Source: Rhodospirillaceae bacterium | GTDB lineage: Bacteria > Pseudomonadota > Alphaproteobacteria > UBA7985 | Reading direction: 5' to 3' | Length of the DNA: 64,000 nt | NCBI GenBank assembly: GCA_038141425.1 | Contig: JAYQIC010000011.1 | Coordinates: 319,681 to 383,680, forward strand | Shown: positions 1-64,000 of the stretch, in pieces | Layout: every line of letters begins with the position of its first letter | How positions within the stretch are numbered: the first letter of the stretch is position 1 | Notes under the pieces: model-generated | The model's input: only the letters and a program-made list of their open reading frames with translations | What the model was told of the DNA's origin: nothing | The model's database searches: none | Program-made: the position numbers and the translations under genes

Positions 1-1119
1 GGCGTAATGGTATGCGGCCACGGCAGCCGCGACGAAGGGGCCGTGCGCGAGTTCGCGCAAGTGGCCGAGGGCCTGCGCACCCGCATGCCGCAGTTCGACG
101 TTGACTACGGCTATCTGGAGTTTGCCACCCCGATCATCCGCGATGGTCTGGACCGCCTGCGGGAGAAGGGTTGCAAGCGCATCCTCGCGGTGCCGGGGAT
201 GCTGTTCGCGGCGGGCCATGCCAAGAACGACATTCCGTCGGTGCTCAACACCTACGGCGCCCAGCACGACATCGAAATGCACTACGGCCGCGAGCTTGGC
301 GTCGATAACAAGATGATCCGCGCCGCCGGTGAGCGCGTGCGCGAAGCGGTCGAGCGCGCCAACGCAGAACAGGGCGAGGTCGCCCCGCACGAAACCCTGC
401 TGGTCGTGGTCGGTCGCGGTGCTTCCGACCCCGATGCCAACTCCAACGTCACCAAGATCACCCGCATGCTGTGGGAAGGGCTGGGCTTTGGCTGGGCCGA
501 AACCGCTTACTCTGGCGTAACCTTCCCGCTGGTCATTCCGGCGCTGGAAAAATGCGCCATGCTCGGCTTCAAGCGGATTGTCGTCTTCCCCTATTTCCTG
601 TTCACCGGCGTGCTGGTCAACCGTATCTATGACCAGACCGACGAAGTTGCGGCGGCCTTCCCCGGCCTGCAGTTCATCAAGGCCGGTTACCTCAATGACC
701 ACGATCTGGTGCTCGACACCTTCAAGGACCGGGTCGAGGAGTGCATGACCGGGCAGAACGTCATGAACTGCCTGAACTGTAAGTACCGCGAGCAGGTTCT
801 GGGCTTCGAGGCCGAAGTCGGCCTGCCGCAGGAATCGCACCATCACCACGTCGAGGGCGGCGACAAGACCGGTGGCGGGCACAGTCACGATCACGGCCAC
901 AGCCATAGCCACGAACACGATCATGCCCACGGGCACAGCCACGACCATGATCACAACCACGACCACGACCACGACCACCCGCACACCCACCATCCCTACC
1001 CCCACGCTGACCACCCCATGGGTCCGTGGTCGCTGCCCGGCACCAAGCAGGGCGAGCACCTCGTCTGCCCCTGCGGTCGCTGGGCCGTGACCAAAAACGA
1101 CGAACGCTTCGAGGCCTGA
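1..1119 (+). CDS. cbiX: Sirohydrochlorin cobaltochelatase, long CbiX form (N-terminus may start upstream of window)
   Basis: ORF 7..1119, and the frame stays open back to base 1. Two chelatase half-domains (VCGHGSRD..., VVVGRGASDPDAN...). MNCLNCK (MxCxxC, 763-780) plus a ~60-aa His-rich tail (838-1016), as in CbiX-long. Confidence 0.85.
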   Translation, partial: GVMVCGHGSRDEGAVREFAQVAEGLRTRMPQFDVDYGYLEFATPIIRDGLDRLREKGCKRILAVPGMLFAAGHAKNDIPSVLNTYGAQHDIEMHYGRELGVDNKMIRAAGERVREAVERANAEQGEVAPHETLLVVVGRGASDPDANSNVTKITRMLWEGLGFGWAETAYSGVTFPLVIPALEKCAMLGFKRIVVFPYFLFTGVLVNRIYDQTDEVAAAFPGLQFIKAGYLNDHDLVLDTFKDRVEECMTGQNVMNCLNCKYREQVLGFEAEVGLPQESHHHHVEGGDKTGGGHSHDHGHSHSHEHDHAHGHSHDHDHNHDHDHDHPHTHHPYPHADHPMGPWSLPGTKQGEHLVCPCGRWAVTKNDERFEA

Positions 1120-1125
1120 GACCCC

Positions 1126-1791
1126 GTGAAGTTTGACTACGAGAAGCAGCCGGACGCGATCTACGCGCAGTCCTTCGGGATCGTGGAGGGCGAGGCCGGG
1201 GCCGCGCTCGACCGCCTGCCTGCTGCGGCTCGGGACATCGCGGTGCGGATGATCCATGCCTGTGGCGAGCCCGGCATTGCCGGCAGTATTGTCGTATCCG
1301 ACGACTTCGTTGACGCAGCGCTGGGTGCGCTTGCGGGCGAACGGCCGGTCTATCTGGACGCCGAGATGGTGCGCATGGGGGTAATCCGGGCGGCCTTTCC
1401 ACCGAAAGTGCCGCTGCTGTGCACCACCCACGATCCACGCTCAGCGCCACTGGCTGCCGATATCGGCAACACCCGCTCGGCTGCCGGTGTCGGGCTGTGG
1501 GAAGACGATATCGAGGGCGGTCTGGCGGTCTTTGGCAACGCGCCGACCGCGCTGTTCTACTTCCTTGAGCAAGTGGCCGCCGAAGCGCTGCCCAAGCCCG
1601 CTGCCGTCGTCGGACTGCCGGTCGGCTTTGTCGGCGCGGCGGAGAGCAAGGCCGCGCTGGCCGAGCACGCCGGGGCGCTGGGCCTGCCGTTTCTGACCCT
1701 GACCGGGCGGCTGGGCGGGAGCGCTATGGCCGCGGCCGTGCTGAATGCGCTGGCGCGGATGGTCGCTGCCAAGGCGGAGGCGGCAGCGTGA
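1126..1791 (+). CDS. cobH: Precorrin-8X methylmutase
   Basis: 221-aa ORF with the CobH/CbiC family pattern (PDAIYAQSF, FGNAPTAL, VGLPVGFVGAAESK). Located inside the B12 operon. Confidence 0.9.
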   Translation: MKFDYEKQPDAIYAQSFGIVEGEAGAALDRLPAAARDIAVRMIHACGEPGIAGSIVVSDDFVDAALGALAGERPVYLDAEMVRMGVIRAAFPPKVPLLCTTHDPRSAPLAADIGNTRSAAGVGLWEDDIEGGLAVFGNAPTALFYFLEQVAAEALPKPAAVVGLPVGFVGAAESKAALAEHAGALGLPFLTLTGRLGGSAMAAAVLNALARMVAAKAEAAA

Positions 1792-3028
1792 CCCGGCCGT
1801 GGCTGTCCGTCATTGGTCTGGGGCCGGAGGGTGAGGCAGGCCTGACGCCGGGGCGCTGGCCGCGCTGGCTGAGGCGACGGACGTTTTCTGCGCTGAGCGT
1901 CATGCCGGTTTGCTGCCCGAGGCGCTGCTCGCTGGTAAATCTATCCATCACTGGCCTGCCTGGCATCAGGCTGAGGCCGTTCTGCGCCCGCTGGAGGGCC
2001 AGTCGGTCGCGGTTCTGGGGACCGGTGAGCCGTTTCATTTCGGCGTTGGTACGTCGCTGGTGCGCTGGTTCGGGATCGGCGCGCTGCGGGTGTTTCCGGC
2101 CTCGTCCGCCTTCGACCGGGCCTGCGCGCGGCTGGGGCTGAGCCAGCAGACAACGCCCTGTCTTTCCGCCTACGGTCGATCGCTGGGCGCGGTGTTGCTG
2201 CAAGCGCGGCCGGGCCGGACCATGCTGGTGCTGGGCGACGGAGAGCTGGGCCTGCGCCTTGGCCCGGCGCTGACCGCCATGGGGCTGGGTGCGAGCAGCC
2301 TGACGGCGCTGTCCCAGATGGACGGTGCCGAGGAGAGCCACCTCGACGCCCGCGCCCGCGACTGGGACCAGAGCGTCGATCCGATCACCACCTGGGCAAT
2401 CACGCCCGAGGCCGATGCCGATGCGAACCCCGACTGGCCGGCGCTGCGGCACGAGCCCTTCGGCCTGCCCGACGGCGCCTTCCGCCACGACGGCAAGTTG
2501 ACCAAGCGCGAGGTGCGGGCTGTCAGCCTGTCGGCGCTGCTGGCTGCACCCGGCGGCGGGCTGTGGGATATCGGCGCGGGCAGCGGCGCGATTGGGCTGG
2601 AATGGCTGCGCGCGCGGCCAGAGGGACAGGTTTTCGCCATTGAACCCCACGGTGAGCGCCGTGGCTTCATGGAAAAGAACGCCCGGCGCTTCGGACTGGG
2701 CCACGATGAGCGCGACCCCTTTACCGTGAGTGGCGCCCACGCGCCCGATGCTTTCGAGGCCGCGGGGTTCAGCCCCGATGCGGTCTTTGTTGGCGGCGGT
2801 TTGAGCCGCGAGGGCCTGCTCGACGGCGCGTGGCAGGCGCTGAACAGCGGCGGCGTACTCGTCGCCAATGCGGTCACGCTGGAGGGGCAGGCCGTGCTGT
2901 CGACCTGGCGCGAACGCGTGCACGGAGACTTCGCCACGCTGTCGGTCAGCCGGGGCGAGGCCGTCGGCCGATTCACCGGGCTGCGCCCGCTGATGCCCGT
3001 GCTGCAATGGGTGGGCCGAAAGCCATGA
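1788..3028 (+). CDS. cobL: Precorrin-6Y C5,15-methyltransferase (decarboxylating), frame-disrupted as sequenced
   Basis: GTGA overlap with the cobH stop. The first ~21 aa (MTRPWLSVIGLGPEGEAGLTP) are in the frame of ORF 1788..2141. The rest (ALAALAEATDVFCAERHAGLL..., SAM motif WDIGAGSGAIGLEW) is in the frame of ORF 1910..3028. Adding one G at run 1850-1854 joins them. Confidence 0.85.
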
Positions 3029-3769
3029 GCGACAACCATGTGAAATGGCGCCGGCACCGGCGGCACGGTTTATGGGGTCGGGGTCGGCCCCGGTGACCCG
3101 GAACTGCTGACCCTCAAGGCCCTGCGCCTGATCCGCGAAGCGCCGGTGCTGGCCTATGCGGCGGCGGAGGGCGTCCCGAGCTTCGCCCGCTCGATCGTCG
3201 AACCCCATCTCGAAGGCCTCGACGCCAAGGTCGAAATCCCCATGATCATGCCCATGGTCGCCGAGCGCTTTCCCGCTCAGGAGGTCTATGACCAGGGCGC
3301 GGCTGACATTCGCGACCATCTGCAGGCCGGACGGGACGTGGTGGTGCTGTGCGAGGGCGATCCGCTGTTCTACGGCTCATTCATGTATCTTTTCGGCCGC
3401 CTCGACGGCGCCTTTCCAATCACGGTGGTGCCGGGGGTGTCTTCGGTCATGGCCTGCGCAGCAGCGGCGGGATGGCCGCTGGTGGCGCGCAATGATGCCT
3501 TCCGCGTGCTGCCCGCGACCCTCGAAGACGACGCCTTGAGACAGCAGATCGACGATGCCGAAGGACTGGCGTTCATGAAGGTCGGCCGCCACCTCGGGCG
3601 GCTCAAGGCGCTGCTCTCTGCAGCCGGGCTGATCGAGCATGCGGTCTACGTCGAGCGCGCCAGCCTGCCCAACCAGCGGGTGGTGCCGTTGGTGGATCTC
3701 GACGAGGACCGCGCGCCCTATTTCTCCATGGTGCTGGTGCACCGTCGCGGGGGTGCCCATGTCCTCTGA
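3025..3769 (+). CDS. cobI: Precorrin-2 C20-methyltransferase, frame-disrupted near start as sequenced
   Basis: ATGA overlap with the cobL stop gives MSDNHV. The conserved N-terminus GTVYGVGVGPGDPELLTLKAL is open in the frame of ORF 3146..3769 but has no start codon. Removing one A from run 3043-3045 joins the two. Confidence 0.8.
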
Positions 3770-5537
3770 CGTGCTGTTTCTTTCACCACTGGAGCGCCAC
3801 GGCCCGGCGCTGGCCGGGTTGCGCGATGCGTTTGGCGGCGGCGAGGTGCTGGCCGGGGCCGGGTTCTCTGATGCGCTGCGTGCTGCCTTTGCTGAAGGAC
3901 GCCCCACCGTGGGCCTGTGCGCGGCTGGCATCCTGATCCGGCTGCTGGCCGGTCAGCTCCACGACAAACATAGTGAGCCGCCGGTGGTCATGGCGACCGA
4001 GGCGGGGGATTTCGTCCCCCTGCTCGGCGGGCACCACGGCGCCAACCGGCTTGCGCAGGATCTGGCCAAGGCCGGGGCGGGCTTTGCCCTGATCAGCACG
4101 GCCTCCGATGCGGCCCTTGGTGCGGCGGTCGAGGACCCCGCGCCCGGCTACGCCCTGACCAACCCGGAGCACGCCGCGGCATTCCAGCGACGGCTGGCCG
4201 GGGGCGAGGCGGTGAATGGCGTAAGGGTGCAGGGCGATTGGCCGCTGCGCAGCGACGGTCCTGCCCGCGAAAATCCTGCTGCGATCCTGTCGCTGGGTAC
4301 CGAAGGCGAGGGCAGCGAATCCCATCTGCGCTACTGCCGCCGTGACCGCGTGCTCGGGCTGGGCTGTGAGCGCGGTGCGGAGCCCGAGGCCATGACCACG
4401 GCCGTGATCATGGCGTTGGAGCAGGCCAGGATCGACCCGCTGGCGCTTGCTGGAATCGCCAGCGTGGACCTCAAGCAGGATGAACCCGCACTGGCCCGTC
4501 TGTCAGAGCGGCTGGGCCTGCCGCTGCGGTTTTTCCGCGCCGAAGACCTCGCCGGGGTCAGCGTCCCCAACCCTTCAACGGTGGTGAAAGCCGAGATCGG
4601 TACCCCGTCGGTGGCTGAGGCTGCCGCGCTGCTGGGTGCCCGTGACAGTGGCGCGTCCGCTGCGCTGGTGCTGGAAAAGCAGAAATTCGGCATTGGCACG
4701 CTGGCGCTGGCCCGCGCGTCGGGGGCGATCACTAATTTTGAGGCTGTCGGCACGCCGCGCGGCCAGCTGCAGCTGGTCGGGCTGGGTCCGGGTCGGGCAG
4801 ACTGGCGGTTGAGCGGCACCGCCGCCGCGCTGCGCAGCGCTGACCACCTCGTGGGCTATGGATACTACACCGATCAGGTGCAACCGCTGCCCCATCAGCA
4901 GGTGCACACCTTCGCGCTGGGTGAAGAAGAACAGCGCTGTCAGTTTGCCCTTGATCTGGCCGCAACCGGCGCTTCGGTCGCGCTGATCTGCTCGGGCGAT
5001 GCCGGGGTCTATGCCATGGGCGCGCTGACCTTCGAGCTCGCCGCCCGCTCGGAGGACCGGCGAGTTCAGGCCGTGGATATTCAGGCCCACCCCGGGATCA
5101 GCGCTATGTTCGGCGCAGCCGCGCGGCTGGGGGCGCCACTGGGACACGATTTCTGCGCCGTGTCGCTCTCCGACCTGATGACGCCGTGGAGCGTGATCGA
5201 ACGCCGGTTGCAAGGGGCCGCCAGCGCGGATTTCGTGGTCTGCTTCTACAATCCCGTCCGCCGCAAGCGTGACTGGCAGCTGGCGGCGGCGCGCGACATC
5301 CTGCTCGCCCATCGGCCTGCGGAGACGCCGGTGGTGATCTGCCGTCAGATCGGCCGCGCGGAGGAGAGCTACACCCACCGTTATCTGGGCAGTCTGGATC
5401 CAGCCGAAGTCGACATGTTCTGCATGGTCATGGTCGGCTCGTCCCAGACCCGGCGCTTCCAGCCGGTTAAGAACGGCCCCACGCACCTGTTCACACCGCG
5501 CGGTTACCTGAGCCGCGGAGAGGACCCCAAGGAATGA
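3759..5537 (+). CDS. cobJ: CbiG-like (cobalt-precorrin-5A hydrolase) / precorrin-3B C17-methyltransferase fusion
   Basis: ATG 3759 overlaps the cobI end. N-terminal and middle CbiG-like domains (GLCAAGILIRLLA..., PLLGGHHGAN, LGLGCERG). The C-terminal tetrapyrrole methylase starts at LQLVGLGPGRADW. Confidence 0.8.
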   Translation: MSSDVLFLSPLERHGPALAGLRDAFGGGEVLAGAGFSDALRAAFAEGRPTVGLCAAGILIRLLAGQLHDKHSEPPVVMATEAGDFVPLLGGHHGANRLAQDLAKAGAGFALISTASDAALGAAVEDPAPGYALTNPEHAAAFQRRLAGGEAVNGVRVQGDWPLRSDGPARENPAAILSLGTEGEGSESHLRYCRRDRVLGLGCERGAEPEAMTTAVIMALEQARIDPLALAGIASVDLKQDEPALARLSERLGLPLRFFRAEDLAGVSVPNPSTVVKAEIGTPSVAEAAALLGARDSGASAALVLEKQKFGIGTLALARASGAITNFEAVGTPRGQLQLVGLGPGRADWRLSGTAAALRSADHLVGYGYYTDQVQPLPHQQVHTFALGEEEQRCQFALDLAATGASVALICSGDAGVYAMGALTFELAARSEDRRVQAVDIQAHPGISAMFGAAARLGAPLGHDFCAVSLSDLMTPWSVIERRLQGAASADFVVCFYNPVRRKRDWQLAAARDILLAHRPAETPVVICRQIGRAEESYTHRYLGSLDPAEVDMFCMVMVGSSQTRRFQPVKNGPTHLFTPRGYLSRGEDPKE

Positions 5538-6313
5538 GCACTGAACCCATCCACTTCATCGGCGCCGGGCCGGGGTCGCCGGACCTGCTGACCCTGCGCG
5601 GGCGCGACCTCATCGCTGCTGCTGATCTGGTGCTCTACGCCGGGTCATTGGTGCCTGAAGGCGTGCTGATTCACGCGCGGGAGGGTGCCGATATCCGCGA
5701 TTCAGCCCCCATGGCACTGGACGAGATCATGGAGATCATGGAAGCCGCCTATCGCGCCGGGCAGCGGGTGGCGCGGGTGCACTCGGGCGACCCTTCGCTC
5801 TATGGCGCGGTGGCGGAGCAGGCGCGGCGGCTGCGCGCTGCCGATATTCCCTACGACATTACACCCGGGGTTTCCGCCTACACGGCTGCGGCGGCGACAC
5901 TCGGGGTCGAGCTGACTCTGCCAACGGTCTCGCAGTCGATCATCCTGACCCGGGTGGCCGGGCAGGCGACCGATATGCCTGAGCACGAAACGCTCGAAAA
6001 CTTTGCCGAAACCCGGTCGACGCTGGCCTTGCACCTGAGCATCCGGTACCTGCGCGACATCCAGCGGCGGCTGATTCCCTACTATGGCGAGGACTGTCCC
6101 TGCATCGTCGCCTACCGCGTTGGCTGGCCCGATGAGCAGTTCATCCACGGTACCCTCACGACCATCCGAGAGCAGGTTCGCGCTGCGAAAATTACCCGTA
6201 CGGCGATCATTTTTGTGGGACCGGTTCTCGGCGAAGCTGAATTTCCAGATTCCGCGCTATATGACGCCGATTATGAGCATATACTCAGGCACCGAAATCT
6301 GTCGAAGGACTGA
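5534..6313 (+). CDS. cobM: Precorrin-4 C11-methyltransferase
   Basis: 259-aa ORF with an ATGA overlap to the upstream gene. IHFIGAGPGSPDLLTLRG and VHSGDPSLYGA motifs of CobM/CbiF. Confidence 0.9.
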   Translation: MSTEPIHFIGAGPGSPDLLTLRGRDLIAAADLVLYAGSLVPEGVLIHAREGADIRDSAPMALDEIMEIMEAAYRAGQRVARVHSGDPSLYGAVAEQARRLRAADIPYDITPGVSAYTAAAATLGVELTLPTVSQSIILTRVAGQATDMPEHETLENFAETRSTLALHLSIRYLRDIQRRLIPYYGEDCPCIVAYRVGWPDEQFIHGTLTTIREQVRAAKITRTAIIFVGPVLGEAEFPDSALYDADYEHILRHRNLSKD

Positions 6314-6476
6314 GGCTCATCGGCCCGTGCCGGGGTGTGTGGCGTCTGATCACGCTGCTCTCGCCGGACCGTGACACCCCAGCGGCATCGATTTCTGGTA
6401 CCGGAAAGACAGCTTGGGTGGCCTGGCACCGGCCGGCTTTCGCTCTGGTATTCTGATTTAAGAATGGGGATTCGCG

Positions 6477-7064
6477 ATGTCACCGCGTGCGCTTTTTTCG
6501 TCTGTTCTGGCCGTGGTCGCCGCGCTGGGTGTGCTGGCCTGCGGGGCCTCGTCGCCCTACTTCGGGGCCGACCTGATCTACGCCCGCGTGATGATCGATT
6601 CCGAGGGCAAGCAGACCCCCGTGCGCGCCTATTTCCTGCGCGATGCCGATGCCTTTGAGCGCAATTATGTCGACCCTGACGTCAACTATGCTGCCGCTAA
6701 GCTGGACTTCGTGCATCCGACTTACATGATTGTTTTCAATGCCTTACCAGGGGCTTCGATTTCTCACACCCGCGATTTGTCCAAGGCGGCATCGCTGCTC
6801 GGCCGGGAACTGTGTCAAACCGCATCGGTGGGCCAGATCACCAAGGAAATGGACTGGAACACGGGCGAGCGGAAGGTCTATGTCGAGTGCGAGGGCCTGA
6901 CCGCGCGCTACGATCTCAATGAGGACGGAGAGCTGGCGTCGACCCGGGCAAACACCATCGACGACAGCTATATCCTCAACTATCGCGTGATCATGGACAC
7001 CAACGGTGACGACCCCGGATCGATGATCGCCATGCACCCCGACGGTCGCCGCGAACGCCTCTGA
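6477..7064 (+). CDS. Hypothetical lipoprotein
   Basis: 195-aa ORF with a signal peptide and lipobox (VLACG). No family recognised. Third-position GC looks lower than in neighbouring genes. Confidence 0.6.
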   Translation: MSPRALFSSVLAVVAALGVLACGASSPYFGADLIYARVMIDSEGKQTPVRAYFLRDADAFERNYVDPDVNYAAAKLDFVHPTYMIVFNALPGASISHTRDLSKAASLLGRELCQTASVGQITKEMDWNTGERKVYVECEGLTARYDLNEDGELASTRANTIDDSYILNYRVIMDTNGDDPGSMIAMHPDGRRERL

Positions 7065-7250
7065 TCCGACGCCTGAACACGGCTTCGGTGGGGTGTTCGC
7101 TGAGGATTATGGAGCGGCGCATAACGTCATGTTAGGGGCATCATTTTCCACAGATTATTCTGCATTCGCTCCACAGGACCTCTGGACCTGCCTGCTGCTG
7201 CGCCCCATTGTGGCGCATAATATTGTCACAGGGGTCGGGGTTCGCGCGAC

Positions 7251-7745
7251 GTGCTGGAGAGGGCTTCAGGGCTGAACATTTTGTTCGTGTGCACGGGAAA
7301 CACCTGTCGCTCACCCATGGCGGAGGGTGTGCTGCGGGCGCAGGCTGCTCTGTGGGGGGTCGGGGACCGGGTGCTGATCGACTCGGCTGGAACCACCCGC
7401 TGGCACGAAAGCCAGCCGCCGACCCCGGAGGCGCAGGTTGCGGCCCGGGCGCGGGGATACTTCATCAACGAGCTGCGATCCCGCCCGGTCGAAGCCGGCG
7501 ATTTTGATCGCTTTGACTGGATCATCGGCATGACCCCGGAGCATCAGCAGTTCCTGCGCGAGCGGCGGCGCAGCGCCGACCAGGCTCAAATCCTGCTGAT
7601 TACGGCATTTTCAACCAATCCGGGGTTTCGCGAAATCGCGGATCCCTTCTCGCAGGGGCAGGAAGCTTACGACATGGCTCTTGACCAGATCGAGCGCTGC
7701 TGCGCTGATATCCTCCTTCGCGTGAGAGCCAGCGTCGCAGCCTGA
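7251..7745 (+). CDS. Low-molecular-weight protein-tyrosine phosphatase
   Basis: LFVCTGNTCRSPMAEG (CX5R P-loop) near the N-terminus and a DP motif near the C-terminus. The exact start is uncertain. Confidence 0.85.
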   Translation: MLERASGLNILFVCTGNTCRSPMAEGVLRAQAALWGVGDRVLIDSAGTTRWHESQPPTPEAQVAARARGYFINELRSRPVEAGDFDRFDWIIGMTPEHQQFLRERRRSADQAQILLITAFSTNPGFREIADPFSQGQEAYDMALDQIERCCADILLRVRASVAA

Positions 7746-7842
7746 ACCGGCGCGGCCTTTGCTGAGCTTTCCGACCATGCCGTCGGCGCCCATGGTGCCG
7801 CGTCCCTGAGGGGCCGGCTCTCCTGTATTTTTTGAGGTCCCT

Positions 7843-8874
7843 GTGGCGCGTACTGACAACACTGAAAGCCCTGAGACGCCGGACATCACCGGTGAGACCA
7901 CACGTCGGTTCCAGACCGACGGTCGGTTGCTGTTGGGGATTGCAGCTTCGATCATCGCTGCCTTCATGCTGACAACCATGGACGCCATCGCCTTCAATCT
8001 GCGGCTGACCTACGGCGTGATCGAGATGCAGCTGATCCGGAACGTTTCAGCTATGGTGTTTCTGGTCTCGCTGATGCTGCTGCGGCGGGAACGCTTTGTG
8101 CCCTGGTTCGGCGGGGCTGGCATCGCGGTGTTCCGCGGTATCACGATCGTCCCCATCGGGTTTCTGTTCTTTTCGTCGTTCAAGCTGCTCGACCAGGGCT
8201 CGGCGACGGCGCTGATTTTCACCTACCCGCTGATGCTGACCGTGCTGGCGACGGTGTTTCTGGGCGAGCGGGCCGGGATCTGGCGCTGGGGGGCGCTGCT
8301 GATCGGCTTTGCCGGGGTGGTGGCGGTACAGGTGGCGCTGTGGCTGGCCAAGGGCGGTGAATGGGCGCTCGAAGACAGTGGGCGACCGCTGTGGCTGACG
8401 GCGACCTACGCCCTGCTGCCCGTGGCGGCGGCGGTGATGTTCTCGGTGAACATGATCTCTCTGCGGTTCATGCCCAAGGGGGTTCCGGCGATTTCCATCA
8501 CCTACGTCGGCGGGATTGCGTCACTTCTGACCATATTTCCGGTTTGGGTGTTATTCGGTGAGCGGATCCCCTTGGACTGGGCGGCCCACTGGTGGCAGTT
8601 CGGGCTGATGGGGGTGGTGGCGATCGGGGCGGCACAGGCGCTCAATATCGCCTATCGTTCAGCGCCAGCGGCGGTGGTGGGGTCGCTGGAATACGTGGCC
8701 ATTATCTTCGCGACCGGTCTGGCCTGGTTCACCCAATCACTGATACCGCCTGCGGGGATCTGGTTCGGTGTGGCGCTTATCATGACGGGTGGGATTGTGA
8801 CGGCGTGGCGGGAGTCGGTGCACGCGAGGCGGAAATTGAGTCGTGGGGATGGTGAAGCTGAGGCCAGTGATTAG
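7843..8874 (+). CDS. DMT/EamA-family transporter
   Basis: 343-aa ORF with about 10 hydrophobic helices in a duplicated EamA-like arrangement. Confidence 0.75.
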   Translation: MARTDNTESPETPDITGETTRRFQTDGRLLLGIAASIIAAFMLTTMDAIAFNLRLTYGVIEMQLIRNVSAMVFLVSLMLLRRERFVPWFGGAGIAVFRGITIVPIGFLFFSSFKLLDQGSATALIFTYPLMLTVLATVFLGERAGIWRWGALLIGFAGVVAVQVALWLAKGGEWALEDSGRPLWLTATYALLPVAAAVMFSVNMISLRFMPKGVPAISITYVGGIASLLTIFPVWVLFGERIPLDWAAHWWQFGLMGVVAIGAAQALNIAYRSAPAAVVGSLEYVAIIFATGLAWFTQSLIPPAGIWFGVALIMTGGIVTAWRESVHARRKLSRGDGEAEASD

Positions 8875-8876
8875 GG

Positions 8877-9181
8877 TTGCGCCGACCTTGTCTCGACCGC
8901 TTCGCGGTCTTCGCCAAGGCGTCGCGTAGTTGTTTGCTTTGCGCTCAACACTGCTTCGCCTTTGAGCGCGCTTGCAAAACGCCTTCGGCTTTGAGCGCGT
9001 TGGAGTTCCTCGCTGAAACAAGGTTGCGCCGACTTGTCCCCGACCGCGCTTCGCGCGGCGGGGCCAAGCGTCGCGCAACTCCTGGAGAAAAAGACGTCAG
9101 GCCGGGCGTAAGCGCGGCCTGTCCATTTGATTGCGCGGGGAGATTTGTAAGCCGCGAAGCGGCGTCAAATCGAGCACGCAA
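8877..9181. repeat. Hairpin-repeat mosaic cluster A (modules H2v-H4-H4-H2-H3-H1)
   Basis: Lies between convergent gene ends. H2 copies at 8877-8930 and 9022-9079, and H1 at 9131-9181. The same modules recur in clusters B-E. Confidence 0.9.
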
Positions 9182-9199
9182 CCCATGGACTGTTTGTGG

Positions 9200-9796
9200 T
9201 CAGGGGTAGAGTGGGTTTTCGGTCCATGCCGGCTCCGCTGTCTGGCCGCGTCAATCGCACCCGTTCGTGCAGCCGGAAATCACCTGCTCGCCAGAATTCC
9301 ATCGCCAGTGGTTGGAGGATAAAGCCACCCCAGTAGTCTGGTTTGGAGAAATATTCCTGCCCGTCAAACTGCGCTTCATACTTTGTAATCCGGTCCTCGA
9401 GCGCTGAGCGGTCGGAAGCGGTTGTGATTGAAGGCTGGCCCAGGCGCCAACGCGGGACCCACGCGCTCGGGTATCGAAATAAGCCTGAGATTCTTCTGCG
9501 CTGAGGCGCTCTACCGGGCCTTCCAGCCGCACCTGGCGGTCGAGTGTCTTCCAGTGGAACAGGGCGGCGGCACGGGGGTTGGCTTGCAAGGCCTGTCCCT
9601 TCCGCCCCTCGTAGTTCGTAAAAAAGCGAAAACCCCGGTCGTCGTGTCCCTTGAGCAGGACGATGCGGTTGCTCAGGGTTCCGTCATCGTCGAGCGTGGC
9701 CAGCGCCATAGCGTTGGGATCGTTGACCTCTGTCGCCGTAGCGTCTTCGAGCCATTGATTGAACAGGGCGAGCGGGTCCTGAACACGAAAGCTCAT
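9200..9796 (-). CDS. pdxH: Pyridoxamine 5'-phosphate oxidase, frame-disrupted as sequenced
   Basis: ORF 9251..9796 matches PdxH up to GAWASLQSQP. The conserved continuation SDRSALEDRITKYEAQF...YWGGFILQPLAMEFWRAGDFRLHER is in another frame (slip ~9419). The expected C-terminal ...NPLYP-stop needs a second slip at T-run 9216-9219. Confidence 0.85.
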
Positions 9797-10179
9797 TCTG
9801 CGGTCTCTCCTCGGGTCGACGGCGACAGTGTGGTCTGTCCGCTTTCAGGTGGCGCCAAAAGTGATCCGGTGAAGGGGTTGCACTGTCGCAGGGACCGGCA
9901 CTGTGGGCGGGGTGGAAGCCTTGGAAGATGCGTCAGGTTCTGACCGCGGTGCGGCGGCAATGGACTCAGCAAAAGGCTCAGCGCTGCCGGGGAAAAGGGG
10001 CTCAGCCAATGACCGGCCCCCGCCGGGAAGACGGAACCCGCGCCAGCTCGCCACCGGATCGACGAAAGCTGGTGTTGGGGCCAGCGTAGGGGCTGGGGCC
10101 AGCCGGTGCTCAGCCGTGTGAGGGGCCCTAGGGCTAACGTCGCTGTGCAGCGCTCCTCCCCTCTCATCCTGTCGAGCTG

Positions 10180-11085
10180 TCAGCCCGCTGTGCCAGCTAC
10201 GAAGCGGCGCAATGACCGTCGGCGATAGGCTAAGCGCTGACGTGCCTCCGGATCCCTGATTTTCTGCACTCCCGCGTTACCCTCTACGTCGACAGGGTTC
10301 GAGTCCAGAGTCGAGCAGATGGTCGATCTCCCGTTGGACAGCGGCAAGGGGTGACGCCTGCCCGAGAATGACGGGGCTTGCGTCGTCATCCTGCTGCTGT
10401 TGCCCCTGGCGTCGCCCGGACGGTTCTCAGTCGATGCGTTTGGGTTTGGTGCCATCGTCATCGAATAATCATCCTGCAGACGCATGTCCCGGGTCAAGTC
10501 CAGCGCCGCCCCGGAGACTGACGCCGTCTCAGCATCGTCAATCCTGACGCTCTCGTCCAGCACGGCATCGACGAAGATATAGCCTGGCTCGGCGTCCAGT
10601 GGCCCGCCATTGTCCCCGGCGGCGCGGTCTACCAGTTCGGCTGTCGGACTGAACAGCGGTGCACCGGCTACAGCGTCGATGTCCGCCAACCCGAAGCGGG
10701 CATCAGCGACCGCCAGCATGGGTGCGCCGGGCGCCAGCGCAGCATCGCCCTCGTCTCTGAACAGGCTGAGCAGGTTTTGCCCCTGAGCCAGCTGCTCCCT
10801 GGCTGCGAGGTCCTCGATCACATCTTCGGCCGCACCACCGTGCAGCCCGGGGAAGGGCTCGAGGTGAGTGCCCATGGCGCGCGACAGATCGTGCAGGTTC
10901 AGTGCTTCAAGATCATCGCGGATCCCCAGCGTCGGGGGCGGTCGCCGACCCTTCTTCGTCAAACTCGACCAACCCAGACCGGCGCAGGCGGTCCAGCGCA
11001 AAGGTGACCATGGCCGGGTGCGCGCGAAGCGAGGTTGCCAGATCTTCGACCAGGGCCCATCGGTGAAGGCGCGTCTGCGCTTCAA
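10180..11085 (-). CDS. Hypothetical acidic protein (frame uncertain at both ends)
   Basis: 301-aa ORF with an Asp/Glu/Ala-rich core. A wHTH-like segment (ALVEDLATSLRAHPAMVTFALDRLRRSGLVEFDEEG) is readable only in a neighbouring frame at the 5' end, with a possible slip at run 10934-10938. No family recognised. Confidence 0.45.
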   Translation of the reverse strand: MKRRRAFTDGPWSKIWQPRFARTRPWSPLRWTACAGLGWSSLTKKGRRPPPTLGIRDDLEALNLHDLSRAMGTHLEPFPGLHGGAAEDVIEDLAAREQLAQGQNLLSLFRDEGDAALAPGAPMLAVADARFGLADIDAVAGAPLFSPTAELVDRAAGDNGGPLDAEPGYIFVDAVLDESVRIDDAETASVSGAALDLTRDMRLQDDYSMTMAPNPNASTENRPGDARGNSSRMTTQAPSFSGRRHPLPLSNGRSTICSTLDSNPVDVEGNAGVQKIRDPEARQRLAYRRRSLRRFVAGTAG

Positions 11086-11094
11086 GATCGCGGA

Positions 11095-12075
11095 CTAGAC
11101 GGAGTCGAAGTCGAGCTGCTCTCCGCGGCCGGCTTGGAGAAAGCTGTCGATGGGGTCCTCACGCCGGGCAAGGCTGACCGCCAGCTGAGACCCGGCCAAC
11201 ACGGTCGCCCAGCCCAGATAAAGGATGACGAGAACAGCGATGACCGCCGGTAGTCCAAGGCTGCCGGTCTGCGCTCCCGCATCGATCGTCATGGAGCCGC
11301 CGTCGAGTACGAGAGTCGACAGCGCCAGCAAGCCACAGAGGCCGAGGCTCGACATTCCCGCCCCGAACAGCAGCGCTTTAAAGGCGGGTCGACGCAGCGA
11401 GAAGGTCAGGAACACCACAAACAGCGCCAGCATCAGCGCCAGACCATTCACCAGCCACACCACGACAGCGGCCAATCTGGGTGCTTCTGCGGTCGCGGCG
11501 ATCATCGTGCCAGCAAGGGCGAGCAAGGCCCCGATGAGCAGTGGGAGCAGGACGGCCAGCAGCCCCGTCAACGCCAGCCTGCGTCGCGGAACATCATCGT
11601 AGACCGATTGGTACCATTGGCGGGCACCCGCTGCCCGGAGCAAAGCTGCCGATGCCAACAGGCAGGCGCCGCCAACGGTGAGGCTCTCTAACCCAAAGCG
11701 GTCGAGGGTTGGGCGCAGCCACTCTGTCAGGGGCATCGACCAGGCCGCGAGGCTGGTCAAACCCAGCGCGGGAACTGATACAGATCGGGCCACGTCCATG
11801 CTCTCGAAGGGACCGCTCAGGACAGGCCCCAAGGCCTGCGCCAACAGCACGAGTCCCGGTAACCCGAGGATGACCGTTGCGAAGGTCAGGACACCAGCCC
11901 AAACGGGCATGAGACGCGCAAAATACGCCCGCCAGGCCCGGCGCACGATGGCCCGCAAGGTCTGGTCTGTCTCGCGGGTGCCGACAGGTGCTTCAAAGGC
12001 GTCGTAAAGGGTCAAGGAAAGGGCTGCCTTTCGCCGTGGGATGCTCTTCCTTAGCAAAACCACTGTCCGGCGCAT
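11095..12075 (-). CDS. YihY/BrkB-family inner membrane protein
   Basis: The ORF 11095..12132 N-terminus runs into repeat H1, so I start at ATG 12075. Multiple TM helices and the YihY-like RRAWRAYF...LTFATVILGLPGL region. The start is uncertain because no Shine-Dalgarno sequence is evident. Confidence 0.65.
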   Translation of the reverse strand: MRRTVVLLRKSIPRRKAALSLTLYDAFEAPVGTRETDQTLRAIVRRAWRAYFARLMPVWAGVLTFATVILGLPGLVLLAQALGPVLSGPFESMDVARSVSVPALGLTSLAAWSMPLTEWLRPTLDRFGLESLTVGGACLLASAALLRAAGARQWYQSVYDDVPRRRLALTGLLAVLLPLLIGALLALAGTMIAATAEAPRLAAVVVWLVNGLALMLALFVVFLTFSLRRPAFKALLFGAGMSSLGLCGLLALSTLVLDGGSMTIDAGAQTGSLGLPAVIAVLVILYLGWATVLAGSQLAVSLARREDPIDSFLQAGRGEQLDFDSV

Positions 12076-12080
12076 AGCAC

Positions 12081-12571
12081 CTGCGCGGGGGAGATTTGTA
12101 AGCCGCGAAGCGGCGTCAAATCGAGCCCGCAAGGTCTTTCCACTTTACGCTCAACACGGCTTCGCTTTGAGCGCGTGGGAGATTTTCGGGCCAATGCCCT
12201 TCATGCTCAAAACGCTACGCTTTGAGCGCGTTGGAGTTTTTCGCTGAAACAGGGTTGCGCCGACCTTGTCTCGACCGCTTCGCGGTCTTCGTCAAGGCGT
12301 CGCGCCGTAGCCTTAACGACCCTCAAGGCGAAGCGAGTTGAGTTTCAACTGATGCGACACTCAAAGCCCTTTGACGAGCTCAGGATAAACTCCGCGTGTT
12401 GAGTGTCCGCGCAGAGGTGGCGCGCTCGGGCCTTGGCCGCTTCGCGGCCGTCGGCCCTCCCACGCGCAACCAAACGGACACGCCGGCTTCGCCCGGCGTG
12501 ACTTTTTTGTGTTCGCCCGTTGCGCGGGGGAGATTTGTAAGCCGCGAAGCGGCGTCAAATCGAGCCCGCAA
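12081..12571. repeat. Hairpin-repeat mosaic cluster B (H1-H4-H4-H2v-x-H5-H3-H1)
   Basis: H1 copies at 12081-12132 and 12520-12571 (direct), H2 variant at 12253-12306, H5 at 12378-12468. Confidence 0.9.
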
Positions 12572-12612
12572 CCCATTTTTTATGAGATGTAGGAGACAGC
12601 GGCGGTCCGCAT

Positions 12613-13651
12613 CTAAGGGCAGGGGTAGGTGTGCTGGCGGTGAAGCCGGTGGATCTCCTTGAGCAACTCGTCGCTCAGGGTCACAGTGGTCGCGTCCAGC
12701 GCGACCTGCAGCTGTTCAATGGTGGTGCCTCCCGGGATCGACGCCGTCACAAAGGGCTGCATGTAGACAAACGCGTGGGCCATGATCGACGGGTCAAGAC
12801 CGTGTTCCTGCGCCAGCGCCACGTACTTCGCAGCGACGTCGTTGCCGTAGTCGGAGCTATAGCCCGAACGCTCCGGCCACAGCGCGAGCCGCGAGCCAGC
12901 CGGTCGGTTTCCATCGAGATACTTACCGCTCAGATGGCCAGCAGCCAGCGGCGAGTACGCCAATAACGCTACGTCTTCATTCATGGAGACCTCGGCGTTG
13001 CCGGTGTCGAAAACACGGTTCAGCAGGTTGTAGGGGTTCTGGATAGACGCGACCCGCGCCTGTCCCGTAGTCTCACTGCGGGCAATCCAGTCCATGACAC
13101 CCCAAGGGCTTTCGTTAGAGACACCCCAGGCACGGATTTTACCTTCTTTGACCAGCGCGTCCAACGTTGCCAGTGTCTCGGCGCGGTCCGCGCCTTCGTC
13201 CGGGTTCGGACGGGTTTGGCCAAGCTTACGGAAGTGGGTCCAGCCACGGTCCGGCCAGTGCAGTTGGTATAGATCGATGTAGTCGGTCTGCAGACGGCGC
13301 AATGACCCTTCAATGGCCTCGCGGATACTGCTCTCTGTAAAGCGGGAAACACCGCCACGGATCCAGTTGAACCCATCTTCCGGCCCCGTCACCTTGCTCG
13401 CGAGGATGATATCAGCGCGCTTACCGGTTCGAGTGAACCATTCGCCAATGATCTCCTCGGTACGACCCTGAGTGTCGGCCGTTGGTCGGCTGGGGTAGAG
13501 CTCGGCGGTGTCAAAAATTGATGCCGTTGGCGCTGGCCCAGTCCATCTGGGCATAGCCTTCTTCAGCTGAATTTTGCTGCCCCCAGGTCATGGTGCCGAG
13601 GCAAAATTCCGAAACCTGCATGCCGGTCCGGCCCAGTGGCTTCATTTGCAT
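12613..13651 (-). CDS. NADP-dependent aldo-keto reductase (Tas-like), frame-disrupted as sequenced
   Basis: ORF 12613..13554 aligns by eye with the E. coli Tas pattern (DTAELYP..., LYQLHWPDR, GVSNESPWGV, LLAYSPLA). The N-terminal MQMKPLGRTGMQVSEFCLGTMTWGQ...GINF is in another frame. The slip is in A-run 13514-13518. Confidence 0.85.
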
Positions 13652-13655
13652 TGTG

Positions 13656-14777
13656 TCAGTCTTCCTTCTTGTCCCAGGGGCGAGGGGTCAGGGGTGTTCC
13701 GTCGGCCCGCGCCTGTAGCAGGTGGTCGGCGAGTACGATTGCCATCATGGCCTCGGCCACGGGCACCCCGCGAATGGCAACGCAGGGGTCGTGACGGCCC
13801 TTGGTCACAACCTCCACGGCTTCACCGAAGCGGTTCAGCGACCGCCGCGGGGTCAGGATCGATGAAGTGGGCTTGATCGCCAGCCGGGCGACGACGGGCT
13901 GGCCGGTGCTCAGGCCACCGAGAATGCCGCCGGCGTGGTTGCTGGTGAAATGGGGAAGACCTTGGGCGTCCTGCTCCATCTCGTCCGCGTTACCGACCCC
14001 GTTAAGCGCGGCGGCAGCGAAACCATCGCCAATCTCAACGCCTTTAGCGGCGTTGATGGTCATCAGCGCAGCGGCAAGGTCGCTGTCGAGTTTGTCGTAA
14101 ATCGGCTGGCCCAGACCGGCTGGCATACCGTCGGCGACCACTTCGATCACGCCGCCCGCAGAGTTGCCGTCCTTTCGAAGCTGATCCAGCGCTTCAGCCC
14201 AAGCGGTCGCCGCCTTGGCATCGGGGCAGAAAAAGGCGTTTTCGGCGACTTGATCCCAGTCCCACGCGCCGCGGTCTAGCCCATGACCACCCATGGCCAC
14301 CAGCGCACCGCGCACGATAATCGGCGCGGGTGGCAGCTCGCGCAGGATCACCCGGGCGATGGCACCGGCGGCGACCCGCATCGCGGTCTCCCGGGCCGAA
14401 GACCGACCACCGCCGCGGTAGTCGCGCAGGCCGTACTTCTGCCAGTAGGTGAAATCAGCGTGGCCCGGGCGGAACTGATCCCGGATGTCGCCGTAGTCCT
14501 TCGAGCGTTGGTCGCCGTTGTGGATGATCAACCCAATGGGTGATCCGGTGGTGCGGCCTTCGAACACGCCGGAGACGATACTGACTTCGTCGCCTTCGCG
14601 CCGCTGGGTCACGTACTTGCTGGTGCCGGGCTTGCGCCGGTCGAGGTCGGGCTGAATGTCCGCCTCGCTCAGGCTGAGCCCGGCGGGCACACCGTCAACC
14701 ACGCAGCCGATCTGTGGGCCGTGGCTCTCGCCGAAGGTGGTGAAGCGGAACAGCGTTCCGAATGAATTTCCGGCCAT
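13656..14777 (-). CDS. aroC: Chorismate synthase
   Basis: 373-aa ORF with [20 protein letters not shown] and GRHDPCV motifs. Confidence 0.95.
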
Positions 14778-14785
14778 GGGCTGCC

Positions 14786-15619
14786 TCAGGCTTTCTTGGC
14801 GGCGGTCTCGGTGAGCAAATCGCCCAGCTCGCCGGCCTTTTCCATGGCGATCATGCCGTTGATGTTGGCGCCGCCGTCAACGTAGTGGATTTCGCCCGTC
14901 ACTCCGTTGGACCAGGGCGAGATCAGGTACAGGCAGGCGTCGCCAACGTCCTGAATGGTGACGTTGCGGCGCAGTGGTGCGTTCAGCTCGTTCCACTTCA
15001 ACATGGTGCGGAAGTCGCCGATGCCAGAGGCAGCGAGGGTTCGCACGGGGCCGGCAGACAGGCCATTCACCCGGACGCCGCGCGGCCCGAAGTCAGCAGC
15101 AAGGTAGAGCACAGAGGCCTCAAGCGCAGCCTTAGCCACGCCCATGACGTTATAGTTGGGCACGACCTTGACAGCGCCCTGATAGGTCAGGGTCACAAGC
15201 GAACCGCCTTCGTTCATCAGTGGCGCGGCTCGTTGCGCCACAGCCGTGAAGGAATAGACCGAGATATCCATGGTCAGCGCGAAGTTCTCCCGGCTGGTGC
15301 CCAGGTATTCGCCCTTGAGCTCGTCCTTGTTGGAAAAGCCGATGGCGTGAACGACGAAATCAAGGCTGCCCCACTTGTCTTCGAGAGCTTTGAACAGAGC
15401 ATCGATCGAGGCGTCGTCGGTCACATCACAAGTGAGCATGTCGGCCCCGACCTGGTCCGCGAGTGGCGCCACGCGCTTTTCGAGGACATCGCCCTGGTAA
15501 GAAAAGGCCAGCTCAGCGCCTTCCCGCGCCGCGGACTGGGCAATGCCCCACGCAATGGACTTGTCGTTGGCCACGCCCATGATCAAACCGCGCTTACCGG
15601 CCAGAACGCCCGTGCTCAT
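14786..15619 (-). CDS. fabI: Enoyl-[acyl-carrier-protein] reductase (NADH)
   Basis: [20 protein letters not shown] and the SDR/FabI pattern. I chose ATG 15619, which is preceded by GGAAGGAAA, rather than the ORF-track start at 15661. Confidence 0.92.
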
Positions 15620-15727
15620 GCTCGTTTCCTTCCGTGAAAGATATCCTGTTTCGAGTTGCATCCGTTCTACCTTCTGCGGTCTGACCGGCGCAAGCGGGCG
15701 CGGCGCTTCTCAGCTCTGTTCCATCGG

Positions 15728-16049
15728 TTGCGGGCTCGATTTGACGCCGCTTCGCGGCTTACAAATCTCCCCCGCGCAGTCAAACGGACAGGCCGCGCTT
15801 CACGCGGCCTGACGTTTTTTCTGTATGGAGTTGCGCGACGCTTGGCCCCGCCGCGCGAAGCGCGGTCGGGGCAAGTCGGACAAGTCGTTGACACTCAACG
15901 CTCCGCTTTGCTTCAACAAAGAACTCCAACGCGCTCAAAGGGCCAAAAGCAGCGTGTTGAGCGCAAAGTAAACCGCAGAAGTTGCGCGTGTTGAGGGAGA
16001 TTGCGCGGGAGATTTGAAAGCCGCGAAGCGGCGTCAAATCGAGCGCGCC
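15728..16049. repeat. Hairpin-repeat mosaic cluster C (H1r-H3r-H2r-H4r-H1)
   Basis: H1 at 15728-15778 (reverse) and 16001-16049 (forward) form inverted ends. H2 at 15831-15885 (reverse). Confidence 0.9.
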
Positions 16050-16053
16050 ACCC

Positions 16054-16927
16054 TCACTCGACGATGGCGTCTGGGTCAGCACTGATGCTTACGGCAGCAC
16101 CGCTCTCAGCCCGCAGCGTCTCACCAATGGTTTCGTGCCGGATCAGCCCGAGCGCAGCCCCATCCACGGCCGTCAGGACCTCCCCTGCCTGCCGCTCTCC
16201 GGCAAACACGGCTTCACCCGCTTGCAGAGCTGCCTCGGCGGTGAGGGCCATCAGGCGCTTCTTACCCAGATTGCGGTACTTCATTCGCGCTGTGACTTCC
16301 TGCCCGACGTAACACCCTTTCCTGAAGTCCACCCTCCCGAGACGTTCGAACCCACTCTCCATCAGCAGCGCCTTGTTCGGCTTGAGATCGACCGGACCTT
16401 CGGGGACAACAGCGGCGATCCGGGCCCGGTCATAGTCCCGCCGATCATCCACTCCAGCGTTCAAATCGGGGCCCAGCACCCGCCATCCGAGGCGATCGGA
16501 CCGGGGATCGGCAAAAGCCACTGCACCGTCGTCCATTCGCCACACCGGGCCGGTCGTCGCCATGATGCGGCTTTGGGGACTGTTGTTCGTCATCATGATG
16601 CTCGGCAGCCGAGGCCTGTGGCAGCACCACACCAACTGTCCAGTCTTCCATCAGCTGAAGGTCCACCGCCGCCCGCAGCTTGTACAGTCGCAGTCGCTTG
16701 TCGAAGTCGCTCCCCGTTGGAAAATCGATCAGGATCCGATCGCTGTCCGTGTAGCAAAGCACGTCGGCGAGCAGCTTCCCCTGTGGGGTCAGCAGCGCCG
16801 CGAAGGCAGCGCCACCAGCGTCGGCAGCCGCGTCCGCGCTCAGCAGTGTGTTTAGAAAATCGAAGCGGTCCTCGCCTGATACCGCGAGCACAGCGCGATC
16901 ATCGAGCCGGCGCAGCGGCGCCGTCAT
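16054..16927 (-). CDS. ygfZ: Folate-binding YgfZ/GcvT-like protein, frame-disrupted as sequenced
   Basis: The N-terminal part (MTAPLRRLDDRAVLAVSGEDRFDFLN...) is in ORF 16445..17110. The C-terminal part (DFRKGCYVGQEVTARMKYRN signature) is in ORF 16054..16635. The slip is at G-run 16575-16578. Confidence 0.8.
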
Positions 16928-16979
16928 CGGGGCCGTCGCCTCCCAGCCCCGGGTCACAGCCCAGCGGGTCACGCGCGGA

Positions 16980-18104
16980 TCAGTCCTCGGCGTCACGGCC
17001 AGCCACCGGCGTAACCACGGGTCCGAATTCTTCTTCGACGCTGTCGCCGTTCTGGCTGAGCAGCACAGCGATCCACCGCGTTGCCGGGACCGAGGCGAAG
17101 ATGATGGCAAGCATCACCGTGACCGGCACGGAAATCAGCATGCCGACAGGCCCCCAGAGGAAGCCCCAGAACGACAGCGACACCAGAATGATCAGCGGCG
17201 AGAGGTTGAGCGAGTTGCCGAGGAACCGGGGTTCGAGGAAGCTGCCGACCAGCTGCTGTACGCCGATCAGCAGACCCGTAACCACGAGGATGACCCAGGC
17301 GCTGCCGTCCCAGAACTGCAACACTGCCATGGCAGCGGGCAGCATGACCGCGATGATCGAGCCCACCACCGGGATGAAGTTCAGGAAGAACACCAGCATC
17401 GCCCAAACCGGCGCATAGTTGATGTCGAAGACCAGCAGGATGATGTAGGCCAGCACCGCCGTGATCAGGCTCATCAGCGTCTTCACGGCAAGGTAGGCCT
17501 GAATCTTCCGGCTGATGGTGCCGAGCATGATCCGCGCGCGGGAGTAGTCGTCGGCCCGGGGGAACAGATGCTTGAGTTTGGAGGAGAACCGCTGATCCTC
17601 GACCAGCATGAAAGCGACGTAGATCACCACAATCACCAGGTTCTGCGTCACCAGCCGCAGCTGCCCGGCGAAGTTGTTGGCGATGCCCAGAATGCGGTCG
17701 AACTGGTCCTGGAGGTTGATGTCGAGGGTCAGGCCCTCGGGCAGCAGCCCCTGCAGCAGGGCCAGCAGGCGGTTGGCATCGGCGGCATAGGCCGAGAAAT
17801 CACCCAGCAATGACGAGAAACTCGCCAGCACGATATTGACCACAAAATAGGCGATCGACCCGATCACTCCCATGGCGAGCAGCAGGGACACCCATCGTGG
17901 CAGCTGGAACCCGCCCAGGTTCAGACCCGACATGAAATCCCGGAGGCTGGCGATCACGTACCAAACCACGATAGCCAGCACGAGGGGCAGCAGAAACGGC
18001 CGCCCCAACGCCAGCGCGGCCACCACGGCTGCAAGGATCAAAATGGCGGCACCGATGTTCAGGATCGACGTACGAACCGCCCCAGACGGCTTTCTGGATG
18101 TCAT
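16980..18104 (-). CDS. AI-2E (PerM/YhhT) family transporter
   Basis: 374-aa ORF, polytopic. The FIPVVGSIIA... and LLWGPVGMLISVPVT region is typical of the AI-2E family. Confidence 0.8.
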   Translation of the reverse strand: MTSRKPSGAVRTSILNIGAAILILAAVVAALALGRPFLLPLVLAIVVWYVIASLRDFMSGLNLGGFQLPRWVSLLLAMGVIGSIAYFVVNIVLASFSSLLGDFSAYAADANRLLALLQGLLPEGLTLDINLQDQFDRILGIANNFAGQLRLVTQNLVIVVIYVAFMLVEDQRFSSKLKHLFPRADDYSRARIMLGTISRKIQAYLAVKTLMSLITAVLAYIILLVFDINYAPVWAMLVFFLNFIPVVGSIIAVMLPAAMAVLQFWDGSAWVILVVTGLLIGVQQLVGSFLEPRFLGNSLNLSPLIILVSLSFWGFLWGPVGMLISVPVTVMLAIIFASVPATRWIAVLLSQNGDSVEEEFGPVVTPVAGRDAED

Positions 18105-18276
18105 CGATTATGGTCTCAATGCTTCGGGATAAAGGGAGCTACATTCTGCGCCTTAGCCAGAATCATGCAACCACTTAGGCTGGTTTTGGCTCTTTTTTAT
18201 GCGCAAGCGTTGAGGCAAAGTCTCAGTCACGCAGGCCGGGCCACCCGGTCACAGGGAAAACCGGAAGGAAAAAACC

Positions 18277-19242
18277 GTGAGCAAAGCCGTAATCATCCGC
18301 AAGACCGGGGGGTTGGAAGCCCTGACCATGGAAGACCGCGAGGTCGGCATGCCGGGCGAAGGCGAAATCCGGGTCCGCAACACCCACATCGGGCTGAACT
18401 TCATCGACGTTTACTTCCGGGATGGCCTGTATCCGGGCGAACTCCCCTTTGTCCTGGGGGCCGAGAGCGCGGGCGAGATCACAGACGTTGGCCCGGGCGT
18501 CGATGGCTTCAAGGTCGGAGATCGTGTGGGGAGCCTCGCCCCCGGCGCCTACGCGGAGGAGCGCCTGATCCCCGCAGACAAGGCTGTGCTGTTGCCCGAG
18601 GGCGTCAGCAACGAGGCCGCCGCCGCCGCCATGCTCAAGGGCATGACCGTGCAGTATCTGCTCAAGCAGTCCTACGCCATTCAACCCGGTCAGACCTGCC
18701 TGTTCCACTCCGCCGCCGGCGGGGTCGGCCTGCTCGCCTGCCAGTGGGCGCGCGCCATGGGGGTCAAGCTGATCGGCACGGCTGGCACGGCCGAGAAGTG
18801 CCAGCTCGCGCTCGATAACGGCGCCACCCACTGCATCAACTACCGCGACGACAATTGGGTCGAGCAGGTTCGGGACCTCTCAGGTGGCGGCGTGCCCGTG
18901 GTCTACGATTCCGTGGGGCAGTCAACGCTGGAAGGCTCGCTCGATTGCCTCAAGCCGCTGGGCTATTTCATCACCTTTGGCAACTCTTCAGGGGCCATCG
19001 CCGGGGTCGCGCCGTCGGCTTTGGCCTCGCGCGGCTGTTTATACATGCAAAGACCAACGCTTTTCGCGTATATTGCAACGCGGGCGCAACTCAACCGGGT
19101 TGCGGGGGATCTCTTTAGCGTGATGCAGTCCGGCGATGTCAATCCTGTCATCGGGCGGCGTCTTCCCTTTGCCGAGGTGGCAGAAGCTCACCGCGGCCTG
19201 GAGGCCCGTGAAACCATCGGGTCGACCATTCTCGAAATCTGA
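18277..19242 (+). CDS. qor: NADPH:quinone oxidoreductase (zeta-crystallin family MDR)
   Basis: 321-aa ORF. GTG start follows GGAAGGAAAAAACC. GLNFIDVYFRDGLYP and AAGGVG motifs. Confidence 0.85.
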   Translation: MSKAVIIRKTGGLEALTMEDREVGMPGEGEIRVRNTHIGLNFIDVYFRDGLYPGELPFVLGAESAGEITDVGPGVDGFKVGDRVGSLAPGAYAEERLIPADKAVLLPEGVSNEAAAAAMLKGMTVQYLLKQSYAIQPGQTCLFHSAAGGVGLLACQWARAMGVKLIGTAGTAEKCQLALDNGATHCINYRDDNWVEQVRDLSGGGVPVVYDSVGQSTLEGSLDCLKPLGYFITFGNSSGAIAGVAPSALASRGCLYMQRPTLFAYIATRAQLNRVAGDLFSVMQSGDVNPVIGRRLPFAEVAEAHRGLEARETIGSTILEI

Positions 19243-19257
19243 GGATACCCCGAGCCT

Positions 19258-19680
19258 ATGCTGAAAGAATTCAGGGAGTTTATCGAGCGCGGTAACGTCA
19301 TCGAATTTGCCGTTGCCTTCATCCTGGGTCTTGCGTTCAACGCCATCGTCAAATCGCTGGTCAACGACATGATCATGCCCGTTGTCGGGTTGATCACGGG
19401 TGGTGCTGATTTCACCAACCGCTTCATCGTGCTGGGCAGCGGCAGCTTTGACACGCTCGCCGCCGCACAGGAAGCCGGCGTCGCCACGCTCAACTACGGT
19501 GTGTTCATCAACACCGTGATCGAGTTCATCATCATCGCCTTTGTGCTGTTCATGATGGTGCGGACCTACAACCGCTTCCGCCGGAAGCAGGAAGAGGCGC
19601 CGGCCGAGCCGCCAGCACCGCCGCGTCAGGAAGTGCTGCTCGAAGAAATCCGGGACGCGCTGCGCAGCCCGGCGAGCTGA
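19258..19680 (+). CDS. mscL: Large-conductance mechanosensitive channel
   Basis: 140 aa. MLKEFREFIERGNVIEFAVAFILG...MPVVG is the canonical MscL N-terminus. Confidence 0.95.
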   Translation: MLKEFREFIERGNVIEFAVAFILGLAFNAIVKSLVNDMIMPVVGLITGGADFTNRFIVLGSGSFDTLAAAQEAGVATLNYGVFINTVIEFIIIAFVLFMMVRTYNRFRRKQEEAPAEPPAPPRQEVLLEEIRDALRSPAS

Positions 19681-19703
19681 TCCGGCGTCCGCGCCACACA
19701 AAC

Positions 19704-19732
19704 AAAAGGGGAGCGTCGGCTCCCCTTTTTTT
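19704..19732. terminator. Bidirectional rho-independent terminator (mscL / glpK)
   Basis: AAAAGGGGAGC-GTCG-GCTCCCCTTTTTTT. 7-bp GC stem flanked by an A-run and a T-run, between convergent genes. Confidence 0.8.
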
Positions 19733-19808
19733 AGTTCCAGCGTTCGTGTGTCCGCCGAAGTCTCCGCCCGCGCCATTGACGTCGGCGCCTTCGCCCTCGT
19801 CCTTTGCC

Positions 19809-21302
19809 TCAGGCCCCGCTCAGCGTGCGCCGAACCGCATCGCTCCAAAGGGCGATTTTTCGGTCCCGGCGTTCCGCGTCCCAGCCCGGCTCGAACCGCT
19901 GATCGAGCTGCCAGCGCTGGGCGAAGTCGGTCTGATCGCCGTAGAACCCGACCTGCGCGCCGGCCAGATAGGCGACGCCCAGCGCTGTCGTTTCCGTGAC
20001 TACCGGACCCTCCACCGCGGCGTCGAGCACGTCGGCCAGCGCCTGCATGGTCCAGTCGCTGGCGGTCATGCCACCGTCGACCCGCAGGATGGTGCGCGCC
20101 GCATCTGCCCAGTCCGCCTTCATCGCGGTGAGCAGATCGTTGGTCTGGAAGCACACGGCCTCCAGCGCCGCACGGGCAAATTCTGCCGGGCCGGAGTTCC
20201 GGGTCAGCCCGAAGATGGCGCCGCGCGCCTCACTGTCCCAGTGCGGGGCACCCAGGCCGGTGAAGGCCGGCACCAGAACCACGTCCTGCTCGGCATCGGC
20301 ACTGTCGGCCAGTGCACCCGACTGGGCCGCGTTCTCAAGGATACCAAGACTGTCCCGCAGCCACTGCACGGCGGCCCCGGCGATGAAAATCGAACCCTCC
20401 AACGCATAGGTTGGCTCGCCGTTCAGGCGGTAGGCGAGGGTGGTCAGCAGCCGGTTGTTCGACGGCACGGCCTGCGCCCCGGTGTTGAGGACCGCGAAAC
20501 AGCCGGTGCCGTAGGTCGACTTGAGCATGCCGGGCTGGAAGCAGCCCTGTCCCACCACAGCCGCGTGCTGGTCCCCGGCCATGGCCGTGATCGGCACGGA
20601 AGTCCCCTCACCGAGCAAGGCCGTGGTGCCGAAGTCGGCGGCGTTGTCGCAGACCTCGGGCAGCATGGCTTCGGGAATGTTGAGCATGGCCAGCAGTTCG
20701 GGATCCCAGCGCTGCTCGTGGATGTTGAACAGCAGCGTACGACAGGCGTTGGTGGCATCGGTGCGGTGAACCGCGCCGTCGGTGAGCCGGTAAAGCAACC
20801 ACGTGTCGATGGTGCCAAAGGCCAGCTCTCCCGCCGTGGCGCGCGCGCGGGCGCCCTCGACGCTGTCCAGCAACCACGCCAGCTTGGTTCCGGAGAAGTA
20901 GGGATCGAGCAGCAGCCCGGTCTTGGCCGTGACCATGGCTTCGTGGCCCGCTGCCTTCAGCTGGGCGCAGAAGTCTGCCGTGCGCCGGTCCTGCCACACG
21001 ATGGCGGGGTGGATCGGCTCCCCGGTTTCCCGGTCCCAGACGACCACGGTCTCGCGCTGATTGGTGATACCGATGGCAGCGATATCAGCCGCTGTCAGGC
21101 CCGCTTGCGCCACAAAGGCATCCCGGGTCACGTCGACGACCGAGCGCCAGATTTCGTCGGCGTCGTGCTCGACCCAGCCCGATTTCGGGTAAAACTGGGT
21201 GAACTCCTGCTGCGCCACGCTCAGGCTGTTGAAATCCGCATCGAACAGGATGGCACGACTGCTTGTCGTGCCCTGATCGATCGCCACTACCGCTTTTGCC
21301 AC
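19809..21302 (-). CDS. glpK: Glycerol kinase
   Basis: 497 aa. [17 protein letters not shown] and the FGGY kinase pattern throughout. Confidence 0.95.
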
Positions 21303-21399
21303 TGCCTCATCCTCCCCAAAGACGTACCAAGCCGGAGCGCTACCCTAAGGATAACGCCTGCGGCTCGCCAGCCCCGGGGCGGGAAACCGGAAGACATTT

Positions 21400-23194
21400 T
21401 CAGAATGCGGCTTCGTCGAGCCAGATGACTTCGTCAGCGCTCGACTTAACGGCTTCGAGCAGGCCCGAGGATCGCGGCAGCAACTGATCTGCGAAGAACC
21501 GCGCCGTAACCAGTTTGGTCGACAGGAAGCGGGTCTCGCTGTCGCCAGCGGCAAGCCGCTGCTGCGCTTCCAGCGCCTGCAGTGCCATGACCCAGCCCCC
21601 GGCGACCGTCCCCCAGAGCGTCAGGTAAGGCGTCGCACCGACGGCGGCGGAGGGCATGCTGTCTCCGGCGGTTTCCAGCAGATAGTTCGAGGCTGCTTCG
21701 AGGTCGGCGAGCGCCGGCTTCAGCCGCACGGCAATGGCGCGCAGGCTGAGGTGGTCGGAAGCCTCCAGCCGGTCGACGACGTTGGCCATTTCGGCCAGCA
21801 TCTCACTGGCGGCCCGGCCCCGGTCGCGGGCCAGCTTGCGCCCGATCAGGTCCAGCGCCTGAATGCCGTTGGTGCCCTCGTAGATCGGCAGGATGCGGGC
21901 GTCGCGGTAGTACTGCGCCGCGCCGGTTTCTTCGACAAAGCCCATGCCGCCGTGGATCTGCACCCCGGTGGAGGCGATTTCGCAGGCGATGTCGGTGCCC
22001 CAGCCCTTGACGATCGGGGTCAGCAGATCGACCCGGCGCTGGGCGCGCGCGGCTTCATCGCTGTCCGCGTTTCCGGCGGGCCATGTCGATGTGGCTGGTG
22101 GCGTGGTAGGCGAGGCCACGGAAGGCTTCGACCTGCGATTTCATCAGCAGCAGGTTGCGGCGCACATCCGGGTGCTCGATGATGCGCACGCTGTCCTTCG
22201 ACGTGCCACCGATTTTGGCCGACTGCACCCGATCCTTGGCGTAGGCCAGGGCGTGCTGGAAGGCGCGCTCGGCGATGCCCAACCCCTGAATCCCGACGCT
22301 GAGCCGCGCGTTATTCATCATGGTGAACATGCACGACATGCCGCCGTTTTCTGGCCCGATCAGGTAGCCCACTGCTCCGCCGTCGTCGCCGTACTGCATG
22401 ACGCAGGTGGGGCTGGCGTGGATGCCGAGTTTTTCTTCGAGCTTGATGCATTTGGCATCGTTGCGCGCGCCGAGGCTGCCGTCGTCGTTGACCAGGAACT
22501 TCGGCACGATGAACAGGGAGATGCCCTTGGTGCCCGCCGGGGCGTCGGGGGTCCGGGCCAGCACCAGGTGGACGATGTTCTCGGCCAGATCGTGCTCGCC
22601 GAAAGTGATGTAAATCTTCTGCCCGAAAATGCGGTAGGTGCCGTCGGGCTGCGGTTCTGCGCGGGACTTGAGCGCGCCGACATCCGAGCCGGCGTGTGGC
22701 TCGGTCAGGTTCATGGTGCCGGTCCACTCACCAGAGACCATGCGCTCGAGGAAGGTGGCGCGCTGCTCGGGTGAGCCGTGGGCTTCGATGGTTTCGATCG
22801 CCCCCTGCGACAGCAGCGGGCACAGCGAGAACGACATGTTGGCGGCGAACAGCATTTCCTGCCCGGCGGCATTGACCGCCCACGGCAGGCCCATGCCGCC
22901 GATTTCGGCATCGTAGGCGGCGCCGATCCAGCCGGTTTCACGGTAGCTCCGGTAAAGCTCCGGGAACTTTTCGTAGGTCCGTACCACACCGTTTTCGAGG
23001 GTGCAGGCGGCCTGATCCGCGTCCCAGTTGGTCGGCGCGAGCTCCTCGGAGAAGAACTTGCCCCCTTCCTCGATCAGTTGCCCGACAAGGTCGCTGCTGG
23101 TGTCTTCGAGGCCGGGTAGGTCACCCAGTCGGTCGAGGTCGGCCAGCGTCTGCAGGGCAAATACGATGTCTTGGGTTGGGCTTTGATAGGTCAT
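21400..23194 (-). CDS. Long acyl-CoA dehydrogenase with C-terminal extension domain, frame-disrupted as sequenced
   Basis: ORF 22055..23194 carries the N-terminal and middle ACAD domains (GTMNLTEPHAGSD). ORF 21400..22119 carries the C-terminal ACAD helices (IHGGMGFVEETGAAQYYRDARILPIYEGTNGIQ) plus the extension. The slip is near 22070-22080. Confidence 0.85.
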
Positions 23195-23291
23195 GGGACC
23201 GCCTCCCGGGCGTCTTTGATATCAGGCGCGAAGATAGCGAAGCCTGCTGCGCAATCAAGCAGTGACCGCTGTGACCAAAGCGCCAGCGGGT

Positions 23292-24320
23292 TCAGCCCCG
23301 CCGGTTGGCCGGATGACGCGCGCGGAGCTGGCCGAGGCTGGCCTCTCGCCACAGGATCACCAGCCCGGCGAGCACGATCAGAATAGCGCCCGTGTACTCA
23401 TTCCACTGCGGCACCGCCCTGAACATGACGAAATCCAGCACCATGGCGCTGGGCAGGCCGACGTAGCGGAACGGACTGATAACGCTCAGCTCCCCGGTGC
23501 GCAGGGCGAGGGCAGAGAGATAGTAGGCGACGCTGATCAGCATGGCTGACAGCGCCAGCTTGACCCAGACCACGGCGCTGAAGTCAGCAAGTACGCTGAA
23601 ATAGTCTCGGCCCTGCATCGTCGGCTGGAACACGTCGGGGAACAGGGGGGTAACCACGATGAAACAAACCACAGACGACAGCAGCACAAACACGGCGGCG
23701 TAGGTGGCGTTGTAGGCCGTGGGCAGTTTGGACGGGATGGCGCGGGCCAGCATATCGCGGATGGACAAGCCAAGGGCGGCGAACAGCGGCGCCAGCAGGA
23801 TCCAGCGGAGCTGGCTGGCCAGACCGTTGCTCTCGCCCGGGGCTGGTGCACCGTAGAGCCGCGTTCCCAGCTCCGGCAGGAGTGCGCGCAGAAGTGGTTC
23901 GGCCATGGCGATCAGCAGGACCCCGACGAAGCCCAGCAACACCGCACTCCAGCGATAGCGGCCGACCTGCTCCCGCAGCACGATTGCGCCCAACGCCGTG
24001 GTGATGATCGGCGCGGTGAAGATCAGCGCTGCCGAGACCCCAAGAGAGAGAAACATCAGTGAAGTCAGATAGGGCATGGCGATCAGGCACTCGCCCGCGC
24101 CGAAAATCACCGTCCCCCGATCACGCAGACCCAACAGCGGGTTGGTGCGCAGCAGGGCGAGAATTCCGGCGGTCAGGATGATAACCACCAGCAGCGCGCG
24201 CATGCTGATCACGACGTAGATCGGCTCGTTGACGAACAGCTCTTTCATCAGGCTGTCGTTGATGTTGAAGAACAGGACCGCGAGCACGACGTACAGGACG
24301 GCCATCAGATTGTTGGGCAT
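23292..24320 (-). CDS. DMT/EamA-family transporter
   Basis: 342-aa polytopic ORF with duplicated EamA-like halves. Confidence 0.75.
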   Translation of the reverse strand: MPNNLMAVLYVVLAVLFFNINDSLMKELFVNEPIYVVISMRALLVVIILTAGILALLRTNPLLGLRDRGTVIFGAGECLIAMPYLTSLMFLSLGVSAALIFTAPIITTALGAIVLREQVGRYRWSAVLLGFVGVLLIAMAEPLLRALLPELGTRLYGAPAPGESNGLASQLRWILLAPLFAALGLSIRDMLARAIPSKLPTAYNATYAAVFVLLSSVVCFIVVTPLFPDVFQPTMQGRDYFSVLADFSAVVWVKLALSAMLISVAYYLSALALRTGELSVISPFRYVGLPSAMVLDFVMFRAVPQWNEYTGAILIVLAGLVILWREASLGQLRARHPANRRG

Positions 24321-24380
24321 GAATGAAATGCCTCCCTCGCCGCCGGATCAGACAGGGGCAGGGGGCACTTGCCAAGCATG

Positions 24381-24413
24381 AAAAAGGCCGCGCAGATGAG
24401 CCCTGCGCAGCCT
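24381..24413 (-). terminator. Rho-independent terminator of the small OmpA-like gene
   Basis: Minus strand reads GGCTGCGCAG-GGCTCAT-CTGCGCGGCC followed by TTTTT. Confidence 0.7.
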
Positions 24414-24450
24414 TGAAACTCTTGAGGTCAGCGACCCGGGTGCGAGGGGA

Positions 24451-24936
24451 TTAGCCGTTGAAGGACAGAACCACCACGCGGTTGCCTTCGAGCGTGTCGC
24501 TCCAGGCTTCGGTTTCACCCGCACCCGAAACCGGGGTCACCATATCCATGTCCACGCCGTTGGCGACGAGGAATTCATAGACGGTTGCGGCGCGTTCTTC
24601 AGACAGGGTCTGGTTGTAGTCCTCCGGGCCGTCGACCGATGCAAAGCCGGTGTTGGTAAACCCAACCGCGCCGGAGTGCATGATGATGTCGAGGTTATCC
24701 AGGAGCACCTGCTCGCCCTCTTCGGTCAGATCCGCACAAGCGATCTCGAAGTGAACCATGATGTCGCAGACGGCGGACTTGTCGTGCACGTAACCGCCAC
24801 TGGCGGTCCGCACCCACGATCCGGAGAGCGCAGCGGTGACGAAGTTGTGACAGTTGCCTTTACACTCTGCCGACGCAACGCCGGCAGTCGCAAAGGAAAA
24901 GACCAGAGCTGAAGCTGCAATAATCCAACGCTTCAT
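24451..24936 (-). CDS. Small secreted OmpA-like (peptidoglycan-binding) domain protein
   Basis: 161 aa with a signal peptide (ATAGVASA). OmpA_C-like core (GFASVDGPEDYNQTLSEERAATVYEFLVANGV). Confidence 0.7.
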   Translation of the reverse strand: MKRWIIAASALVFSFATAGVASAECKGNCHNFVTAALSGSWVRTASGGYVHDKSAVCDIMVHFEIACADLTEEGEQVLLDNLDIIMHSGAVGFTNTGFASVDGPEDYNQTLSEERAATVYEFLVANGVDMDMVTPVSGAGETEAWSDTLEGNRVVVLSFNG

Positions 24937-25310
24937 TGTTTTTCCTTCAATTCAAGCCCGCGGCGAAGCCGAGGCATTCATGACAAAACAAGGTCACACT
25001 CAATTCTGCTTCCGGTGATCCTGACTTCGTTACTGCCCACCGAGGTGGATCGTCCGAAACCCGAAAGTTCAAACCGCGCTCATGGGCCACTGCACACCCA
25101 CTCCCGCCTTGTGCAACCAAAATATCAACAAGCACCAGCTGAGACCCGTTCTCTTTTTGATACATGCAAAAATCGGTCAAAGCGTGGCGCAAACGTCACT
25201 TTCAGCAGTGCAAAAAGTCGAAAAAGCGACGAAAAATTACGCGAACAGTAGAAATTGCCGCGTTTGAGCCCTGTTTCAGCCTGTTTGGGCTGCTCCAATG
25301 GCTCGGGTTT

Positions 25311-25425
25311 TGTGGGCAAAAACCTGTAAAATCGGGCTGAAATTGCCCCTTTGGTTCCCACCCGTGGATGATTTCTCAGGTTTTGTGGATAAAACATCAG
25401 GACGACTTCCTGCGGATAACCACAC
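25311..25425. promoter_or_regulatory. Cluster of DnaA-box-like 9-mers
   Basis: TGTGGATAA (25384-25392) is a perfect complement of TTATCCACA. Near-matches are TGTGGGCAA (25311), CGTGGATGA (25363) and TGCGGATAA (25411), the last overlapping ATAACCACA. They lie next to AT-rich tract 25090-25300. Confidence 0.4.
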
Positions 25426-25497
25426 GTCTGTTCACAGCGGGTTCTGATCCGAACATGCGGGTTCCACCCCGTCCGCTGGTGTCGAGTTTGGCGCGTT

Positions 25498-26469
25498 TCA
25501 CCCCTGTTGGGTCAGGAAGTATGCCGCAGCTTTTGCACGCTTAAGTGCTAACTGCTTGTTGACATAATCTGAACCGTCCTGGGACGCGTAACCAACAATG
25601 TCATAGCGACCTGTCGATGCGTTGATGGCGATGGCGGTCATCTCCAGCGCGCGCTCAGCCTGCGCCGAAATGGCGTCGCTGCTGCCGCTGAACAGGACCG
25701 ATGCAGAGAAAATAACCCCGTGCCCGGCTTCCAGCGCCGCCTGGATGAGGGTGTCGCAGTCCGCGCCGAGGATCATGGCCTGGTAGCCAGAACCGCCCGT
25801 CGCGATCAGGGCGCCTTCGCTGGTCAGGGCGAAACCCCGGCAGTGCGGCTGTCCGCTTTGCACGGCGGCGTCTGCCACGCGTGGTGAGGAGGGACGCGCC
25901 ACCTCGGTCGGGCCGATGAGGATGGTTTCAGACGCCGGAATGGTAATCGAGCCTGCGCCTTCGCCGAGGAAGGTCTTTGCGCCCTCGGTATAAGACGCTG
26001 GATCAGCCCCTGTACCGGACTGAGCGCCGTTCTGGGCGCCATTCCGGGCGATGGTCACGGGCGAGGTCGCCGTCATCCGGCTCATCGAGGATTTGGACAG
26101 GATCACGCGCTCTGGCGTGCTGCCGCGACTCACCACGGTTGATGCAACCGGCTGCGCGCTGGCGGTCGGGGTCATGATGGTTGTCATGGTCTTCGCGCCG
26201 GAGAAGGGCAGAACATCCCGCGAGGCGTCAGCCAGTGGCCCAGCGACGCCCCCCACAGGCATGCCGTTGCTGACCTGAACCGGGTTCAGCCCATAGGCTG
26301 CGTAGTTGGGAACCGCGCCCGGGATCCCGGCGGCGGGCGCAAAGCTCTCGGCCACGGACGCCCCCCGCACGGGGATCAGCGTCTGTGCACCGGCAGCTTG
26401 AACGGCGCTGAAGGCTGCAACCACGACGGCAGCCTGCGCCAAACCATGAATAATGGCGTGTCTCATCAA
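25498..26469 (-). CDS. Secreted protein with C-terminal OmpA-like domain
   Basis: 323 aa with a signal peptide. C-terminus is VLFSGSSDAISAQAERALEMTAIAI...IVGYASQDGSDYVNKQLALKRAKAAAYFL. Confidence 0.65.
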   Translation of the reverse strand: MMRHAIIHGLAQAAVVVAAFSAVQAAGAQTLIPVRGASVAESFAPAAGIPGAVPNYAAYGLNPVQVSNGMPVGGVAGPLADASRDVLPFSGAKTMTTIMTPTASAQPVASTVVSRGSTPERVILSKSSMSRMTATSPVTIARNGAQNGAQSGTGADPASYTEGAKTFLGEGAGSITIPASETILIGPTEVARPSSPRVADAAVQSGQPHCRGFALTSEGALIATGGSGYQAMILGADCDTLIQAALEAGHGVIFSASVLFSGSSDAISAQAERALEMTAIAINASTGRYDIVGYASQDGSDYVNKQLALKRAKAAAYFLTQQG

Positions 26470-26710
26470 AAATTGAGCCCTTTGAAATATTCGCGCAACG
26501 CAAATTGCAACGGCGGGACTTTGTTGGGTTCAACGGTACAAATACGCGGCCAGTCGGGCCAAATCCGTGGCTTTCACTGAAATCAGGGGGGGCGCTGTGT
26601 CGATTGGGTACCGAACCGCCCGACTTCGTTCTGATTTTTCACGTTATGCGCGTATTTCGATACATTATGCGCACGAGACGGAACACCCCAGTATGACGCT
26701 TTCTGCAACG

Positions 26711-27819
26711 CTATCCGTTATTATGCGCCCGCCATAGCGTTATGCTCATGAGCAGAATCAGCGCGCCGCCCTGGTGCGCTGCGCCGAGCGGAATCGGCAC
26801 GGCGTAGAGCAGGGTCACGACCCCCAGAAGGTACTGTCCGACCACGGCCAGCAGGGCTGCGAGCGCCCAGAACCGGACCGGGCCGGGCCCGGCACGCCGG
26901 GCGACCATCACGGTGAAAATCGCGACCAGCAGCACGGTGACGCTGGCGAAAATGCGGTGGTGGAACTGGGCTGCGACCGGGTTTTCGAAGGGATTCCGCA
27001 AAAGGGGCAGGGACGACCGATAATCTGGCGGCACCAACCCGTCTCCCATGGTCGGAAATTCGTTGTAGACCAGTCCCGCATTCAGCCCGGCGACAAAGGC
27101 TCCCGAGACCAGTGTCGCCAGCACCAGCAGCAGCAGCGCGGTTGGCAGGTTGAGCCAGTGAGCGGCACTGAACGGCAGGGTTCCAGTCCGCGCCCGGACC
27201 CCCAGACCGACAAAGTACAGCAGGATGATCACCGCCAGCGACAGATGCGCCGCGAGCCGGTAGGCCGACACGTCGATCAGGTCGGTGTCGAAGCCACTGC
27301 TGACCATGTACCAGCCCAGAAAGCCCTGGAAGCAGATCAGGACGAAGCCGAAAACAGCGTGCGGCATCAGCCACGCCAGCTGTGGCCAGTGGCCCCGGAG
27401 CCGGGCAACGGCGAAGACAACCAGCCCCGCGAGGAAGGCCATCCCGATCAGGCGCCCCCAAAGCCGATGGATGTATTCCCACCAGAAAATCTGCTTGAAG
27501 CCCTCCATGCTGAGCGCACCAAGATGCTGCTTCTGATACTCGCCCGTGAGCTTGTATTCTTCGAAGACGCGCAGCCACTCGGCTTCGGACAGGGTGGGAA
27601 GGTGCCTGCGAGCAGGTTCCACTCCATGATGCTCAGACCGCTTTCCGTGAGCCGGGTGATGGCCCCGATCAGGGCCATGGCGAAGACCAGCGCGGCGGAT
27701 CCCCAGAGCCATGTCAGCACGACGACCAGGCTGCTGGTCGAGGGCGCGGGCCCTGCGGGGTTGCTGGGTACAGCGCTGGCCGGAGCCGGAGAAGAGGAAG
27801 AGGGGGACGCGAAGCTCAT
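26711..27819 (-). CDS. ctaA: Heme A synthase (COX15/CtaA), frame-disrupted as sequenced
   Basis: N-terminus (…AITRLTESGLSIMEWNLLAGT) is in ORF 27448..27819. The rest (LSEAEWLRVFEEYK..., FWWEYIHRLWGRLIG, His-containing TM helices) is in ORF 26711..27712. The slip is near 27601. Confidence 0.85.
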
Positions 27820-28029
27820 ATTGCCGTGAGTGCCTGTGGTTTGACCTTGTGCGGGCGCTGCCGTCTGGGGCCTATACGCCGTGTTTGGTTACACATAAGC
27901 TGCGTGGACGAAAGTCACAGGCGATTGAGCGTCGCAGGCAGCTGGCCTGCGCCAGGCTGGTTAGGGGGCTGGTCGGGGGCAGGTCTGGTCAGGTGAGCGG
28001 TTTGGAGTGGGAAATATGAAGGTGAGCGC

Positions 28030-28824
28030 ATGAGTACGGGGAGAGGCGAGACCGTCTTTCACGCCGCCGGGTCGTGGCGGGGCTGGGGGCCTCTCTGGCT
28101 GGCGTGCTGGGTGGCGCACCTGCGCTGGGCCAGTCTTCCACCGCCACCGCCACCACCACCGCGTCGCTGAACGCCGCAGACGTGCGTCAGCGCTTTACCC
28201 GCACCTTTGAGACCGCGCAGCTGCCGGGCGATCTGGCGGCCATCGGCGCCCGGCTCGGCGCGCCCATGCTGCTGCGGGTGTTCAAGCAGGAGCGGGAGGT
28301 CGAAGTCTGGGTGCAGCCTGAGGATCAGCAGACCTTTGTGCTGTTCCGGATTTTTCCGATCTGTTTTTACTCGGGCAAGCTGGGGCCAAAGGTGAAAGAG
28401 GGCGACATGCAGTCGCCCGAGGGTTTCTACTTCGTCGGACCGGCGCAGATGCGTGCCAAATCGCAGTACCACCGCGCCATCGATTTCGCCTTTCCCAACG
28501 ACTATGACGCGGCGCAGGGCTATACCGGGACCGAGCTGCTGATCCATGGCAACTGTGTTTCCAGCGGCTGCTACGCCATGACCGATCCTTTCGTCGAGCA
28601 GCTCTACGAACTGGGTTCAGCGACAGCAGCAACGGCGGCGCAGGGGTTCTGGATCCACGCCTTTCCCCTTTCACATGACCGCCGAGGCCCTCGCGGGTCA
28701 GCAGGACAGCCCGTGGCAGGGGTTCTGGGCGCAGTTGAAGGCGGGCTATGACGCCTTTGAGACCCGCCGCATTCCGCCGCATGTCCGGGTCGAGGGCGGT
28801 CGCTACGTGGTCGCGGAAGTCTGA
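28030..28824 (+). CDS. YafK-like L,D-transpeptidase-fold protein with Tat-type signal, frame-disrupted twice as sequenced
   Basis: The core is in ORF 28074..28751 (LRVFKQEREVEVW, GKLGPKVKEGDMQSPEGFY, LIHGNCVSSGCYAMTD). ATG 28030 plus one T at run 28057-28059 gives MSTGRGETVFSRRRVVAGLGA. The C-terminus FHMTAEAL...RYVVAEV needs a slip at C-run 28664-28667. Confidence 0.75.
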
Positions 28825-28984
28825 GCAGAAGACCATCTGAAGAGACATGACGAAGGGGGGTCGTCCCGGCCTTGCATGATCGCCCGTTGTCGGTGGTGAG
28901 CGGAGTCGTCCCTCGATTATTGCAACAGCCGGATGCACAGGTTGCAGACCCCCGGCGGTTGCAGCGCACCCTCTGCGTCCCTAA

Positions 28985-29011
28985 TTAGCAGTCGTAAGCG
29001 AGGAGTGCTAA
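28985..29011 (+). promoter_or_regulatory. CIRCE operator (HrcA binding site)
   Basis: TTAGCAGTC-N9-GAGTGCTAA, one mismatch to TTAGCACTC-N9-GAGTGCTAA. Located 62 nt upstream of groES. Confidence 0.85.
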
Positions 29012-29072
29012 TCGGCGCCCCCGCCCCGTATCCGGGACTATTTATTAACTTCATAAGTATGGAGAGGGACAG

Positions 29073-29363
29073 ATGAAGTTTCGTCCATTGCACGACCGCG
29101 TTCTGATCAAGCGGCTCGACAGCGAAGAAAAGACCGCTGGCGGCCTGATCATTCCCGACACTGCCAAAGAAAAGCCGATGGAAGGCGAGGTCATCGCCGT
29201 CGGTGAAGGTGCCTACAACGACGATGGCGACCGCATCAAGCCGGACCTCAAGGCCGGTGACAAGGTTCTGTTCGGCAAGTGGAACGGCACCGAGGTCAAG
29301 ATCGACGGTGAAGACCTGCTGATCATGAAAGAAAGCGAAATCATGGGCGTGCTCGAAGCCTGA
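29073..29363 (+). CDS. groES: Co-chaperonin GroES
   Basis: 96 aa. [14 protein letters not shown]...[13 protein letters not shown]. Confidence 0.97.
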
Positions 29364-29404
29364 GTTTCGCCGCCGATGATCACTTCAATCTGATATCGAA
29401 TTAA

Positions 29405-31060
<1,656 letters not shown>

Positions 31061-31106
31061 ATCACCGCGTTGGCCGACCCCGGGTTTTGGGGTTGGTGCA
31101 GAGATC

Positions 31107-31141
31107 AGGGCGCTGGAGTCTCGGCTTCAGCGCCCTTTTTC
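31107..31141 (+). terminator. Rho-independent terminator of groESL
   Basis: AGGGCGCTG-N12-CAGCGCCCT followed by TTTTT. Confidence 0.75.
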
Positions 31142-31585
31142 GTGGCCGCAGTCGGGGTCGGGCTGGGCTGGGGTCGCATAATGCTGCGTGCCACTGTGTC
31201 ATAAAGGTCGACGCCCTGGCTGGGGATAAGGTGCTGTTCTGAGGCTGAATTTTCTCCGTGAACAACGCCAAGGCTGCGCTTGTGTCACTGGGATGCCCAT
31301 TCTGGATTCGGGAATCATTCCAGATGGATTCGCGCAAAAAGAAACTGCAAAAAATACGGGCTTTCAGGGCTAATCTTGGCACCGTCCACCCGGCCGGATC
31401 AGGCCCGCACTTCAGTTGGCCAGAGTCGCCGCTGCGTAGCGATGACTCATGATTTGATGTTGGTCCTCGCGCCCCCTCCGACCCCCTGTTGATAGAGTTG
31501 CGGCCCTTCAGGAATTGCAGCGGATGACGCAAAGGGCCTTTCATTCACGCGGCATTTCATCAAGGTTTTGCGGGTCGAAGCTTAG

Positions 31586-31873
31586 TTGGGGTGCAGCGTG
31601 AACGAGGGCGAAACAGCTCCGCAAAATGGTGTTCAGATTTTGGGCGTCGATGATCGCGGGCCTTTGGGGCCAGCGTTCTGGTACTGGCGTTTGCTCTGGC
31701 AGGGCCGTGTGGTCGGCCAGAGCGCGCCGGGCCAGACCTTTGCCACCAAGGCGGAAGCCTACGAAAACTATAAACTGGCGACACGCGCGATGGAGCACCA
31801 GCTCGGGCGGTCGACCTGGCGGGTTGGCACGTCCATCCCCGTGGGTGAGGCCGCGCGGCCAAGCTGGCGCTGA
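31586..31873 (+). CDS. Small hypothetical protein, DUF1508/YegP-like segment
   Basis: FWYWRLLWQGRVVGQSAPGQTFATKAEAYENYKLATRAM resembles the YegP repeat pattern (F.F.L.A.NG..I..S..Y.....A..GI). The start is uncertain. Confidence 0.4.
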   Translation: MGCSVNEGETAPQNGVQILGVDDRGPLGPAFWYWRLLWQGRVVGQSAPGQTFATKAEAYENYKLATRAMEHQLGRSTWRVGTSIPVGEAARPSWR

Positions 31874-32009
31874 GGGCTGGCCGACCGCCTGTGTGGCGGG
31901 GGCGACCACAGCGCGATGCTGCGCTTCGAAAATACGGGGCATCATACGCAGCGCGATGCTGTTACACCGCTTCCACCGGCACAGTACAGCTACAACAAGT
32001 ACACGCGCT

Positions 32010-32949
32010 TCAGGGAAGCTGTGACAGCCGGTCCTTGAGCAGCTGCCAGTAACCCGCGACATCGACGTCGCGCAGATAGAGCACGTTGGCCGGGCGGTCG
32101 GTGACCCGCCACCAGTCTGCCACTGTCATCCCCCGGGTCAGGGCGGAGCCGGTTTCGATCTCGACGTTGATATGGCGCCCGCGGTAGAGGTCGGGCCGCA
32201 GCAGGTAGGCGATGACGTTGGGGTCGTGCAGGGGGCCGCCTTGCGAGCCGTATTTCTCCACGTCGAAGCGCTCGAAAAAATCGAGCAGGCCGGCCGTTGC
32301 CGGGCCGGTGGCGTTGGGCATGGCGCGAAAGTCGGCGATGATGGCGTCGCTGGTCAGGGTCTGGTGGGTCAGATCCAGCGGAATCATCACCACTGGGCGC
32401 ACCGCAGTGCATGACCAGGTCGGCGGCTTCTGGATCGACGTAAATGTTGAACTCGGCCGCTGGGGTGGTGTTGCCGCCTTCGAACAGGCCACCGCCCATG
32501 AGCACGATTTCGCGCAGGCGAGGGCCGATTTCGGGCGCCTGACGCAGGGCCTGCCCGAGATTGGTCAGCGGCCCGAGGGCGCAGAGGGTCAGGGTGCCGG
32601 GCGCGCTGTCCATGATCGTCTCAATGATGAAATCGACGGCGTGGCCTTCAGCCAGCGGCATGGTGGGCTCGGCCAGGTCGTAGCCATCGAGACCGGTCTT
32701 GCCGTGGACGTATTCCGCCGTGACCAGTTCACGCTCCAGCGGGGCGCTTGCGCCGGCGAAGACCGGGATGTCGGCGCAGCCCGCCAGCTCGCACACGATC
32801 CGCGCATTGCGGCTGGTCAGGGCCAGTGGAACGTTACCGGCAACGCAGGTGACGCCGCGCACTTCAAGCTCGGGTGAGGCGAGGGCAAGCAGGATCGCCA
32901 AGGCGTCATCCTGGCCGGGATCGGTGTCGATGATGATGGGACGGGGCAT
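32010..32949 (-). CDS. Inosine/uridine-preferring nucleoside hydrolase, frame-disrupted as sequenced
   Basis: N-terminus is IIIDTDPGQDDALAIL (the DXDXXXDD signature). The C-terminal half (VVMIPLDLTHQTL...LHDPNVIAYLL) is in ORF 32010..32492. The slip is at run 32395-32397. Confidence 0.85.
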
Positions 32950-33077
32950 GGGTGGGGGTCACTCCGGGACCGTGATAGGGAGTGGGCGGCAGTCTTCAGC
33001 ATTTTGAGGCGTGGGTCCAGCGGTCTGGGCTCGGCGGTCGGGGTCGTGGCTCATGGTTCATGGAGGCCAAGATTTCG

Positions 33078-33420
33078 GTTGCGCCGACTTGTCCCCGACC
33101 GCGCTTCGCGCGACGGGGCCAAGCGTCGCGCATTTTCCATGAAAATGCGAAAAGACGTCAGGCTGCGAGAAGCGCGGCCTGTCCGTTTGACTGCGCGGGG
33201 GAGATTTGTAAGCCGCGAAGCGGCGTCAAATCGAGCACTCGAGCATTTGCGCTCAAAACGGCTTCGCTGTGAGCTCAACACGTGTTGGGGACCTTTGATG
33301 GAGAACGATACTGAACGCCTTTCGACAGGCTCAGGCTGAAAATCACGTGTTGAGTGTCAAAAGAACAGGTGGCGGGCTCGGTCCTCGGCCGCTTCGCGGC
33401 CTTCGGCCCTCCCCCGCGCA
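33078..33420. repeat. Hairpin-repeat mosaic cluster D (H2-H3-H1-H4-H5)
   Basis: H2 at 33078-33132, H1 at 33191-33238, H5-like at 33329-33418. Confidence 0.9.
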
Positions 33421-33455
33421 AACCAGCGTCGGAGCACAATGCCCCGGGAAAGCCC

Positions 33456-33955
33456 TCAGTCCAGCACCGCCAGCGCATTGAAGCAGTCATCGATCTTGGT
33501 GCCATCCCCCTTCTGACACGTGGTCACATCCACCACTTCGAAGGCCTCAAAGCCAGCACAGCCCTGCTCGATATCCAGGGCGGCTTCGGCAAAACGCTCC
33601 TTGCCGGTGCGGGGGTTCTTGAAGGTCACCCGCCGGCTCGTGCGGTACTCGCCCCGCCCGTTCAGAAACTGAACCTCCAGCTCCACCTTCTTCAGATCCA
33701 CTTCAAAGCCATTGCCCAGCCCGAAAATCAACGTGCAGCGGTTGGCCTTGTCCACGGACTGCCGCGCCTCCTCAGTGCCAGCTCCAGCAGGCCGGAGCCG
33801 GTCCCACCCCCCTCAGGATCGGTCGACCAGGTGCCGTTGGAAAACAGATAAACCCGCGCGCCATCGGCGGTAAATGCAGTCTTTTGCGCGGTTGCCACCC
33901 GGCCAGCGATCAAGGCAATGACCGTGGCAAGGAGCAGGATCAGCAGGCGCCACAT
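33456..33955 (-). CDS. Secreted hypothetical protein, frame-disrupted as sequenced
   Basis: ATG 33955 follows GGAGG. Signal peptide MWRLLILLLATVIALIAGRVATA, then ADGARVYLFSNGTW. The C-terminal part is ORF 33456..33755. The likely slip is in C-run 33807-33812. Confidence 0.6.
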
Positions 33956-34116
33956 AACGAAAGCCTCCGAAGTTTTACAACTTAATAGGGTAAATCTACC
34001 GATATATCCAACGTTAAATGCCTGCGCGCGCGCCAGTTCTGACAAAGCGTCGCCTTGACGGAACGACCCGCGCGAGGCACTTCCACTCGCAGGAAATCAA
34101 GGACGCATTCCAGTCA

Positions 34117-35919
34117 ATGACCGCCATCGAAAACATTCGTAACTTCGCCATCATCGCCCACATCGATCACGGCAAGTCGACCCTCGCCGACCGGCTGATC
34201 CAGACCACCGGCGGGCTGACCGACCGTGAGATGAAGGAACAGGTGCTCGACAGCATGGAGCTGGAGCGCGAGCGCGGCATTACCATCAAGGCGAACTCGG
34301 TGCGGCTGAACTATCAGGCGCAGGATGGCAAGGACTACGTGCTCAACCTGATCGACACCCCCGGGCACGTCGATTTCGCCTACGAAGTGTCCCGTTCGCT
34401 GTCCGCCTGCGAGGGTTCGCTGCTGCTCGTTGATGCCTCCCAAGGGGTGGAAGCCCAGACGCTGGCCAACGTCTACCTCGCGCTGGAAAACGACCACGAA
34501 ATCATCCCGGTGCTGAACAAGGTCGACCTGCCAGCCGCCGAGCCTGAGCGCGTGCAGCAGCAGATCGAAGACGTCATCGGCCTCGACGCGTCCGACGCCA
34601 TCCACGTCTCCGGCAAGACCGGCGAGGGCGTCCCCGACGTGCTCGAAGCCCTGGTGGAGAAGATTCCAGCCCCGATCGCCAACCCCGACGGCCCGCTGAA
34701 GGCGCTGCTGGTCGACAGCTGGTACGATGTCTACCTCGGCGTGGTCATCCTCGTGCGTGTGGTCGACGGCACCGTCCGTAAGGGTATGAAAATCCGTCTG
34801 ATGGAGACCGGCGCCAGCTACGACATCGACCGCGTCGGCGTCTTCACCCCGCACCGGACCGAAACCGGCGTGCTCGGCCCGGGCGAGCTGGGCTTCATCA
34901 CCGCAGGCATGAAGGCCGTCGGCGACTGCCAGGTCGGCGACACCATCACCGAAGAGCGCAAACCAGCGAACGAACCGCTGCCGGGCTTCAAGCCCTCGGT
35001 CCCCGTGGTGTTCTGTGGCCTCTACCCGTCCGAAGCCGCAGACTTCGACAACCTGCGCGAGTCGCTGTCCAAGCTGGCGCTCAACGATGCGTCGTTCCAG
35101 TTCGAGACCGAAAGCTCGGCCGCGCTGGGCTTCGGCTTCCGCTGCGGCTTCCTCGGGCTGCTGCACCTCGAGATCGTGCAGGAACGGCTCAGCCGCGAGT
35201 TCGACCTCGACCTCGTCACCACCGCACCATCGGTGGTTTACCGGCTACACCTGACCGACGGCACCGAGATGGAAATGCACAACCCGGTCGATATGCCCGA
35301 CGTGCAGCGGGTCGAGTACATCGAAGAGCCGTGGATCAAGGCGACCATCCTCGTCCCCGACGAGCACCTCGGCCCCGTGCTCAAGCTGTGCGAGGAGCGC
35401 CGCGGCGTGCAGCAGGACATGAGCTACATGAACAACCGCGCCGTGGTGGTCTACAAGCTGCCGCTGGCCGAAGTCGTCTTCGACTTCTACGACCGGCTGA
35501 AGTCGATCTCGCGCGGCTACGCCTCCTTCGACTACCAGATCGACGGCTACGAGGAAGGCAACCTGGTCAAGGTCTCGATCCTGATCAACGGGGAACCGGT
35601 CGACGCGCTGGCCATCATGGTCCACCGCGACAAGGCCGAGAGCCGGGGCCGCGACCTCTGTGTCCGCCTCAAGGAGCTGATCCCGCGACAGCTGTTCAAA
35701 ATCGCGATCCAGGCTGCCATCGGCGGCAAGATCATTGCCCGCGAGACCCTGTCCGCCCTGCGCAAGGACGTGACCGCCAAGTGCTACGGCGGCGATGCCA
35801 CCCGGAAGCGCAAGCTGCTGGAAAAACAAAAGGCGGGCAAGAAGCGCATGCGCAACATCGGCAATGTCGATATCCCGCAATCAGCCTTCCTCGCCGCGCT
35901 CAAAATGGGTGACGACTAG
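34117..35919 (+). CDS. lepA: Elongation factor 4
   Basis: [40 protein letters not shown] chose ATG 34117 rather than the ORF-track start at 34018. Confidence 0.97.
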
Positions 35920-36042
35920 CGCCACTTAACCGCGTCGGGCTGACATTGGTCGGCCTGACGCGAACCCAGGCGAACCAAGCCCAACCTAGTCCAGCCCAGC
36001 CCAGCCCCGTTCGTTTTGCCTTCCGGCTTCGGTTTCCTGCCT

Positions 36043-36306
36043 TCAGGGCGTGCGGGGGCGCCGATACCGACCCAGATAGAGCAGACCAGCACCGATCAGC
36101 CCGGCAAAGATCCACGGCGGCAGAGAACCTAGTCCGCCTGGCATCCAGTCGCCCGAGCCGGGCCCGGCCAGCAGGGTCGACAGATCACGCAGAGTGAGCA
36201 GCCGTGTCCACGACCCGCCAAAGGCGGCAAACATGCCCTCGATGACCAGCTGCACGACGGCGATGGCCATGAAAACACTGCCCCAAATCCAGATGATGAG
36301 TCGCAT
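36043..36306 (-). CDS. Small membrane protein (hypothetical)
   Basis: ATG 36306 follows GGAG. Two predicted TM helices (MRLIIWIWGSVFMAIAVVQL..., WIFAGLIGAGLLYL). Confidence 0.5.
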   Translation of the reverse strand: MRLIIWIWGSVFMAIAVVQLVIEGMFAAFGGSWTRLLTLRDLSTLLAGPGSGDWMPGGLGSLPPWIFAGLIGAGLLYLGRYRRPRTP

Positions 36307-36414
36307 AGTTGCTCCGTTATGGCCCACGATAAGAGCTATACACCAATCACAGGGGTAATACAGGTCAGCAGGCATTGCGCGGGGCGGGTTTATTGTCTAA
36401 CCAAACGCTCACGC

Positions 36415-36504
36415 GGTGAGGTGGCCGAGTGGCTTAAGGCGCTCGCCTGGAACGCGGGTATAGGGGAAACTCTATCGTGGGTTCGAATCCCACCCTCACC
36501 GCCA
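36415..36504 (+). tRNA. tRNA-Ser (anticodon GGA)
   Basis: Acceptor stem GGTGAGG/CCTCACC, anticodon loop CTGGAAC, long variable arm, T-arm GTGGG-TTCGAAT-CCCAC, encoded CCA. Confidence 0.95.
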
Positions 36505-36766
36505 TTCTTTCTGAATTTTCCTGAATTTCTGGTCTGATGGGCTGATCGGGGTGATTTCAGCGGTCATCAGTGACGCGGAGCGCGCGACACCCAACCCAGC
36601 CTGAAGCGCTGCAATGAAGGTGCACAAGTCCCCATCTGTCTTGACCGGGAAAGGCTGGTCTGGTCGTCTGCCATGGGCTTTAGTCGTTTGGTCCTGAAAT
36701 CCTCGAAATCCTCGGAACCTCTGAACCTTCGAAACCTCGGAACCCTTTATCACTGGGCAGGACCAA

Positions 36767-36967
36767 ATGACCCAAGCCATTGTCGAACTCGAAATCCGTC
36801 TCGAGCATCAGGAAGCCGCGCTCAACGACCTCAGCGACATCGTTGCGAAGCAGCAGCGCGTGATCGATCGCCTGCTCGCCGAAGTCCGTCACCTCAGCTC
36901 GGTGCAGGCGCAGGACGCCGCGACCCCGGGCAGCGCAGCGGATGAAGCCCCGCCGCCGCACTATTGA
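36767..36967 (+). CDS. slyX: SlyX-family protein
   Basis: 66 aa, coiled-coil. LEIRLEHQEAALNDLSDIVAKQQRVIDRL is typical of SlyX. Confidence 0.85.
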   Translation: MTQAIVELEIRLEHQEAALNDLSDIVAKQQRVIDRLLAEVRHLSSVQAQDAATPGSAADEAPPPHY

Positions 36968-36988
36968 ACCATCGGTTGGCGCGCTTAA

Positions 36989-37004
36989 TCAGACATCTGT
37001 CTGA
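36989..37004. promoter_or_regulatory. Perfect 16-bp palindrome (candidate operator)
   Basis: TCAGACA-TC-TGTCTGA, located 135 nt upstream of the first ORF of the nitrile-hydratase-family cluster. Confidence 0.35.
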
Positions 37005-37139
37005 ACCTGAGACGATATTCAATTCGTTAAAGCTAAAACATTAAGTTAGTCTGAAGCGGTTCATTGCCGCGCCCTGTCCTGTGTCCGCTGTCGGCAAAGG
37101 TGAACGACGCAAGCGACATCTCAGAACAGGAGAAGCACA

Positions 37140-37472
37140 ATGGCTGCCCTCGCAATGGTAATGCCGATTCTGCCCGGCAAAAAAGACAAGTGGCTGAAGA
37201 TGATCGAAGAGATCAACAGCCCCGCCGCCAAACCCGATTTCGATGCTGTCCGGGAAAATGCCGGCCTGCACGAGCGTACATTCCTGCAAGAAACGCCCAT
37301 GGGAGATTTTGTGATCCTCACTTACGACGGCGATGACCCCATCGCTGGCTTCGGTCAGATCATGCAGACGATGGACGAAGATTTTGCCGCCTTCGCGCTC
37401 GACGTCCATGGTCTTGACGCTTCGGCGCCGCCGCCGCCCATGCCGCGGCTGGTGTACGACAGCCGTTCGTAG
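37140..37472 (+). CDS. Small hypothetical protein preceding the NHase-family genes
   Basis: 110-aa ORF preceded by GGAGAAG. No family recognised with confidence. Confidence 0.6.
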   Translation: MAALAMVMPILPGKKDKWLKMIEEINSPAAKPDFDAVRENAGLHERTFLQETPMGDFVILTYDGDDPIAGFGQIMQTMDEDFAAFALDVHGLDASAPPPPMPRLVYDSRS

Positions 37473-37621
37473 GCCCGTCACCCCCTAGGCCCGTCACCGT
37501 CACCAGAGGGTAGCGCAGGACCGCTGAGGGTAAGGGCCCTCAGTCGGTCGTTGCTCCCGCCCCGCGCCCTGCTATTCTCCGACGACAAATCCCCTGGCGG
37601 AGAGAGCAGGAGTGCGGGCAA

Positions 37622-37945
37622 ATGACTGAGACCAAGGCCTATCACGACGTTGGCGGCGATGACTTCGGCCCGGTGCCGATGATCGATGGCGAGTATCAGC
37701 TGTGGGAGAAGCGGGTCGATGCCATGATGCGGCTGCTGTCCTCGCCCGGTGTCGCGCTGATGCGGGTCGACGAGCTGCGTCGCGGGATCGAGACGCTGGG
37801 CGAGGCCGCCTACAACGCCGAGCCCTACTACGGCAAGTGGGCGCGGTCGCTGGCCAAGATCATGGTCGAGAAGGGCGTGCTGACCCAGGACGAGCTCGAC
37901 GCAAGGATCGCCGCCCTGCGCGCCGAGCGGGGATTGCCCGAATGA
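37622..37945 (+). CDS. Nitrile hydratase family, beta-subunit N-terminal half as a separate ORF
   Basis: YHDVGGDDFGPVP...WEKRVDAMMRLL...ELRRGIETLG...YYGKWARSLAKIMVEKGVLT matches the N-terminal half of NHase beta. The stop overlaps the next start (ATGA). Confidence 0.8.
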   Translation: MTETKAYHDVGGDDFGPVPMIDGEYQLWEKRVDAMMRLLSSPGVALMRVDELRRGIETLGEAAYNAEPYYGKWARSLAKIMVEKGVLTQDELDARIAALRAERGLPE

Positions 37946-38247
37946 CGGCGGCGCAGTTTGACGTCGGCGACCGGGTGACGGTCCGTGATCTGGCCGCCGA
38001 GACCGGGCTGAGCGGGCATATGCGCGCGCCGGTCTACTGCCGTGGGCACAGCGGTGAGGTCGAGCGGCTGTGCGGTGTGTTCGGCAACCCGGAAACGCTG
38101 GCCTATGGCGGTGACGGCAGCCCGCCCCAGCCGCTGTACCGGGTCCGCTTCCGTCAGGCAGAGGTCTGGCCCGACTACGTCGGCCCCGCCGCCGACACCA
38201 TCGAAATTGAGATTTACCAGCACTGGCTGAAGGCAGCGACGCCATGA
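37942..38247 (+). CDS. Nitrile hydratase family, beta-subunit C-terminal half as a separate ORF
   Basis: FDVGDRVTVRD...HMRAPVYCRGHSGEVERLCGVFGNPE...PQPLYRVRFRQAEVW...IEIEIYQHWL matches the C-terminal SH3-like half of NHase beta. ATGA overlaps on both sides. Confidence 0.8.
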   Translation: MTAAQFDVGDRVTVRDLAAETGLSGHMRAPVYCRGHSGEVERLCGVFGNPETLAYGGDGSPPQPLYRVRFRQAEVWPDYVGPAADTIEIEIYQHWLKAATP

Positions 38248-38912
38248 CCATGACCTCCGCAGGACAGGATCATTCCCACGATCACGATCACGATCACGAC
38301 CACGACCATGATCACGACCATGATCACAGCGCGATCGAGGCCGAGGATACATCGAATTCGGACACCGCACTGCTGGCAGACGCGCTCCGGCTGGTGCTGA
38401 TCGAGAAGGGTATTTTCACGGCGGCTGACGTACAGGCGCAGCTCGACCTGATGGAAACCCGCTCGGACCGCAACGGGGCGCGGTTGGTCGCCCGCGCGTG
38501 GCAGGATCCGGCGTTCAAGGCGGCGCTGCTCGAAGACGGGGCCAAGGCGGCGCTGGATGCTGGTTTCGATATGAAGGGCACGCCGCTGGTGGTGCTGGAG
38601 AACACCGACGCGGTGCACAACGTCGTCGTCTGCACCCTCTGTTCCTGCTACCCCGTGACCCTGCTGGGCCCATCGCCGGAGTGGTACAAGTCCAAGGCCT
38701 ACCGCGGCCGTGTGGTGCGGGATCCGCGCTCGGTGCTCGACGAATTCGGGACGTCGATCGGTGCTGACCGTGAAGTGCGGGTGCACGATTCCACCGCCGA
38801 CATGCGCTATATGATCCTGCCGAAGCGGCCGGCGGGCACGGATGATCTGTCCGAAGCCGCGCTGGCGGATATCGTCACCCGCAACGGCCTGATCGGCGTT
38901 GCCGAAGTCTGA
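38244..38912 (+). CDS. Nitrile hydratase family alpha subunit, cobalt-type metal site, with N-terminal (His-Asp) repeat
   Basis: VVVCTLCSCYP (CTLCSC at 38631-38648) is the Co-type claw motif. The N-terminal DHSHDHDHDHDHDHDHDHDHS is at 38268-38327. Confidence 0.85.
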   Translation: MTMTSAGQDHSHDHDHDHDHDHDHDHDHSAIEAEDTSNSDTALLADALRLVLIEKGIFTAADVQAQLDLMETRSDRNGARLVARAWQDPAFKAALLEDGAKAALDAGFDMKGTPLVVLENTDAVHNVVVCTLCSCYPVTLLGPSPEWYKSKAYRGRVVRDPRSVLDEFGTSIGADREVRVHDSTADMRYMILPKRPAGTDDLSEAALADIVTRNGLIGVAEV

Positions 38913-38955
38913 GACTGCGGTATCGCGGGGTGTGCGGGCGGGGGCGACCTGCGCC

Positions 38956-39441
38956 CTAGCCGTCGAGCAGGACCTCGCCCTCGACTTCAATCGCGAAACC
39001 CATGGGCAGGGCCGCGACGCCGATGGCCGAGCGCGCGTGCCGGCCCACGTCCGGCCCGAAGGCTTCGAGGATCAGATCGCTGAAGCCGTTGACCACAAGA
39101 TGCTGTTCAGTGAACTGCGGGGTCGAGGCCACCATGCCAAAGACCCGCACCCAGCCGCTGACCCGCGACAGCTCTCCGATTTCGGCCTTGAGGTTGGCCA
39201 GCGCAGACAGGGCGATGTCGCGCGCGGCGTCGTAGCCTTCCTGCGTGGTCATATCGGCGCCGAGCGTGGCGAAGGGGCCATTGATCGCGCCTTCGGCGCT
39301 CTGCCGTGGGTGGCCGGAAATCAGGGCGCGGTTGCCCCGGACGTTGATGAAGGAAAACGGCAGCTTCATCCCCGGTGCGAGCTTGATGGGGTCGGGCAGT
39401 TGCAGGCCCAGGGCGGCGATACGGTCTTCAGGCGTGGTCAT
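38956..39441 (-). CDS. RidA/YjgF-family protein
   Basis: 161 aa with a YjgF-like C-terminal pattern (ARSAIGVAALPMGFAIEVEGEV). Confidence 0.75.
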   Translation of the reverse strand: MTTPEDRIAALGLQLPDPIKLAPGMKLPFSFINVRGNRALISGHPRQSAEGAINGPFATLGADMTTQEGYDAARDIALSALANLKAEIGELSRVSGWVRVFGMVASTPQFTEQHLVVNGFSDLILEAFGPDVGRHARSAIGVAALPMGFAIEVEGEVLLDG

Positions 39442-39557
39442 GGTGGCGATACCCCAATGCTAAAGGTGGCGGGACGAGTTGCACCGAGGCTAACCGCGCC
39501 ACCGGGTTCGTCAAGCATCCTGAGGCTGCGCCTGACGCCAGCGTTCAGGCGGCCTGC

Positions 39558-39968
39558 TCAGGCGAAGCGCTCGCCACGGACGAAGCCCACGCGGGTGGTG
39601 GGGAAGTACTGCAGCGGGACGCCGAGATCGTTGATTTTGTCGATCACCGCCTGCGAGACGGTGCCGTAGATTTCGATGGTGAAACTCTCGGCAAGGTCGG
39701 CATGCCTGCCCACGTAGTCGACGACCGGCGGGTTATCGGCGTGGAACAGGAAATCGTCGCTCCGCCGGTATACTTCCGACCAGACCAGCTTGTGCGGGTC
39801 GGTGCTGTCCTGATCGAAGTTGTGGAACAACATGCCCGGCTCGCTGGCCTCGACTTCGGCGTCGACACCGGCCGCGAGATCGAGGTAGGCGTCGAGCTTG
39901 CCGGGGCTGACCGTGATGCGGGCGAGCAGGATAAAGGGGTTGGTGCCGTCAGAGACTGTTGCTGACAT
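39558..39968 (-). CDS. ABM (antibiotic-biosynthesis-monooxygenase-like) domain protein
   Basis: 136 aa. ILLARITVSPGKLDAYL...MLFHNF...WSEVYRRSDDFLFH is typical of a ferredoxin-like ABM fold. Confidence 0.6.
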   Translation of the reverse strand: MSATVSDGTNPFILLARITVSPGKLDAYLDLAAGVDAEVEASEPGMLFHNFDQDSTDPHKLVWSEVYRRSDDFLFHADNPPVVDYVGRHADLAESFTIEIYGTVSQAVIDKINDLGVPLQYFPTTRVGFVRGERFA

Positions 39969-40004
39969 AGTTCATTTCCTCGGTGTGGTTCGTTAGTCGG
40001 GGGG

Positions 40005-41192
40005 TCAGGCTGGCTGGCTCGGGTCATTGCCGCCGCCACTGCTTTCGTTCACTGAACCTCCGGTATTCAGCTTGCTCGACATCATCAGCGCGGCGGCGAT
40101 GATGGCCCAGGCAATGCCGAGGATGATCATGCAGGCGGTGATCGATACGGACTTTGCGATGAAGCCGATGATCGGCGGGCCGAACAGAAAGCCGGCGAAG
40201 GCGAGCAGGTTGACGTCGTTGACCGCAGCGATCGCGTTATCGGTCTCCTCGCGCGCTGCCACCCCGAACAGCACCGGGATGAAGTTGGCGGTGAAGAAGC
40301 CGAAGAAGCCGAAGCCGACAACGATCAGGTAGGGGTTCCCCAGCACGGCCGTTACCAGAAAGATCACGCATCCGAGGATCATGCCCCAGCCCGCGACCAG
40401 CACTTCGCCGAAGCGGTTGATCAGGGCTTCGCCGTACAGACGGGAGACGATTTCAGCAACGTTGAAGGCCATGATGCCGGTCCCGCCGAGCGCGATCGCC
40501 AGCCCGAGATCCCGGGTCAGCCACAGCGCCGACCAGTCGAGGATGATCGAAATGGTCGCCATCGACAGGGCGGCCAACCCACCAAGGAACAGCACCAGTC
40601 CCGAGGGCAGGCGGAAGCCGGGACTCTCGATCGGGTCAAAGGTGACGGTGCGGAACGGCACGAAAAAGATGAACAGGCCGACGAGGATGGTGAGCACGAA
40701 CAGGCCGCCGAACACGAAGGCCGGGGGCATGGCCAGTGCCTGGCTGATCATGCCGATGACCAGTCCCGACAGCGAGCCCGCGGAGAATGAGGCCCAGTGC
40801 AGCGGCTGCAGGCGACGCCCGGAGCGGTTCTCGGCTTGCGTAATCACCGCCAGCGTCGAAGGCTGAATCACCCCGAAGGCGAGGCTGAGCGGGGCGGCGA
40901 GTACGATGAACAGCGTGGTATTCGGCGCGAACACCCAGATGATCAGCGCAAAGGCGAAGACCACGACCGCCAGCCCGGTAATCCTCGGCCCGAAGCGGGG
41001 CAGCAGCACGTGACTGACGAACAGCATGGAGGCGAGGCTGAAGATCCCGAACATCAGCAGGGCAAAGCCGAACATGTCGTACTCGATGCCGAGCAGGTCG
41101 ACCTTCCACGGGATGTAGGACAACCAGCATCCATAGCTGACTAGACAGATGATGACCGCGAGGCGGCTTCCCCAAATCATACGATCGACCAC
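40005..41192 (-). CDS. MFS transporter
   Basis: About 12 TM helices. I chose GTG 41192, which follows GGGAGA (alternative ATG 41180). The upstream part of ORF 40005..41843 is tandem-repeat and non-coding read-through. Confidence 0.75.
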   Translation of the reverse strand: MVDRMIWGSRLAVIICLVSYGCWLSYIPWKVDLLGIEYDMFGFALLMFGIFSLASMLFVSHVLLPRFGPRITGLAVVVFAFALIIWVFAPNTTLFIVLAAPLSLAFGVIQPSTLAVITQAENRSGRRLQPLHWASFSAGSLSGLVIGMISQALAMPPAFVFGGLFVLTILVGLFIFFVPFRTVTFDPIESPGFRLPSGLVLFLGGLAALSMATISIILDWSALWLTRDLGLAIALGGTGIMAFNVAEIVSRLYGEALINRFGEVLVAGWGMILGCVIFLVTAVLGNPYLIVVGFGFFGFFTANFIPVLFGVAAREETDNAIAAVNDVNLLAFAGFLFGPPIIGFIAKSVSITACMIILGIAWAIIAAALMMSSKLNTGGSVNESSGGGNDPSQPA

Positions 41193-41425
41193 GGGTTTTC
41201 TCCCTGTTTGCCTTTTATTCCGGGCCGTCGCCCGGTGTCCGAACCAAACACACTGTGGGCGAAATGCTAAGGCGAAAACCATGGAGATGAGACGGGTGAC
41301 GATGGATTGATAGAACCGGGTCTTTGCGAGGCAGGTGTCTCGAGGTTCCGGGCTGTTTTTGCCCAATCGGCAGGCAGACCCGTGTCGCTGCCCGGCCTCT
41401 GGCTGCGCCCGGATGCTGTCGCGTC

Positions 41426-41512
41426 GGCCGGGGTTCCGGCTGTCGAGCGGGCCGGGGTTCCGGCTGTCGTGCCGGCCGGGGTTCCGGCTGTCATTCCGGC
41501 CGTGGCACGGGG
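41426..41512. repeat. 3.5 copies of a 24-bp tandem repeat
   Basis: GGCCGGGGTTCCGGCTGTC + 5 variable nt, at 41426, 41450 and 41474, with a partial copy at 41498. Lies in the divergent MFS/GFA intergenic region. Confidence 0.9.
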
Positions 41513-41585
41513 CGGCTTTTATTCCGCTTTTACTTTTCCGAGGATCAAAGGCAGACTCAGGGCCTGATTTACGGGAGAAAACGCC

Positions 41586-42053
41586 ATGAGCGAACGACAG
41601 GGTGGCTGCTCGTGCAAGGCCACGCGCTACAGGTTGACCGAGGAGCCGATGTTTACCCACGTTTGTCACTGCAGCATCTGCAAGCGGCACACGGGCACGG
41701 CCTTTGTCACCCACATCTTTATTGAGCGCGCGCATCTCGAGGTGACCGAGGGTCGGGTGGAGGCCTACGCCGGGCAGACCGGCAGTGGCGCTGAGCACTG
41801 GGTCTACCGCTGTCCCGATTGCCTGTCGGCGCTCTACAGCCACTACGCTGGCAACGACCAGATTGCGCTGGTCAAGGGCGGGACGCTCGACGACCCGGCG
41901 TCATTGCCGCCCGGCGCGCACCTGTGGGTTGAGAGCAAGGTACCGTGGATCGAGATTCCGGATGGCGTGCCGGCCTTTGACCAGAACTATGTTGCCGCCG
42001 AGGTCTGGCCCGCTGCCTCCATGGAGCGGCGGCGCAAGGCAGGCTGGGGCTGA
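41586..42053 (+). CDS. GFA (glutathione-dependent formaldehyde-activating)/CENP-V family protein
   Basis: GGCSCKATRY...HVCHCSICKRHTG...YRCPDCLSAL are the zinc-Cys motifs of the GFA family. Confidence 0.85.
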   Translation: MSERQGGCSCKATRYRLTEEPMFTHVCHCSICKRHTGTAFVTHIFIERAHLEVTEGRVEAYAGQTGSGAEHWVYRCPDCLSALYSHYAGNDQIALVKGGTLDDPASLPPGAHLWVESKVPWIEIPDGVPAFDQNYVAAEVWPAASMERRRKAGWG

Positions 42054-42162
42054 TCCGCGCGCTGTCTTCGGCCTGATTGCTGTGGCGGCTTGTTTCCCGT
42101 TTTCTTGAGGCCCTTTCGCTCGCTTTCGCCTGTTTTCACTGAACTGCAACCCGGACCCTGAC

Positions 42163-43640
42163 ATGGATCAACTTGCCCTCGCCGAAGCTTTCTTTTCCGC
42201 CCGGCGCACCAAAGACACCTTGCCGCTGATCGCCCTGCCCGCCGACCCGGATCGCGCATGGTTGCGCGGTCTGCCGGAGCGGCACGCGCGCTGGCTCCGC
42301 AGTCAGGGTGCTGATCTTGACGGAGCCGGGCTGGTGCTTCCGTTCCCGGCGAGGATGGCAGCCTCGAAGCGGTGTATTTCTCCCCGACCAGTCACGCCGG
42401 AGACAGCTGGCGGCTTGCGCATCTGCCCGCCAAGCTGCCGCCGGGTCGTTACGCGCTCGAGGATGAGGCGGGTCTGAGCCGAGGGGCGGCGACACAGGCC
42501 TGTTTCGGATGGGCGCTGAGCCAGTGCCCCGACCGGCGGTATAAATCTGACGGCGCTGATCAAGGCGGCCGCGGCAGGTCGCCGGGCAACGGCGCCGCAG
42601 GCGGAGGCGCCGGCCGTGCTGGTCTGGCCCAAGGCAGCCGATCGGGGGAGGTCTCGGCCTGGCTCGAAGGGGTGGTCATGGCCCGACGGCTGGTCAACAC
42701 ACCTGCTGAAGACATGGGGCCGGCGGCGCTGGCCGAGGCGGCGCAGGCGCTGGCGGAACGGCATGGGGGCCGGTTCGAGCAGGTGGTCGGCGATGCCATG
42801 CTCGCGGAAGGTTTTCCGGCGGCCCACGCGGTTGGCCGGGGGCGACACCGGCACGGGCGCCGCGGATTCTGACCCTGCGGTTCAGGGGTTCGCGATCGCG
42901 GCGCCGACGGTGGCGCTGGTGGGAAAGGGCGTGGTGTTTGACACGGGTGGATTGGATATCAAGCCGCGTTCGTCCATGCGGAATATGAAGAAGGATATGG
43001 GCGGCGCGGCCGTGGCGCTGGGGCTGGCGAGGACGCTGCTGGCGCTGGGGGTGGACCTCAACCTGCTGGTGGTGATCGGCGCGGTGGAGAATGCGGTGTC
43101 AGCGGGGTCTTTCCGCCCGGGAGACGTGCTGCAGACGCGCAAGGGGCTGACGGTGGAGGTGGGGACACGGACGCGGAAGGGACGGCTGGTGCTCGCCGAC
43201 TGCCTGACCTATGCGGGCGAGCAGGATCCGGACCTGATCCTCGATTTTGCCACCCTGACCGGGTCGGCGCGGGTGGCACTGGGGCCGGACCTGCCGCCGG
43301 TGATGGCGCGGGACAATGGTCTGTCGACGGCTATGGCGCAGGCCGGGCACGAGGCCGGAGACCCGCTTTGGCCCATGCCGCTGTACCTGCCCTACGCCCA
43401 GCACCTGCGCAGCGCCATCGCGGATCTTTGCAACATCACCGAGGGTTTTGGCTTTGCGGGATCGATTACGGCAGGGCTGTTTCTGGAGAAATTCGTGCCG
43501 AAGGGAACGGCTTGGGCGCACTTTGACCTGTTTTGCTGGAACCCTTCAAGCCGCCCAGGCCGACCGGCGGGGGAGAGGCGCACGCGCTGCGGGCGATGGC
43601 TGGTTTTCTCAGGACGTGGAAGCCCGACCGGCGGTCGTAG
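42163..43640 (+). CDS. M17 leucyl-aminopeptidase-family protein, heavily frame-disrupted as sequenced
   Basis: Family motifs are spread over three frames: ARRLVNTPAEDMGP, HAVGRG, APRILTLRF, VALVGKGVVFDTGGLDIKP, MKKDMGGAA, GRLVLAD, ATLTGSARVALG, GRPAGGEAHALRAMAGFL. At least six slips (~42348, ~42553, ~42645, ~42850, ~42885, ~43575) plus a compensating pair at 43165/43180. Confidence 0.75.
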
Positions 43641-43654
43641 AGCGTTTCAATTGA

Positions 43655-44110
43655 TTGCGCGACGCTTGGCCCCGCCGCGCGAAGCGCGGTCGGGGACAAG
43701 TCGGCGCAACTTCCTTCCGCTGACACACAACACGCTCAAGGGCGCAGCCGTTTTGAGCGCAAAGGTAAAGTTGCGTGCTCGATTTGACGCCGCTTCGCGG
43801 CTTACAAATCTCCCCCGCGCAGTTAAACAGACAGGCCGCACTTCGCCCGGCCTGACGTCTTTCCGCATTTTCTCTGAAAATGTGCGTGGGAGGGCCGAAG
43901 GCCGCGAAGCGGCCAAGGCCCGAGCGCGCCACCTCTCCATTCACACTCAAGACGCGGAGTTTATCCTGAGCCTGCAGAAGGACTTCAAGTATTGTTGGCG
44001 TGAGGAGCACCAACGCGCTCAAAGCCGAAGGCGTGTTGAGCGCAAAGCAAAGAATTGCGCGGCGCTTGACCCCGCCGCGCGAAGCGCGGTCGGGGGCAAG
44101 TCGGCGCAAC
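43655..44110. repeat. Hairpin-repeat mosaic cluster E (H2r-H4r-H1r-H3r-H5r-H4r-H2r)
   Basis: H2 at 43655-43710 and 44055-44110, H1 at 43771-43822, H5 at 43884-43971, all in reverse orientation. Lies between convergent gene ends. Confidence 0.9.
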
Positions 44111-44114
44111 CCGT

Positions 44115-45045
44115 TCAGTATCCGTGATCCATGCTCACCAGATTGCTCAGCGGCAGCCCGCGGCGGAGTTCGTCGATCGCATCCGCGACGGCAAAAATCG
44201 CCGTCTCCGGCGCTGTGACCGCCGCAACGTGCGGGGTGATGAACACCCGCGGGTGGTCCCACAGCGGATGCTCTGTCGGCAGAGGCTCTTCGCGGAACAC
44301 GTCCAGCACAGCCACCTCGACCCGGCCTCGGTCCAGCGCCGCCAGCAGGTCTTCCTCGACCATATGACCGCCCCGACCCGCATTGATCACCGCGGCGCCC
44401 TGCGGCAGCCGGTTGAAGGTACCCCGGCCGAGGATCCCTTCAGTGTCGGGGGTCAAAGGCAGCAGGCAAATCAGCACTTCCGAGCGGTTGAGGAACTTCT
44501 CCAGCCCGTCGATGCCGTGGAAGGTCTCCACACCATCCAGCTGCTTGGGCGAGCGCGACCAGCCCATGACGTTGTAGCCCATGCCGATCAGCGCGCTGGC
44601 GCAGGCCTGTCCGAGCACCCCGATGCCCATGATCCCCACCTTTTGGTCGGTCGCCAGCCGCACCTCCTCTTCTTGCCAGACCCGGTTGGCCTGATGCGCG
44701 AAGGTCCGGTGCATCCGGCGGGTACAGAGCAGGGTCGCCATGACGACGTACTCGATCATGCCCTGGGTCAGGCCCCGGGTCGACCATCCGCACCAGCGGC
44801 ACGTCGCGCGGATAGCTCGGGTCGCGCAGGATGTGATCCACCCCCGCCCCGGTGGAGATCACCAGCCGCAGATTTTCCAGGGAGGCGAGCAGCCCCTGCG
44901 GCGGCTCCCAGACCAGCGCAACGTCGACCTCTGCGGGATCACCGACAAAGGGAAAGGTCACCACCTCCAGCCCGGGGACGCGGTTGTGCAAAGCGTTCTT
45001 CCAGCGCTCGATCAGATGGCGTTCGTTCTTGAGCAGCAGCTTCAT
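44115..45045 (-). CDS. D-2-hydroxyacid dehydrogenase (glyoxylate/hydroxypyruvate reductase A-like), frame-disrupted as sequenced
   Basis: N-terminus is in ORF 44440..45045 up to VPLVRMVDPG. The remainder is in ORF 44115..44759 (GIMGIGVLG Rossmann motif, INAGRGGH, ITPHVAA). The slip is at C-run 44773-44776. Confidence 0.8.
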
Positions 45046-45117
45046 GCTTGTGCCTCTCCCTATGCCGTTGAGTGGCTCCGACCGGTTCGCAGGAACCGCG
45101 CCACGACGTCTGAGAGA

Positions 45118-46743
45118 CTATTGGCGGACCGCTGCCGCCTCGTCCACCGCCAATTCGGTCGCCGCCCGCAACAGAGCGCGGGTGTAGGGCCTCACGGGGA
45201 TCGGCAAACAGCCCTTCGGTGTCGCCGCTCTCCACCACCTTGCCGTCGCGCATCACCAGGATCCGGTGTGACATGGCCCGCACCACCTTCAGGTCGTGGG
45301 AGATGAACAGGTAAGCCAGCCCCAGCCGGGCCTGCAGGTCGCGGAGCAGGTCGACCAGCTGCGCCTGCACGGTCATGTCCAGCGCCGAGGTCGGATCGTC
45401 GAGAATGATCAGCCGGGGTTCGAGGATCAGGGCGCCGGCGACGGCCACACGCTGGCGTTGCCCCCGCTGAATTCGTGCGGGAAGCGGTGCCGCGCGGCCG
45501 GGTCGAGGCCGACCATCTCCAGCGCGCCGATCACGCGCGCCTCGACGGTGGCGGCGTCGAGCTCGCGCGCGTGCACGCTCAGCCCCTCGCCAACGATCTC
45601 GCCGACGGTCATACGCGGCGACAGCGAGGAGAACGGGTCCTGGAACACCACCTGCATCTCGCGACGCAGCGGCACGAGGGCGGCCGGGCTGGCGCCCTCG
45701 ATCGACTGGCCGAGGTAGGTAATCGGCCCCTGCGCGGACAGCAGCCGCAGCAGCGCCATGCCGAGCGTGGATTTGCCCGAGCCGGACTCGCCGACGATGC
45801 CGAGCGTCTCACCCTCGCGGATCGACAGGCTTACCCCGTCGACTGCCTTGATGCTGCCGACCTGCGTTTTGAGCACGCCGGCGAGGATCGGGAAATGCAC
45901 CCGCAGATCGGTGGTCTCGATCACCGGCTGCGCCTGCTCGGGCACAGGCGCCGGGGTGCCGCTGGGCTGGCTGTCGATCAGCATGCGGGTATAGGGGTGC
46001 TTGGGTGCTTCGAGGATCTCGCGCGCGGTGCCGGTTTCGACCACGTGGCCCTTTTCCATGACCACGATGTCGTCGGCCATGGCCCCGACCACGTCGAGGT
46101 CGTGGGTGATCAGCAGCATGGCCATGTTCCGCTCGCGCTGCTTCTCGCGCAGCAGTTCGAGGATCTGCGCCTGAATGGTCACGTCCAGCGCGGTCGTCGG
46201 TTCATCGGCGATCAGCAGGTCGGGATCATTGGCCAGCGCCATGGCGATCATCACCCGCTGGCGTTGCCCGCCGCTGAGCTGGTGCGGGTAGGCCCGCGCC
46301 TGCCGCTCAGGGTCGGTGAGGCCGACGTCGGCGAGCAGATCGGGCACCTGCTCCCGCGCGCTGCGCCAGTCGATCCGCTGGTGGGTGACCAGAATTTCTG
46401 CCACCTGCCGGTCGATGCGCTGGACCGGGTTGAGGGAGATTTGGGGCTCCTGAAAGATCATCGAAATTTCGTTGCCGCGAATGCTGCGCAGCGCCTTGGC
46501 CGGCGCCTTCAGCAGGTCTTGCCCCTTCCACAGGATTTCGCTGTCCGGGCTGTGGCCCGCCACGGGGTAGGGCAGCAGCTGCAGCACCGACATGGCCGAA
46601 ACCGTCTTGCCCGAGCCGGACTCACCGACCAGCGCCGTGGTCCGGCCCGGTTCGACCGAAAACGCGATATCCTGCGCGCCGACGAGACGACCATCGGGGG
46701 TATCGAAGAAGACGTCGAGGCGCCGCACCTGCAGCAGGCTCAT
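45118..46743 (-). CDS. yejF: ABC transporter ATPase with two nucleotide-binding domains (YejF-like), frame-disrupted twice as sequenced
   Basis: Two Walker A motifs ([16 protein letters not shown]) and two LSGGQ-type signatures. The second signature reads [11 protein letters not shown] only after a slip at ~45460. The C-terminus [10 protein letters not shown]... needs a slip at ~45190. Confidence 0.85.
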
Positions 46744-47927
46744 GGCTTAGCCTCCGGGGCCGCGGATGGTGCGGCGACCGTTTCACCGGCTGCTTGTGCA
46801 GCCGCTTCACCCGCTGCATCACCTGCTGCATCACCGGGCTGGACCGCGCCAGCGTGCTTCTTGGGCAGGCGGATGCGGATCGCCTTGCGCGGATCCATAG
46901 CGTTGCGCACGCCCTCGCCGATGAAGACCATCAGCATGGTGATCCCGCCCAGCCCGACGAAAATCGGGTAGACCAGCCACCACTTGCGGATGTTCGCCAA
47001 CCCCTGGCGGGTCATCTCACCCAGCGACGGCGAGCCCGGCGGCAGGCCAAAGCCGAGGAAGTCGAGCCCGGAGAGCACCGTCACCGACCCGGCAAGCGCG
47101 AACGGCATGAAGGTGATGGTGCCGACCATGGCGTTGGGGAAGACGTGCCGCCACATGACGGTGACGTTGCTCACACCCAACGCGCGGGCGGCGGTGATGT
47201 ACTGGTAATTGCGGGCCTTGAGGAACTCGGCGCGGATGGTGCCGACGTACCCCGTCCAGCCGAAGATCGATAGTAACCCCAACAGCAGCCAGAAATTCGG
47301 CTGCACCAGCCCGGCAATCGCGATGATGATGAACAGCGTCGGCAGAGAGCCGTAAATCTCCAGTATTCGCTGGAACAGCAGGTCGACCCAGCCGCCGAAA
47401 TACCCCATGACCGCCCCGGCTGCGATCCCGACCACGGCGGTGATGGCGACGTACATGAAGCCGAACAGGAAGCTGACCCGGATGCCGTAGATCAGGCGTG
47501 AGACCACGTCGCGGCCCTTGTCGTCCGTCCCCAGCCAGTGGTTGGCGTCGGGCGCACTGGGGAACTCCGCGCCGGCGTCCTTAACCACCCGCCGGTAGTG
47601 GTAGGGCACGACCGGCCAGACCATGTAGCCGTTATCGTTGATCTCTTCGGCGATGAAGGGATCGTAGTAGTTGGTCGGCCCGGCGAAGCCGTTGAACTCG
47701 CTCTCCGGGTACTCGACCATAAACGGGAAGTAGCTCTGGCCCTTGTAGGAGACATAGAGCGGCCGGTCGGTCGCGATCACGTTGGCGAACAGGCTGGTGC
47801 CGAAAATCAGTCCGACCAGAATCATGGACACCAGCGCCCGCCGGTCGGCGAGGAAGCGCAGCCAGCGGCGGAAGGTGATCTCGGTAACCGGCAGCAGGCC
47901 GAGGATCTTGTAGGGCTTGAGTTTCAT
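46740..47927 (-). CDS. yejE: Peptide ABC transporter permease (YejE-like)
   Basis: BPD-type permease. ATG 47927 follows GAGGAAGGGG. ATGA overlap with yejF. Ala/Gly-rich C-terminal tail. Confidence 0.85.
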   Translation of the reverse strand: MKLKPYKILGLLPVTEITFRRWLRFLADRRALVSMILVGLIFGTSLFANVIATDRPLYVSYKGQSYFPFMVEYPESEFNGFAGPTNYYDPFIAEEINDNGYMVWPVVPYHYRRVVKDAGAEFPSAPDANHWLGTDDKGRDVVSRLIYGIRVSFLFGFMYVAITAVVGIAAGAVMGYFGGWVDLLFQRILEIYGSLPTLFIIIAIAGLVQPNFWLLLGLLSIFGWTGYVGTIRAEFLKARNYQYITAARALGVSNVTVMWRHVFPNAMVGTITFMPFALAGSVTVLSGLDFLGFGLPPGSPSLGEMTRQGLANIRKWWLVYPIFVGLGGITMLMVFIGEGVRNAMDPRKAIRIRLPKKHAGAVQPGDAAGDAAGEAAAQAAGETVAAPSAAPEAKP

Positions 47928-47943
47928 GCGTCCGACCCCTTCC

Positions 47944-49059
47944 TCAGACCTTGCGCGCTTCGAAACTGATCCGGGGATCAATCAGCGTGTAGGAAATGTC
48001 TGAGACCAGATGCAGGGTCAGGCCCAGCAGCCCGCCGATCCAGATGTTGGCGTAGAGCACCGGGTAGTCGCGGTTGGACAGGCTCTCCAGCCCCAGCAGC
48101 CCGAGGCCGTTGAGGTTGAAGATTCGCTCGATCAGCACCGACCCGGTGAACAGCAGTCCGACGAACAGCCCCGGCAGCCCCGAGAGCACCAGAATCATGG
48201 CGTTGCGGAAGACGTGGCCGTACATGATCCGGCTTTCGCTCAGCCCCTTGGACCGGGCGGTGGTGACGTACTGCTGGCCGAGGTGGTCCATGAAGCTGTT
48301 CTTGGTCAGCATCATCAGCCCGGCGTAGCCGCCTACCAGAATAACCACGGCGGGCAGCGCCATGTGCCAGAAATAGTCACCGATCTTCTGCAGCCAGTTC
48401 AGCTCGCGCCAGTTGTCGCTGACCAGCCCTTCCAGCGGGAACCACTGCAGCTGTACGGCGAAAATGGCGATCAGCATGATGGCCAGCACGAAGTTGGGGA
48501 TGGCGTCGATCCCGACCACACCAGTGGTCGTCGCCCAGTCAAAGCGACTGCCGTCGCGGCGGGCCTTGGCGATCCCCAGCGGGATACAGATCAGGTAGGT
48601 GAACAGCGCGCCGATAATCCCCAGCCCCATGGTCACCGGCATGCGCTCGACGATGACGTCGAGCACTGGCCGGCCGTAGCGCAGCGATTCCTTGAAATCG
48701 AAGCGCAGGAAGCTGACGAAGTAGTCGCCCAGCCGCACGTACCAGGGCCGGTCGAGGCCGAACATCACCGCGTAGCGCTCGAAGGTCACGGGGTCCATGC
48801 CCTCGCGCCCGCGGTAGCCCTCGATCTGGTTAAGGTCGCGGCCGACCTCGATCTCGCCGCCTTCTTCGGTGGCTTCGCCCACGTCACCCGCAGCCCCAAT
48901 CATCCGGTCGCCCAGGTCCGTCGAAATGCCCTGCATCTCGGCGATCAGGGCTTCAAGCGGTCCCCCGGGGGAGAAGTTGATGATCAGGAAGCTGGTCAGG
49001 AAGATCCCCGTCAGGGTGACGGGGATCAGCAACAAGCGTCGGATGATGTACGCGAGCAT
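47944..49059 (-). CDS. yejB: Peptide ABC transporter permease (YejB-like)
   Basis: 371 aa. MLAYIIRRLLLIPVTL is a DppB/OppB-type N-terminus. Same operon. Confidence 0.88.
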   Translation of the reverse strand: MLAYIIRRLLLIPVTLTGIFLTSFLIINFSPGGPLEALIAEMQGISTDLGDRMIGAAGDVGEATEEGGEIEVGRDLNQIEGYRGREGMDPVTFERYAVMFGLDRPWYVRLGDYFVSFLRFDFKESLRYGRPVLDVIVERMPVTMGLGIIGALFTYLICIPLGIAKARRDGSRFDWATTTGVVGIDAIPNFVLAIMLIAIFAVQLQWFPLEGLVSDNWRELNWLQKIGDYFWHMALPAVVILVGGYAGLMMLTKNSFMDHLGQQYVTTARSKGLSESRIMYGHVFRNAMILVLSGLPGLFVGLLFTGSVLIERIFNLNGLGLLGLESLSNRDYPVLYANIWIGGLLGLTLHLVSDISYTLIDPRISFEARKV

Positions 49060-49084
49060 TCAGCGGCAACAGCAGCTGTGGCGA

Positions 49085-50965
49085 TCAGAGCGCTTCACGA
49101 CGCTCGTCGAGCGTCATGTCGAGGGCTTCATCGATCCACCAACCGCCGGTCGGCGAGCCGAGGTAGTCCTCGTCATCGCTGTGGTCGATCACGCCGAACT
49201 TGTCCCAGTAAAGCAGGCGGGACTTGTTGTAGTACCACTCGAGCACCACCACGTGTTCGGAGATCAGGACGCGGTCCAGCGCCTTGGAGACGGCGTTGAG
49301 CTCCTCGCGGCTCTCGGCGCTGGTCAGCTGCGCGATCAGGTCGTCCAGCACCTCGCTCTCGTAGCCGTGGAAGGCGATCGAGCCCGGGGTCGCTGCCAGC
49401 TCCGAGGACCAGTAGTAACGCATCTGCGTGCCCGGCGTGTAGGACGCGCGGTAGACGTAGTCGGTCATGTCGAAGTCACGGGTCCGGATCTTTTCGATCC
49501 ACTGTGTCGGGTCGAGCAGGCTGAAGGTCGCGTCGATGCCAATCCGCTCCAGGTTCTCCACCCATGGCAGGATGTAGCGCTCGCTGTCCGGCGAGCTGTC
49601 GACAATTTCCAGCGCAAACTGTTCGCCGTCGGCGTTGACCAGCTTACCGTCTTCGAGGTTCCAGCCCGCCTCTGCGAACAGGTTCAGGGCCTTGCGCAGG
49701 TTATCGCGGTTGTTCCCGGAGCCGTCGGTCTCGGGGTAGAAGTACTGCTCACCGAACACGGTCGCAGGCAGCTGGCCCGGGAATTTTGCGTCGAGCGCTT
49801 GCAGGATTTCCAGCTCACGACCCGAGGCCACGCCGGTGGCTTCCAGCTGCGAGTTCTCGAGGTGCGAGTTCTGGCGCAGGTAGCGACCGTAGAACAGCTG
49901 CTTGTTGGTGAATTCGAAGTCGAAGGCCAGGCCGATGGCCTCACGAACGCGGCGGTCCTGGAACTTCTCTTTCTGCAGGTTGAAGAACATGGCCTGCGTA
50001 TTCTGGATTTCGTTGTCTTCGAATTCCTTCTTGATCAGCAGCCCTTCGGCAATCGCCGGGATGTCTTCGGCCTTGTAGTCGTTGACCCAGGCCTTCATCT
50101 GGTTCTCGCCGCGCATGTCGATCTCACCTACCTTGATCGCGTTACGGATCGTGGTGACATCGTTGTAGTACTTGTAGCGCATGGTCTGGAAGTTGGCCGA
50201 ACCCTGTGCCCAGGCAAAGCTGTCGCCCCAGTAGTCGTCGCGGCGTTCGTAGATGATGTAGTTTTCGTCCTGGTGTTCCTTGATGCGGTACTCACCCGAG
50301 CCGACCGGGTAGACGTCGAGGAAAATCTCCTGCGGGTCACGGTCTTCCCAGAAGTACTTCGGGATGATGGCCTCACCGCCGATGGTAAAGGGTACGTTGC
50401 GGTCGGTGTTGTCCTCGGTGAAGGAGAACTTCACCCGGTTGCCGTCCAGCACTTCGATGCTCTCGATCATGGCGAAGGCATCGGCAAAGCCCGGCCAGCC
50501 CTTTTCGAACTGGAAATCAAAGGTGAATTTGACGTCTTCGGCCGTCACTGGCGAACCGTTGGGCCAGCGCGCTTCGTCGCGCAGTTTGTAGATGACCCAC
50601 GAGCGGTCCTTGGGCATCTGGATGGTCTCGGCGAGGACGCCGTAGGACGTATCGAGTTCATCCGCGACCCCACCCAGCATGCTGTCGTAGAGCAGGCCCA
50701 GACCGGCAGCGTCGTCGCCCCGGCCGTTGAGGTTGTTTAAGTCGTTGAAGCCGCCGACCACGGCGGAGACGTATTCGCCGTACACCGGCGCGTCAGCATT
50801 CAGATAGGGGTAGCTTTCGACGTCGGCCGGGTATTTGGCTTCGCCGTCGAATTTGTGGATGAAGTGCTGGATCGGTGCATCCATGCCATTTTCGGCGGAT
50901 GCCACACCGGCGGCCAGCAGCAACAGCGCGGCGCCGGAAGCGATTTTTCCAAGGTGTCTGGTCAC
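49085..50965 (-). CDS. yejA: Extracellular solute-binding protein family 5 (YejA-like)
   Basis: 626 aa with a signal peptide, SBP_bac_5-like. First gene of the yejABEF-type operon. Confidence 0.85.
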   Translation of the reverse strand: MTRHLGKIASGAALLLLAAGVASAENGMDAPIQHFIHKFDGEAKYPADVESYPYLNADAPVYGEYVSAVVGGFNDLNNLNGRGDDAAGLGLLYDSMLGGVADELDTSYGVLAETIQMPKDRSWVIYKLRDEARWPNGSPVTAEDVKFTFDFQFEKGWPGFADAFAMIESIEVLDGNRVKFSFTEDNTDRNVPFTIGGEAIIPKYFWEDRDPQEIFLDVYPVGSGEYRIKEHQDENYIIYERRDDYWGDSFAWAQGSANFQTMRYKYYNDVTTIRNAIKVGEIDMRGENQMKAWVNDYKAEDIPAIAEGLLIKKEFEDNEIQNTQAMFFNLQKEKFQDRRVREAIGLAFDFEFTNKQLFYGRYLRQNSHLENSQLEATGVASGRELEILQALDAKFPGQLPATVFGEQYFYPETDGSGNNRDNLRKALNLFAEAGWNLEDGKLVNADGEQFALEIVDSSPDSERYILPWVENLERIGIDATFSLLDPTQWIEKIRTRDFDMTDYVYRASYTPGTQMRYYWSSELAATPGSIAFHGYESEVLDDLIAQLTSAESREELNAVSKALDRVLISEHVVVLEWYYNKSRLLYWDKFGVIDHSDDEDYLGSPTGGWWIDEALDMTLDERREAL

Positions 50966-51074
50966 GGTCTTTCCCCCAGTTGATTGCGGTCAGCTTTGAG
51001 ACTTTGGTTTCGGGCTTTCCCCGAAGGTCTGCCCTTGTCATATGCAAAAGACAAAATGGGGCAAAACGAGGAAC

Positions 51075-51107
51075 AAAAAAGCCCACGCGACCTTTCAGTC
51101 CGTGGGC
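51075..51107 (-). terminator. Rho-independent terminator of the cytochrome c gene
   Basis: Minus strand reads GCCCACG-N13-CGTGGGC followed by TTTTTT. Confidence 0.7.
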
Positions 51108-51132
51108 TCAAGATTTGGTGATCAAAAGTGCG

Positions 51133-51726
51133 TTATTCCGCAGCGGCGGTTTCCGCGTTATGGACCTCGACCGCAGCCAGATCTTCAGCCGATGGTTCGG
51201 GCAGCGCCAGCGGTGCGTCAGCCTGCTGATACATCCACGCGATCAGGTTGGCGCGGTCGGCCTCATCCTTGAGACCCGCGAAGCCCATCTTGGTGCCGGG
51301 CGCCCAGGCCTTTGGCTTCAGCAGGAAGCCGTCGAGGGCTTCAGCGGTCCAGTTGCCATCGATGCCAGCCAGCGCGCCGGAGTAGGCGTAGGTGGTGTCC
51401 GCCGCGATATCGCGGCCCACCACGTTCCACAGCGCCGGGCCGATCTTATTGACGCCACCCTGCTCGAACGCGTGGCAGGTGGTGCACTTGGCGGCAGCCT
51501 TCGGACCCAGTGCCGGGTTCGCGTCAGCAAGACGGATCGAAATCGGGGTGATGAACACCTCTTCCTCACCGCCACCGACAGCCAGTTCCGGGATCGGGAA
51601 ACCATTGACAACTTTGTCGTGGTGGCCGTGGTGCGACGGGTCGAACAGCTTGGTAATCTGAATGAAGCTCAGACCCAGAAACGCGGCAAATAGGATAGAG
51701 GCGAAGATCAGAAAGGTATTGCTCAT
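51133..51726 (-). CDS. Membrane-anchored c-type cytochrome (CycM-like)
   Basis: N-terminal TM anchor, CTTCH heme-binding motif, and a class I cytochrome c domain (KIGPALWNVVGR...GTKMGFAGL). Confidence 0.85.
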   Translation of the reverse strand: MSNTFLIFASILFAAFLGLSFIQITKLFDPSHHGHHDKVVNGFPIPELAVGGGEEEVFITPISIRLADANPALGPKAAAKCTTCHAFEQGGVNKIGPALWNVVGRDIAADTTYAYSGALAGIDGNWTAEALDGFLLKPKAWAPGTKMGFAGLKDEADRANLIAWMYQQADAPLALPEPSAEDLAAVEVHNAETAAAE

Positions 51727-51913
51727 CGACTAGACCTGCGGTGGACTTTTTTGCTCCCGCGCCCGAAAAGGCTAAGGAAGGTTGAATTCGTTGTGTTGGA
51801 TGGCCTAAGGGGCTGGAAAACGCAAGGGCTGCGACGCCGCAAATGGGGTTCAGCGACGCTGGTACAGGGTCACGGTTAATGCAAGCGACGCGCACAGAGC
51901 GCAGGGAGACGTC

Positions 51914-52750
51914 ATGAAGGTCGCGTTTCAGGGGGAATTGGGCGCCAATTCGCACACGGCAGTTCTGCAGTATTACGGGGGCAGCTCTGTTGAGCCGGTC
52001 CCCTGCCGGACGTTTGAAGAGAGCTTTGCGGCGGTTCCGGCCGGGCTGGCAGACGCGGCCATGATCCCGATCGATAATTCTACGGCCGGACGGGTCGCCG
52101 ACGTGCATCGCCTGCTGCCCGAAAGCGGGCTGCACATCATCGGCGAGCACTTCCTGCCGATCCAGTTCCAGCTCATGGGTCTGCCTAGCAGTTCCGTGGC
52201 TCAGGCGAGCCGCGTGCTCAGCCACGTCCACGCGCTGGGCCAGTGCCGGGACGTCATCCGCAAGCACGGCCTGGAACCCGTTGTCGCCCACGACACCGCC
52301 GGTGCCGCCAAAATCGTTGCGGCCGATGGGTCGGCGGAGCAGGTGGCGCTGGCGCCATCGCTGGCCGCCGAGATGTACGGGCTGGAAATCTTCGAGGCCG
52401 ACGTCAGCGATTCGAGCGACAACAACACCCGCTTCGTGCTGCTCGCGCCCGAGCCCTACAAGGTCACGGGCCGCGAAGAAAAGGTCATCACCTCGCTGGT
52501 GTTCAAGACCCGGTCGGTTCCCGCGGCGCTTTACAAGGCGCTGACCGGCTTTGCCACCAATGGCGTCAACATCACCAAGCTCGAGAGCTACATCACCGAC
52601 GCCCGGCATACGGTCGCGCAGTTCTATACCGATATCGACGGCGCGCAGGACGACACCAACGTCGCGATTGCCCTGCAGGATCTGGCTTATTTCAGCGAGC
52701 ACGTGCGGGTGCTGGGGTCATACCCGGCCTCGTCCTTCCGCAAGTCCTGA
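51914..52750 (+). CDS. pheA: Prephenate dehydratase
   Basis: 278 aa. VAFQGELGANSH, TRF and ESRP-like ACT-domain motifs (TSLVFKTRSVPAALYKAL). Confidence 0.9.
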   Translation: MKVAFQGELGANSHTAVLQYYGGSSVEPVPCRTFEESFAAVPAGLADAAMIPIDNSTAGRVADVHRLLPESGLHIIGEHFLPIQFQLMGLPSSSVAQASRVLSHVHALGQCRDVIRKHGLEPVVAHDTAGAAKIVAADGSAEQVALAPSLAAEMYGLEIFEADVSDSSDNNTRFVLLAPEPYKVTGREEKVITSLVFKTRSVPAALYKALTGFATNGVNITKLESYITDARHTVAQFYTDIDGAQDDTNVAIALQDLAYFSEHVRVLGSYPASSFRKS

Positions 52751-52798
52751 GAGCTCAGACGGCAACGGTCAGACCGGCTTCACACTGAGTCCGGGAAT

Positions 52799-53854
52799 TC
52801 AGCGCCTTTCCGGGTCCGAGGCCATCCACGATTCGATCATAAAGCGCGCGATGGAATCCCGTCGCGGCAGCCGGAAGCTGTCCGAGCCCCGGTGCGCGTT
52901 GATCTCATCCCGGCTGTACCAGTCGGCGCGCTCCAGCTCCTCGGTGTTGACCTGCAGGGCTTCGGTCTCCGACCACGCAAAGAAGCCGATCATCAGCGAG
53001 TTGCTGAAGGCCCAGGGCTGGGATGCCGCGTAGCGAACCCGGCCGATGCGCAGCCCGACTTCCTCGGCCACTTCCCGCACCACCGTCTGTTCGAGCGTCT
53101 CGCCGGCGTCGACATAACCAGCGAGGATCGAGTGGATCGTCGGCGGGAAGTTGTGGTTGCGGGCCATGACGCAGCGCTCCCCGCTGGGGTCCTGCACCAG
53201 CATGATCGTCGCGGGATTGATGCGGGGAAAGTGCACCTCGCCGCAGTCGGCGTTGGTGCAGCGGCGTTCCAGCCCGGCACGGGCGGCTTCTGTCGGGCTG
53301 CCGCAGCGCCCGCAAAACCGGCTGCTGCGGTGCCAGGCGAGCAGATGCCGGGCATAGGCGCCGACACCGGCGAGGAAGGGGTCGAGGTTGGGTCCCACCA
53401 TCCACGGGTCGATGAACTGCGCCCGAGCGCCTTCGGTCTCCGGGTTCTCATGGGCTGAAATGTCCGCTGCGAAATAGGGCGTGCCGTTGCGCAGGCCGAG
53501 GAAGACCAGCGGGTCGCTCTCGTTCAACCGGTCGCGGGGCCAACTGTGCAGGGTGTCGCCGTCGTCGCTCATCAGCACCCGCCGCCGCCATACGGGCAGA
53601 ATTTCGGCTTCGTGGCTGTTCAGCGCCGCCGTAATGGCGGTCGGATCGCCGCGGTCCAGCCCGTCACGGTCAAGGCCTTCGAAGGTATAGGGCAGGGGGC
53701 TGTCTGAGAGCCGCTGCGCAGAACCGCAGAAGGCGCGGGGGGTCTGGTCATCGACGTCGCGGATCTCCGTGCGCCGCGGAACGGCGCTGGGCGAGGGGTC
53801 ATCACGGTCAAGATGGGCCGGAGAAAGCGTCTTTTGCGGGTCGTCGTTGTTCAT
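52799..53854 (-). CDS. nudC: NUDIX hydrolase, NADH pyrophosphatase (NudC-like)
   Basis: Zinc ribbon CGRCGSPT...CTNADCG. Nudix box GYVDAGETLEQTVVREVAEEVGL. I chose ATG 53854. The rest of ORF 52799..54742 is spurious read-through opposite ffs and dnaX. Confidence 0.85.
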   Translation of the reverse strand: MNNDDPQKTLSPAHLDRDDPSPSAVPRRTEIRDVDDQTPRAFCGSAQRLSDSPLPYTFEGLDRDGLDRGDPTAITAALNSHEAEILPVWRRRVLMSDDGDTLHSWPRDRLNESDPLVFLGLRNGTPYFAADISAHENPETEGARAQFIDPWMVGPNLDPFLAGVGAYARHLLAWHRSSRFCGRCGSPTEAARAGLERRCTNADCGEVHFPRINPATIMLVQDPSGERCVMARNHNFPPTIHSILAGYVDAGETLEQTVVREVAEEVGLRIGRVRYAASQPWAFSNSLMIGFFAWSETEALQVNTEELERADWYSRDEINAHRGSDSFRLPRRDSIARFMIESWMASDPERR

Positions 53855-53862
53855 GCCTTGTC

Positions 53863-53893
53863 TTGCAAGCCGCTCGGCTGTGCTCCATATAAT
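53863..53893 (+). promoter_or_regulatory. Candidate sigma-70-type promoter of ffs
   Basis: TTGCAA (53863-53868), 19-nt spacer, TATAAT (53888-53893). The predicted start near 53900 coincides with the 5' end of the SRP RNA helix. Confidence 0.4.
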
Positions 53894-53897
53894 ACCG

Positions 53898-53990
53898 TGA
53901 AGGTTGGGGCGGACGTGCCTCTCGCCAACCCGGTCAGGTCCGGAAGGAAGCAGCCGTAACGAATTCGGTGCGGGTCGTTCCAATCTTCCC
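53898..53990 (+). ncRNA. ffs: Signal recognition particle RNA (4.5S)
   Basis: Contains the invariant domain IV core GGTCAGGTCCGGAAGGAAGCAGCC. The flanks (GAAGGTTGGGGCGG / CGTTCCAATCTTC) pair into the closing helix. Conserved position upstream of dnaX. Confidence 0.9.
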
Positions 53991-54076
53991 TTGAGATTTC
54001 TTCTGCCGCCCTGTGTAGCGCAATTCCACCGGAAGGGCAGGGCGCGGACACGGCGAGAACGTGGATAAAGTGGCAG

Positions 54077-56007
54077 ATGGACCCTTCCAACCAGACATCC
54101 CTGATCGATGGTGAAGCCGGCGAGTACCTCGTGCTGGCGCGGAAATACCGCCCCCGCGACTTTTCGACCCACATCGGTCAGGAGGCGCTGGTCCGAACCC
54201 TGCGCAATGCTTTTGAAACCGGCCGTCTGGCCCATGCGTTTCTGCTGTCCGGCGTTCGCGGTGTAGGCAAAACCACCACCGCGCGGATCGTGGCGCGCGC
54301 GCTCAACTGCCAGGAAGACGGCCGCACCTCGCCCGCCGCCGATCCCTGCGGAACCTGCCCGTCGTGCCTCGCCATCAGTGAAGACCGCAGCGTCGACGTA
54401 ATCGAAATGGATGCGGCCAGCCACACCGGCGTCGACAACATGCGCGAAATCATGGACGGCATGAAATACGTCCCGGTTTCCTCGCGCTACAAGATCTACA
54501 TCATCGATGAGGTGCATATGCTCTCCAAGGCGGCCTTCAACGCGCTGTTGAAGACGCTTGAGGAGCCGCCAGCCCACGTCAAGTTCATCTTCGCAACCAC
54601 CGAAGCCGACCGCGTGCCGATCACGGTGCGCAGCCGCTGCCAGCGCTTCGACCTGCGCCGGATTTCCGCCGAGCAGCTTGCGACGTATTTCCGTGGGCTG
54701 ACCGACAAGGAAGGCGTGACCATCAGCGACGACGCCCTGCACCTGATCGCGCAGGCCGCCGATGGGTCAGCGCGCGATGGTCTCTCGCTGCTGGATCAGG
54801 CGATTGCACTGGGTGGCGGGGCCATCGAGGTCGAGGCCGTGCGCGATATGCTCGGCCTGTCCGATTATGGCCGGCTCGTTGAGCTGTTCGAGGCCATCGC
54901 CCACGGTCAGACCGAGCAGGTGCTGTCCCTGTTTGAGGCGCTTTACAATGACGGCGCCGACCCGGCCGCGGTTGTGCGGTCTGTCGCTGAATTTGCCCAC
55001 GAGCTGACCCGCCTGCACGTCACCCGGGGTGAAGCCCGTCTGACCAGCGGCGAGGGCCACCGCGAGGCCATGCTGACGCTGGCGCGCAGCCTGTCCATGG
55101 CGCAGCTGAGCCGGTTCTGGCAGGCCGCGCTGGCCGGTCTGCGCGAGGTGCAATCCGCCTTCCAGCCGTCCATGGCTGCTGAAATGGTGCTGCTGCGGCT
55201 CTGTTACCTCTCCCAGATGCCCGATCCTGGGCAGTTGGTGGAGCAGATGCGCGCCGGTGGTGCCGCGGCGAGCGCTTCGCCGACATCGCCGCAACAGCCG
55301 CCGCCCGCGCCGGCTTCGGCGCCAGACGACGGCCCGCGAGTAGCGCTGGCGCCTTCCGGTGCACCCGTGTCAGCGTCTCCGCCTTCCCCTGCACCGACCC
55401 CGCCAGCATCGCCGCCAGCACCGCAGCCGGAAACGGCCACCGAACCGCCACCTGCCCCAGCAGAGGAAACCGGACCGCCGGACTGGGCCGATATCCCGCC
55501 CCCGATGATGCACCCGATGCGCCGGATGGCCCTGAGCCCGTGGCTGCCACGGCACCACCCTTCGCAGGCGACGCGCTTACCGAAGACGGCGATATCGCGC
55601 CAACGCCCGACCCTGAGCCCCAGACGCTGCCCGGCGGCTTCGAGGGGCTGGTCAGCCTCATCGGTGAGCAGGCTTCGGCGCTGCTGGGTGCGCAGCTGGC
55701 CGAGGACGTGCATCTGGTCCGCTTCGAGCCGCCCCGGCTGGACCTGCGCCTGACATCCCGGGCGCCGCGCGACCTGCCGCGACAGGTGCAGGAGGCCGTG
55801 CTTCGCCTGACCGGCGAGCGGCTGACGGTTGCCATTTCCGACGAAGAGGGCCAGTTACCGCTGGCCGAGGCGCGCCGCGTGGCGCGACAGGCGGAACTCG
55901 ATGAAGCCACCCGCCATCCGACGGTGCAGGCAGCTCTGCAGGCTTTCCCGAGCGCAAAAGTGCAGGATGTGCGCTACAAACCCAACGCGATCCCACAAGA
56001 GGAGTAG
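54077..56007 (+). CDS. dnaX: DNA polymerase III subunits gamma/tau, frame-disrupted as sequenced
   Basis: [23 protein letters not shown], zinc module CGTCPSC. The Pro-rich linker is followed by a C-terminal domain in ORF 55540..56007. The slip is in C-run 55499-55503. Confidence 0.92.
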
Positions 56008-56011
56008 AGCC

Positions 56012-56320
56012 GTGAAGAACCTCGGCAACATGATGAAGCAGGCGCAGGCGATGCAGGCCAAAATGGCCGAAATGCAGGCCAAGCTGGAGCAGATGACGGG
56101 CGAAGGCGCCGCCGGTGGCGGTATGGTCAAGGTGACGCTGACCGGCAAGGGCGAGATGCGCGGTGTTGCGATCGACCCCGCGCTGATCGACCCCGAAGAG
56201 GTCGAGGTGCTCGAAGACCTGCTGGTCGCCGCTCACAACGATGCCAAGGCCAAATCCGAAGCGATGATGGCCGAAGAGATGAAGGCCGTGACCGGCGGCC
56301 TGCAGCTGCCCCCGGCATGA
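56012..56320 (+). CDS. ybaB: Nucleoid-associated protein YbaB/EbfC
   Basis: GTG 56012 follows [28 protein letters not shown] is the family N-terminus. Confidence 0.9.
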
Positions 56321-56336
56321 AAATGCCCTTCTAGGC

Positions 56337-56942
56337 ATGATCCTCAACGACCTTGAGCCGCTGCTGCGCCTGCTCGGGCGTCTGCCCGGGGTTGGCCCGC
56401 GCTCGGCGCGGCGGCTGGCGCTGGAGCTGATCCAGAACAAGGAAGCGCTGATGCGGCCGCTGGCCCGGTCGCTGCTGGATACGGCCGATGCCGTGCGCGG
56501 GTGCAGCGCCTGCGGTAACCTCGATACCGAGGACCCGTGCCGGATCTGTCTGTCGCCGACGCGGCTGGGTGAGGACGGCAAGGCGGTGCTCTGCGTGGTG
56601 GAAACCGTCAGCGACCTGTGGGCGCTGGAGCGCTCGGGCAGCTTCAAGGGCCGGTATCACGTGCTTGGCGGTACCCTGTCCGCGCTTGATGGCCGTGGGC
56701 CGGACCAGCTGCGGGTCGGCAGCCTGCTCGAACGGGTGCGTCGGGGCGAAGCGCGCGAGGTCATCCTTGCGCTGTCGGCCACGGTCGACGGCCAGACGAC
56801 GGCCCATTATCTCGCAGAACGGTTGCGGGAACTGGGCGCCGAGGTCAGCGCCGTCGCGCAGGGCGTGCCGGTGGGCGGCTCGCTGGAATACCTCGATGAC
56901 GGCACGTTGCTCGCTGCGATGAACGCCCGCCGCTCGGTCTGA
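56337..56942 (+). CDS. recR: Recombination protein RecR
   Basis: 201 aa. LPGVGPRSARRLA helix-hairpin-helix, C4 zinc finger CSACGN...CRIC, Toprim domain. Confidence 0.95.
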   Translation: MILNDLEPLLRLLGRLPGVGPRSARRLALELIQNKEALMRPLARSLLDTADAVRGCSACGNLDTEDPCRICLSPTRLGEDGKAVLCVVETVSDLWALERSGSFKGRYHVLGGTLSALDGRGPDQLRVGSLLERVRRGEAREVILALSATVDGQTTAHYLAERLRELGAEVSAVAQGVPVGGSLEYLDDGTLLAAMNARRSV

Positions 56943-56948
56943 GCGGCG

Positions 56949-57419
56949 TCAGGCTTCGTCAGGCTTGACCAGCACCACCGTGGCGCCGTCGACATCGGCG
57001 ATTTTGCCGAAACTCCCGACCTTGAAGCTTTCATCTGAGCGTGCGCGCCAGACGGTGTCACCGACCCGGACTGACCCCGTAGCCCCGGCGCGGATTGCTC
57101 GGTGAACCTCCACAACCTGCCCGACCATGGACGCACCACGGTCGTTGAGATCCGTGTCTTCGCTCTGGCTCAGGAAGCGTTTCCAGACATTGCGGCCGAG
57201 GATCAGCCCCAGCAGCGATGACAAGCCGAACAGCAGCAGGTTGACCCACGGCAAATCACCGGGGATCAGCCAGGCCAGCAGCGCGGTCAGCAGGGCGCCG
57301 ACGCCGAACCACAGCATCATGGTCCCCGGCATCAGCATTTCGATCACCAGCAGCACACAGCCGATGGCCAGCCAGAACCACGGCGCGGCGAGCAGGTCGG
57401 TTACTTGCGTCAGTTCCAC
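56949..57419 (-). CDS. NfeD-family membrane protein
   Basis: 156 aa with N-terminal TM helices and a C-terminal OB-like domain. Immediately downstream of an SPFH gene. Confidence 0.8.
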   Translation of the reverse strand: MELTQVTDLLAAPWFWLAIGCVLLVIEMLMPGTMMLWFGVGALLTALLAWLIPGDLPWVNLLLFGLSSLLGLILGRNVWKRFLSQSEDTDLNDRGASMVGQVVEVHRAIRAGATGSVRVGDTVWRARSDESFKVGSFGKIADVDGATVVLVKPDEA

Positions 57420-57424
57420 GGCTC

Positions 57425-58387
57425 TTACTTCTCCTGCTGTTGCTCGAGCGCGGCCTTGGCCAGCTCGGTCACACCGCCAATGGCGCCGATGACGTTGGAG
57501 GCTTCCAGCGGCATGAACACCAGCTTGTTGTTGTTCGAGGTCGCCATGTCCTTCAGCGCCGTGATGTAATTGTTGGCGACGAAGTAGTTCACCGCCTGCA
57601 GGTCACCTTCGGCGATGGCCTTGGAGACCATTTCGGTGGCGCGCGCTTCGGCCTCGGCCTCACGCTCACGGGCTTCGGCGTCGCGGAAGGCGGCTTCGCG
57701 GCGACCCTCTGCTTCGAGGATCAGCGACTGCTTCTCGCCCTCAGACTTGAGAATTTCAGCGGCCCGGAAGCCCTCGGCCTCGAGGATGTTGGCGCGCTTC
57801 TCACGCTCGGCCTTCATCTGCCGGGCCATGGCGTCGACCAGATCGCGGGGCGGGGTGATGTCCTTGATCTCCACGCGGGTGATCTTGACGCCCCACGGGT
57901 CAGAGGCGTCGTCGATAACGCGCATCAGGCTCTCGTTGATCTTGTCGCGGTTGGACAGGATCTCGTCGAGGTCCATGGAGCCGACCACGGTTCGGATGTT
58001 GGTCATGGTCAGGTTGACCACGGCGCGGGTCAAGTTGCGGACCTGATAGGCTGCGCGCGGGGTGTCCACGACCTGATAGAAGACCACGCCGTCGACCGTT
58101 ACCATGGCGTTGTCTTTGGAAATCACTTCCTGGCTGGGGATGTCCAGCACCTGCTCCATCACGTTCATCTTGACCCCGATGCGGTCGAAGAACGGCACGA
58201 TGATGTGCAGGCCGGGGTCGAGCAGACGGGTGAACTTACCGAAGCGTTCGACCGTCCATTCGTTCCCCTGCGGGATCGACTTGACGGCGCCGGTCACGAT
58301 GAAGATCGCCACCAGGAACACAGCGACGATGGTGATCGAGCTGAAGTTCATGAAAAAACCAAAGATTTCCAATGTCTTACTCCTCAA
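57425..58387 (-). CDS. SPFH/stomatin-family protein (QmcA-like)
   Basis: Band-7 domain (VPQGNEWTVERFGKF..., ITRVEIKDITPP) followed by a coiled-coil tail. The start may be the internal MNFSS. Confidence 0.88.
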   Translation of the reverse strand: MRSKTLEIFGFFMNFSSITIVAVFLVAIFIVTGAVKSIPQGNEWTVERFGKFTRLLDPGLHIIVPFFDRIGVKMNVMEQVLDIPSQEVISKDNAMVTVDGVVFYQVVDTPRAAYQVRNLTRAVVNLTMTNIRTVVGSMDLDEILSNRDKINESLMRVIDDASDPWGVKITRVEIKDITPPRDLVDAMARQMKAEREKRANILEAEGFRAAEILKSEGEKQSLILEAEGRREAAFRDAEAREREAEAEARATEMVSKAIAEGDLQAVNYFVANNYITALKDMATSNNNKLVFMPLEASNVIGAIGGVTELAKAALEQQQEK

Positions 58388-58581
58388 AGGGATTCCATGG
58401 ACAGCCTAGGCCAGCCCACGCATGCTTTACAGTTGATATGCTGACGCAGAGCGGCCTTTGCAAGGTTTCTCACACGCATCAGGCACGCTACCCCGTCGCG
58501 CCCCTGCGCGCTTGTCAGCAGCCGGTCAGGGGGGATACCTAAGGGCCACGACCCTTAATTCTGCCGCAAAAAGTCTCGCCC

Positions 58582-59121
58582 ATGACAGTTCTGGACATCC
58601 TGATCGCGCCGCACCCGACGCTCAAGGCCAAGGCCAAGCCCGTCGAAACCATCGACGATGGTCTGCGCCAGCTGCTCGATAACATGCTGGAAACCATGTA
58701 CGACGCGCCCGGGATCGGCCTCGCTGCGAACCAGGTCGGCGACCTGCAGCGGGTGCTGGTGATGGACTGCGGCTCCCGGAGCGAGGATGAAGCCCCGCGG
58801 CCGATGAAGATCATCAACCCGCAGATTACCGGCATTTCCGAGGAAATGAGCAGCTACGAGGAAGGCTGCCTCAGCATCCCCGAGCAGTACGCCGATGTCG
58901 AACGTCCGGCGGCGGTGCAGGTGCGCTATCAGGACGAGACCGGCGCCCAGCAGGAACAGATTTTCACCGGGCTGGAAGCGACCTGCATCCAGCACGAAAT
59001 CGACCACCTCGACGGCATTCTGTTCATCGACCACCTCAGCAACCTCAAGCGCAACATGCTGATGAAGAAGCTGCGCAAGCTGCTCAAGGAGCGCGAGGAA
59101 GACGCGGCGGCCGATGGTTGA
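58582..59121 (+). CDS. def: Peptide deformylase
   Basis: GIGLAANQVG, EGCLSIP and QHEIDHLDG, the three PDF motifs. Confidence 0.96.
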   Translation: MTVLDILIAPHPTLKAKAKPVETIDDGLRQLLDNMLETMYDAPGIGLAANQVGDLQRVLVMDCGSRSEDEAPRPMKIINPQITGISEEMSSYEEGCLSIPEQYADVERPAAVQVRYQDETGAQQEQIFTGLEATCIQHEIDHLDGILFIDHLSNLKRNMLMKKLRKLLKEREEDAAADG

Positions 59122-59600
59122 GGGCACGGGCCAACCGGCTCAAACGCGCCGCTGGACGCACAGTGGGCCATCGGTGCGCTGGAGGTAACCGACGCCTTTG
59201 GCCGTGTCGTGCCCATCACCCTTCGCTACAACACCGGTTTTCTCGATGCCGCCGTCCGAGCCAGTGTCGCGGACTGCGTGACCTTCTTCTGGCGCTTTGA
59301 AGACGACCCGCTGATGGGGGCGGGCGGTCCCGATCCGGAGATGGAAGCCGGCCTGGCGGCTATGGAGGCCGCGATCACCGATGCGATCCCGGGCGATGGC
59401 GGGTCGCTGGTCGCGGTCCGGCTCGGCAACGGCATGGTCGAGTACGCCGTCGCGTTTTCACCGAAGCCGCCCACGAGAGCTTTGCCGAAGGCTTTGAGCC
59501 GCCCGAAGCCTTCTTCAACAAATTCGCCGCGCAGCAGTTCGCCCACGGCCACGAGTTCTGGCCCGAATACCTGCCGCCGGGCTTTGAAACCAAGGGCTGA
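59114..59600 (+). CDS. Hypothetical protein, DUF695-like, frame-disrupted as sequenced (start uncertain)
   Basis: The main part is ORF 59209..59661 (…ITLRYNTGF...EMEAGLAAMEAAITDAI...VAVRLGNGMVEYAV). The C-terminus FTEAAHESFAEGFEPPEAFFNKF...ETKG-stop needs one T at run 59455-59458. The upstream frame is open to 59122 with no start. A candidate ATG 59114 lies in another frame. Confidence 0.5.
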
Positions 59601-59603
59601 GCC

Positions 59604-60530
59604 GTGCGCGTGGTGTTCATGGGCACACCGGCCTTTGCGGTCGAAGCGCTGCGGTCGCTGATCGACGCGGGCCACGAGGTGGTCTGTGCCTATGCGCAGC
59701 CGCCCCGCCCCGCGCGACGCGGGCAGAAGGAGCAGCCATCGCCCGTGCAGGCCTTTGCCGAGGCGGCCGGACTCCCCGTACGGACGCCTTTGAACTTCCG
59801 CGAGCAAGCCGACCGGGACGCCTTCGCCGCGTTGCAGGCCGACATCGCAGTGGTAGTCGCCTACGGCCTGATCCTGCCCCAGGCGGTGCTGGACGCGCCA
59901 CGACGCGGATGCCTGAACATCCACGCGAGCCTGCTTCCGCGATGGCGGGGCGCTGCGCCCATCCACCGCGCGATCGAGGCAGGGGACAGCGAGACCGGGG
60001 TCGGGATCATGCAGATGGAAGCCGGGCTGGACACTGGCCCGGTGCTGCTGGAAGACCGGCTCAGCATCTGTCCGACCGAGACCACCGGCGCGCTGCATGA
60101 CCGGCTGGCGGCGCTGGGTGGGCGCCTGATCGTGCAGGCGTTGGAGCAGCTCGACAGCCTCTCACCGACCCCGCAGGCCGAGACCGGGCAGACCTACGCC
60201 GCCAAGATCGACAAGGCCGAAACCCGCATCCGCTGGGACGCACCCGCGGCCGTGGTGCGGCAACGGATCAACGCCTTTTCACCCTTCCCCGGCGCGTGGT
60301 TCGAGCGCGAGGGCGAGCGGATCAAGGCCTTGCGCGCCGACGCCGGTACCGCGACAGCTGCGCCCGACACGGCTGCCGGGATGGTGCTCGCGGGACCGGG
60401 CCTGCAAATCGCCTGTGGCGATGGCCAGAGCGTGGCCCTGCTCGACGTGCAGCGCGCGGGCAAGACCACTGCCAGCGCCGAAGATTTCCTGCGCGGCAGC
60501 CCGATCGCCCCCGGCACGAGGCTCGACTGA
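59604..60530 (+). CDS. fmt: Methionyl-tRNA formyltransferase
   Basis: 308 aa. [28 protein letters not shown]. Confidence 0.95.
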
Positions 60531-61300
60531 TGCCCCGGTTCGCCATCCGGCTGGAGTATGACGGCACGCCCTACATGGGCTGGCAGTATCAGGAGCACGG
60601 GCCCTCGGTACAGGGTGCCGTCATCGATGCTTTCCGCGAATTCACCGGTGAGACCCTGACCGTCCACGCCAGCGGCCGCACCGACGCCGGGGTGCATGCG
60701 CTCGGACAGGTGATCCATGTCGATATCGAGGGTGACCGGTTCGATGCCAACCGCATCCGCGAGGCGCTCAACGGCTGCCTGCGCCCGCATCCGATTTCAG
60801 CGCTGGAGGTGATCGAGGTCGACGATGCGTTCCACGCCCGGTTTGAATGCACCGGGCGAGCCTACCGCTACATCATCGTCAACCGTCGCCCCGGGCTGGC
60901 GCTGGAGCGGGATCGGGCTTGGCTGGTGCGCTCACCGCTGGACGCCGAAGCCATGCACGAGGCTGCACAGGCCCTGGTCGGACACCACGATTTTACATCT
61001 TTCCGCGCCATCATCTGTCAGGCCAAGACCCCGGTGAAGACCCTCGACACGCTGCGGGTCTGGCGCACGGGCGAGCGCGTGATCGTTGAGACTGCCGCGC
61101 GCTCCTTCCTGCACAATCAGGTGCGCAATATGGTCGGCACGCTGGTCGAGGTCGGCGCCGGGCGGAAGCCGGTGGACTGGGTTCGGGAGGTTCTGGAAGC
61201 CCGGGACCGGCAGGTCAGCGGCCCCAAGGCCCCCGCCTGCGGGCTCTACTTCATGCGGGCAAGCTACCCGGCGAAGTACCGCTGGAGCAGCGACGCGTAG
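60530..61300 (+). CDS. truA: tRNA pseudouridine(38-40) synthase
   Basis: ATG 60530 overlaps the fmt stop (TGATG). YDGTPYMGWQ, SGRTDAGVHALGQV. Confidence 0.93.
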   Translation: MPRFAIRLEYDGTPYMGWQYQEHGPSVQGAVIDAFREFTGETLTVHASGRTDAGVHALGQVIHVDIEGDRFDANRIREALNGCLRPHPISALEVIEVDDAFHARFECTGRAYRYIIVNRRPGLALERDRAWLVRSPLDAEAMHEAAQALVGHHDFTSFRAIICQAKTPVKTLDTLRVWRTGERVIVETAARSFLHNQVRNMVGTLVEVGAGRKPVDWVREVLEARDRQVSGPKAPACGLYFMRASYPAKYRWSSDA

Positions 61301-62436
61301 ATCGCGGTCAGGTCGTCGATGTCCTTCACGGCGACACGTTCATCGACCTTGTGCATGGTCTGGCCAACCAGCCCGAATTCGGCGACCGGGCAGATATCCT
61401 TGATGAAACGTGCGTCCGAAGTACCGCCTGCGGTCGAATATTTGGGCCGACGGCCGGTGTGGTCCTCGACCACGTCAGCGATCAGCGCACCGAAGGCTTC
61501 GGGCGGGTAGATGAAGCTCTCGCCCGACACCCGGTAACGCACTGAGATGTGCTGGCGGTGCGGGGCGACGGCGTCGTCGATCCAGCGCTGCAGGCTGTCG
61601 CTGCTGTGGGTGTCGTTGAAGCGGATGTTGACCGTCGCGGTTGCCGTCGCCGGGATGAGGTTATCGGCGGGGTTGCCGACGTCGAAGCTCACCACCTGTG
61701 CCGATGACGCCTGAAAGTGCTCGGTGCCGGCGTCCAGCGGTTCGTCGGTCAGGGCACCCAGCACGGCGAGTAGTGGATGCACGGGGTTGTCGGCAAGGTG
61801 CGGATAGGCGACGTGCCCCTGCGTGCCGTTGCTCTCGAAGTACGCGGTGATCGAGCCGCGGCGGCCGATTTTGATCGCATCGCCGAGGGCTTCGGGGTTG
61901 GTGGGTTCGCCGACGATGCACACGTCCGGGCGCTCGCCGACCTCCTGCATCCAGTCGAGCACGGCGCGGGTGCCGTCGGTCGCCGGACCTTCTTCATCGC
62001 CGGTGATGATCAGGGAAATGGCGTCCCCCTCAGCCAGGGTTTCGAGCATGGTTTCGACCGCGCCCATGAAACATGCCACGCCGGACTTCATGTCGACCGC
62101 CCCGCGTCCGTAGAGGTGTCCGTCGACGATTTCGGCGCCGAAAGGCGGGTGGCTCCACGCGCTTTCATCCCCCGGCGGCACCACGTCGGTGTGGCCGGCG
62201 AAGGCAAAGTGGCGGCCATTCGAAGCCCCGCTGGGTCCGAATTTGACGAACAGGTTGGGCACACCGTTGCGGTCAATGCGCTCGGCACAGCCGCCCAGCC
62301 CTTCGGCCCACTGCGCGATATAGGCGATCGCCCCGCCCTCAACCGGGGTCACCGAAGGGCATCGGATCAGCGCCTGGGCGTGCTCGACCGAAGTCGAAGC
62401 CGAAGCCGATGAAGATGAGGAGCCGGGCGAAGCCAT
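61264..62436 (-). CDS. dapE: Succinyl-diaminopimelate desuccinylase
   Basis: 390 aa. M20 family with FAGHTDVVPPG and GRGAVDMKSG. Confidence 0.93.
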   Translation of the reverse strand: MASPGSSSSSASASTSVEHAQALIRCPSVTPVEGGAIAYIAQWAEGLGGCAERIDRNGVPNLFVKFGPSGASNGRHFAFAGHTDVVPPGDESAWSHPPFGAEIVDGHLYGRGAVDMKSGVACFMGAVETMLETLAEGDAISLIITGDEEGPATDGTRAVLDWMQEVGERPDVCIVGEPTNPEALGDAIKIGRRGSITAYFESNGTQGHVAYPHLADNPVHPLLAVLGALTDEPLDAGTEHFQASSAQVVSFDVGNPADNLIPATATATVNIRFNDTHSSDSLQRWIDDAVAPHRQHISVRYRVSGESFIYPPEAFGALIADVVEDHTGRRPKYSTAGGTSDARFIKDICPVAEFGLVGQTMHKVDERVAVKDIDDLTAIYASLLQRYFAG

Positions 62437-62444
62437 GGTTCGGG

Positions 62445-63278
<834 letters not shown>

Positions 63279-63333
63279 TGCAGGCTCCTGTAAACTAGGA
63301 CGACGGCAGCGCGGTTGCGCCGCCTTCGCGGGG

Positions 63334-64000
63334 TCAGATTTTTGTCAGCACCGTTTCGGTCAGAAAAGCCGACAGGTCCACTACCGAATGATCAATGAAG
63401 CCATCTCCGTCTTCCAGACCCATATTCCCCCACGCCGTATCGGTGACGATGTGGGCGGTCTTCATGCCGAGGTCCTTGGCTGTGCGCAGGTTGCGGGGGC
63501 TGTCCTCGAAGAAAATGGAGCGGGTCGGGTCGACGCTGTGCTCGGCAAAGAAGGTTTCAAAGGCAATCGGGCGGGGCTTGGGCTTGAAGTCGATGGTGCG
63601 GATATCGGCGATAGCCTCGAAGCTGTCCGGCGGAAAACCGAGCTGATCCAGACAGGCGTGGGCGTGCTCACGGAAGCCGTTGGTAAAGACCAGCAACCGG
63701 CCGGGCAAGCGGGCCACAGCGTCAACCAGTGCCGGGTTGCGGGGAATGCGGCCGTAGTCGACCTGCATCAGAAAGCGGGCGTAGGCGTCGATTTCGATCC
63801 CGTGCTCGGCCACCAGACCGGCCAGCGTGGTGCCGTATTCCAGAAACAGCCGCCGCTGTTCCAGCTTGGCTTCGTCCAGCGGCAGATCGAAGGTCTCTGC
63901 AACGTAAAGCCCCATGCGCTCGGCCACCTGCGGGAAGAAGTTGGAACTGGCCGGGTAGAGGGTGTCGTCGAGGTCGAAGACCCAAGTGTCGATATCGGAA
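63334..64000 (-). CDS. HAD-superfamily pyrimidine 5'-nucleotidase-like hydrolase (5' end beyond window)
   Basis: The frame stays open to base 64000. VFDLDDTLY is HAD motif I. The FEDSPRNL region is motif IV-like. Confidence 0.8.
   Translation of the reverse strand, partial: SDIDTWVFDLDDTLYPASSNFFPQVAERMGLYVAETFDLPLDEAKLEQRRLFLEYGTTLAGLVAEHGIEIDAYARFLMQVDYGRIPRNPALVDAVARLPGRLLVFTNGFREHAHACLDQLGFPPDSFEAIADIRTIDFKPKPRPIAFETFFAEHSVDPTRSIFFEDSPRNLRTAKDLGMKTAHIVTDTAWGNMGLEDGDGFIDHSVVDLSAFLTETVLTKI

Follow-up and report, generated by a model that had tools for sequence, protein, structure and literature searches.

The five intergenic clusters of palindromic modules in the 64-kb window (the whole stretch of DNA analyzed) are best read, with a probability of roughly 0.7, as BIME-type mosaics of a lineage-specific extragenic palindromic repeat family. 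These clusters belong to an uncultured marine alphaproteobacterium, and the MAGs labelled Geminicoccus sp. SP156 and Alphaproteobacteria bacterium Co_bin_450 are its nearest relatives in the sample. An earlier note on this DNA had proposed a REP/BIME-like nature, which is upheld by extragenic palindromes in many copies, by their alternating orientation with intervening motifs, by their location at gene 3′ ends, especially those of convergent genes, and by orthologous sites in several related genomes. As a kind (REP/BIME) the clusters are ordinary; as a family they appear to be undescribed. The view that the sequences belong to no described family stands for the large hairpins, which show no clean match to one, but not for module H3, which has most features of the CGTC-tagged REPs. 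The modules have no match in Rfam, and the searchable literature contains none of their core strings in this context.

Annotation with family HMMs yields 32 module copies for the window, and each lies within one of the five clusters. The cluster lengths of 307, 491, 325, 345, and 457 bp add up to 1,925 bp and cover 3.0% of the window, in agreement with the earlier estimate of ~1.9 kb and ~3%. Direct reading of the sequence agrees with the first description of the modules. Repeat finding and nhmmer recover the seven expected copies of H1 (9131+, 12081+, 12520+, 15727-, 16001+, 33191+, and 43770-), and the seven copies of H2 separate into five H2a (9022+, 15831-, 33077+, 43655-, and 44055-) and two H2b (8876+ and 12253+). 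H5 is present in the three copies reported, but its actual length is about 110 nt instead of ~90 nt. The copies of H2a at 15831 and of H1 at 33191 are truncated. The string GCCGCGAAGCGGC is found 10 times in the window, compared to 0.04 occurrences expected by chance, and GCGAAGC is found 44 times, compared to 22.7 expected. The clusters are composed as follows.

Cluster 1, 8876..9182, between EamA (plus strand, stop 8872-8874) and PNPOx (minus strand, stop 9251), a convergent pair
8876-8928, plus, H2b
8938-8977, plus, H4
8975-9005, plus, H4
9022-9078, plus, H2a
9089-9130, plus, H3 (CGTC-REP)
9132-9182, plus, H1
Cluster 2, 12082..12572, between two minus-strand neighbors, the 5′ end of gene 11095-12015 and an aldo-keto reductase (stop 12613)
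12082-12132, plus, H1
12145-12183, plus, H4
12205-12236, plus, H4
12254-12305, plus, H2b
about 12322-12342, H4-like CTCAA..TTGAG hairpin
12356-12407, plus, H5a
12416-12469, plus, H5b
about 12470-12512, H3′ (tag AGTC, T-run on the plus strand)
12520-12572, plus, H1
Cluster 3, 15727..16051, between a fabI-like gene (minus strand, start 15661) and a CAF17/YgfZ-like gene (minus strand, stop 16054)
15727-15778, minus, H1
15779-15820, minus, H3
15831-15879, minus, H2a lacking the 5′ base stem
15924-15966, minus, H4
16003-16051, plus, H1
Cluster 4, 33077..33421, between IU_nuc_hydro (minus strand, start 32949) and a hypothetical gene (minus strand, stop 33456)
33077-33132, plus, H2a
33150-33191, plus, H3
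33192-33240, plus, H1 lacking the 3′ base
33246-33274, plus, H4
33307-33358, plus, H5a
33368-33421, plus, H5b
Cluster 5, 43655..44111, between Peptidase_M17 (plus strand, corrected stop 43637-43639) and 2-Hacid_dh (minus strand, stop 44115-44117), a convergent pair
43655-43710, minus, H2a
43728-43763, minus, H4
43770-43821, minus, H1
43822-43862, minus, H3
43880-43933, minus, H5b
43943-43992, minus, H5a
44007-44046, minus, H4
44055-44111, minus, H2a

Rather than being modules in their own right, H1, H5b, H2a, and H2b form one superfamily of 52- to 57-nt three-tier hairpins and, on sequence comparison, are stem-swapped subfamilies of a single architecture. All share the base stem (G)GT(T/G)GCGC...GCGCA(A/C) and the apex GC-TTC-GC, which in the large hairpins extends to GCCGC-TTC-GCGGC. 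The unpaired bases of the internal loops are conserved, and the middle stem is specific to each subfamily. H1 and H5b align without gaps; both sides are changed in four of the six middle-stem pairs, with full compensation, and 93% of the alignment cells are paired, compared to 30 to 52% when the partner is slid. On the opposite strand the apex reads GCGAAGC, a sequence whose DNA mini-hairpin is extraordinarily stable (Tm of 76.5°C; PMC13037366). The claim that every module is centered on GCTTCGC is true of H1, H2a, H2b, H5b, and some H4 copies but fails for H3 and H5a. H4 and H5a are CTCAA...TTGAG hairpins, and H5 is a composite of one such hairpin (H5a) and the H1-like hairpin H5b. Folded as RNA or DNA, in either strand, H1, H2a, H5b, and H3 give z-scores of -3 to -6.5; the scores of H2b (-1.2 and -2.8) and those of H4 and H5a (-1.3 to -1.6) are weaker. 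The predicted RNA stem-loops have energies of -23 to -42 kcal/mol. No strand asymmetry of G·T versus A·C singles out one functional strand.

These hairpins are arranged in a recurrent unit, X-H3-H1, in which X and H1 are inverted relative to each other (both written with the apex TTC). The unit recurs in clade A, and clade B shows X, a CGTC hairpin with a different stem, and H1. By analogy, this order with inverted X and H1 is a BIME grammar. Like the BIMEs of Escherichia coli, the clusters are extragenic mosaics of alternating palindromic units with other conserved motifs between them, join several unit subtypes as heterodimers, lie 3′ of genes, and serve as recombination substrates. The sequences are unrelated to those of the E. 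coli BIMEs, and the main units are three-tier hairpins of 52 to 57 nt, longer than REPs of the E. coli type (about 35 nt). A search of 1.13 Mb yielded no RAYT, and the motif at the center of the unit is a REP from a different superfamily (CGTC). The large hairpins exceed the classical REP length of 20 to 40 nt and have no unpaired GTAG tag; the GT(T/G)G of H1, H2, and H5b sits within the base stem, and only H3 is REP-sized. Other intergenic palindrome mosaics of Alphaproteobacteria, of unknown function, resemble these clusters in kind, a likeness by description only. No Rfam family of such kind matches the modules of the window.

H3 occurs once per unit and abuts H1 or H5b directly. Its tag is CGTC in four of the five copies in the window and AGTC in the fifth; related loci include TGTC variants, and the clade B copies carry CGTC. 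The stems comprise 7 to 9 bp with at most one mismatch, the loops measure 3 to 7 nt, the first stem pair is A-T in every copy, the second is G-C or C-G, and the conserved tail reads GTC. The description of the CGTC-tagged REPs by Di Nocera, De Gregorio, and Rocco (2013, PMC3733652) gives a terminal CGTC (or TGTC/CCTC), an 8- to 9-bp stem with complementary A/T at positions 1 and 2, a 4- to 5-nt loop, a 3-nt tail that is mostly CCA, a prevalence of head-to-head dimers of like units, and, for Alphaproteobacteria, no dedicated transposase. Measured against this text description, H3 shares the tag, the 8- to 9-bp stem with its A-T first pair, the 3- to 7-nt loop followed by a conserved short tail, stem types that vary by copy and clade, an alphaproteobacterial host, no associated transposase in the 1.13 Mb searched, and a location between convergent or unidirectional genes near their 3′ ends. 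H3 differs from the REPs of that description in its second stem pair (G-C instead of A/T), in its tail (GTC(CGTTTGA) instead of CCA), and in being single and fused to a 52-nt hairpin (H1/H5b) without head-to-head self-dimers. By this analogy, and as far as the text of PMC3733652 describes the superfamily, H3 fits most of its features and hence would be no new kind.

The placement of the modules was followed in a sample comprising the window and 133 loci (1.13 Mb), picked for modules or synteny, with some analyses covering the first 732 kb. The modules recur in the rest of the genome and in related genomes; among the matches listed are four marine alphaproteobacterial MAGs, besides marine metagenome contigs. 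The 732 kb of module-bearing or syntenic loci contain 340 modules. No called gene covers 332 of these, and the remaining 8 reflect a frameshift artifact in cluster 5. The description of the modules as strictly intergenic formally fails at cluster 5, which is spanned entirely by the open reading frame 42616-44127 (Peptidase_M17). This frame reads through the cluster because 1 nt is missing from a G-run near 43570. The ortholog in locus L027 ends in RPAGGEAHALRAMARFLKSWKPGRVP followed by the stop, and the window yields the same C terminus only after a frame switch, which places the true stop at TAG 43637-43639. Clusters occupy 42 of 87 convergent, 32 of 381 unidirectional, and 7 of 89 divergent intergenic regions, that is, 48% of the sampled convergent regions compared to 8% of the other types. 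Facing stops lie at a median distance of ~37 nt and facing starts at one of ~115 nt. The reported spacing of 3 to 6 nt from a stop codon applies to three of the seven facing stops in the window but not to the larger sample with its median of ~37 nt, in which 17 of 128 facing stops lie within 3 nt of a cluster. The cluster-free convergent regions of the window have hairpins of their own, including at least one classic A-run/T-run terminator.

The positions of the clusters are conserved at orthologous sites in genomes whose coding DNA is 75 to 83% identical, and their module content is variable: 10 of 13 orthologous clusters differ between genomes 92 to 96% identical. In one orthologous pair, X is swapped and the flanking modules are conserved. 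Module identity between clades (0.83 to 0.90) is about that within clades. At cluster 2, H1 occurs just once in Co_bin_450 (L067) and Co_bin_828 (L042), which leaves 439 bp extra in the window, bounded by direct H1 copies. Cluster 4 has orthologues of variable content in L034 and L087-L096, and the module order of cluster 5 is identical in metagenome contig L129. Two contigs that are otherwise 100% identical differ by the duplication of a 169-bp [H1-H2b] unit. An H1 copy is decaying in an 86%-identical lineage, a sign that purifying selection does not protect every copy. The indel boundaries inspected show no target-site duplication of the kind that marks a MITE, and no clean filled-versus-empty orthologous site was seen; only the copy number and the subfamily structure therefore point to transposition.

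No RAYT or other transposase domain, as the earlier note had held, and no integrase domain appeared in the window when its open reading frames of at least 50 aa were compared with a RAYT and ~50 with Pfam. Orthologous gene calls extend over 19 to 39 kb; the Pfam-scanned frames and the gene calls comprise housekeeping families only. With TnpA-REP of E. coli as the query (a sequence checked against PDB 4ER8), phmmer finds no RAYT match among frames of at least 50 aa in the module-enriched 1.13 Mb, and neither tblastn nor an HUH/Y-motif scan finds one in the first 732 kb, where no repeated gene marks an insertion sequence either. These searches speak against hairpins that are REPs or REPINs copied by a single-copy RAYT (HUH/Y1) encoded elsewhere and acting on the folded single strand at replication, a reading that is unlikely but deserves weight. 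As in the REPINs associated with RAYTs in Pseudomonas and Enterobacteria, the units form inverted doublets and subfamilies and persist long at fixed sites, the last as reported for REPINs. The internal-loop bases remain conserved despite the stem swap, H5b and H1 type B start with GTGG-CGCGC, resembling the GT(A/G)G tag, and the apex is a single-stranded DNA mini-hairpin. However, the doublets are heterodimers of different subfamilies (e.g., H2a with H1) that cannot pair into one long hairpin, the GT(T/G)G is no unpaired tag, and the CGTC REPs of Alphaproteobacteria reportedly have no dedicated transposase (PMC3733652). Integron-like attC sites, or an attC cluster without integrase, acting as single-strand recombination sites for a tyrosine recombinase, are extremely improbable. 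The hairpins are of attC length, imperfect, and conserved in their unpaired bases, and their ends GTTGCGC...GCGCAAC resemble GTTRRRY/RYYYAAC. The H1 center GACGCCGCTTCGCGGC is identical to the center of the aadA7 attC over 16 nt, a match from a literature-wide string search for which chance is a serious possibility. The polarity of the ends is reversed, however (5′-GTT...AAC-3′ instead of the attC 5′-RYYYAAC...GTTRRRY-3′ on both strands), no cassettes or open reading frames lie between the sites, neighboring sites alternate in orientation, and no integrase was found in the window.

The strong preference for convergent regions, the proximity to stop codons, the very stable RNA hairpins, and the T-runs that follow some H3 copies would suit terminators or 3′-UTR stabilizers that were purely host selected and never mobile. 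This origin is very unlikely, since independent origins cannot account for more than 100 copies with 83 to 90% identity and discrete subfamilies. The modules are not significantly biased in orientation with respect to transcription, H3 stands in the terminator sense in a nonsignificant 10 of 15 unidirectional regions, and the H3 copies that look most like terminators in the window (clusters 2 and 3) point against both flanking genes. Most large hairpins have no U-run, and seven clusters lie in divergent regions. An assembly or binning artifact would find some ground in the metagenomic derivation of the window and its relatives and in the tandem-unit difference between otherwise identical contigs, which could be a repeat collapse, but its probability is close to negligible: the clusters recur at orthologous positions in independent NCBI, ENA, and JGI assemblies, including pilon-polished contigs of 0.4 to 1 Mb.

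For the BIME-type mosaics favored here, the units would have spread in the common ancestor of the sampled genomes as nonautonomous hairpin elements mobilized in trans by a putative enzyme. They would persist only where harmless or useful, 3′ of stop codons and chiefly in convergent intergenic regions, and would there be transcribed into mRNA 3′ ends as very stable stem-loops that would block 3′ exonucleases; some copies would terminate transcription. Today the mosaics probably change for the most part through homologous recombination and gene conversion, with the modules they share as substrates. Direct H1 copies would allow the DNA between them to be deleted or duplicated, X would be exchanged, and segments would be inverted or translocated, so that the clusters would become breakpoints of genome rearrangement. 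Synteny breaks in at least one relative at all five clusters of the window. Homology with Co_bin_450 ends at 9183 next to cluster 1 (L049), synteny with the same MAG breaks off at 15814 in cluster 3 (L081), and in Co_bin_828 (L042) the segment 9101-12130 is inverted at the cluster 3 site.

The hairpin clusters of the window are a real, well-defined feature, and they form a new REP/BIME family with a CGTC-type REP incorporated, not a new kind of system. Four of their modules (H1, H5b, H2a and H2b) are three-tier hairpins of 52 to 57 nt, H3 is a REP with a CGTC tag, and H4 and H5a are hairpins of the form CTCAA...TTGAG. Read directly, the five intervals match the earlier note's description, and repeat finding together with nhmmer returned the copies where that note had placed them: seven of H1, seven of H2 (five H2a and two H2b) and three of H5. 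The extent, put at about 1.9 kb or 3% of the stretch, comes to 1,925 bp (3.0%).

Clusters of the window and the synteny breaks at them in relatives (Co_bin_450 and Co_bin_828 are bins; L numbers are sampled related loci)
8876-9182: cluster 1; break at 9183 relative to Co_bin_450
12082-12572: cluster 2
15727-16051: cluster 3; break at 15814 relative to Co_bin_450
33077-33421: cluster 4; break relative to L089 and L094
43655-44111: cluster 5; break relative to L027 and L067
Clusters 1, 2 and 3: borders of a 3-kb segment inverted and transposed in Co_bin_828

Hidden Markov models built from all copies find 32 module instances in the window, every one within the five clusters and none elsewhere, and two copies are truncated. 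The 13-mer GCCGCGAAGCGGC occurs 10 times in the window against an expected 0.04. Two details of the first description had to be revised: H5 is not a module of about 90 nt and forms a composite of about 110 nt, H5a plus H5b, and the GCTTCGC center ascribed to every module is not that of H3 and H5a, whose centers differ.

The large hairpins H1, H5b, H2a and H2b share a base stem that, with the apex written as TTC, reads (G)GT(T/G)GCGC...GCGCA(A/C). The unpaired bases of the internal loop are kept, with CTC on the 5' side and, in H1 and H5b, TCCC(A/C) on the 3' side. The apical stem is GCCGC-TTC-GCGGC, replaced in H2a by CGCGC-TTC-GCGCG. On the opposite strand the apex reads GCGAAGC, a DNA mini-hairpin for which PMC13037366 reports resistance to nucleases and a Tm of 76.5 C. 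H1, H2a, H5b and H3 are predicted to fold into three-tier hairpins on either strand (-23 to -42 kcal/mol for the RNA, -16 to -29 for the DNA), with fold z-scores of -3 to -6.5; the folds of H2b, H4 and H5a are less distinct (z-scores of -1.2 to -2.8).

The subfamilies differ by swapped stems. The alignment of H1 and H5b spans 58 columns free of gaps, and in the middle helix both sides are changed in four of the six pairs (A-U/U-A vs G-C/C-G). Of all cells, 93% are paired, compared to 30 to 52% when the 3' partner is slid. The difference is essentially one ancient stem swap followed by a few later compensations, not a series of many independent events. With four compensated pairs between two subfamilies, the family is an unusually clear case of a hairpin whose shape is kept over its sequence, and the CGTC unit likewise has stem swaps that conserve the shape and not the sequence. 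H3 is laid out as CGTC, AGGCCGCG, a loop, CGCGGCCT and GTCCGTTTGA. At its position, the clade of Co_bin_828 and MED834 (clade B) carries CGTC, ACGGCGGAC, acc, GTCCGCCGT and GTCCGTTTGAC, and further stems as well. CGTC hairpins of the H3 type are confined to the clusters in the window. A solitary 14-bp hairpin at 35930-35965, downstream of lepA (CGCGTCGGGCTGAC-attg-GTCGGCCTGACGCG), has an arm similar to the start of H3, CGTCAGGCC, and on this resemblance may be a CGTC-type unit that stands alone and has diverged.

H3 is always directly adjoined by H1 or H5b, and the modules follow a grammar. The recurrent unit of clade A (the window, Co_bin_450 and SP156) is X, H3 and H1, all in plus orientation, where X is H2a, H2b or H5b; H4 frequently stands before X, and H5a before H5b. 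The recurrent unit in clade B is X-(CGTC hairpin)-H1. X and H1 are mutually inverted, and the unit is therefore a hairpin heterodimer around a small REP, which follows the BIME plan. CGTC REPs can be fixed components of larger composite units.

Placement is extragenic and 3' proximal. Outside called genes lie 332 of 340 modules, the remaining eight being an artefact of a frameshift at cluster 5. The claim that all copies are strictly intergenic fails formally there, where the cluster lies inside ORF 42616-44127 (Peptidase_M17), and stands after frameshift correction, as the ORF reads through the cluster because a G-run near 43570 has lost 1 nt. In L027, the ortholog has the C-terminus ...RPAGGEAHALRAMARFLKSWKPGRVP*, which the window matches only with a frame switch, and the corrected stop is TAG 43637-43639, compared to an uncorrected ORF reaching 44127. 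The deletion, within 43565-43580, represents a sequencing error or else a genuine frameshift. For annotation, the clusters are a source of long false ORFs where the G+C content is high, and they can mask frameshifts, as in this M17 peptidase gene.

In the sample, clusters are present in 42 of the 87 convergent intergenic regions, in 32 of the 381 unidirectional ones and in 7 of the 89 divergent ones. Because the sample was selected for H1, these figures are informative only as ratios from one region type to another, and they carry some noise from the gene calls (an iterated dicodon model, with the IU_nuc_hydro region still mis-called). The median distance to a facing stop is about 37 nt (17 of 128 within 3 nt), and that to a facing start is about 115 nt. 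In the window alone, clusters lie in two of nine convergent regions and in three unidirectional regions; the cluster-free convergent regions have hairpins of their own, the clearest of which is a terminator of the classic A-run/T-run type at 19.7 kb. No significant bias of module orientation relative to transcription was found, and of the H3 copies in the window, the two that most resemble terminators point against both adjacent genes. A first count of mismatches, 192 G.T against 88 A.C, was skewed by a structure taken from one strand; over the consensus Watson-Crick pairs, 28 with G.T and 30 with A.C, there is no strand asymmetry. With neither asymmetry nor orientation bias, neither strand can be singled out as the functional one.

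Cluster positions are kept across clades whose coding DNA is 75 to 83% identical, and module identity between clades (0.83 to 0.90) is about that within a clade. Module content turns over fast: Co_bin_450 and SP156, at 92 to 96% identity, differ in modules at 10 of 13 orthologous clusters, and in one pair H2a is exchanged for H5a plus H5b between a conserved H4 and the spacer-H3-H1. The reshuffling is of the recombination type. A stretch of 439 bp flanked by two direct H1 copies in the window corresponds to a single H1 in Co_bin_450 and Co_bin_828, and contigs that are 100% identical elsewhere carry one or two copies of a 169-bp H1-H2b unit. In this comparison, L016 against L078/L080, MED834 and Co_bin_828 are identical over 8 kb apart from this one unit, which means either one shared population or cross-contamination between the bins; in MED834 the region is present twice (L078 and L080). 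Ten further assemblies compared at the site of cluster 4 have all six modules, versions shortened by deletions at hairpin apices or, in the 86%-identical lineage, a single decaying H1.

Synteny breaks in at least one relative at each of the five clusters of the window. The clusters mark rearrangement breakpoints among close relatives and are likely to break metagenome assemblies. The 3-kb segment 9089-12132, between direct H1 copies, is about 75% identical to Co_bin_450, compared to about 89% for both flanks, and lies inverted in Co_bin_828 between fabI and a ygfZ-like gene; this suggests segment replacement or transfer with the repeats as end points. Some indels have no link to clusters: about 2.1 kb (39455-41584 against L027 3921-4119), with the gene 39558-39968 and an MFS transporter, is missing from the Co_bin_828 ortholog.

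In organization and location the clusters match REPs and BIMEs as summarized in PMC2817692 and PMC3733652. The earlier note did not recognize the sequences as a described family; this fits the large hairpins, which have no Rfam counterpart, and not H3, which has the tag, stem and loop of the CGTC-tagged REPs of PMC3733652, differing from them in its tail, its second stem pair and the lack of self-dimers. At gathering thresholds, Rfam matches were limited to SRP RNA and a tRNA; a permissive search of 8.8-16.1 kb gave STnc400 at 9019-9133, dismissed as sub-threshold (27.7 bits against a cut-off of 80). In the searchable literature, the sole match of the large-hairpin core strings is the center of the attC of aadA7 (primers of PMC2811028), with which the H1 center GACGCCGCTTCGCGGC, at 12097-12112 and in all H1 copies, is identical over 16 nt. 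An attC reading of the hairpins was rejected for their polarity and arrangement, and the match probably arose by convergence toward a stable GC stem capped by a GAA/TTC triloop.

The same account of CGTC-tagged REPs describes them as mostly alphaproteobacterial and as having no known transposase (PMC3733652). That the window holds no transposase was borne out: comparison of all ORFs of at least 50 aa with RAYT, the REP-associated tyrosine transposase, and a Pfam scan of about 50 ORFs (19-39 kb partly via orthologous gene calls; a few ORFs, e.g., 7-1119, left out) found no RAYT, transposase or integrase domain, and all Pfam matches are housekeeping families. Phmmer with E. coli TnpA-REP, a query checked to be identical to PDB 4ER8, found no RAYT in the window plus 133 loci (1.13 Mb), nor did tblastn with the same query or an HUH/Y-motif regular expression on ORFs of at least 60 aa in the first 732 kb, where a within-genome paralogue search also found no repeated gene marking an insertion sequence. 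These results are compatible with a single-copy enzyme gene outside the searched 1.13 Mb. On the main reading, the units probably spread in the past as non-autonomous hairpin elements, moved by a putative enzyme, and were retained at sites where promoters stay undisturbed. They would be transcribed into mRNA 3' ends, shielding these from exonucleases and at times acting as terminators.

A bold reading, given a chance of roughly one in eight, is that the CGTC REP and the 52-nt three-tier hairpin fused to it form a 93-nt composite that is the complete unit recognized by a putative non-RAYT enzyme that copies or maintains alphaproteobacterial CGTC-type REPs. The 52-nt hairpin combines a constant base, constant unpaired loop bases and the GCGAAGC mini-hairpin apex with a swappable middle stem. 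If the composite is the enzyme's unit, the swapped stems would be specificity determinants, and the family would offer a handle on how CGTC REPs spread without a known transposase; it is a tractable place to seek that mechanism.

The family is dispersed. The H1 core matches at least 86 tiles of the genome collection, those listed all being from Co_bin_450, Co_bin_828 (Alphaproteobacteria bacterium), Geminicoccus sp. SP156 and Rhodospirillaceae bacterium MED834, four marine MAGs; the window is 89 to 95% identical to Co_bin_450 and about 80% to Co_bin_828. In marine metagenomes, 37 contigs match the H2a core, and no viral contig matches the H1 or H5b core. Contigs that encode the window's GroES occur in 612 blocks of the assembly collection. 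The wider group is therefore common among sequenced samples, with the caveat that this 96-aa chaperonin may be identical beyond the lineage. The family adds a well-resolved REP/BIME-type example from an uncultured marine alphaproteobacterial lineage.

Other features vary among the relatives. Directly past the groEL terminator (hairpin 31107-31136), a segment of about 865 bp (31146-32011) occurs in the window and in L087, L088, L092, L095 and L132 at only 80 to 86% identity, and is missing in L034, L089, L090, L093, L094 and L096, where the spacer is 36 to 120 nt. It is not composed of H modules; some assemblies have a 91-aa ORF called in it, and the window's ORFs there have no Pfam match. A Phage_integrase gene with extra DNA beside a tRNA gene in two related strains (L087 17367-18734 and L091 16650-18017) is missing in the window, where the site lies just after tRNA 36415-36501, and in other strains, which indicates an island of certain strains only at this tRNA gene. 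Codon runs of CAC/GAC/CAT, periodic at 12 nt and giving His/Asp-rich stretches if translated, lie at 862-1014, in the first ORF adjoining cobalamin genes, and at 38253-38339, at the beginning of the ORF for the nitrile hydratase alpha subunit (38244-38912). A 24-nt unit (GCTGTCG.G..GGCCGGGGTTCCG) is repeated three times in tandem at 41415-41505, within the long ORF 40005-41843 on the minus strand and upstream of the MFS domain of that ORF.

Follow-up and report, generated by a model that had tools for sequence, protein, structure and literature searches.

A predicted three-subunit cobalt-type nitrile hydratase with a two-piece beta subunit, encoded in an alphaproteobacterial operon

Introduction

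The closest described counterpart of the locus presented here is ScNHase from Streptomyces canus CGMCC 13662, an active cobalt nitrile hydratase (NHase) encoded in the order anhD-anhE-anhA, whose subunits AnhD, AnhE and AnhA (10.4, 11.35 and 21.3 kDa) purify as a D2E2A2 complex (Guo et al. 2019, 2020). The S. canus genome contains no activator gene, and cobalt is inserted without an activator; AnhD doubles as a subunit-swapping chaperone (in an AnhD2A complex) while also filling the role of beta (Guo et al. 2019, 2020). The toyocamycin NHase of Streptomyces rimosus, ToyJKL, is an (alpha-beta-gamma)2 enzyme with subunits of 21.2, 10 and 11.4 kDa; its genes belong to a deazapurine antibiotic cluster, and its alpha matures alone. 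The thiocyanate hydrolase (SCNase) of Thiobacillus thioparus (PDB 2DD4) has a beta divided between the same two domains as in the locus below, and its genes are reportedly ordered scnB-scnA-scnC. Two other designs have a different layout: the cobalt NHase of Pseudomonas putida NRRL-18668 (3QXE) has a single 219-aa beta, the gene order alpha-beta-P14K and an obligatory activator, and the Monosiga brevicollis-type NHase, with a His-rich tract just before its alpha domain and no activator reported, consists of one beta-alpha fusion polypeptide in place of three proteins. The classical NHase activators are homologues of the N-terminal half of beta (beta-N).

We analysed a three-gene locus in a 64-kb stretch of alphaproteobacterial DNA, hereafter the window. 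It resembles ScNHase, a soil actinobacterial enzyme that has been assayed with neonicotinoids, in its order (beta-N, beta-C, alpha), cobalt type, comparable subunit sizes and want of an activator gene, and ToyJKL in its three subunits of similar size and in its predicted activator-independent maturation. A first-pass annotation was right that split-beta architectures of this kind have precedents, but it overlooked the nearest of them, the anhD-anhE-anhA genes of S. canus; since the same order and activator-free design have already been characterised there, the architecture is not new. It had also ascribed the order beta-N, beta-C, alpha to the toyocamycin enzyme; ToyJ is the alpha subunit, probably encoded by the first gene if the order is J-K-L, in which case that ascription is doubtful.

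Operon layout and subunit assignment

Three forward-strand ORFs (37622-37945, 37942-38247 and 38244-38912; 107, 101 and 222 aa) are joined by ATGA stop/start overlaps at 37942-37945 (beta-N/beta-C) and 38244-38247 (beta-C/alpha), with an AGGAG ribosome-binding site on the same strand (37608-37612) read from the sequence 9 nt before the first ATG. They encode a beta-N subunit of 12.0 kDa (equivalent to AnhD and SCNase beta), an SH3-like beta-C subunit of 11.1 kDa (AnhE, SCNase alpha) and an alpha subunit of 24.2 kDa (AnhA, SCNase gamma). Each ORF matched one Pfam family, namely NHase_beta_N, NHase_beta_C and NHase_alpha, so that the layout, coordinates, overlaps and NHase-family identity given by the first-pass annotation all stand, as does the cobalt-type CTLCSC site that it had read in alpha (VCTLCSC, residues 129-135). 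The family signal and the conservation of the three-ORF arrangement are far beyond chance, and on sequence evidence we regard the trio as one genuine, conserved and translationally coupled operon, predicted to encode a cobalt-type NHase-family enzyme with a two-piece beta. A consensus scan of 36300-39700, of an uninformative kind, returned no sigma-70-like promoter or terminator, and no riboswitch or known RNA was found upstream of the operon, the only Rfam matches in the window being tRNA-Ser and SRP RNA.

The alpha subunit scored 253 bits (1.8e-75) against NHase_alpha and matched best, among PDB chains, the P. putida alpha 3qxe_A (5e-60, 54% identity), with which it shares a His-rich N-terminus and the same metal site. 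Against the NCBIfam equivalog for NHase alpha (TIGR01323) it reached 235.2 bits, just under the cutoff of 249.85; its score against that for SCNase gamma (TIGR03887) was lower, 192.8 bits for a cutoff of 291.45. The metal-binding motif Cys130-Thr-Leu-Cys133-Ser134-Cys135 and the following Tyr-Pro-Val138 are encoded at 38631-38648 (+); SCNase likewise has CTLCSC. The residue after CSCYP is Trp in classical NHases, that of P. putida included, Arg136 in SCNase gamma and Arg in most split-beta enzymes; in the 120 closest alphas it is V or R, never W, and the split-beta loci likewise have V or R except L013 (Trp) and L014 (Ser). Pocket residue 138 is Val where every characterised relative has Trp or Arg, and the chemistry or substrate could differ accordingly.

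Near its 5' end the alpha gene contains a (CACGAT)n hexanucleotide repeat (38277-38327, +; TRF period 6, 8.5 copies) that encodes an N-terminal His-Asp run and varies in copy number among near-identical contigs. Similar runs occur in SCNase gamma, in the P. putida alpha and in most cobalt-type alphas examined, even classical activator-dependent ones. We rejected the run as a special substitute for an activator, because most cobalt-type alphas share it.

The beta-N subunit matched NHase_beta_N at 68 bits (8e-19) over model positions 3-100 of 115, and its top PDB match was SCNase beta (2dd4_B, 1.3e-10), with NHase beta chains next. Motif alignment shows that it keeps Arg53 (beta-Arg52), Tyr69/Tyr70 and Trp73, with a YYGKW motif; at the site of the lone Arg of classical NHases and of RRRK in SCNase it has an Arg-Arg pair (DELRRGIE), and this pair is general in split-beta NHases, including that of Streptomyces locus L044. 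The beta-C subunit scored 76 bits (3e-21) against NHase_beta_C, matched residues 129-218 of the P. putida beta best among PDB chains (3qxe_B, 8.6e-12), and by motif alignment retains His26-x-Arg28 (GHMR; equivalent to beta-Arg157). The inspection of pocket residues that had been proposed for this locus thus found Arg53 and Tyr69/70 in beta-N, and His26-x-Arg28 in beta-C, all kept. Against the classical beta equivalog (NCBIfam, cutoff 152.2) the two halves reached 60 and 65.6. With its split beta, Val138 and no accessory gene, the locus falls outside the classical two-subunit cobalt NHases as delimited by TIGR01323, TIGR03888 and TIGR03889; with two beta polypeptides plus alpha, VCTLCSC, the conserved beta residues and no activator in the window, its sequences would place it among the split-beta cobalt NHases.

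The division of beta

Two observations could suggest that an indel introduced in sequencing or assembly produced the split, or that an ordinary beta gene is decaying here as a pseudogene: other genes in the window look frame-broken (an M17 peptidase at 42372-44127 and a 2-hydroxyacid dehydrogenase at 44115-44759), and a related soil locus (L056) has a short fused beta. Independent contigs (TARA, JGI and other assemblies) and curated RefSeq replicons, however, show the same split. Long marine contigs carry relatives whose alphas are 77-88% identical, in each case with three separate ORFs; three independent short contigs have an identical beta-C, again in split ORFs; and distant split-beta relatives occur in Baikal and Rhodobacteraceae MAGs, Dehalococcoidia, Ferrovibrio, Streptomyces, Planktothrix and Agrobacterium. 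The beta-N/beta-C junction varies by lineage, being a 4-nt overlap in some and a gap of 2-13 nt in others, yet there are always two ORFs. In comparisons with three marine relatives dN/dS was 0.06-0.13 per ORF (beta-N 0.06-0.12, beta-C 0.06-0.13), values that point to strong purifying selection on all three ORFs. Of the 150 best cluster representatives for beta-C, 105 stand alone and do not exceed 135 aa; the best beta-C relatives also include fusions that bear the alpha motif. We therefore give the artefact or pseudogene reading practically no credence. The first-pass annotation had judged the split genuine unless orthologues turned out to carry a fused beta; 0 orthologues at this locus do, and together with the variable junctions and the low dN/dS this bears its judgement out.

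Accessory genes and gene neighbourhood

No activator gene (P14K, NhlE or NhhG) adjoins the operon or lies elsewhere within the 64-kb window, which extends the earlier remark that none was adjacent, and no window ORF outside the operon is similar to any of the three subunits. Nor was an accessory gene found beside the split-beta loci examined; the same method detected one at the classical loci L036 and L041.

The flanks are as first described, namely a 110-aa ORF upstream (37140-37472) and convergent YjgF/RidA-like, ABM and MFS genes, with lepA, tRNA-Ser, slyX, GFA and the M17 peptidase also among the neighbours. The 110-aa ORF had no Pfam or NCBIfam match. Checking its neighbourhood conservation, as had been advised, showed that it is not kept with NHase loci: it is missing from the orthologous loci L007-L011, lies on the other side of slyX in L004, and has homologues (61-64% identity) at loci without NHase genes. 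We accordingly rejected it as an activator or metallochaperone, and do not consider it a candidate partner. Its structure, predicted with confidence (pLDDT 93.5), is a dimeric ferredoxin-like fold of the rhamnose-mutarotase / ABM / NIPSNAP type, by which model it is an unrelated ferredoxin-like protein.

Among about 30 neighbouring ORFs scanned between 18 and 53 kb we found no amidase, aldoxime dehydratase or cobalt transporter, and these neighbours thus give no pathway context; the same scan returned no sulfur-oxidation genes and no genes for deazapurine biosynthesis or salvage. The Streptomyces split-beta locus L044, our stand-in for ScNHase (52% identity in alpha, 41% in beta-N and 47% in beta-C), has Arg after CSCYP and is accompanied by an aquaporin and a HoxN cobalt transporter, both of which the window lacks.

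Phylogenetic placement

In a neighbour-joining (NJ) tree of alpha subunits with bootstrap, whose taxa did not include AnhA and ToyJ, the window alpha grouped within a well-supported marine alphaproteobacterial clade. Placement inside an SCNase clade had been named in the first-pass annotation as an outcome that would contradict it; instead, 2dd4_C and its actinobacterial relatives formed an SCNase-like clade with 100% bootstrap, and the window alpha lay outside. Deep nodes linking the Val, Arg and Trp alpha groups had bootstrap values below 52%. The clade bearing Val138 is confined to marine Alphaproteobacteria, at a conserved chromosomal site beside lepA. Trios of the same genes are frequent in RefSeq (Streptomyces, Planktothrix, Agrobacterium) and in metagenomes.

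Discussion

We consider it likely that the operon encodes a three-subunit cobalt-type NHase of the same kind as ScNHase and the toyocamycin enzyme, self-maturing without a dedicated activator. The product would probably be an (alpha, beta-N, beta-C)2 heterohexamer. Its alpha would bind Co(III) through Cys130, Cys133, Ser134 and Cys135, with Cys133 oxidised to a sulfinate and Cys135 to a sulfenate, and beta-N and beta-C would jointly rebuild a normal beta, in which Arg53, Tyr69/70 and Trp73 from the one and His26 and Arg28 from the other may keep the oxidised cysteines in place and form the lining of the pocket. The assembled enzyme is predicted to hydrate a nitrile, R-CN, to the amide, R-CONH2. 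By analogy with AnhD, free-standing beta-N, a homologue of the classical activators with a weak match to the accessory-protein model TIGR03889, would probably serve as its own alpha-binding, subunit-swapping chaperone, and cobalt may enter alpha directly under reducing conditions. As the first-pass annotation had stated, the substrate is not readable from the sequence.

Two other activities are offered by enzymes of the same composition. Thiocyanate hydrolysis (SCN- to COS and NH3) is suggested by the shared three-subunit layout, by the top PDB match of beta-N, by the 49% identity of alpha to SCNase gamma (2dd4_C), with an HDHDHD N-terminus common to both, and by the RR pair standing where SCNase has RRRK. 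That pair, however, is general to split-beta NHases, L044 included; alpha has Val138 at the site of gamma-Arg136, lacks an insertion of about 12 residues present in gamma, scores below the TIGR03887 cutoff and lies outside the fully supported SCNase-like clade, and sulfur-oxidation genes are absent from the scanned neighbourhood, so that we hold this activity to be very improbable. A deazapurine or nucleoside NHase acting like ToyJKL, on toyocamycin or a preQ0-like nitrile, would agree in its three-subunit composition, subunit sizes and activator independence. Yet toyJKL sits within the toy cluster, whereas no deazapurine genes were found among the scanned neighbours of the window operon, and the clade is confined to marine Alphaproteobacteria at a housekeeping-like site by lepA; ToyJ is also not among the named close relatives, in a comparison that did not contain its sequence. 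We see only a slight chance that the operon acts on such compounds.

A further alternative concerns the division of labour rather than the substrate: beta-N could be purely an activator or chaperone, with no structural role, leaving alpha plus beta-C as the working enzyme. The homology of classical activators to beta-N, the weak match of beta-N to TIGR03889, the NHase accessory protein (E = 0.001, over 30 residues only), and the AnhD2A chaperone complex formed by AnhD all lend this some appeal, and three beta-N paralogues at a Dehalococcoidia locus (L014) suggest a division of labour there. But beta-N matches nearly the full length of NHase_beta_N and retains the catalytic Arg, Tyr and Trp, for which an activator has no need; purified ScNHase is AnhD2E2A2, in which AnhD also takes the place of beta, and SCNase crystal structures include the equivalent of beta-N as a subunit. 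We thus think it very unlikely that beta-N is an activator alone, and retain the three-subunit NHase as the preferred reading.

Current understanding is not overturned by this locus, an ordinary further case of an already characterised, widespread design. What the comparison does show is that the three-subunit, activator-free NHase is no Streptomyces curiosity but a large and widespread subfamily that includes a conserved clade of open-ocean Alphaproteobacteria; public annotation conceals it by naming the beta halves 'SH3-like domain-containing protein' or 'nitrile hydratase'. In biocatalysis, cobalt NHases that need no activator are the easier ones to express, and the Val138 clade supplies a natural pocket variant; marine microbiologists may ask which nitriles such bacteria encounter. 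A literature search returned nothing specific on marine split-beta NHases. We entertain as a rather doubtful possibility that the marine clade is a functionally distinct activator-free NHase acting on a natural marine nitrile or related C-N compound. Were that so, the amide, with no amidase adjoining, may itself be a useful product or pass to an unlinked amidase, and the dissolved organic nitrogen of the ocean would seem to contain a pool of nitriles so far unrecognised. The marine clade is marked by Val138 in place of the pocket Trp/Arg, by a 4-residue insertion in beta-C, and by its lepA-side site in pelagic Rhodospirillales-like Alphaproteobacteria.

Organization of the predicted nitrile hydratase genes

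Three ORFs on the forward strand encode a predicted nitrile hydratase (NHase) whose beta subunit is divided between two genes: beta-N (37622-37945, 107 aa; Pfam NHase_beta_N, 8e-19, model positions 3-100 of 115), beta-C (37942-38247, 101 aa; NHase_beta_C, 3e-21) and alpha (38244-38912, 222 aa; NHase_alpha, 1.8e-75). Both junctions read ATGA, the stop codon of the upstream gene overlapping the start of the next, and AGGAG lies 9 nt 5' of the beta-N ATG. With Pfam support for all three ORFs, these junctions and the cobalt-type motif V-C130-T-L-C133-S134-C135 in alpha, the split-beta, Co-type cluster of the first-pass annotation is upheld. The closest solved structure to alpha is Pseudomonas putida Co-NHase alpha (3qxe_A, 5e-60, 54% identity), followed by the gamma subunit of thiocyanate hydrolase (SCNase; 49%). 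The best structural matches of beta-N (SCNase beta, 2dd4_B, 1.3e-10) and beta-C (P. putida NHase beta, residues 129-218) place the gene break at the normal beta domain boundary, the same boundary at which the SCNase beta is split. Alignment shows the full set of catalytically important residues, including Arg53 in DELRRGIE and Tyr69/Tyr70 and Trp73 in YYGKW of beta-N, and His26-Met-Arg28 of beta-C.

Because other genes in the window appear frame-broken, a check for selection on the three ORFs was needed; pairwise dN/dS against the related loci L004, L007 and L009 was 0.06-0.13 for every one of them, with synonymous sites close to saturation. The identical beta-C is its own ORF on three independent short contigs, one from a TARA sample. 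A fused beta was sought at orthologous loci and found at none: relatives at 77-88% alpha identity, on marine contigs of 25-437 kb, have all three ORFs in unchanged order. Junctions differ between lineages (4-nt overlaps in L004; a 2-nt gap, then an overlap in L007; the reverse in L009; gaps of up to 13 nt in more distant members), which fits separately maintained genes rather than a common frameshift error. The split is genuine and not a sequencing slip, as had been proposed.

Among the frame-broken genes, the M17 aminopeptidase seems to be divided into ORFs 42372-42872 and 42616-44127, with its Pfam match stopping at residue 308 of 503 (the L004 orthologue is a clean 480-aa gene), and the adjoining 2-hydroxyacid dehydrogenase ORF (44115-44759) contains only the NAD-binding domain. 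Indel errors or pseudogenes likely explain this stretch (42372-44759).

Relation to known three-subunit enzymes

The type example of three-subunit NHase in reviews is ScNHase of Streptomyces canus CGMCC 13662, encoded by anhD-anhE-anhA, where AnhD corresponds to the N-terminal and AnhE to the C-terminal part of beta. Its subunits (10.4, 11.35 and 21.3 kDa) assemble as AnhD2E2A2, its apo-alpha takes up cobalt under reducing conditions, and no activator gene was found in the S. canus genome. Toyocamycin NHase forms an (alpha-beta-gamma)2 hexamer (21.2, 10 and 11.4 kDa) whose alpha subunit, ToyJ, matures alone, and reviews also describe a Microvirga flocculans plasmid NHase with the order beta1-alpha-beta2. 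The window operon matches this three-subunit type in gene order, activator absence and subunit masses (alpha 24.2, beta-N 12.0, beta-C 11.1 kDa). The initial comparison was with SCNase and toyocamycin NHase and missed the direct precedent, ScNHase; the split-beta, activator-free architecture is an already characterised, widespread variant.

By analogy with these enzymes we infer that the product would be an active Co(III) nitrile hydratase with oxidized cysteines, in which beta-N and beta-C jointly fill the beta role. Beta-N probably serves additionally as an alpha chaperone, and the complex is probably built from two alpha/beta-N/beta-C trimers.

In an NCBIfam scan of the operon and its flanks (seven ORFs), none reached the accessory-protein model TIGR03889 (the sole match, weak and of 30 residues, lies within beta-N), and sensitive phmmer comparison of all window ORFs gave no second beta-N-like protein. 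In two classical loci from actinobacteria, the same approach detected an accessory ORF 3' of alpha; it is thus able to see activators, bearing out the earlier statement that none adjoins the operon.

The 110-aa ORF upstream (37140-37472, forward strand) is genuine and conserved, with a dN of 0.036 relative to L004, and comes from a family of conserved marine hypothetical proteins, one homologue bearing Pfam PF19673. A confident structure prediction (pLDDT 93.5) shows a dimeric ferredoxin-like alpha+beta fold, as in rhamnose mutarotase, ABM and NIPSNAP proteins, the best PDB match being YiiL rhamnose mutarotase (TM 0.66). We rejected it as an NHase partner: its homologue lies on the opposite side of slyX in L004, is absent from L007-L011, and occurs at 61-64% identity in loci without NHase genes. 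Homologues beside an amidase (L053) or among small unknown genes (L050) likewise argue that it is not tied to NHase.

Position of the alpha subunit

The residue following CSCYP was Val in 70 and Arg in 50 of the 120 closest alphas, and Trp in none; Trp occupies this position in all classical single-beta loci examined and in both NHase crystal structures used, and SCNase gamma has Arg136. In a neighbour-joining tree of 91 alphas (178 columns, 200 bootstraps), the window alpha fell in a marine clade with 100% support, whose members all have Val and, where context is known, a split beta. SCNase gamma and Nocardia/Mycolicibacterium proteins formed another 100% clade that excludes the window alpha; support for the classical Trp clade was only 51.5%, and deeper nodes lacked resolution. 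Four more Val-group lineages that we checked were split and without an accessory gene. Among named genomes, a marine Rhodospirillaceae MAG comes closest (81% alpha identity). NCBIfam scores fell below the cutoffs for both the NHase-alpha equivalog (235.2; cutoff 249.85) and SCNase gamma (192.8; cutoff 291.45), consistent with an in-between position. On both tree and score the window alpha stands apart from SCNase, a placement left for checking at first pass. Val138 lies in the pocket, where every characterised relative has Trp or Arg instead; mild interest remains in this well-defined marine Val138 clade and its natural substrate.

The five Nocardia/Mycolicibacterium alphas (L032, L035, L036, L037 and L041) that group with Thiobacillus thioparus SCNase gamma (100% bootstrap) all have Arg after the Cys motif (CSCYPRPIL in L036) and a very similar N-terminal segment. 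Their beta is one polypeptide, and L036 and L041 have an activator-like ORF 3' of alpha; these may be SCNase-like enzymes with fused beta.

The alpha N-terminus contains a (CACGAT)8.5 tandem repeat (38277-38327, forward strand) encoding a His-Asp run, whose unit number varies among near-identical contigs (L002, L003, P0001), suggesting slippage-driven length variation. The run was dismissed as a group-specific trait, being also present in P. putida alpha, SCNase gamma and most Co-type alphas examined.

Distribution of the split architecture

Scanning one genome per species gave 33 alpha relatives, and beta-N and beta-C matches were mapped to their ORFs. The beta-N/beta-C/alpha order occurred in MAGs of Alphaproteobacteria (Lake Baikal, Rhodobacteraceae, Ferrovibrio, Aquabacter), Betaproteobacteria, Rhodocyclaceae and Dehalococcoidia; classical loci had one beta, 5' or 3' of alpha. 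A tblastn search of plasmids with beta-C found the trio in curated RefSeq replicons of Streptomyces sp. NBC_01176 (plasmid), Planktothrix agardhii and Agrobacterium rubi (adjoining two amidases), with the halves annotated as 'SH3-like domain-containing protein' or 'nitrile hydratase'. When beta-C was run with HMMER against the full set of 1.84 billion cluster representatives, 256 matched at E<=1e-10; among the best 150, 105 were stand-alone proteins of <=135 aa, and the rest were beta-sized proteins or alpha fusions. A farmland soil contig (L056:4001-5202) encodes a short fused 202-aa beta, then alpha, with no accessory gene, and bears the subfamily signatures DELRRNIE, NPEELAF and CSCYPR; a fused beta amid split relatives indicates that both fission and fusion occurred within the subfamily.

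On the Streptomyces plasmid (L044:5988-8438) the trio is followed by co-directional genes for an aquaporin, a hypothetical protein and a Ni/Co transporter of the HoxN/NixA type; the marine loci have no such cobalt-supply module. A Dehalococcoidia MAG (L014:3438-5594) has three tandem beta-N-like ORFs 5' of beta-C and alpha, which may represent a duplicated chaperone or subunit piece; its alpha has Ser after CSCYP. Fusions of beta-N to alpha occur in a Roseomonas MAG (L029:4542-5618) and at the P0113 locus (JGI 3300043331), there directly 3' of a complete trio.

Gene neighbourhood

Comparison of ~30 ORFs in the 18-53 kb interval with Pfam identified groEL, lepA, slyX, RidA-like, ABM, MFS, GFA, M17 peptidase, ABC transporter and pheA genes as neighbours, along with a tRNA-Ser (anticodon GGA; 36415-36504, forward strand) between lepA and slyX; none of these ORFs was an amidase, aldoxime dehydratase, cobalt transporter, sulfur-oxidation or deazapurine gene. 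Contexts of relatives vary (GntR with a TRAP transporter, AzlCD, SOD, or amidases in Agrobacterium). We concur that the substrate cannot be inferred from sequence.

The ABM and MFS genes that follow the RidA-like gene (39558-41843) are missing from the syntenic L004, where RidA directly precedes the GFA gene. The interval separating MFS from GFA in the window contains 3.7 copies of a 24-bp tandem repeat (41415-41502), and a bacterial small SRP RNA is encoded at 53898-53992 on the forward strand.
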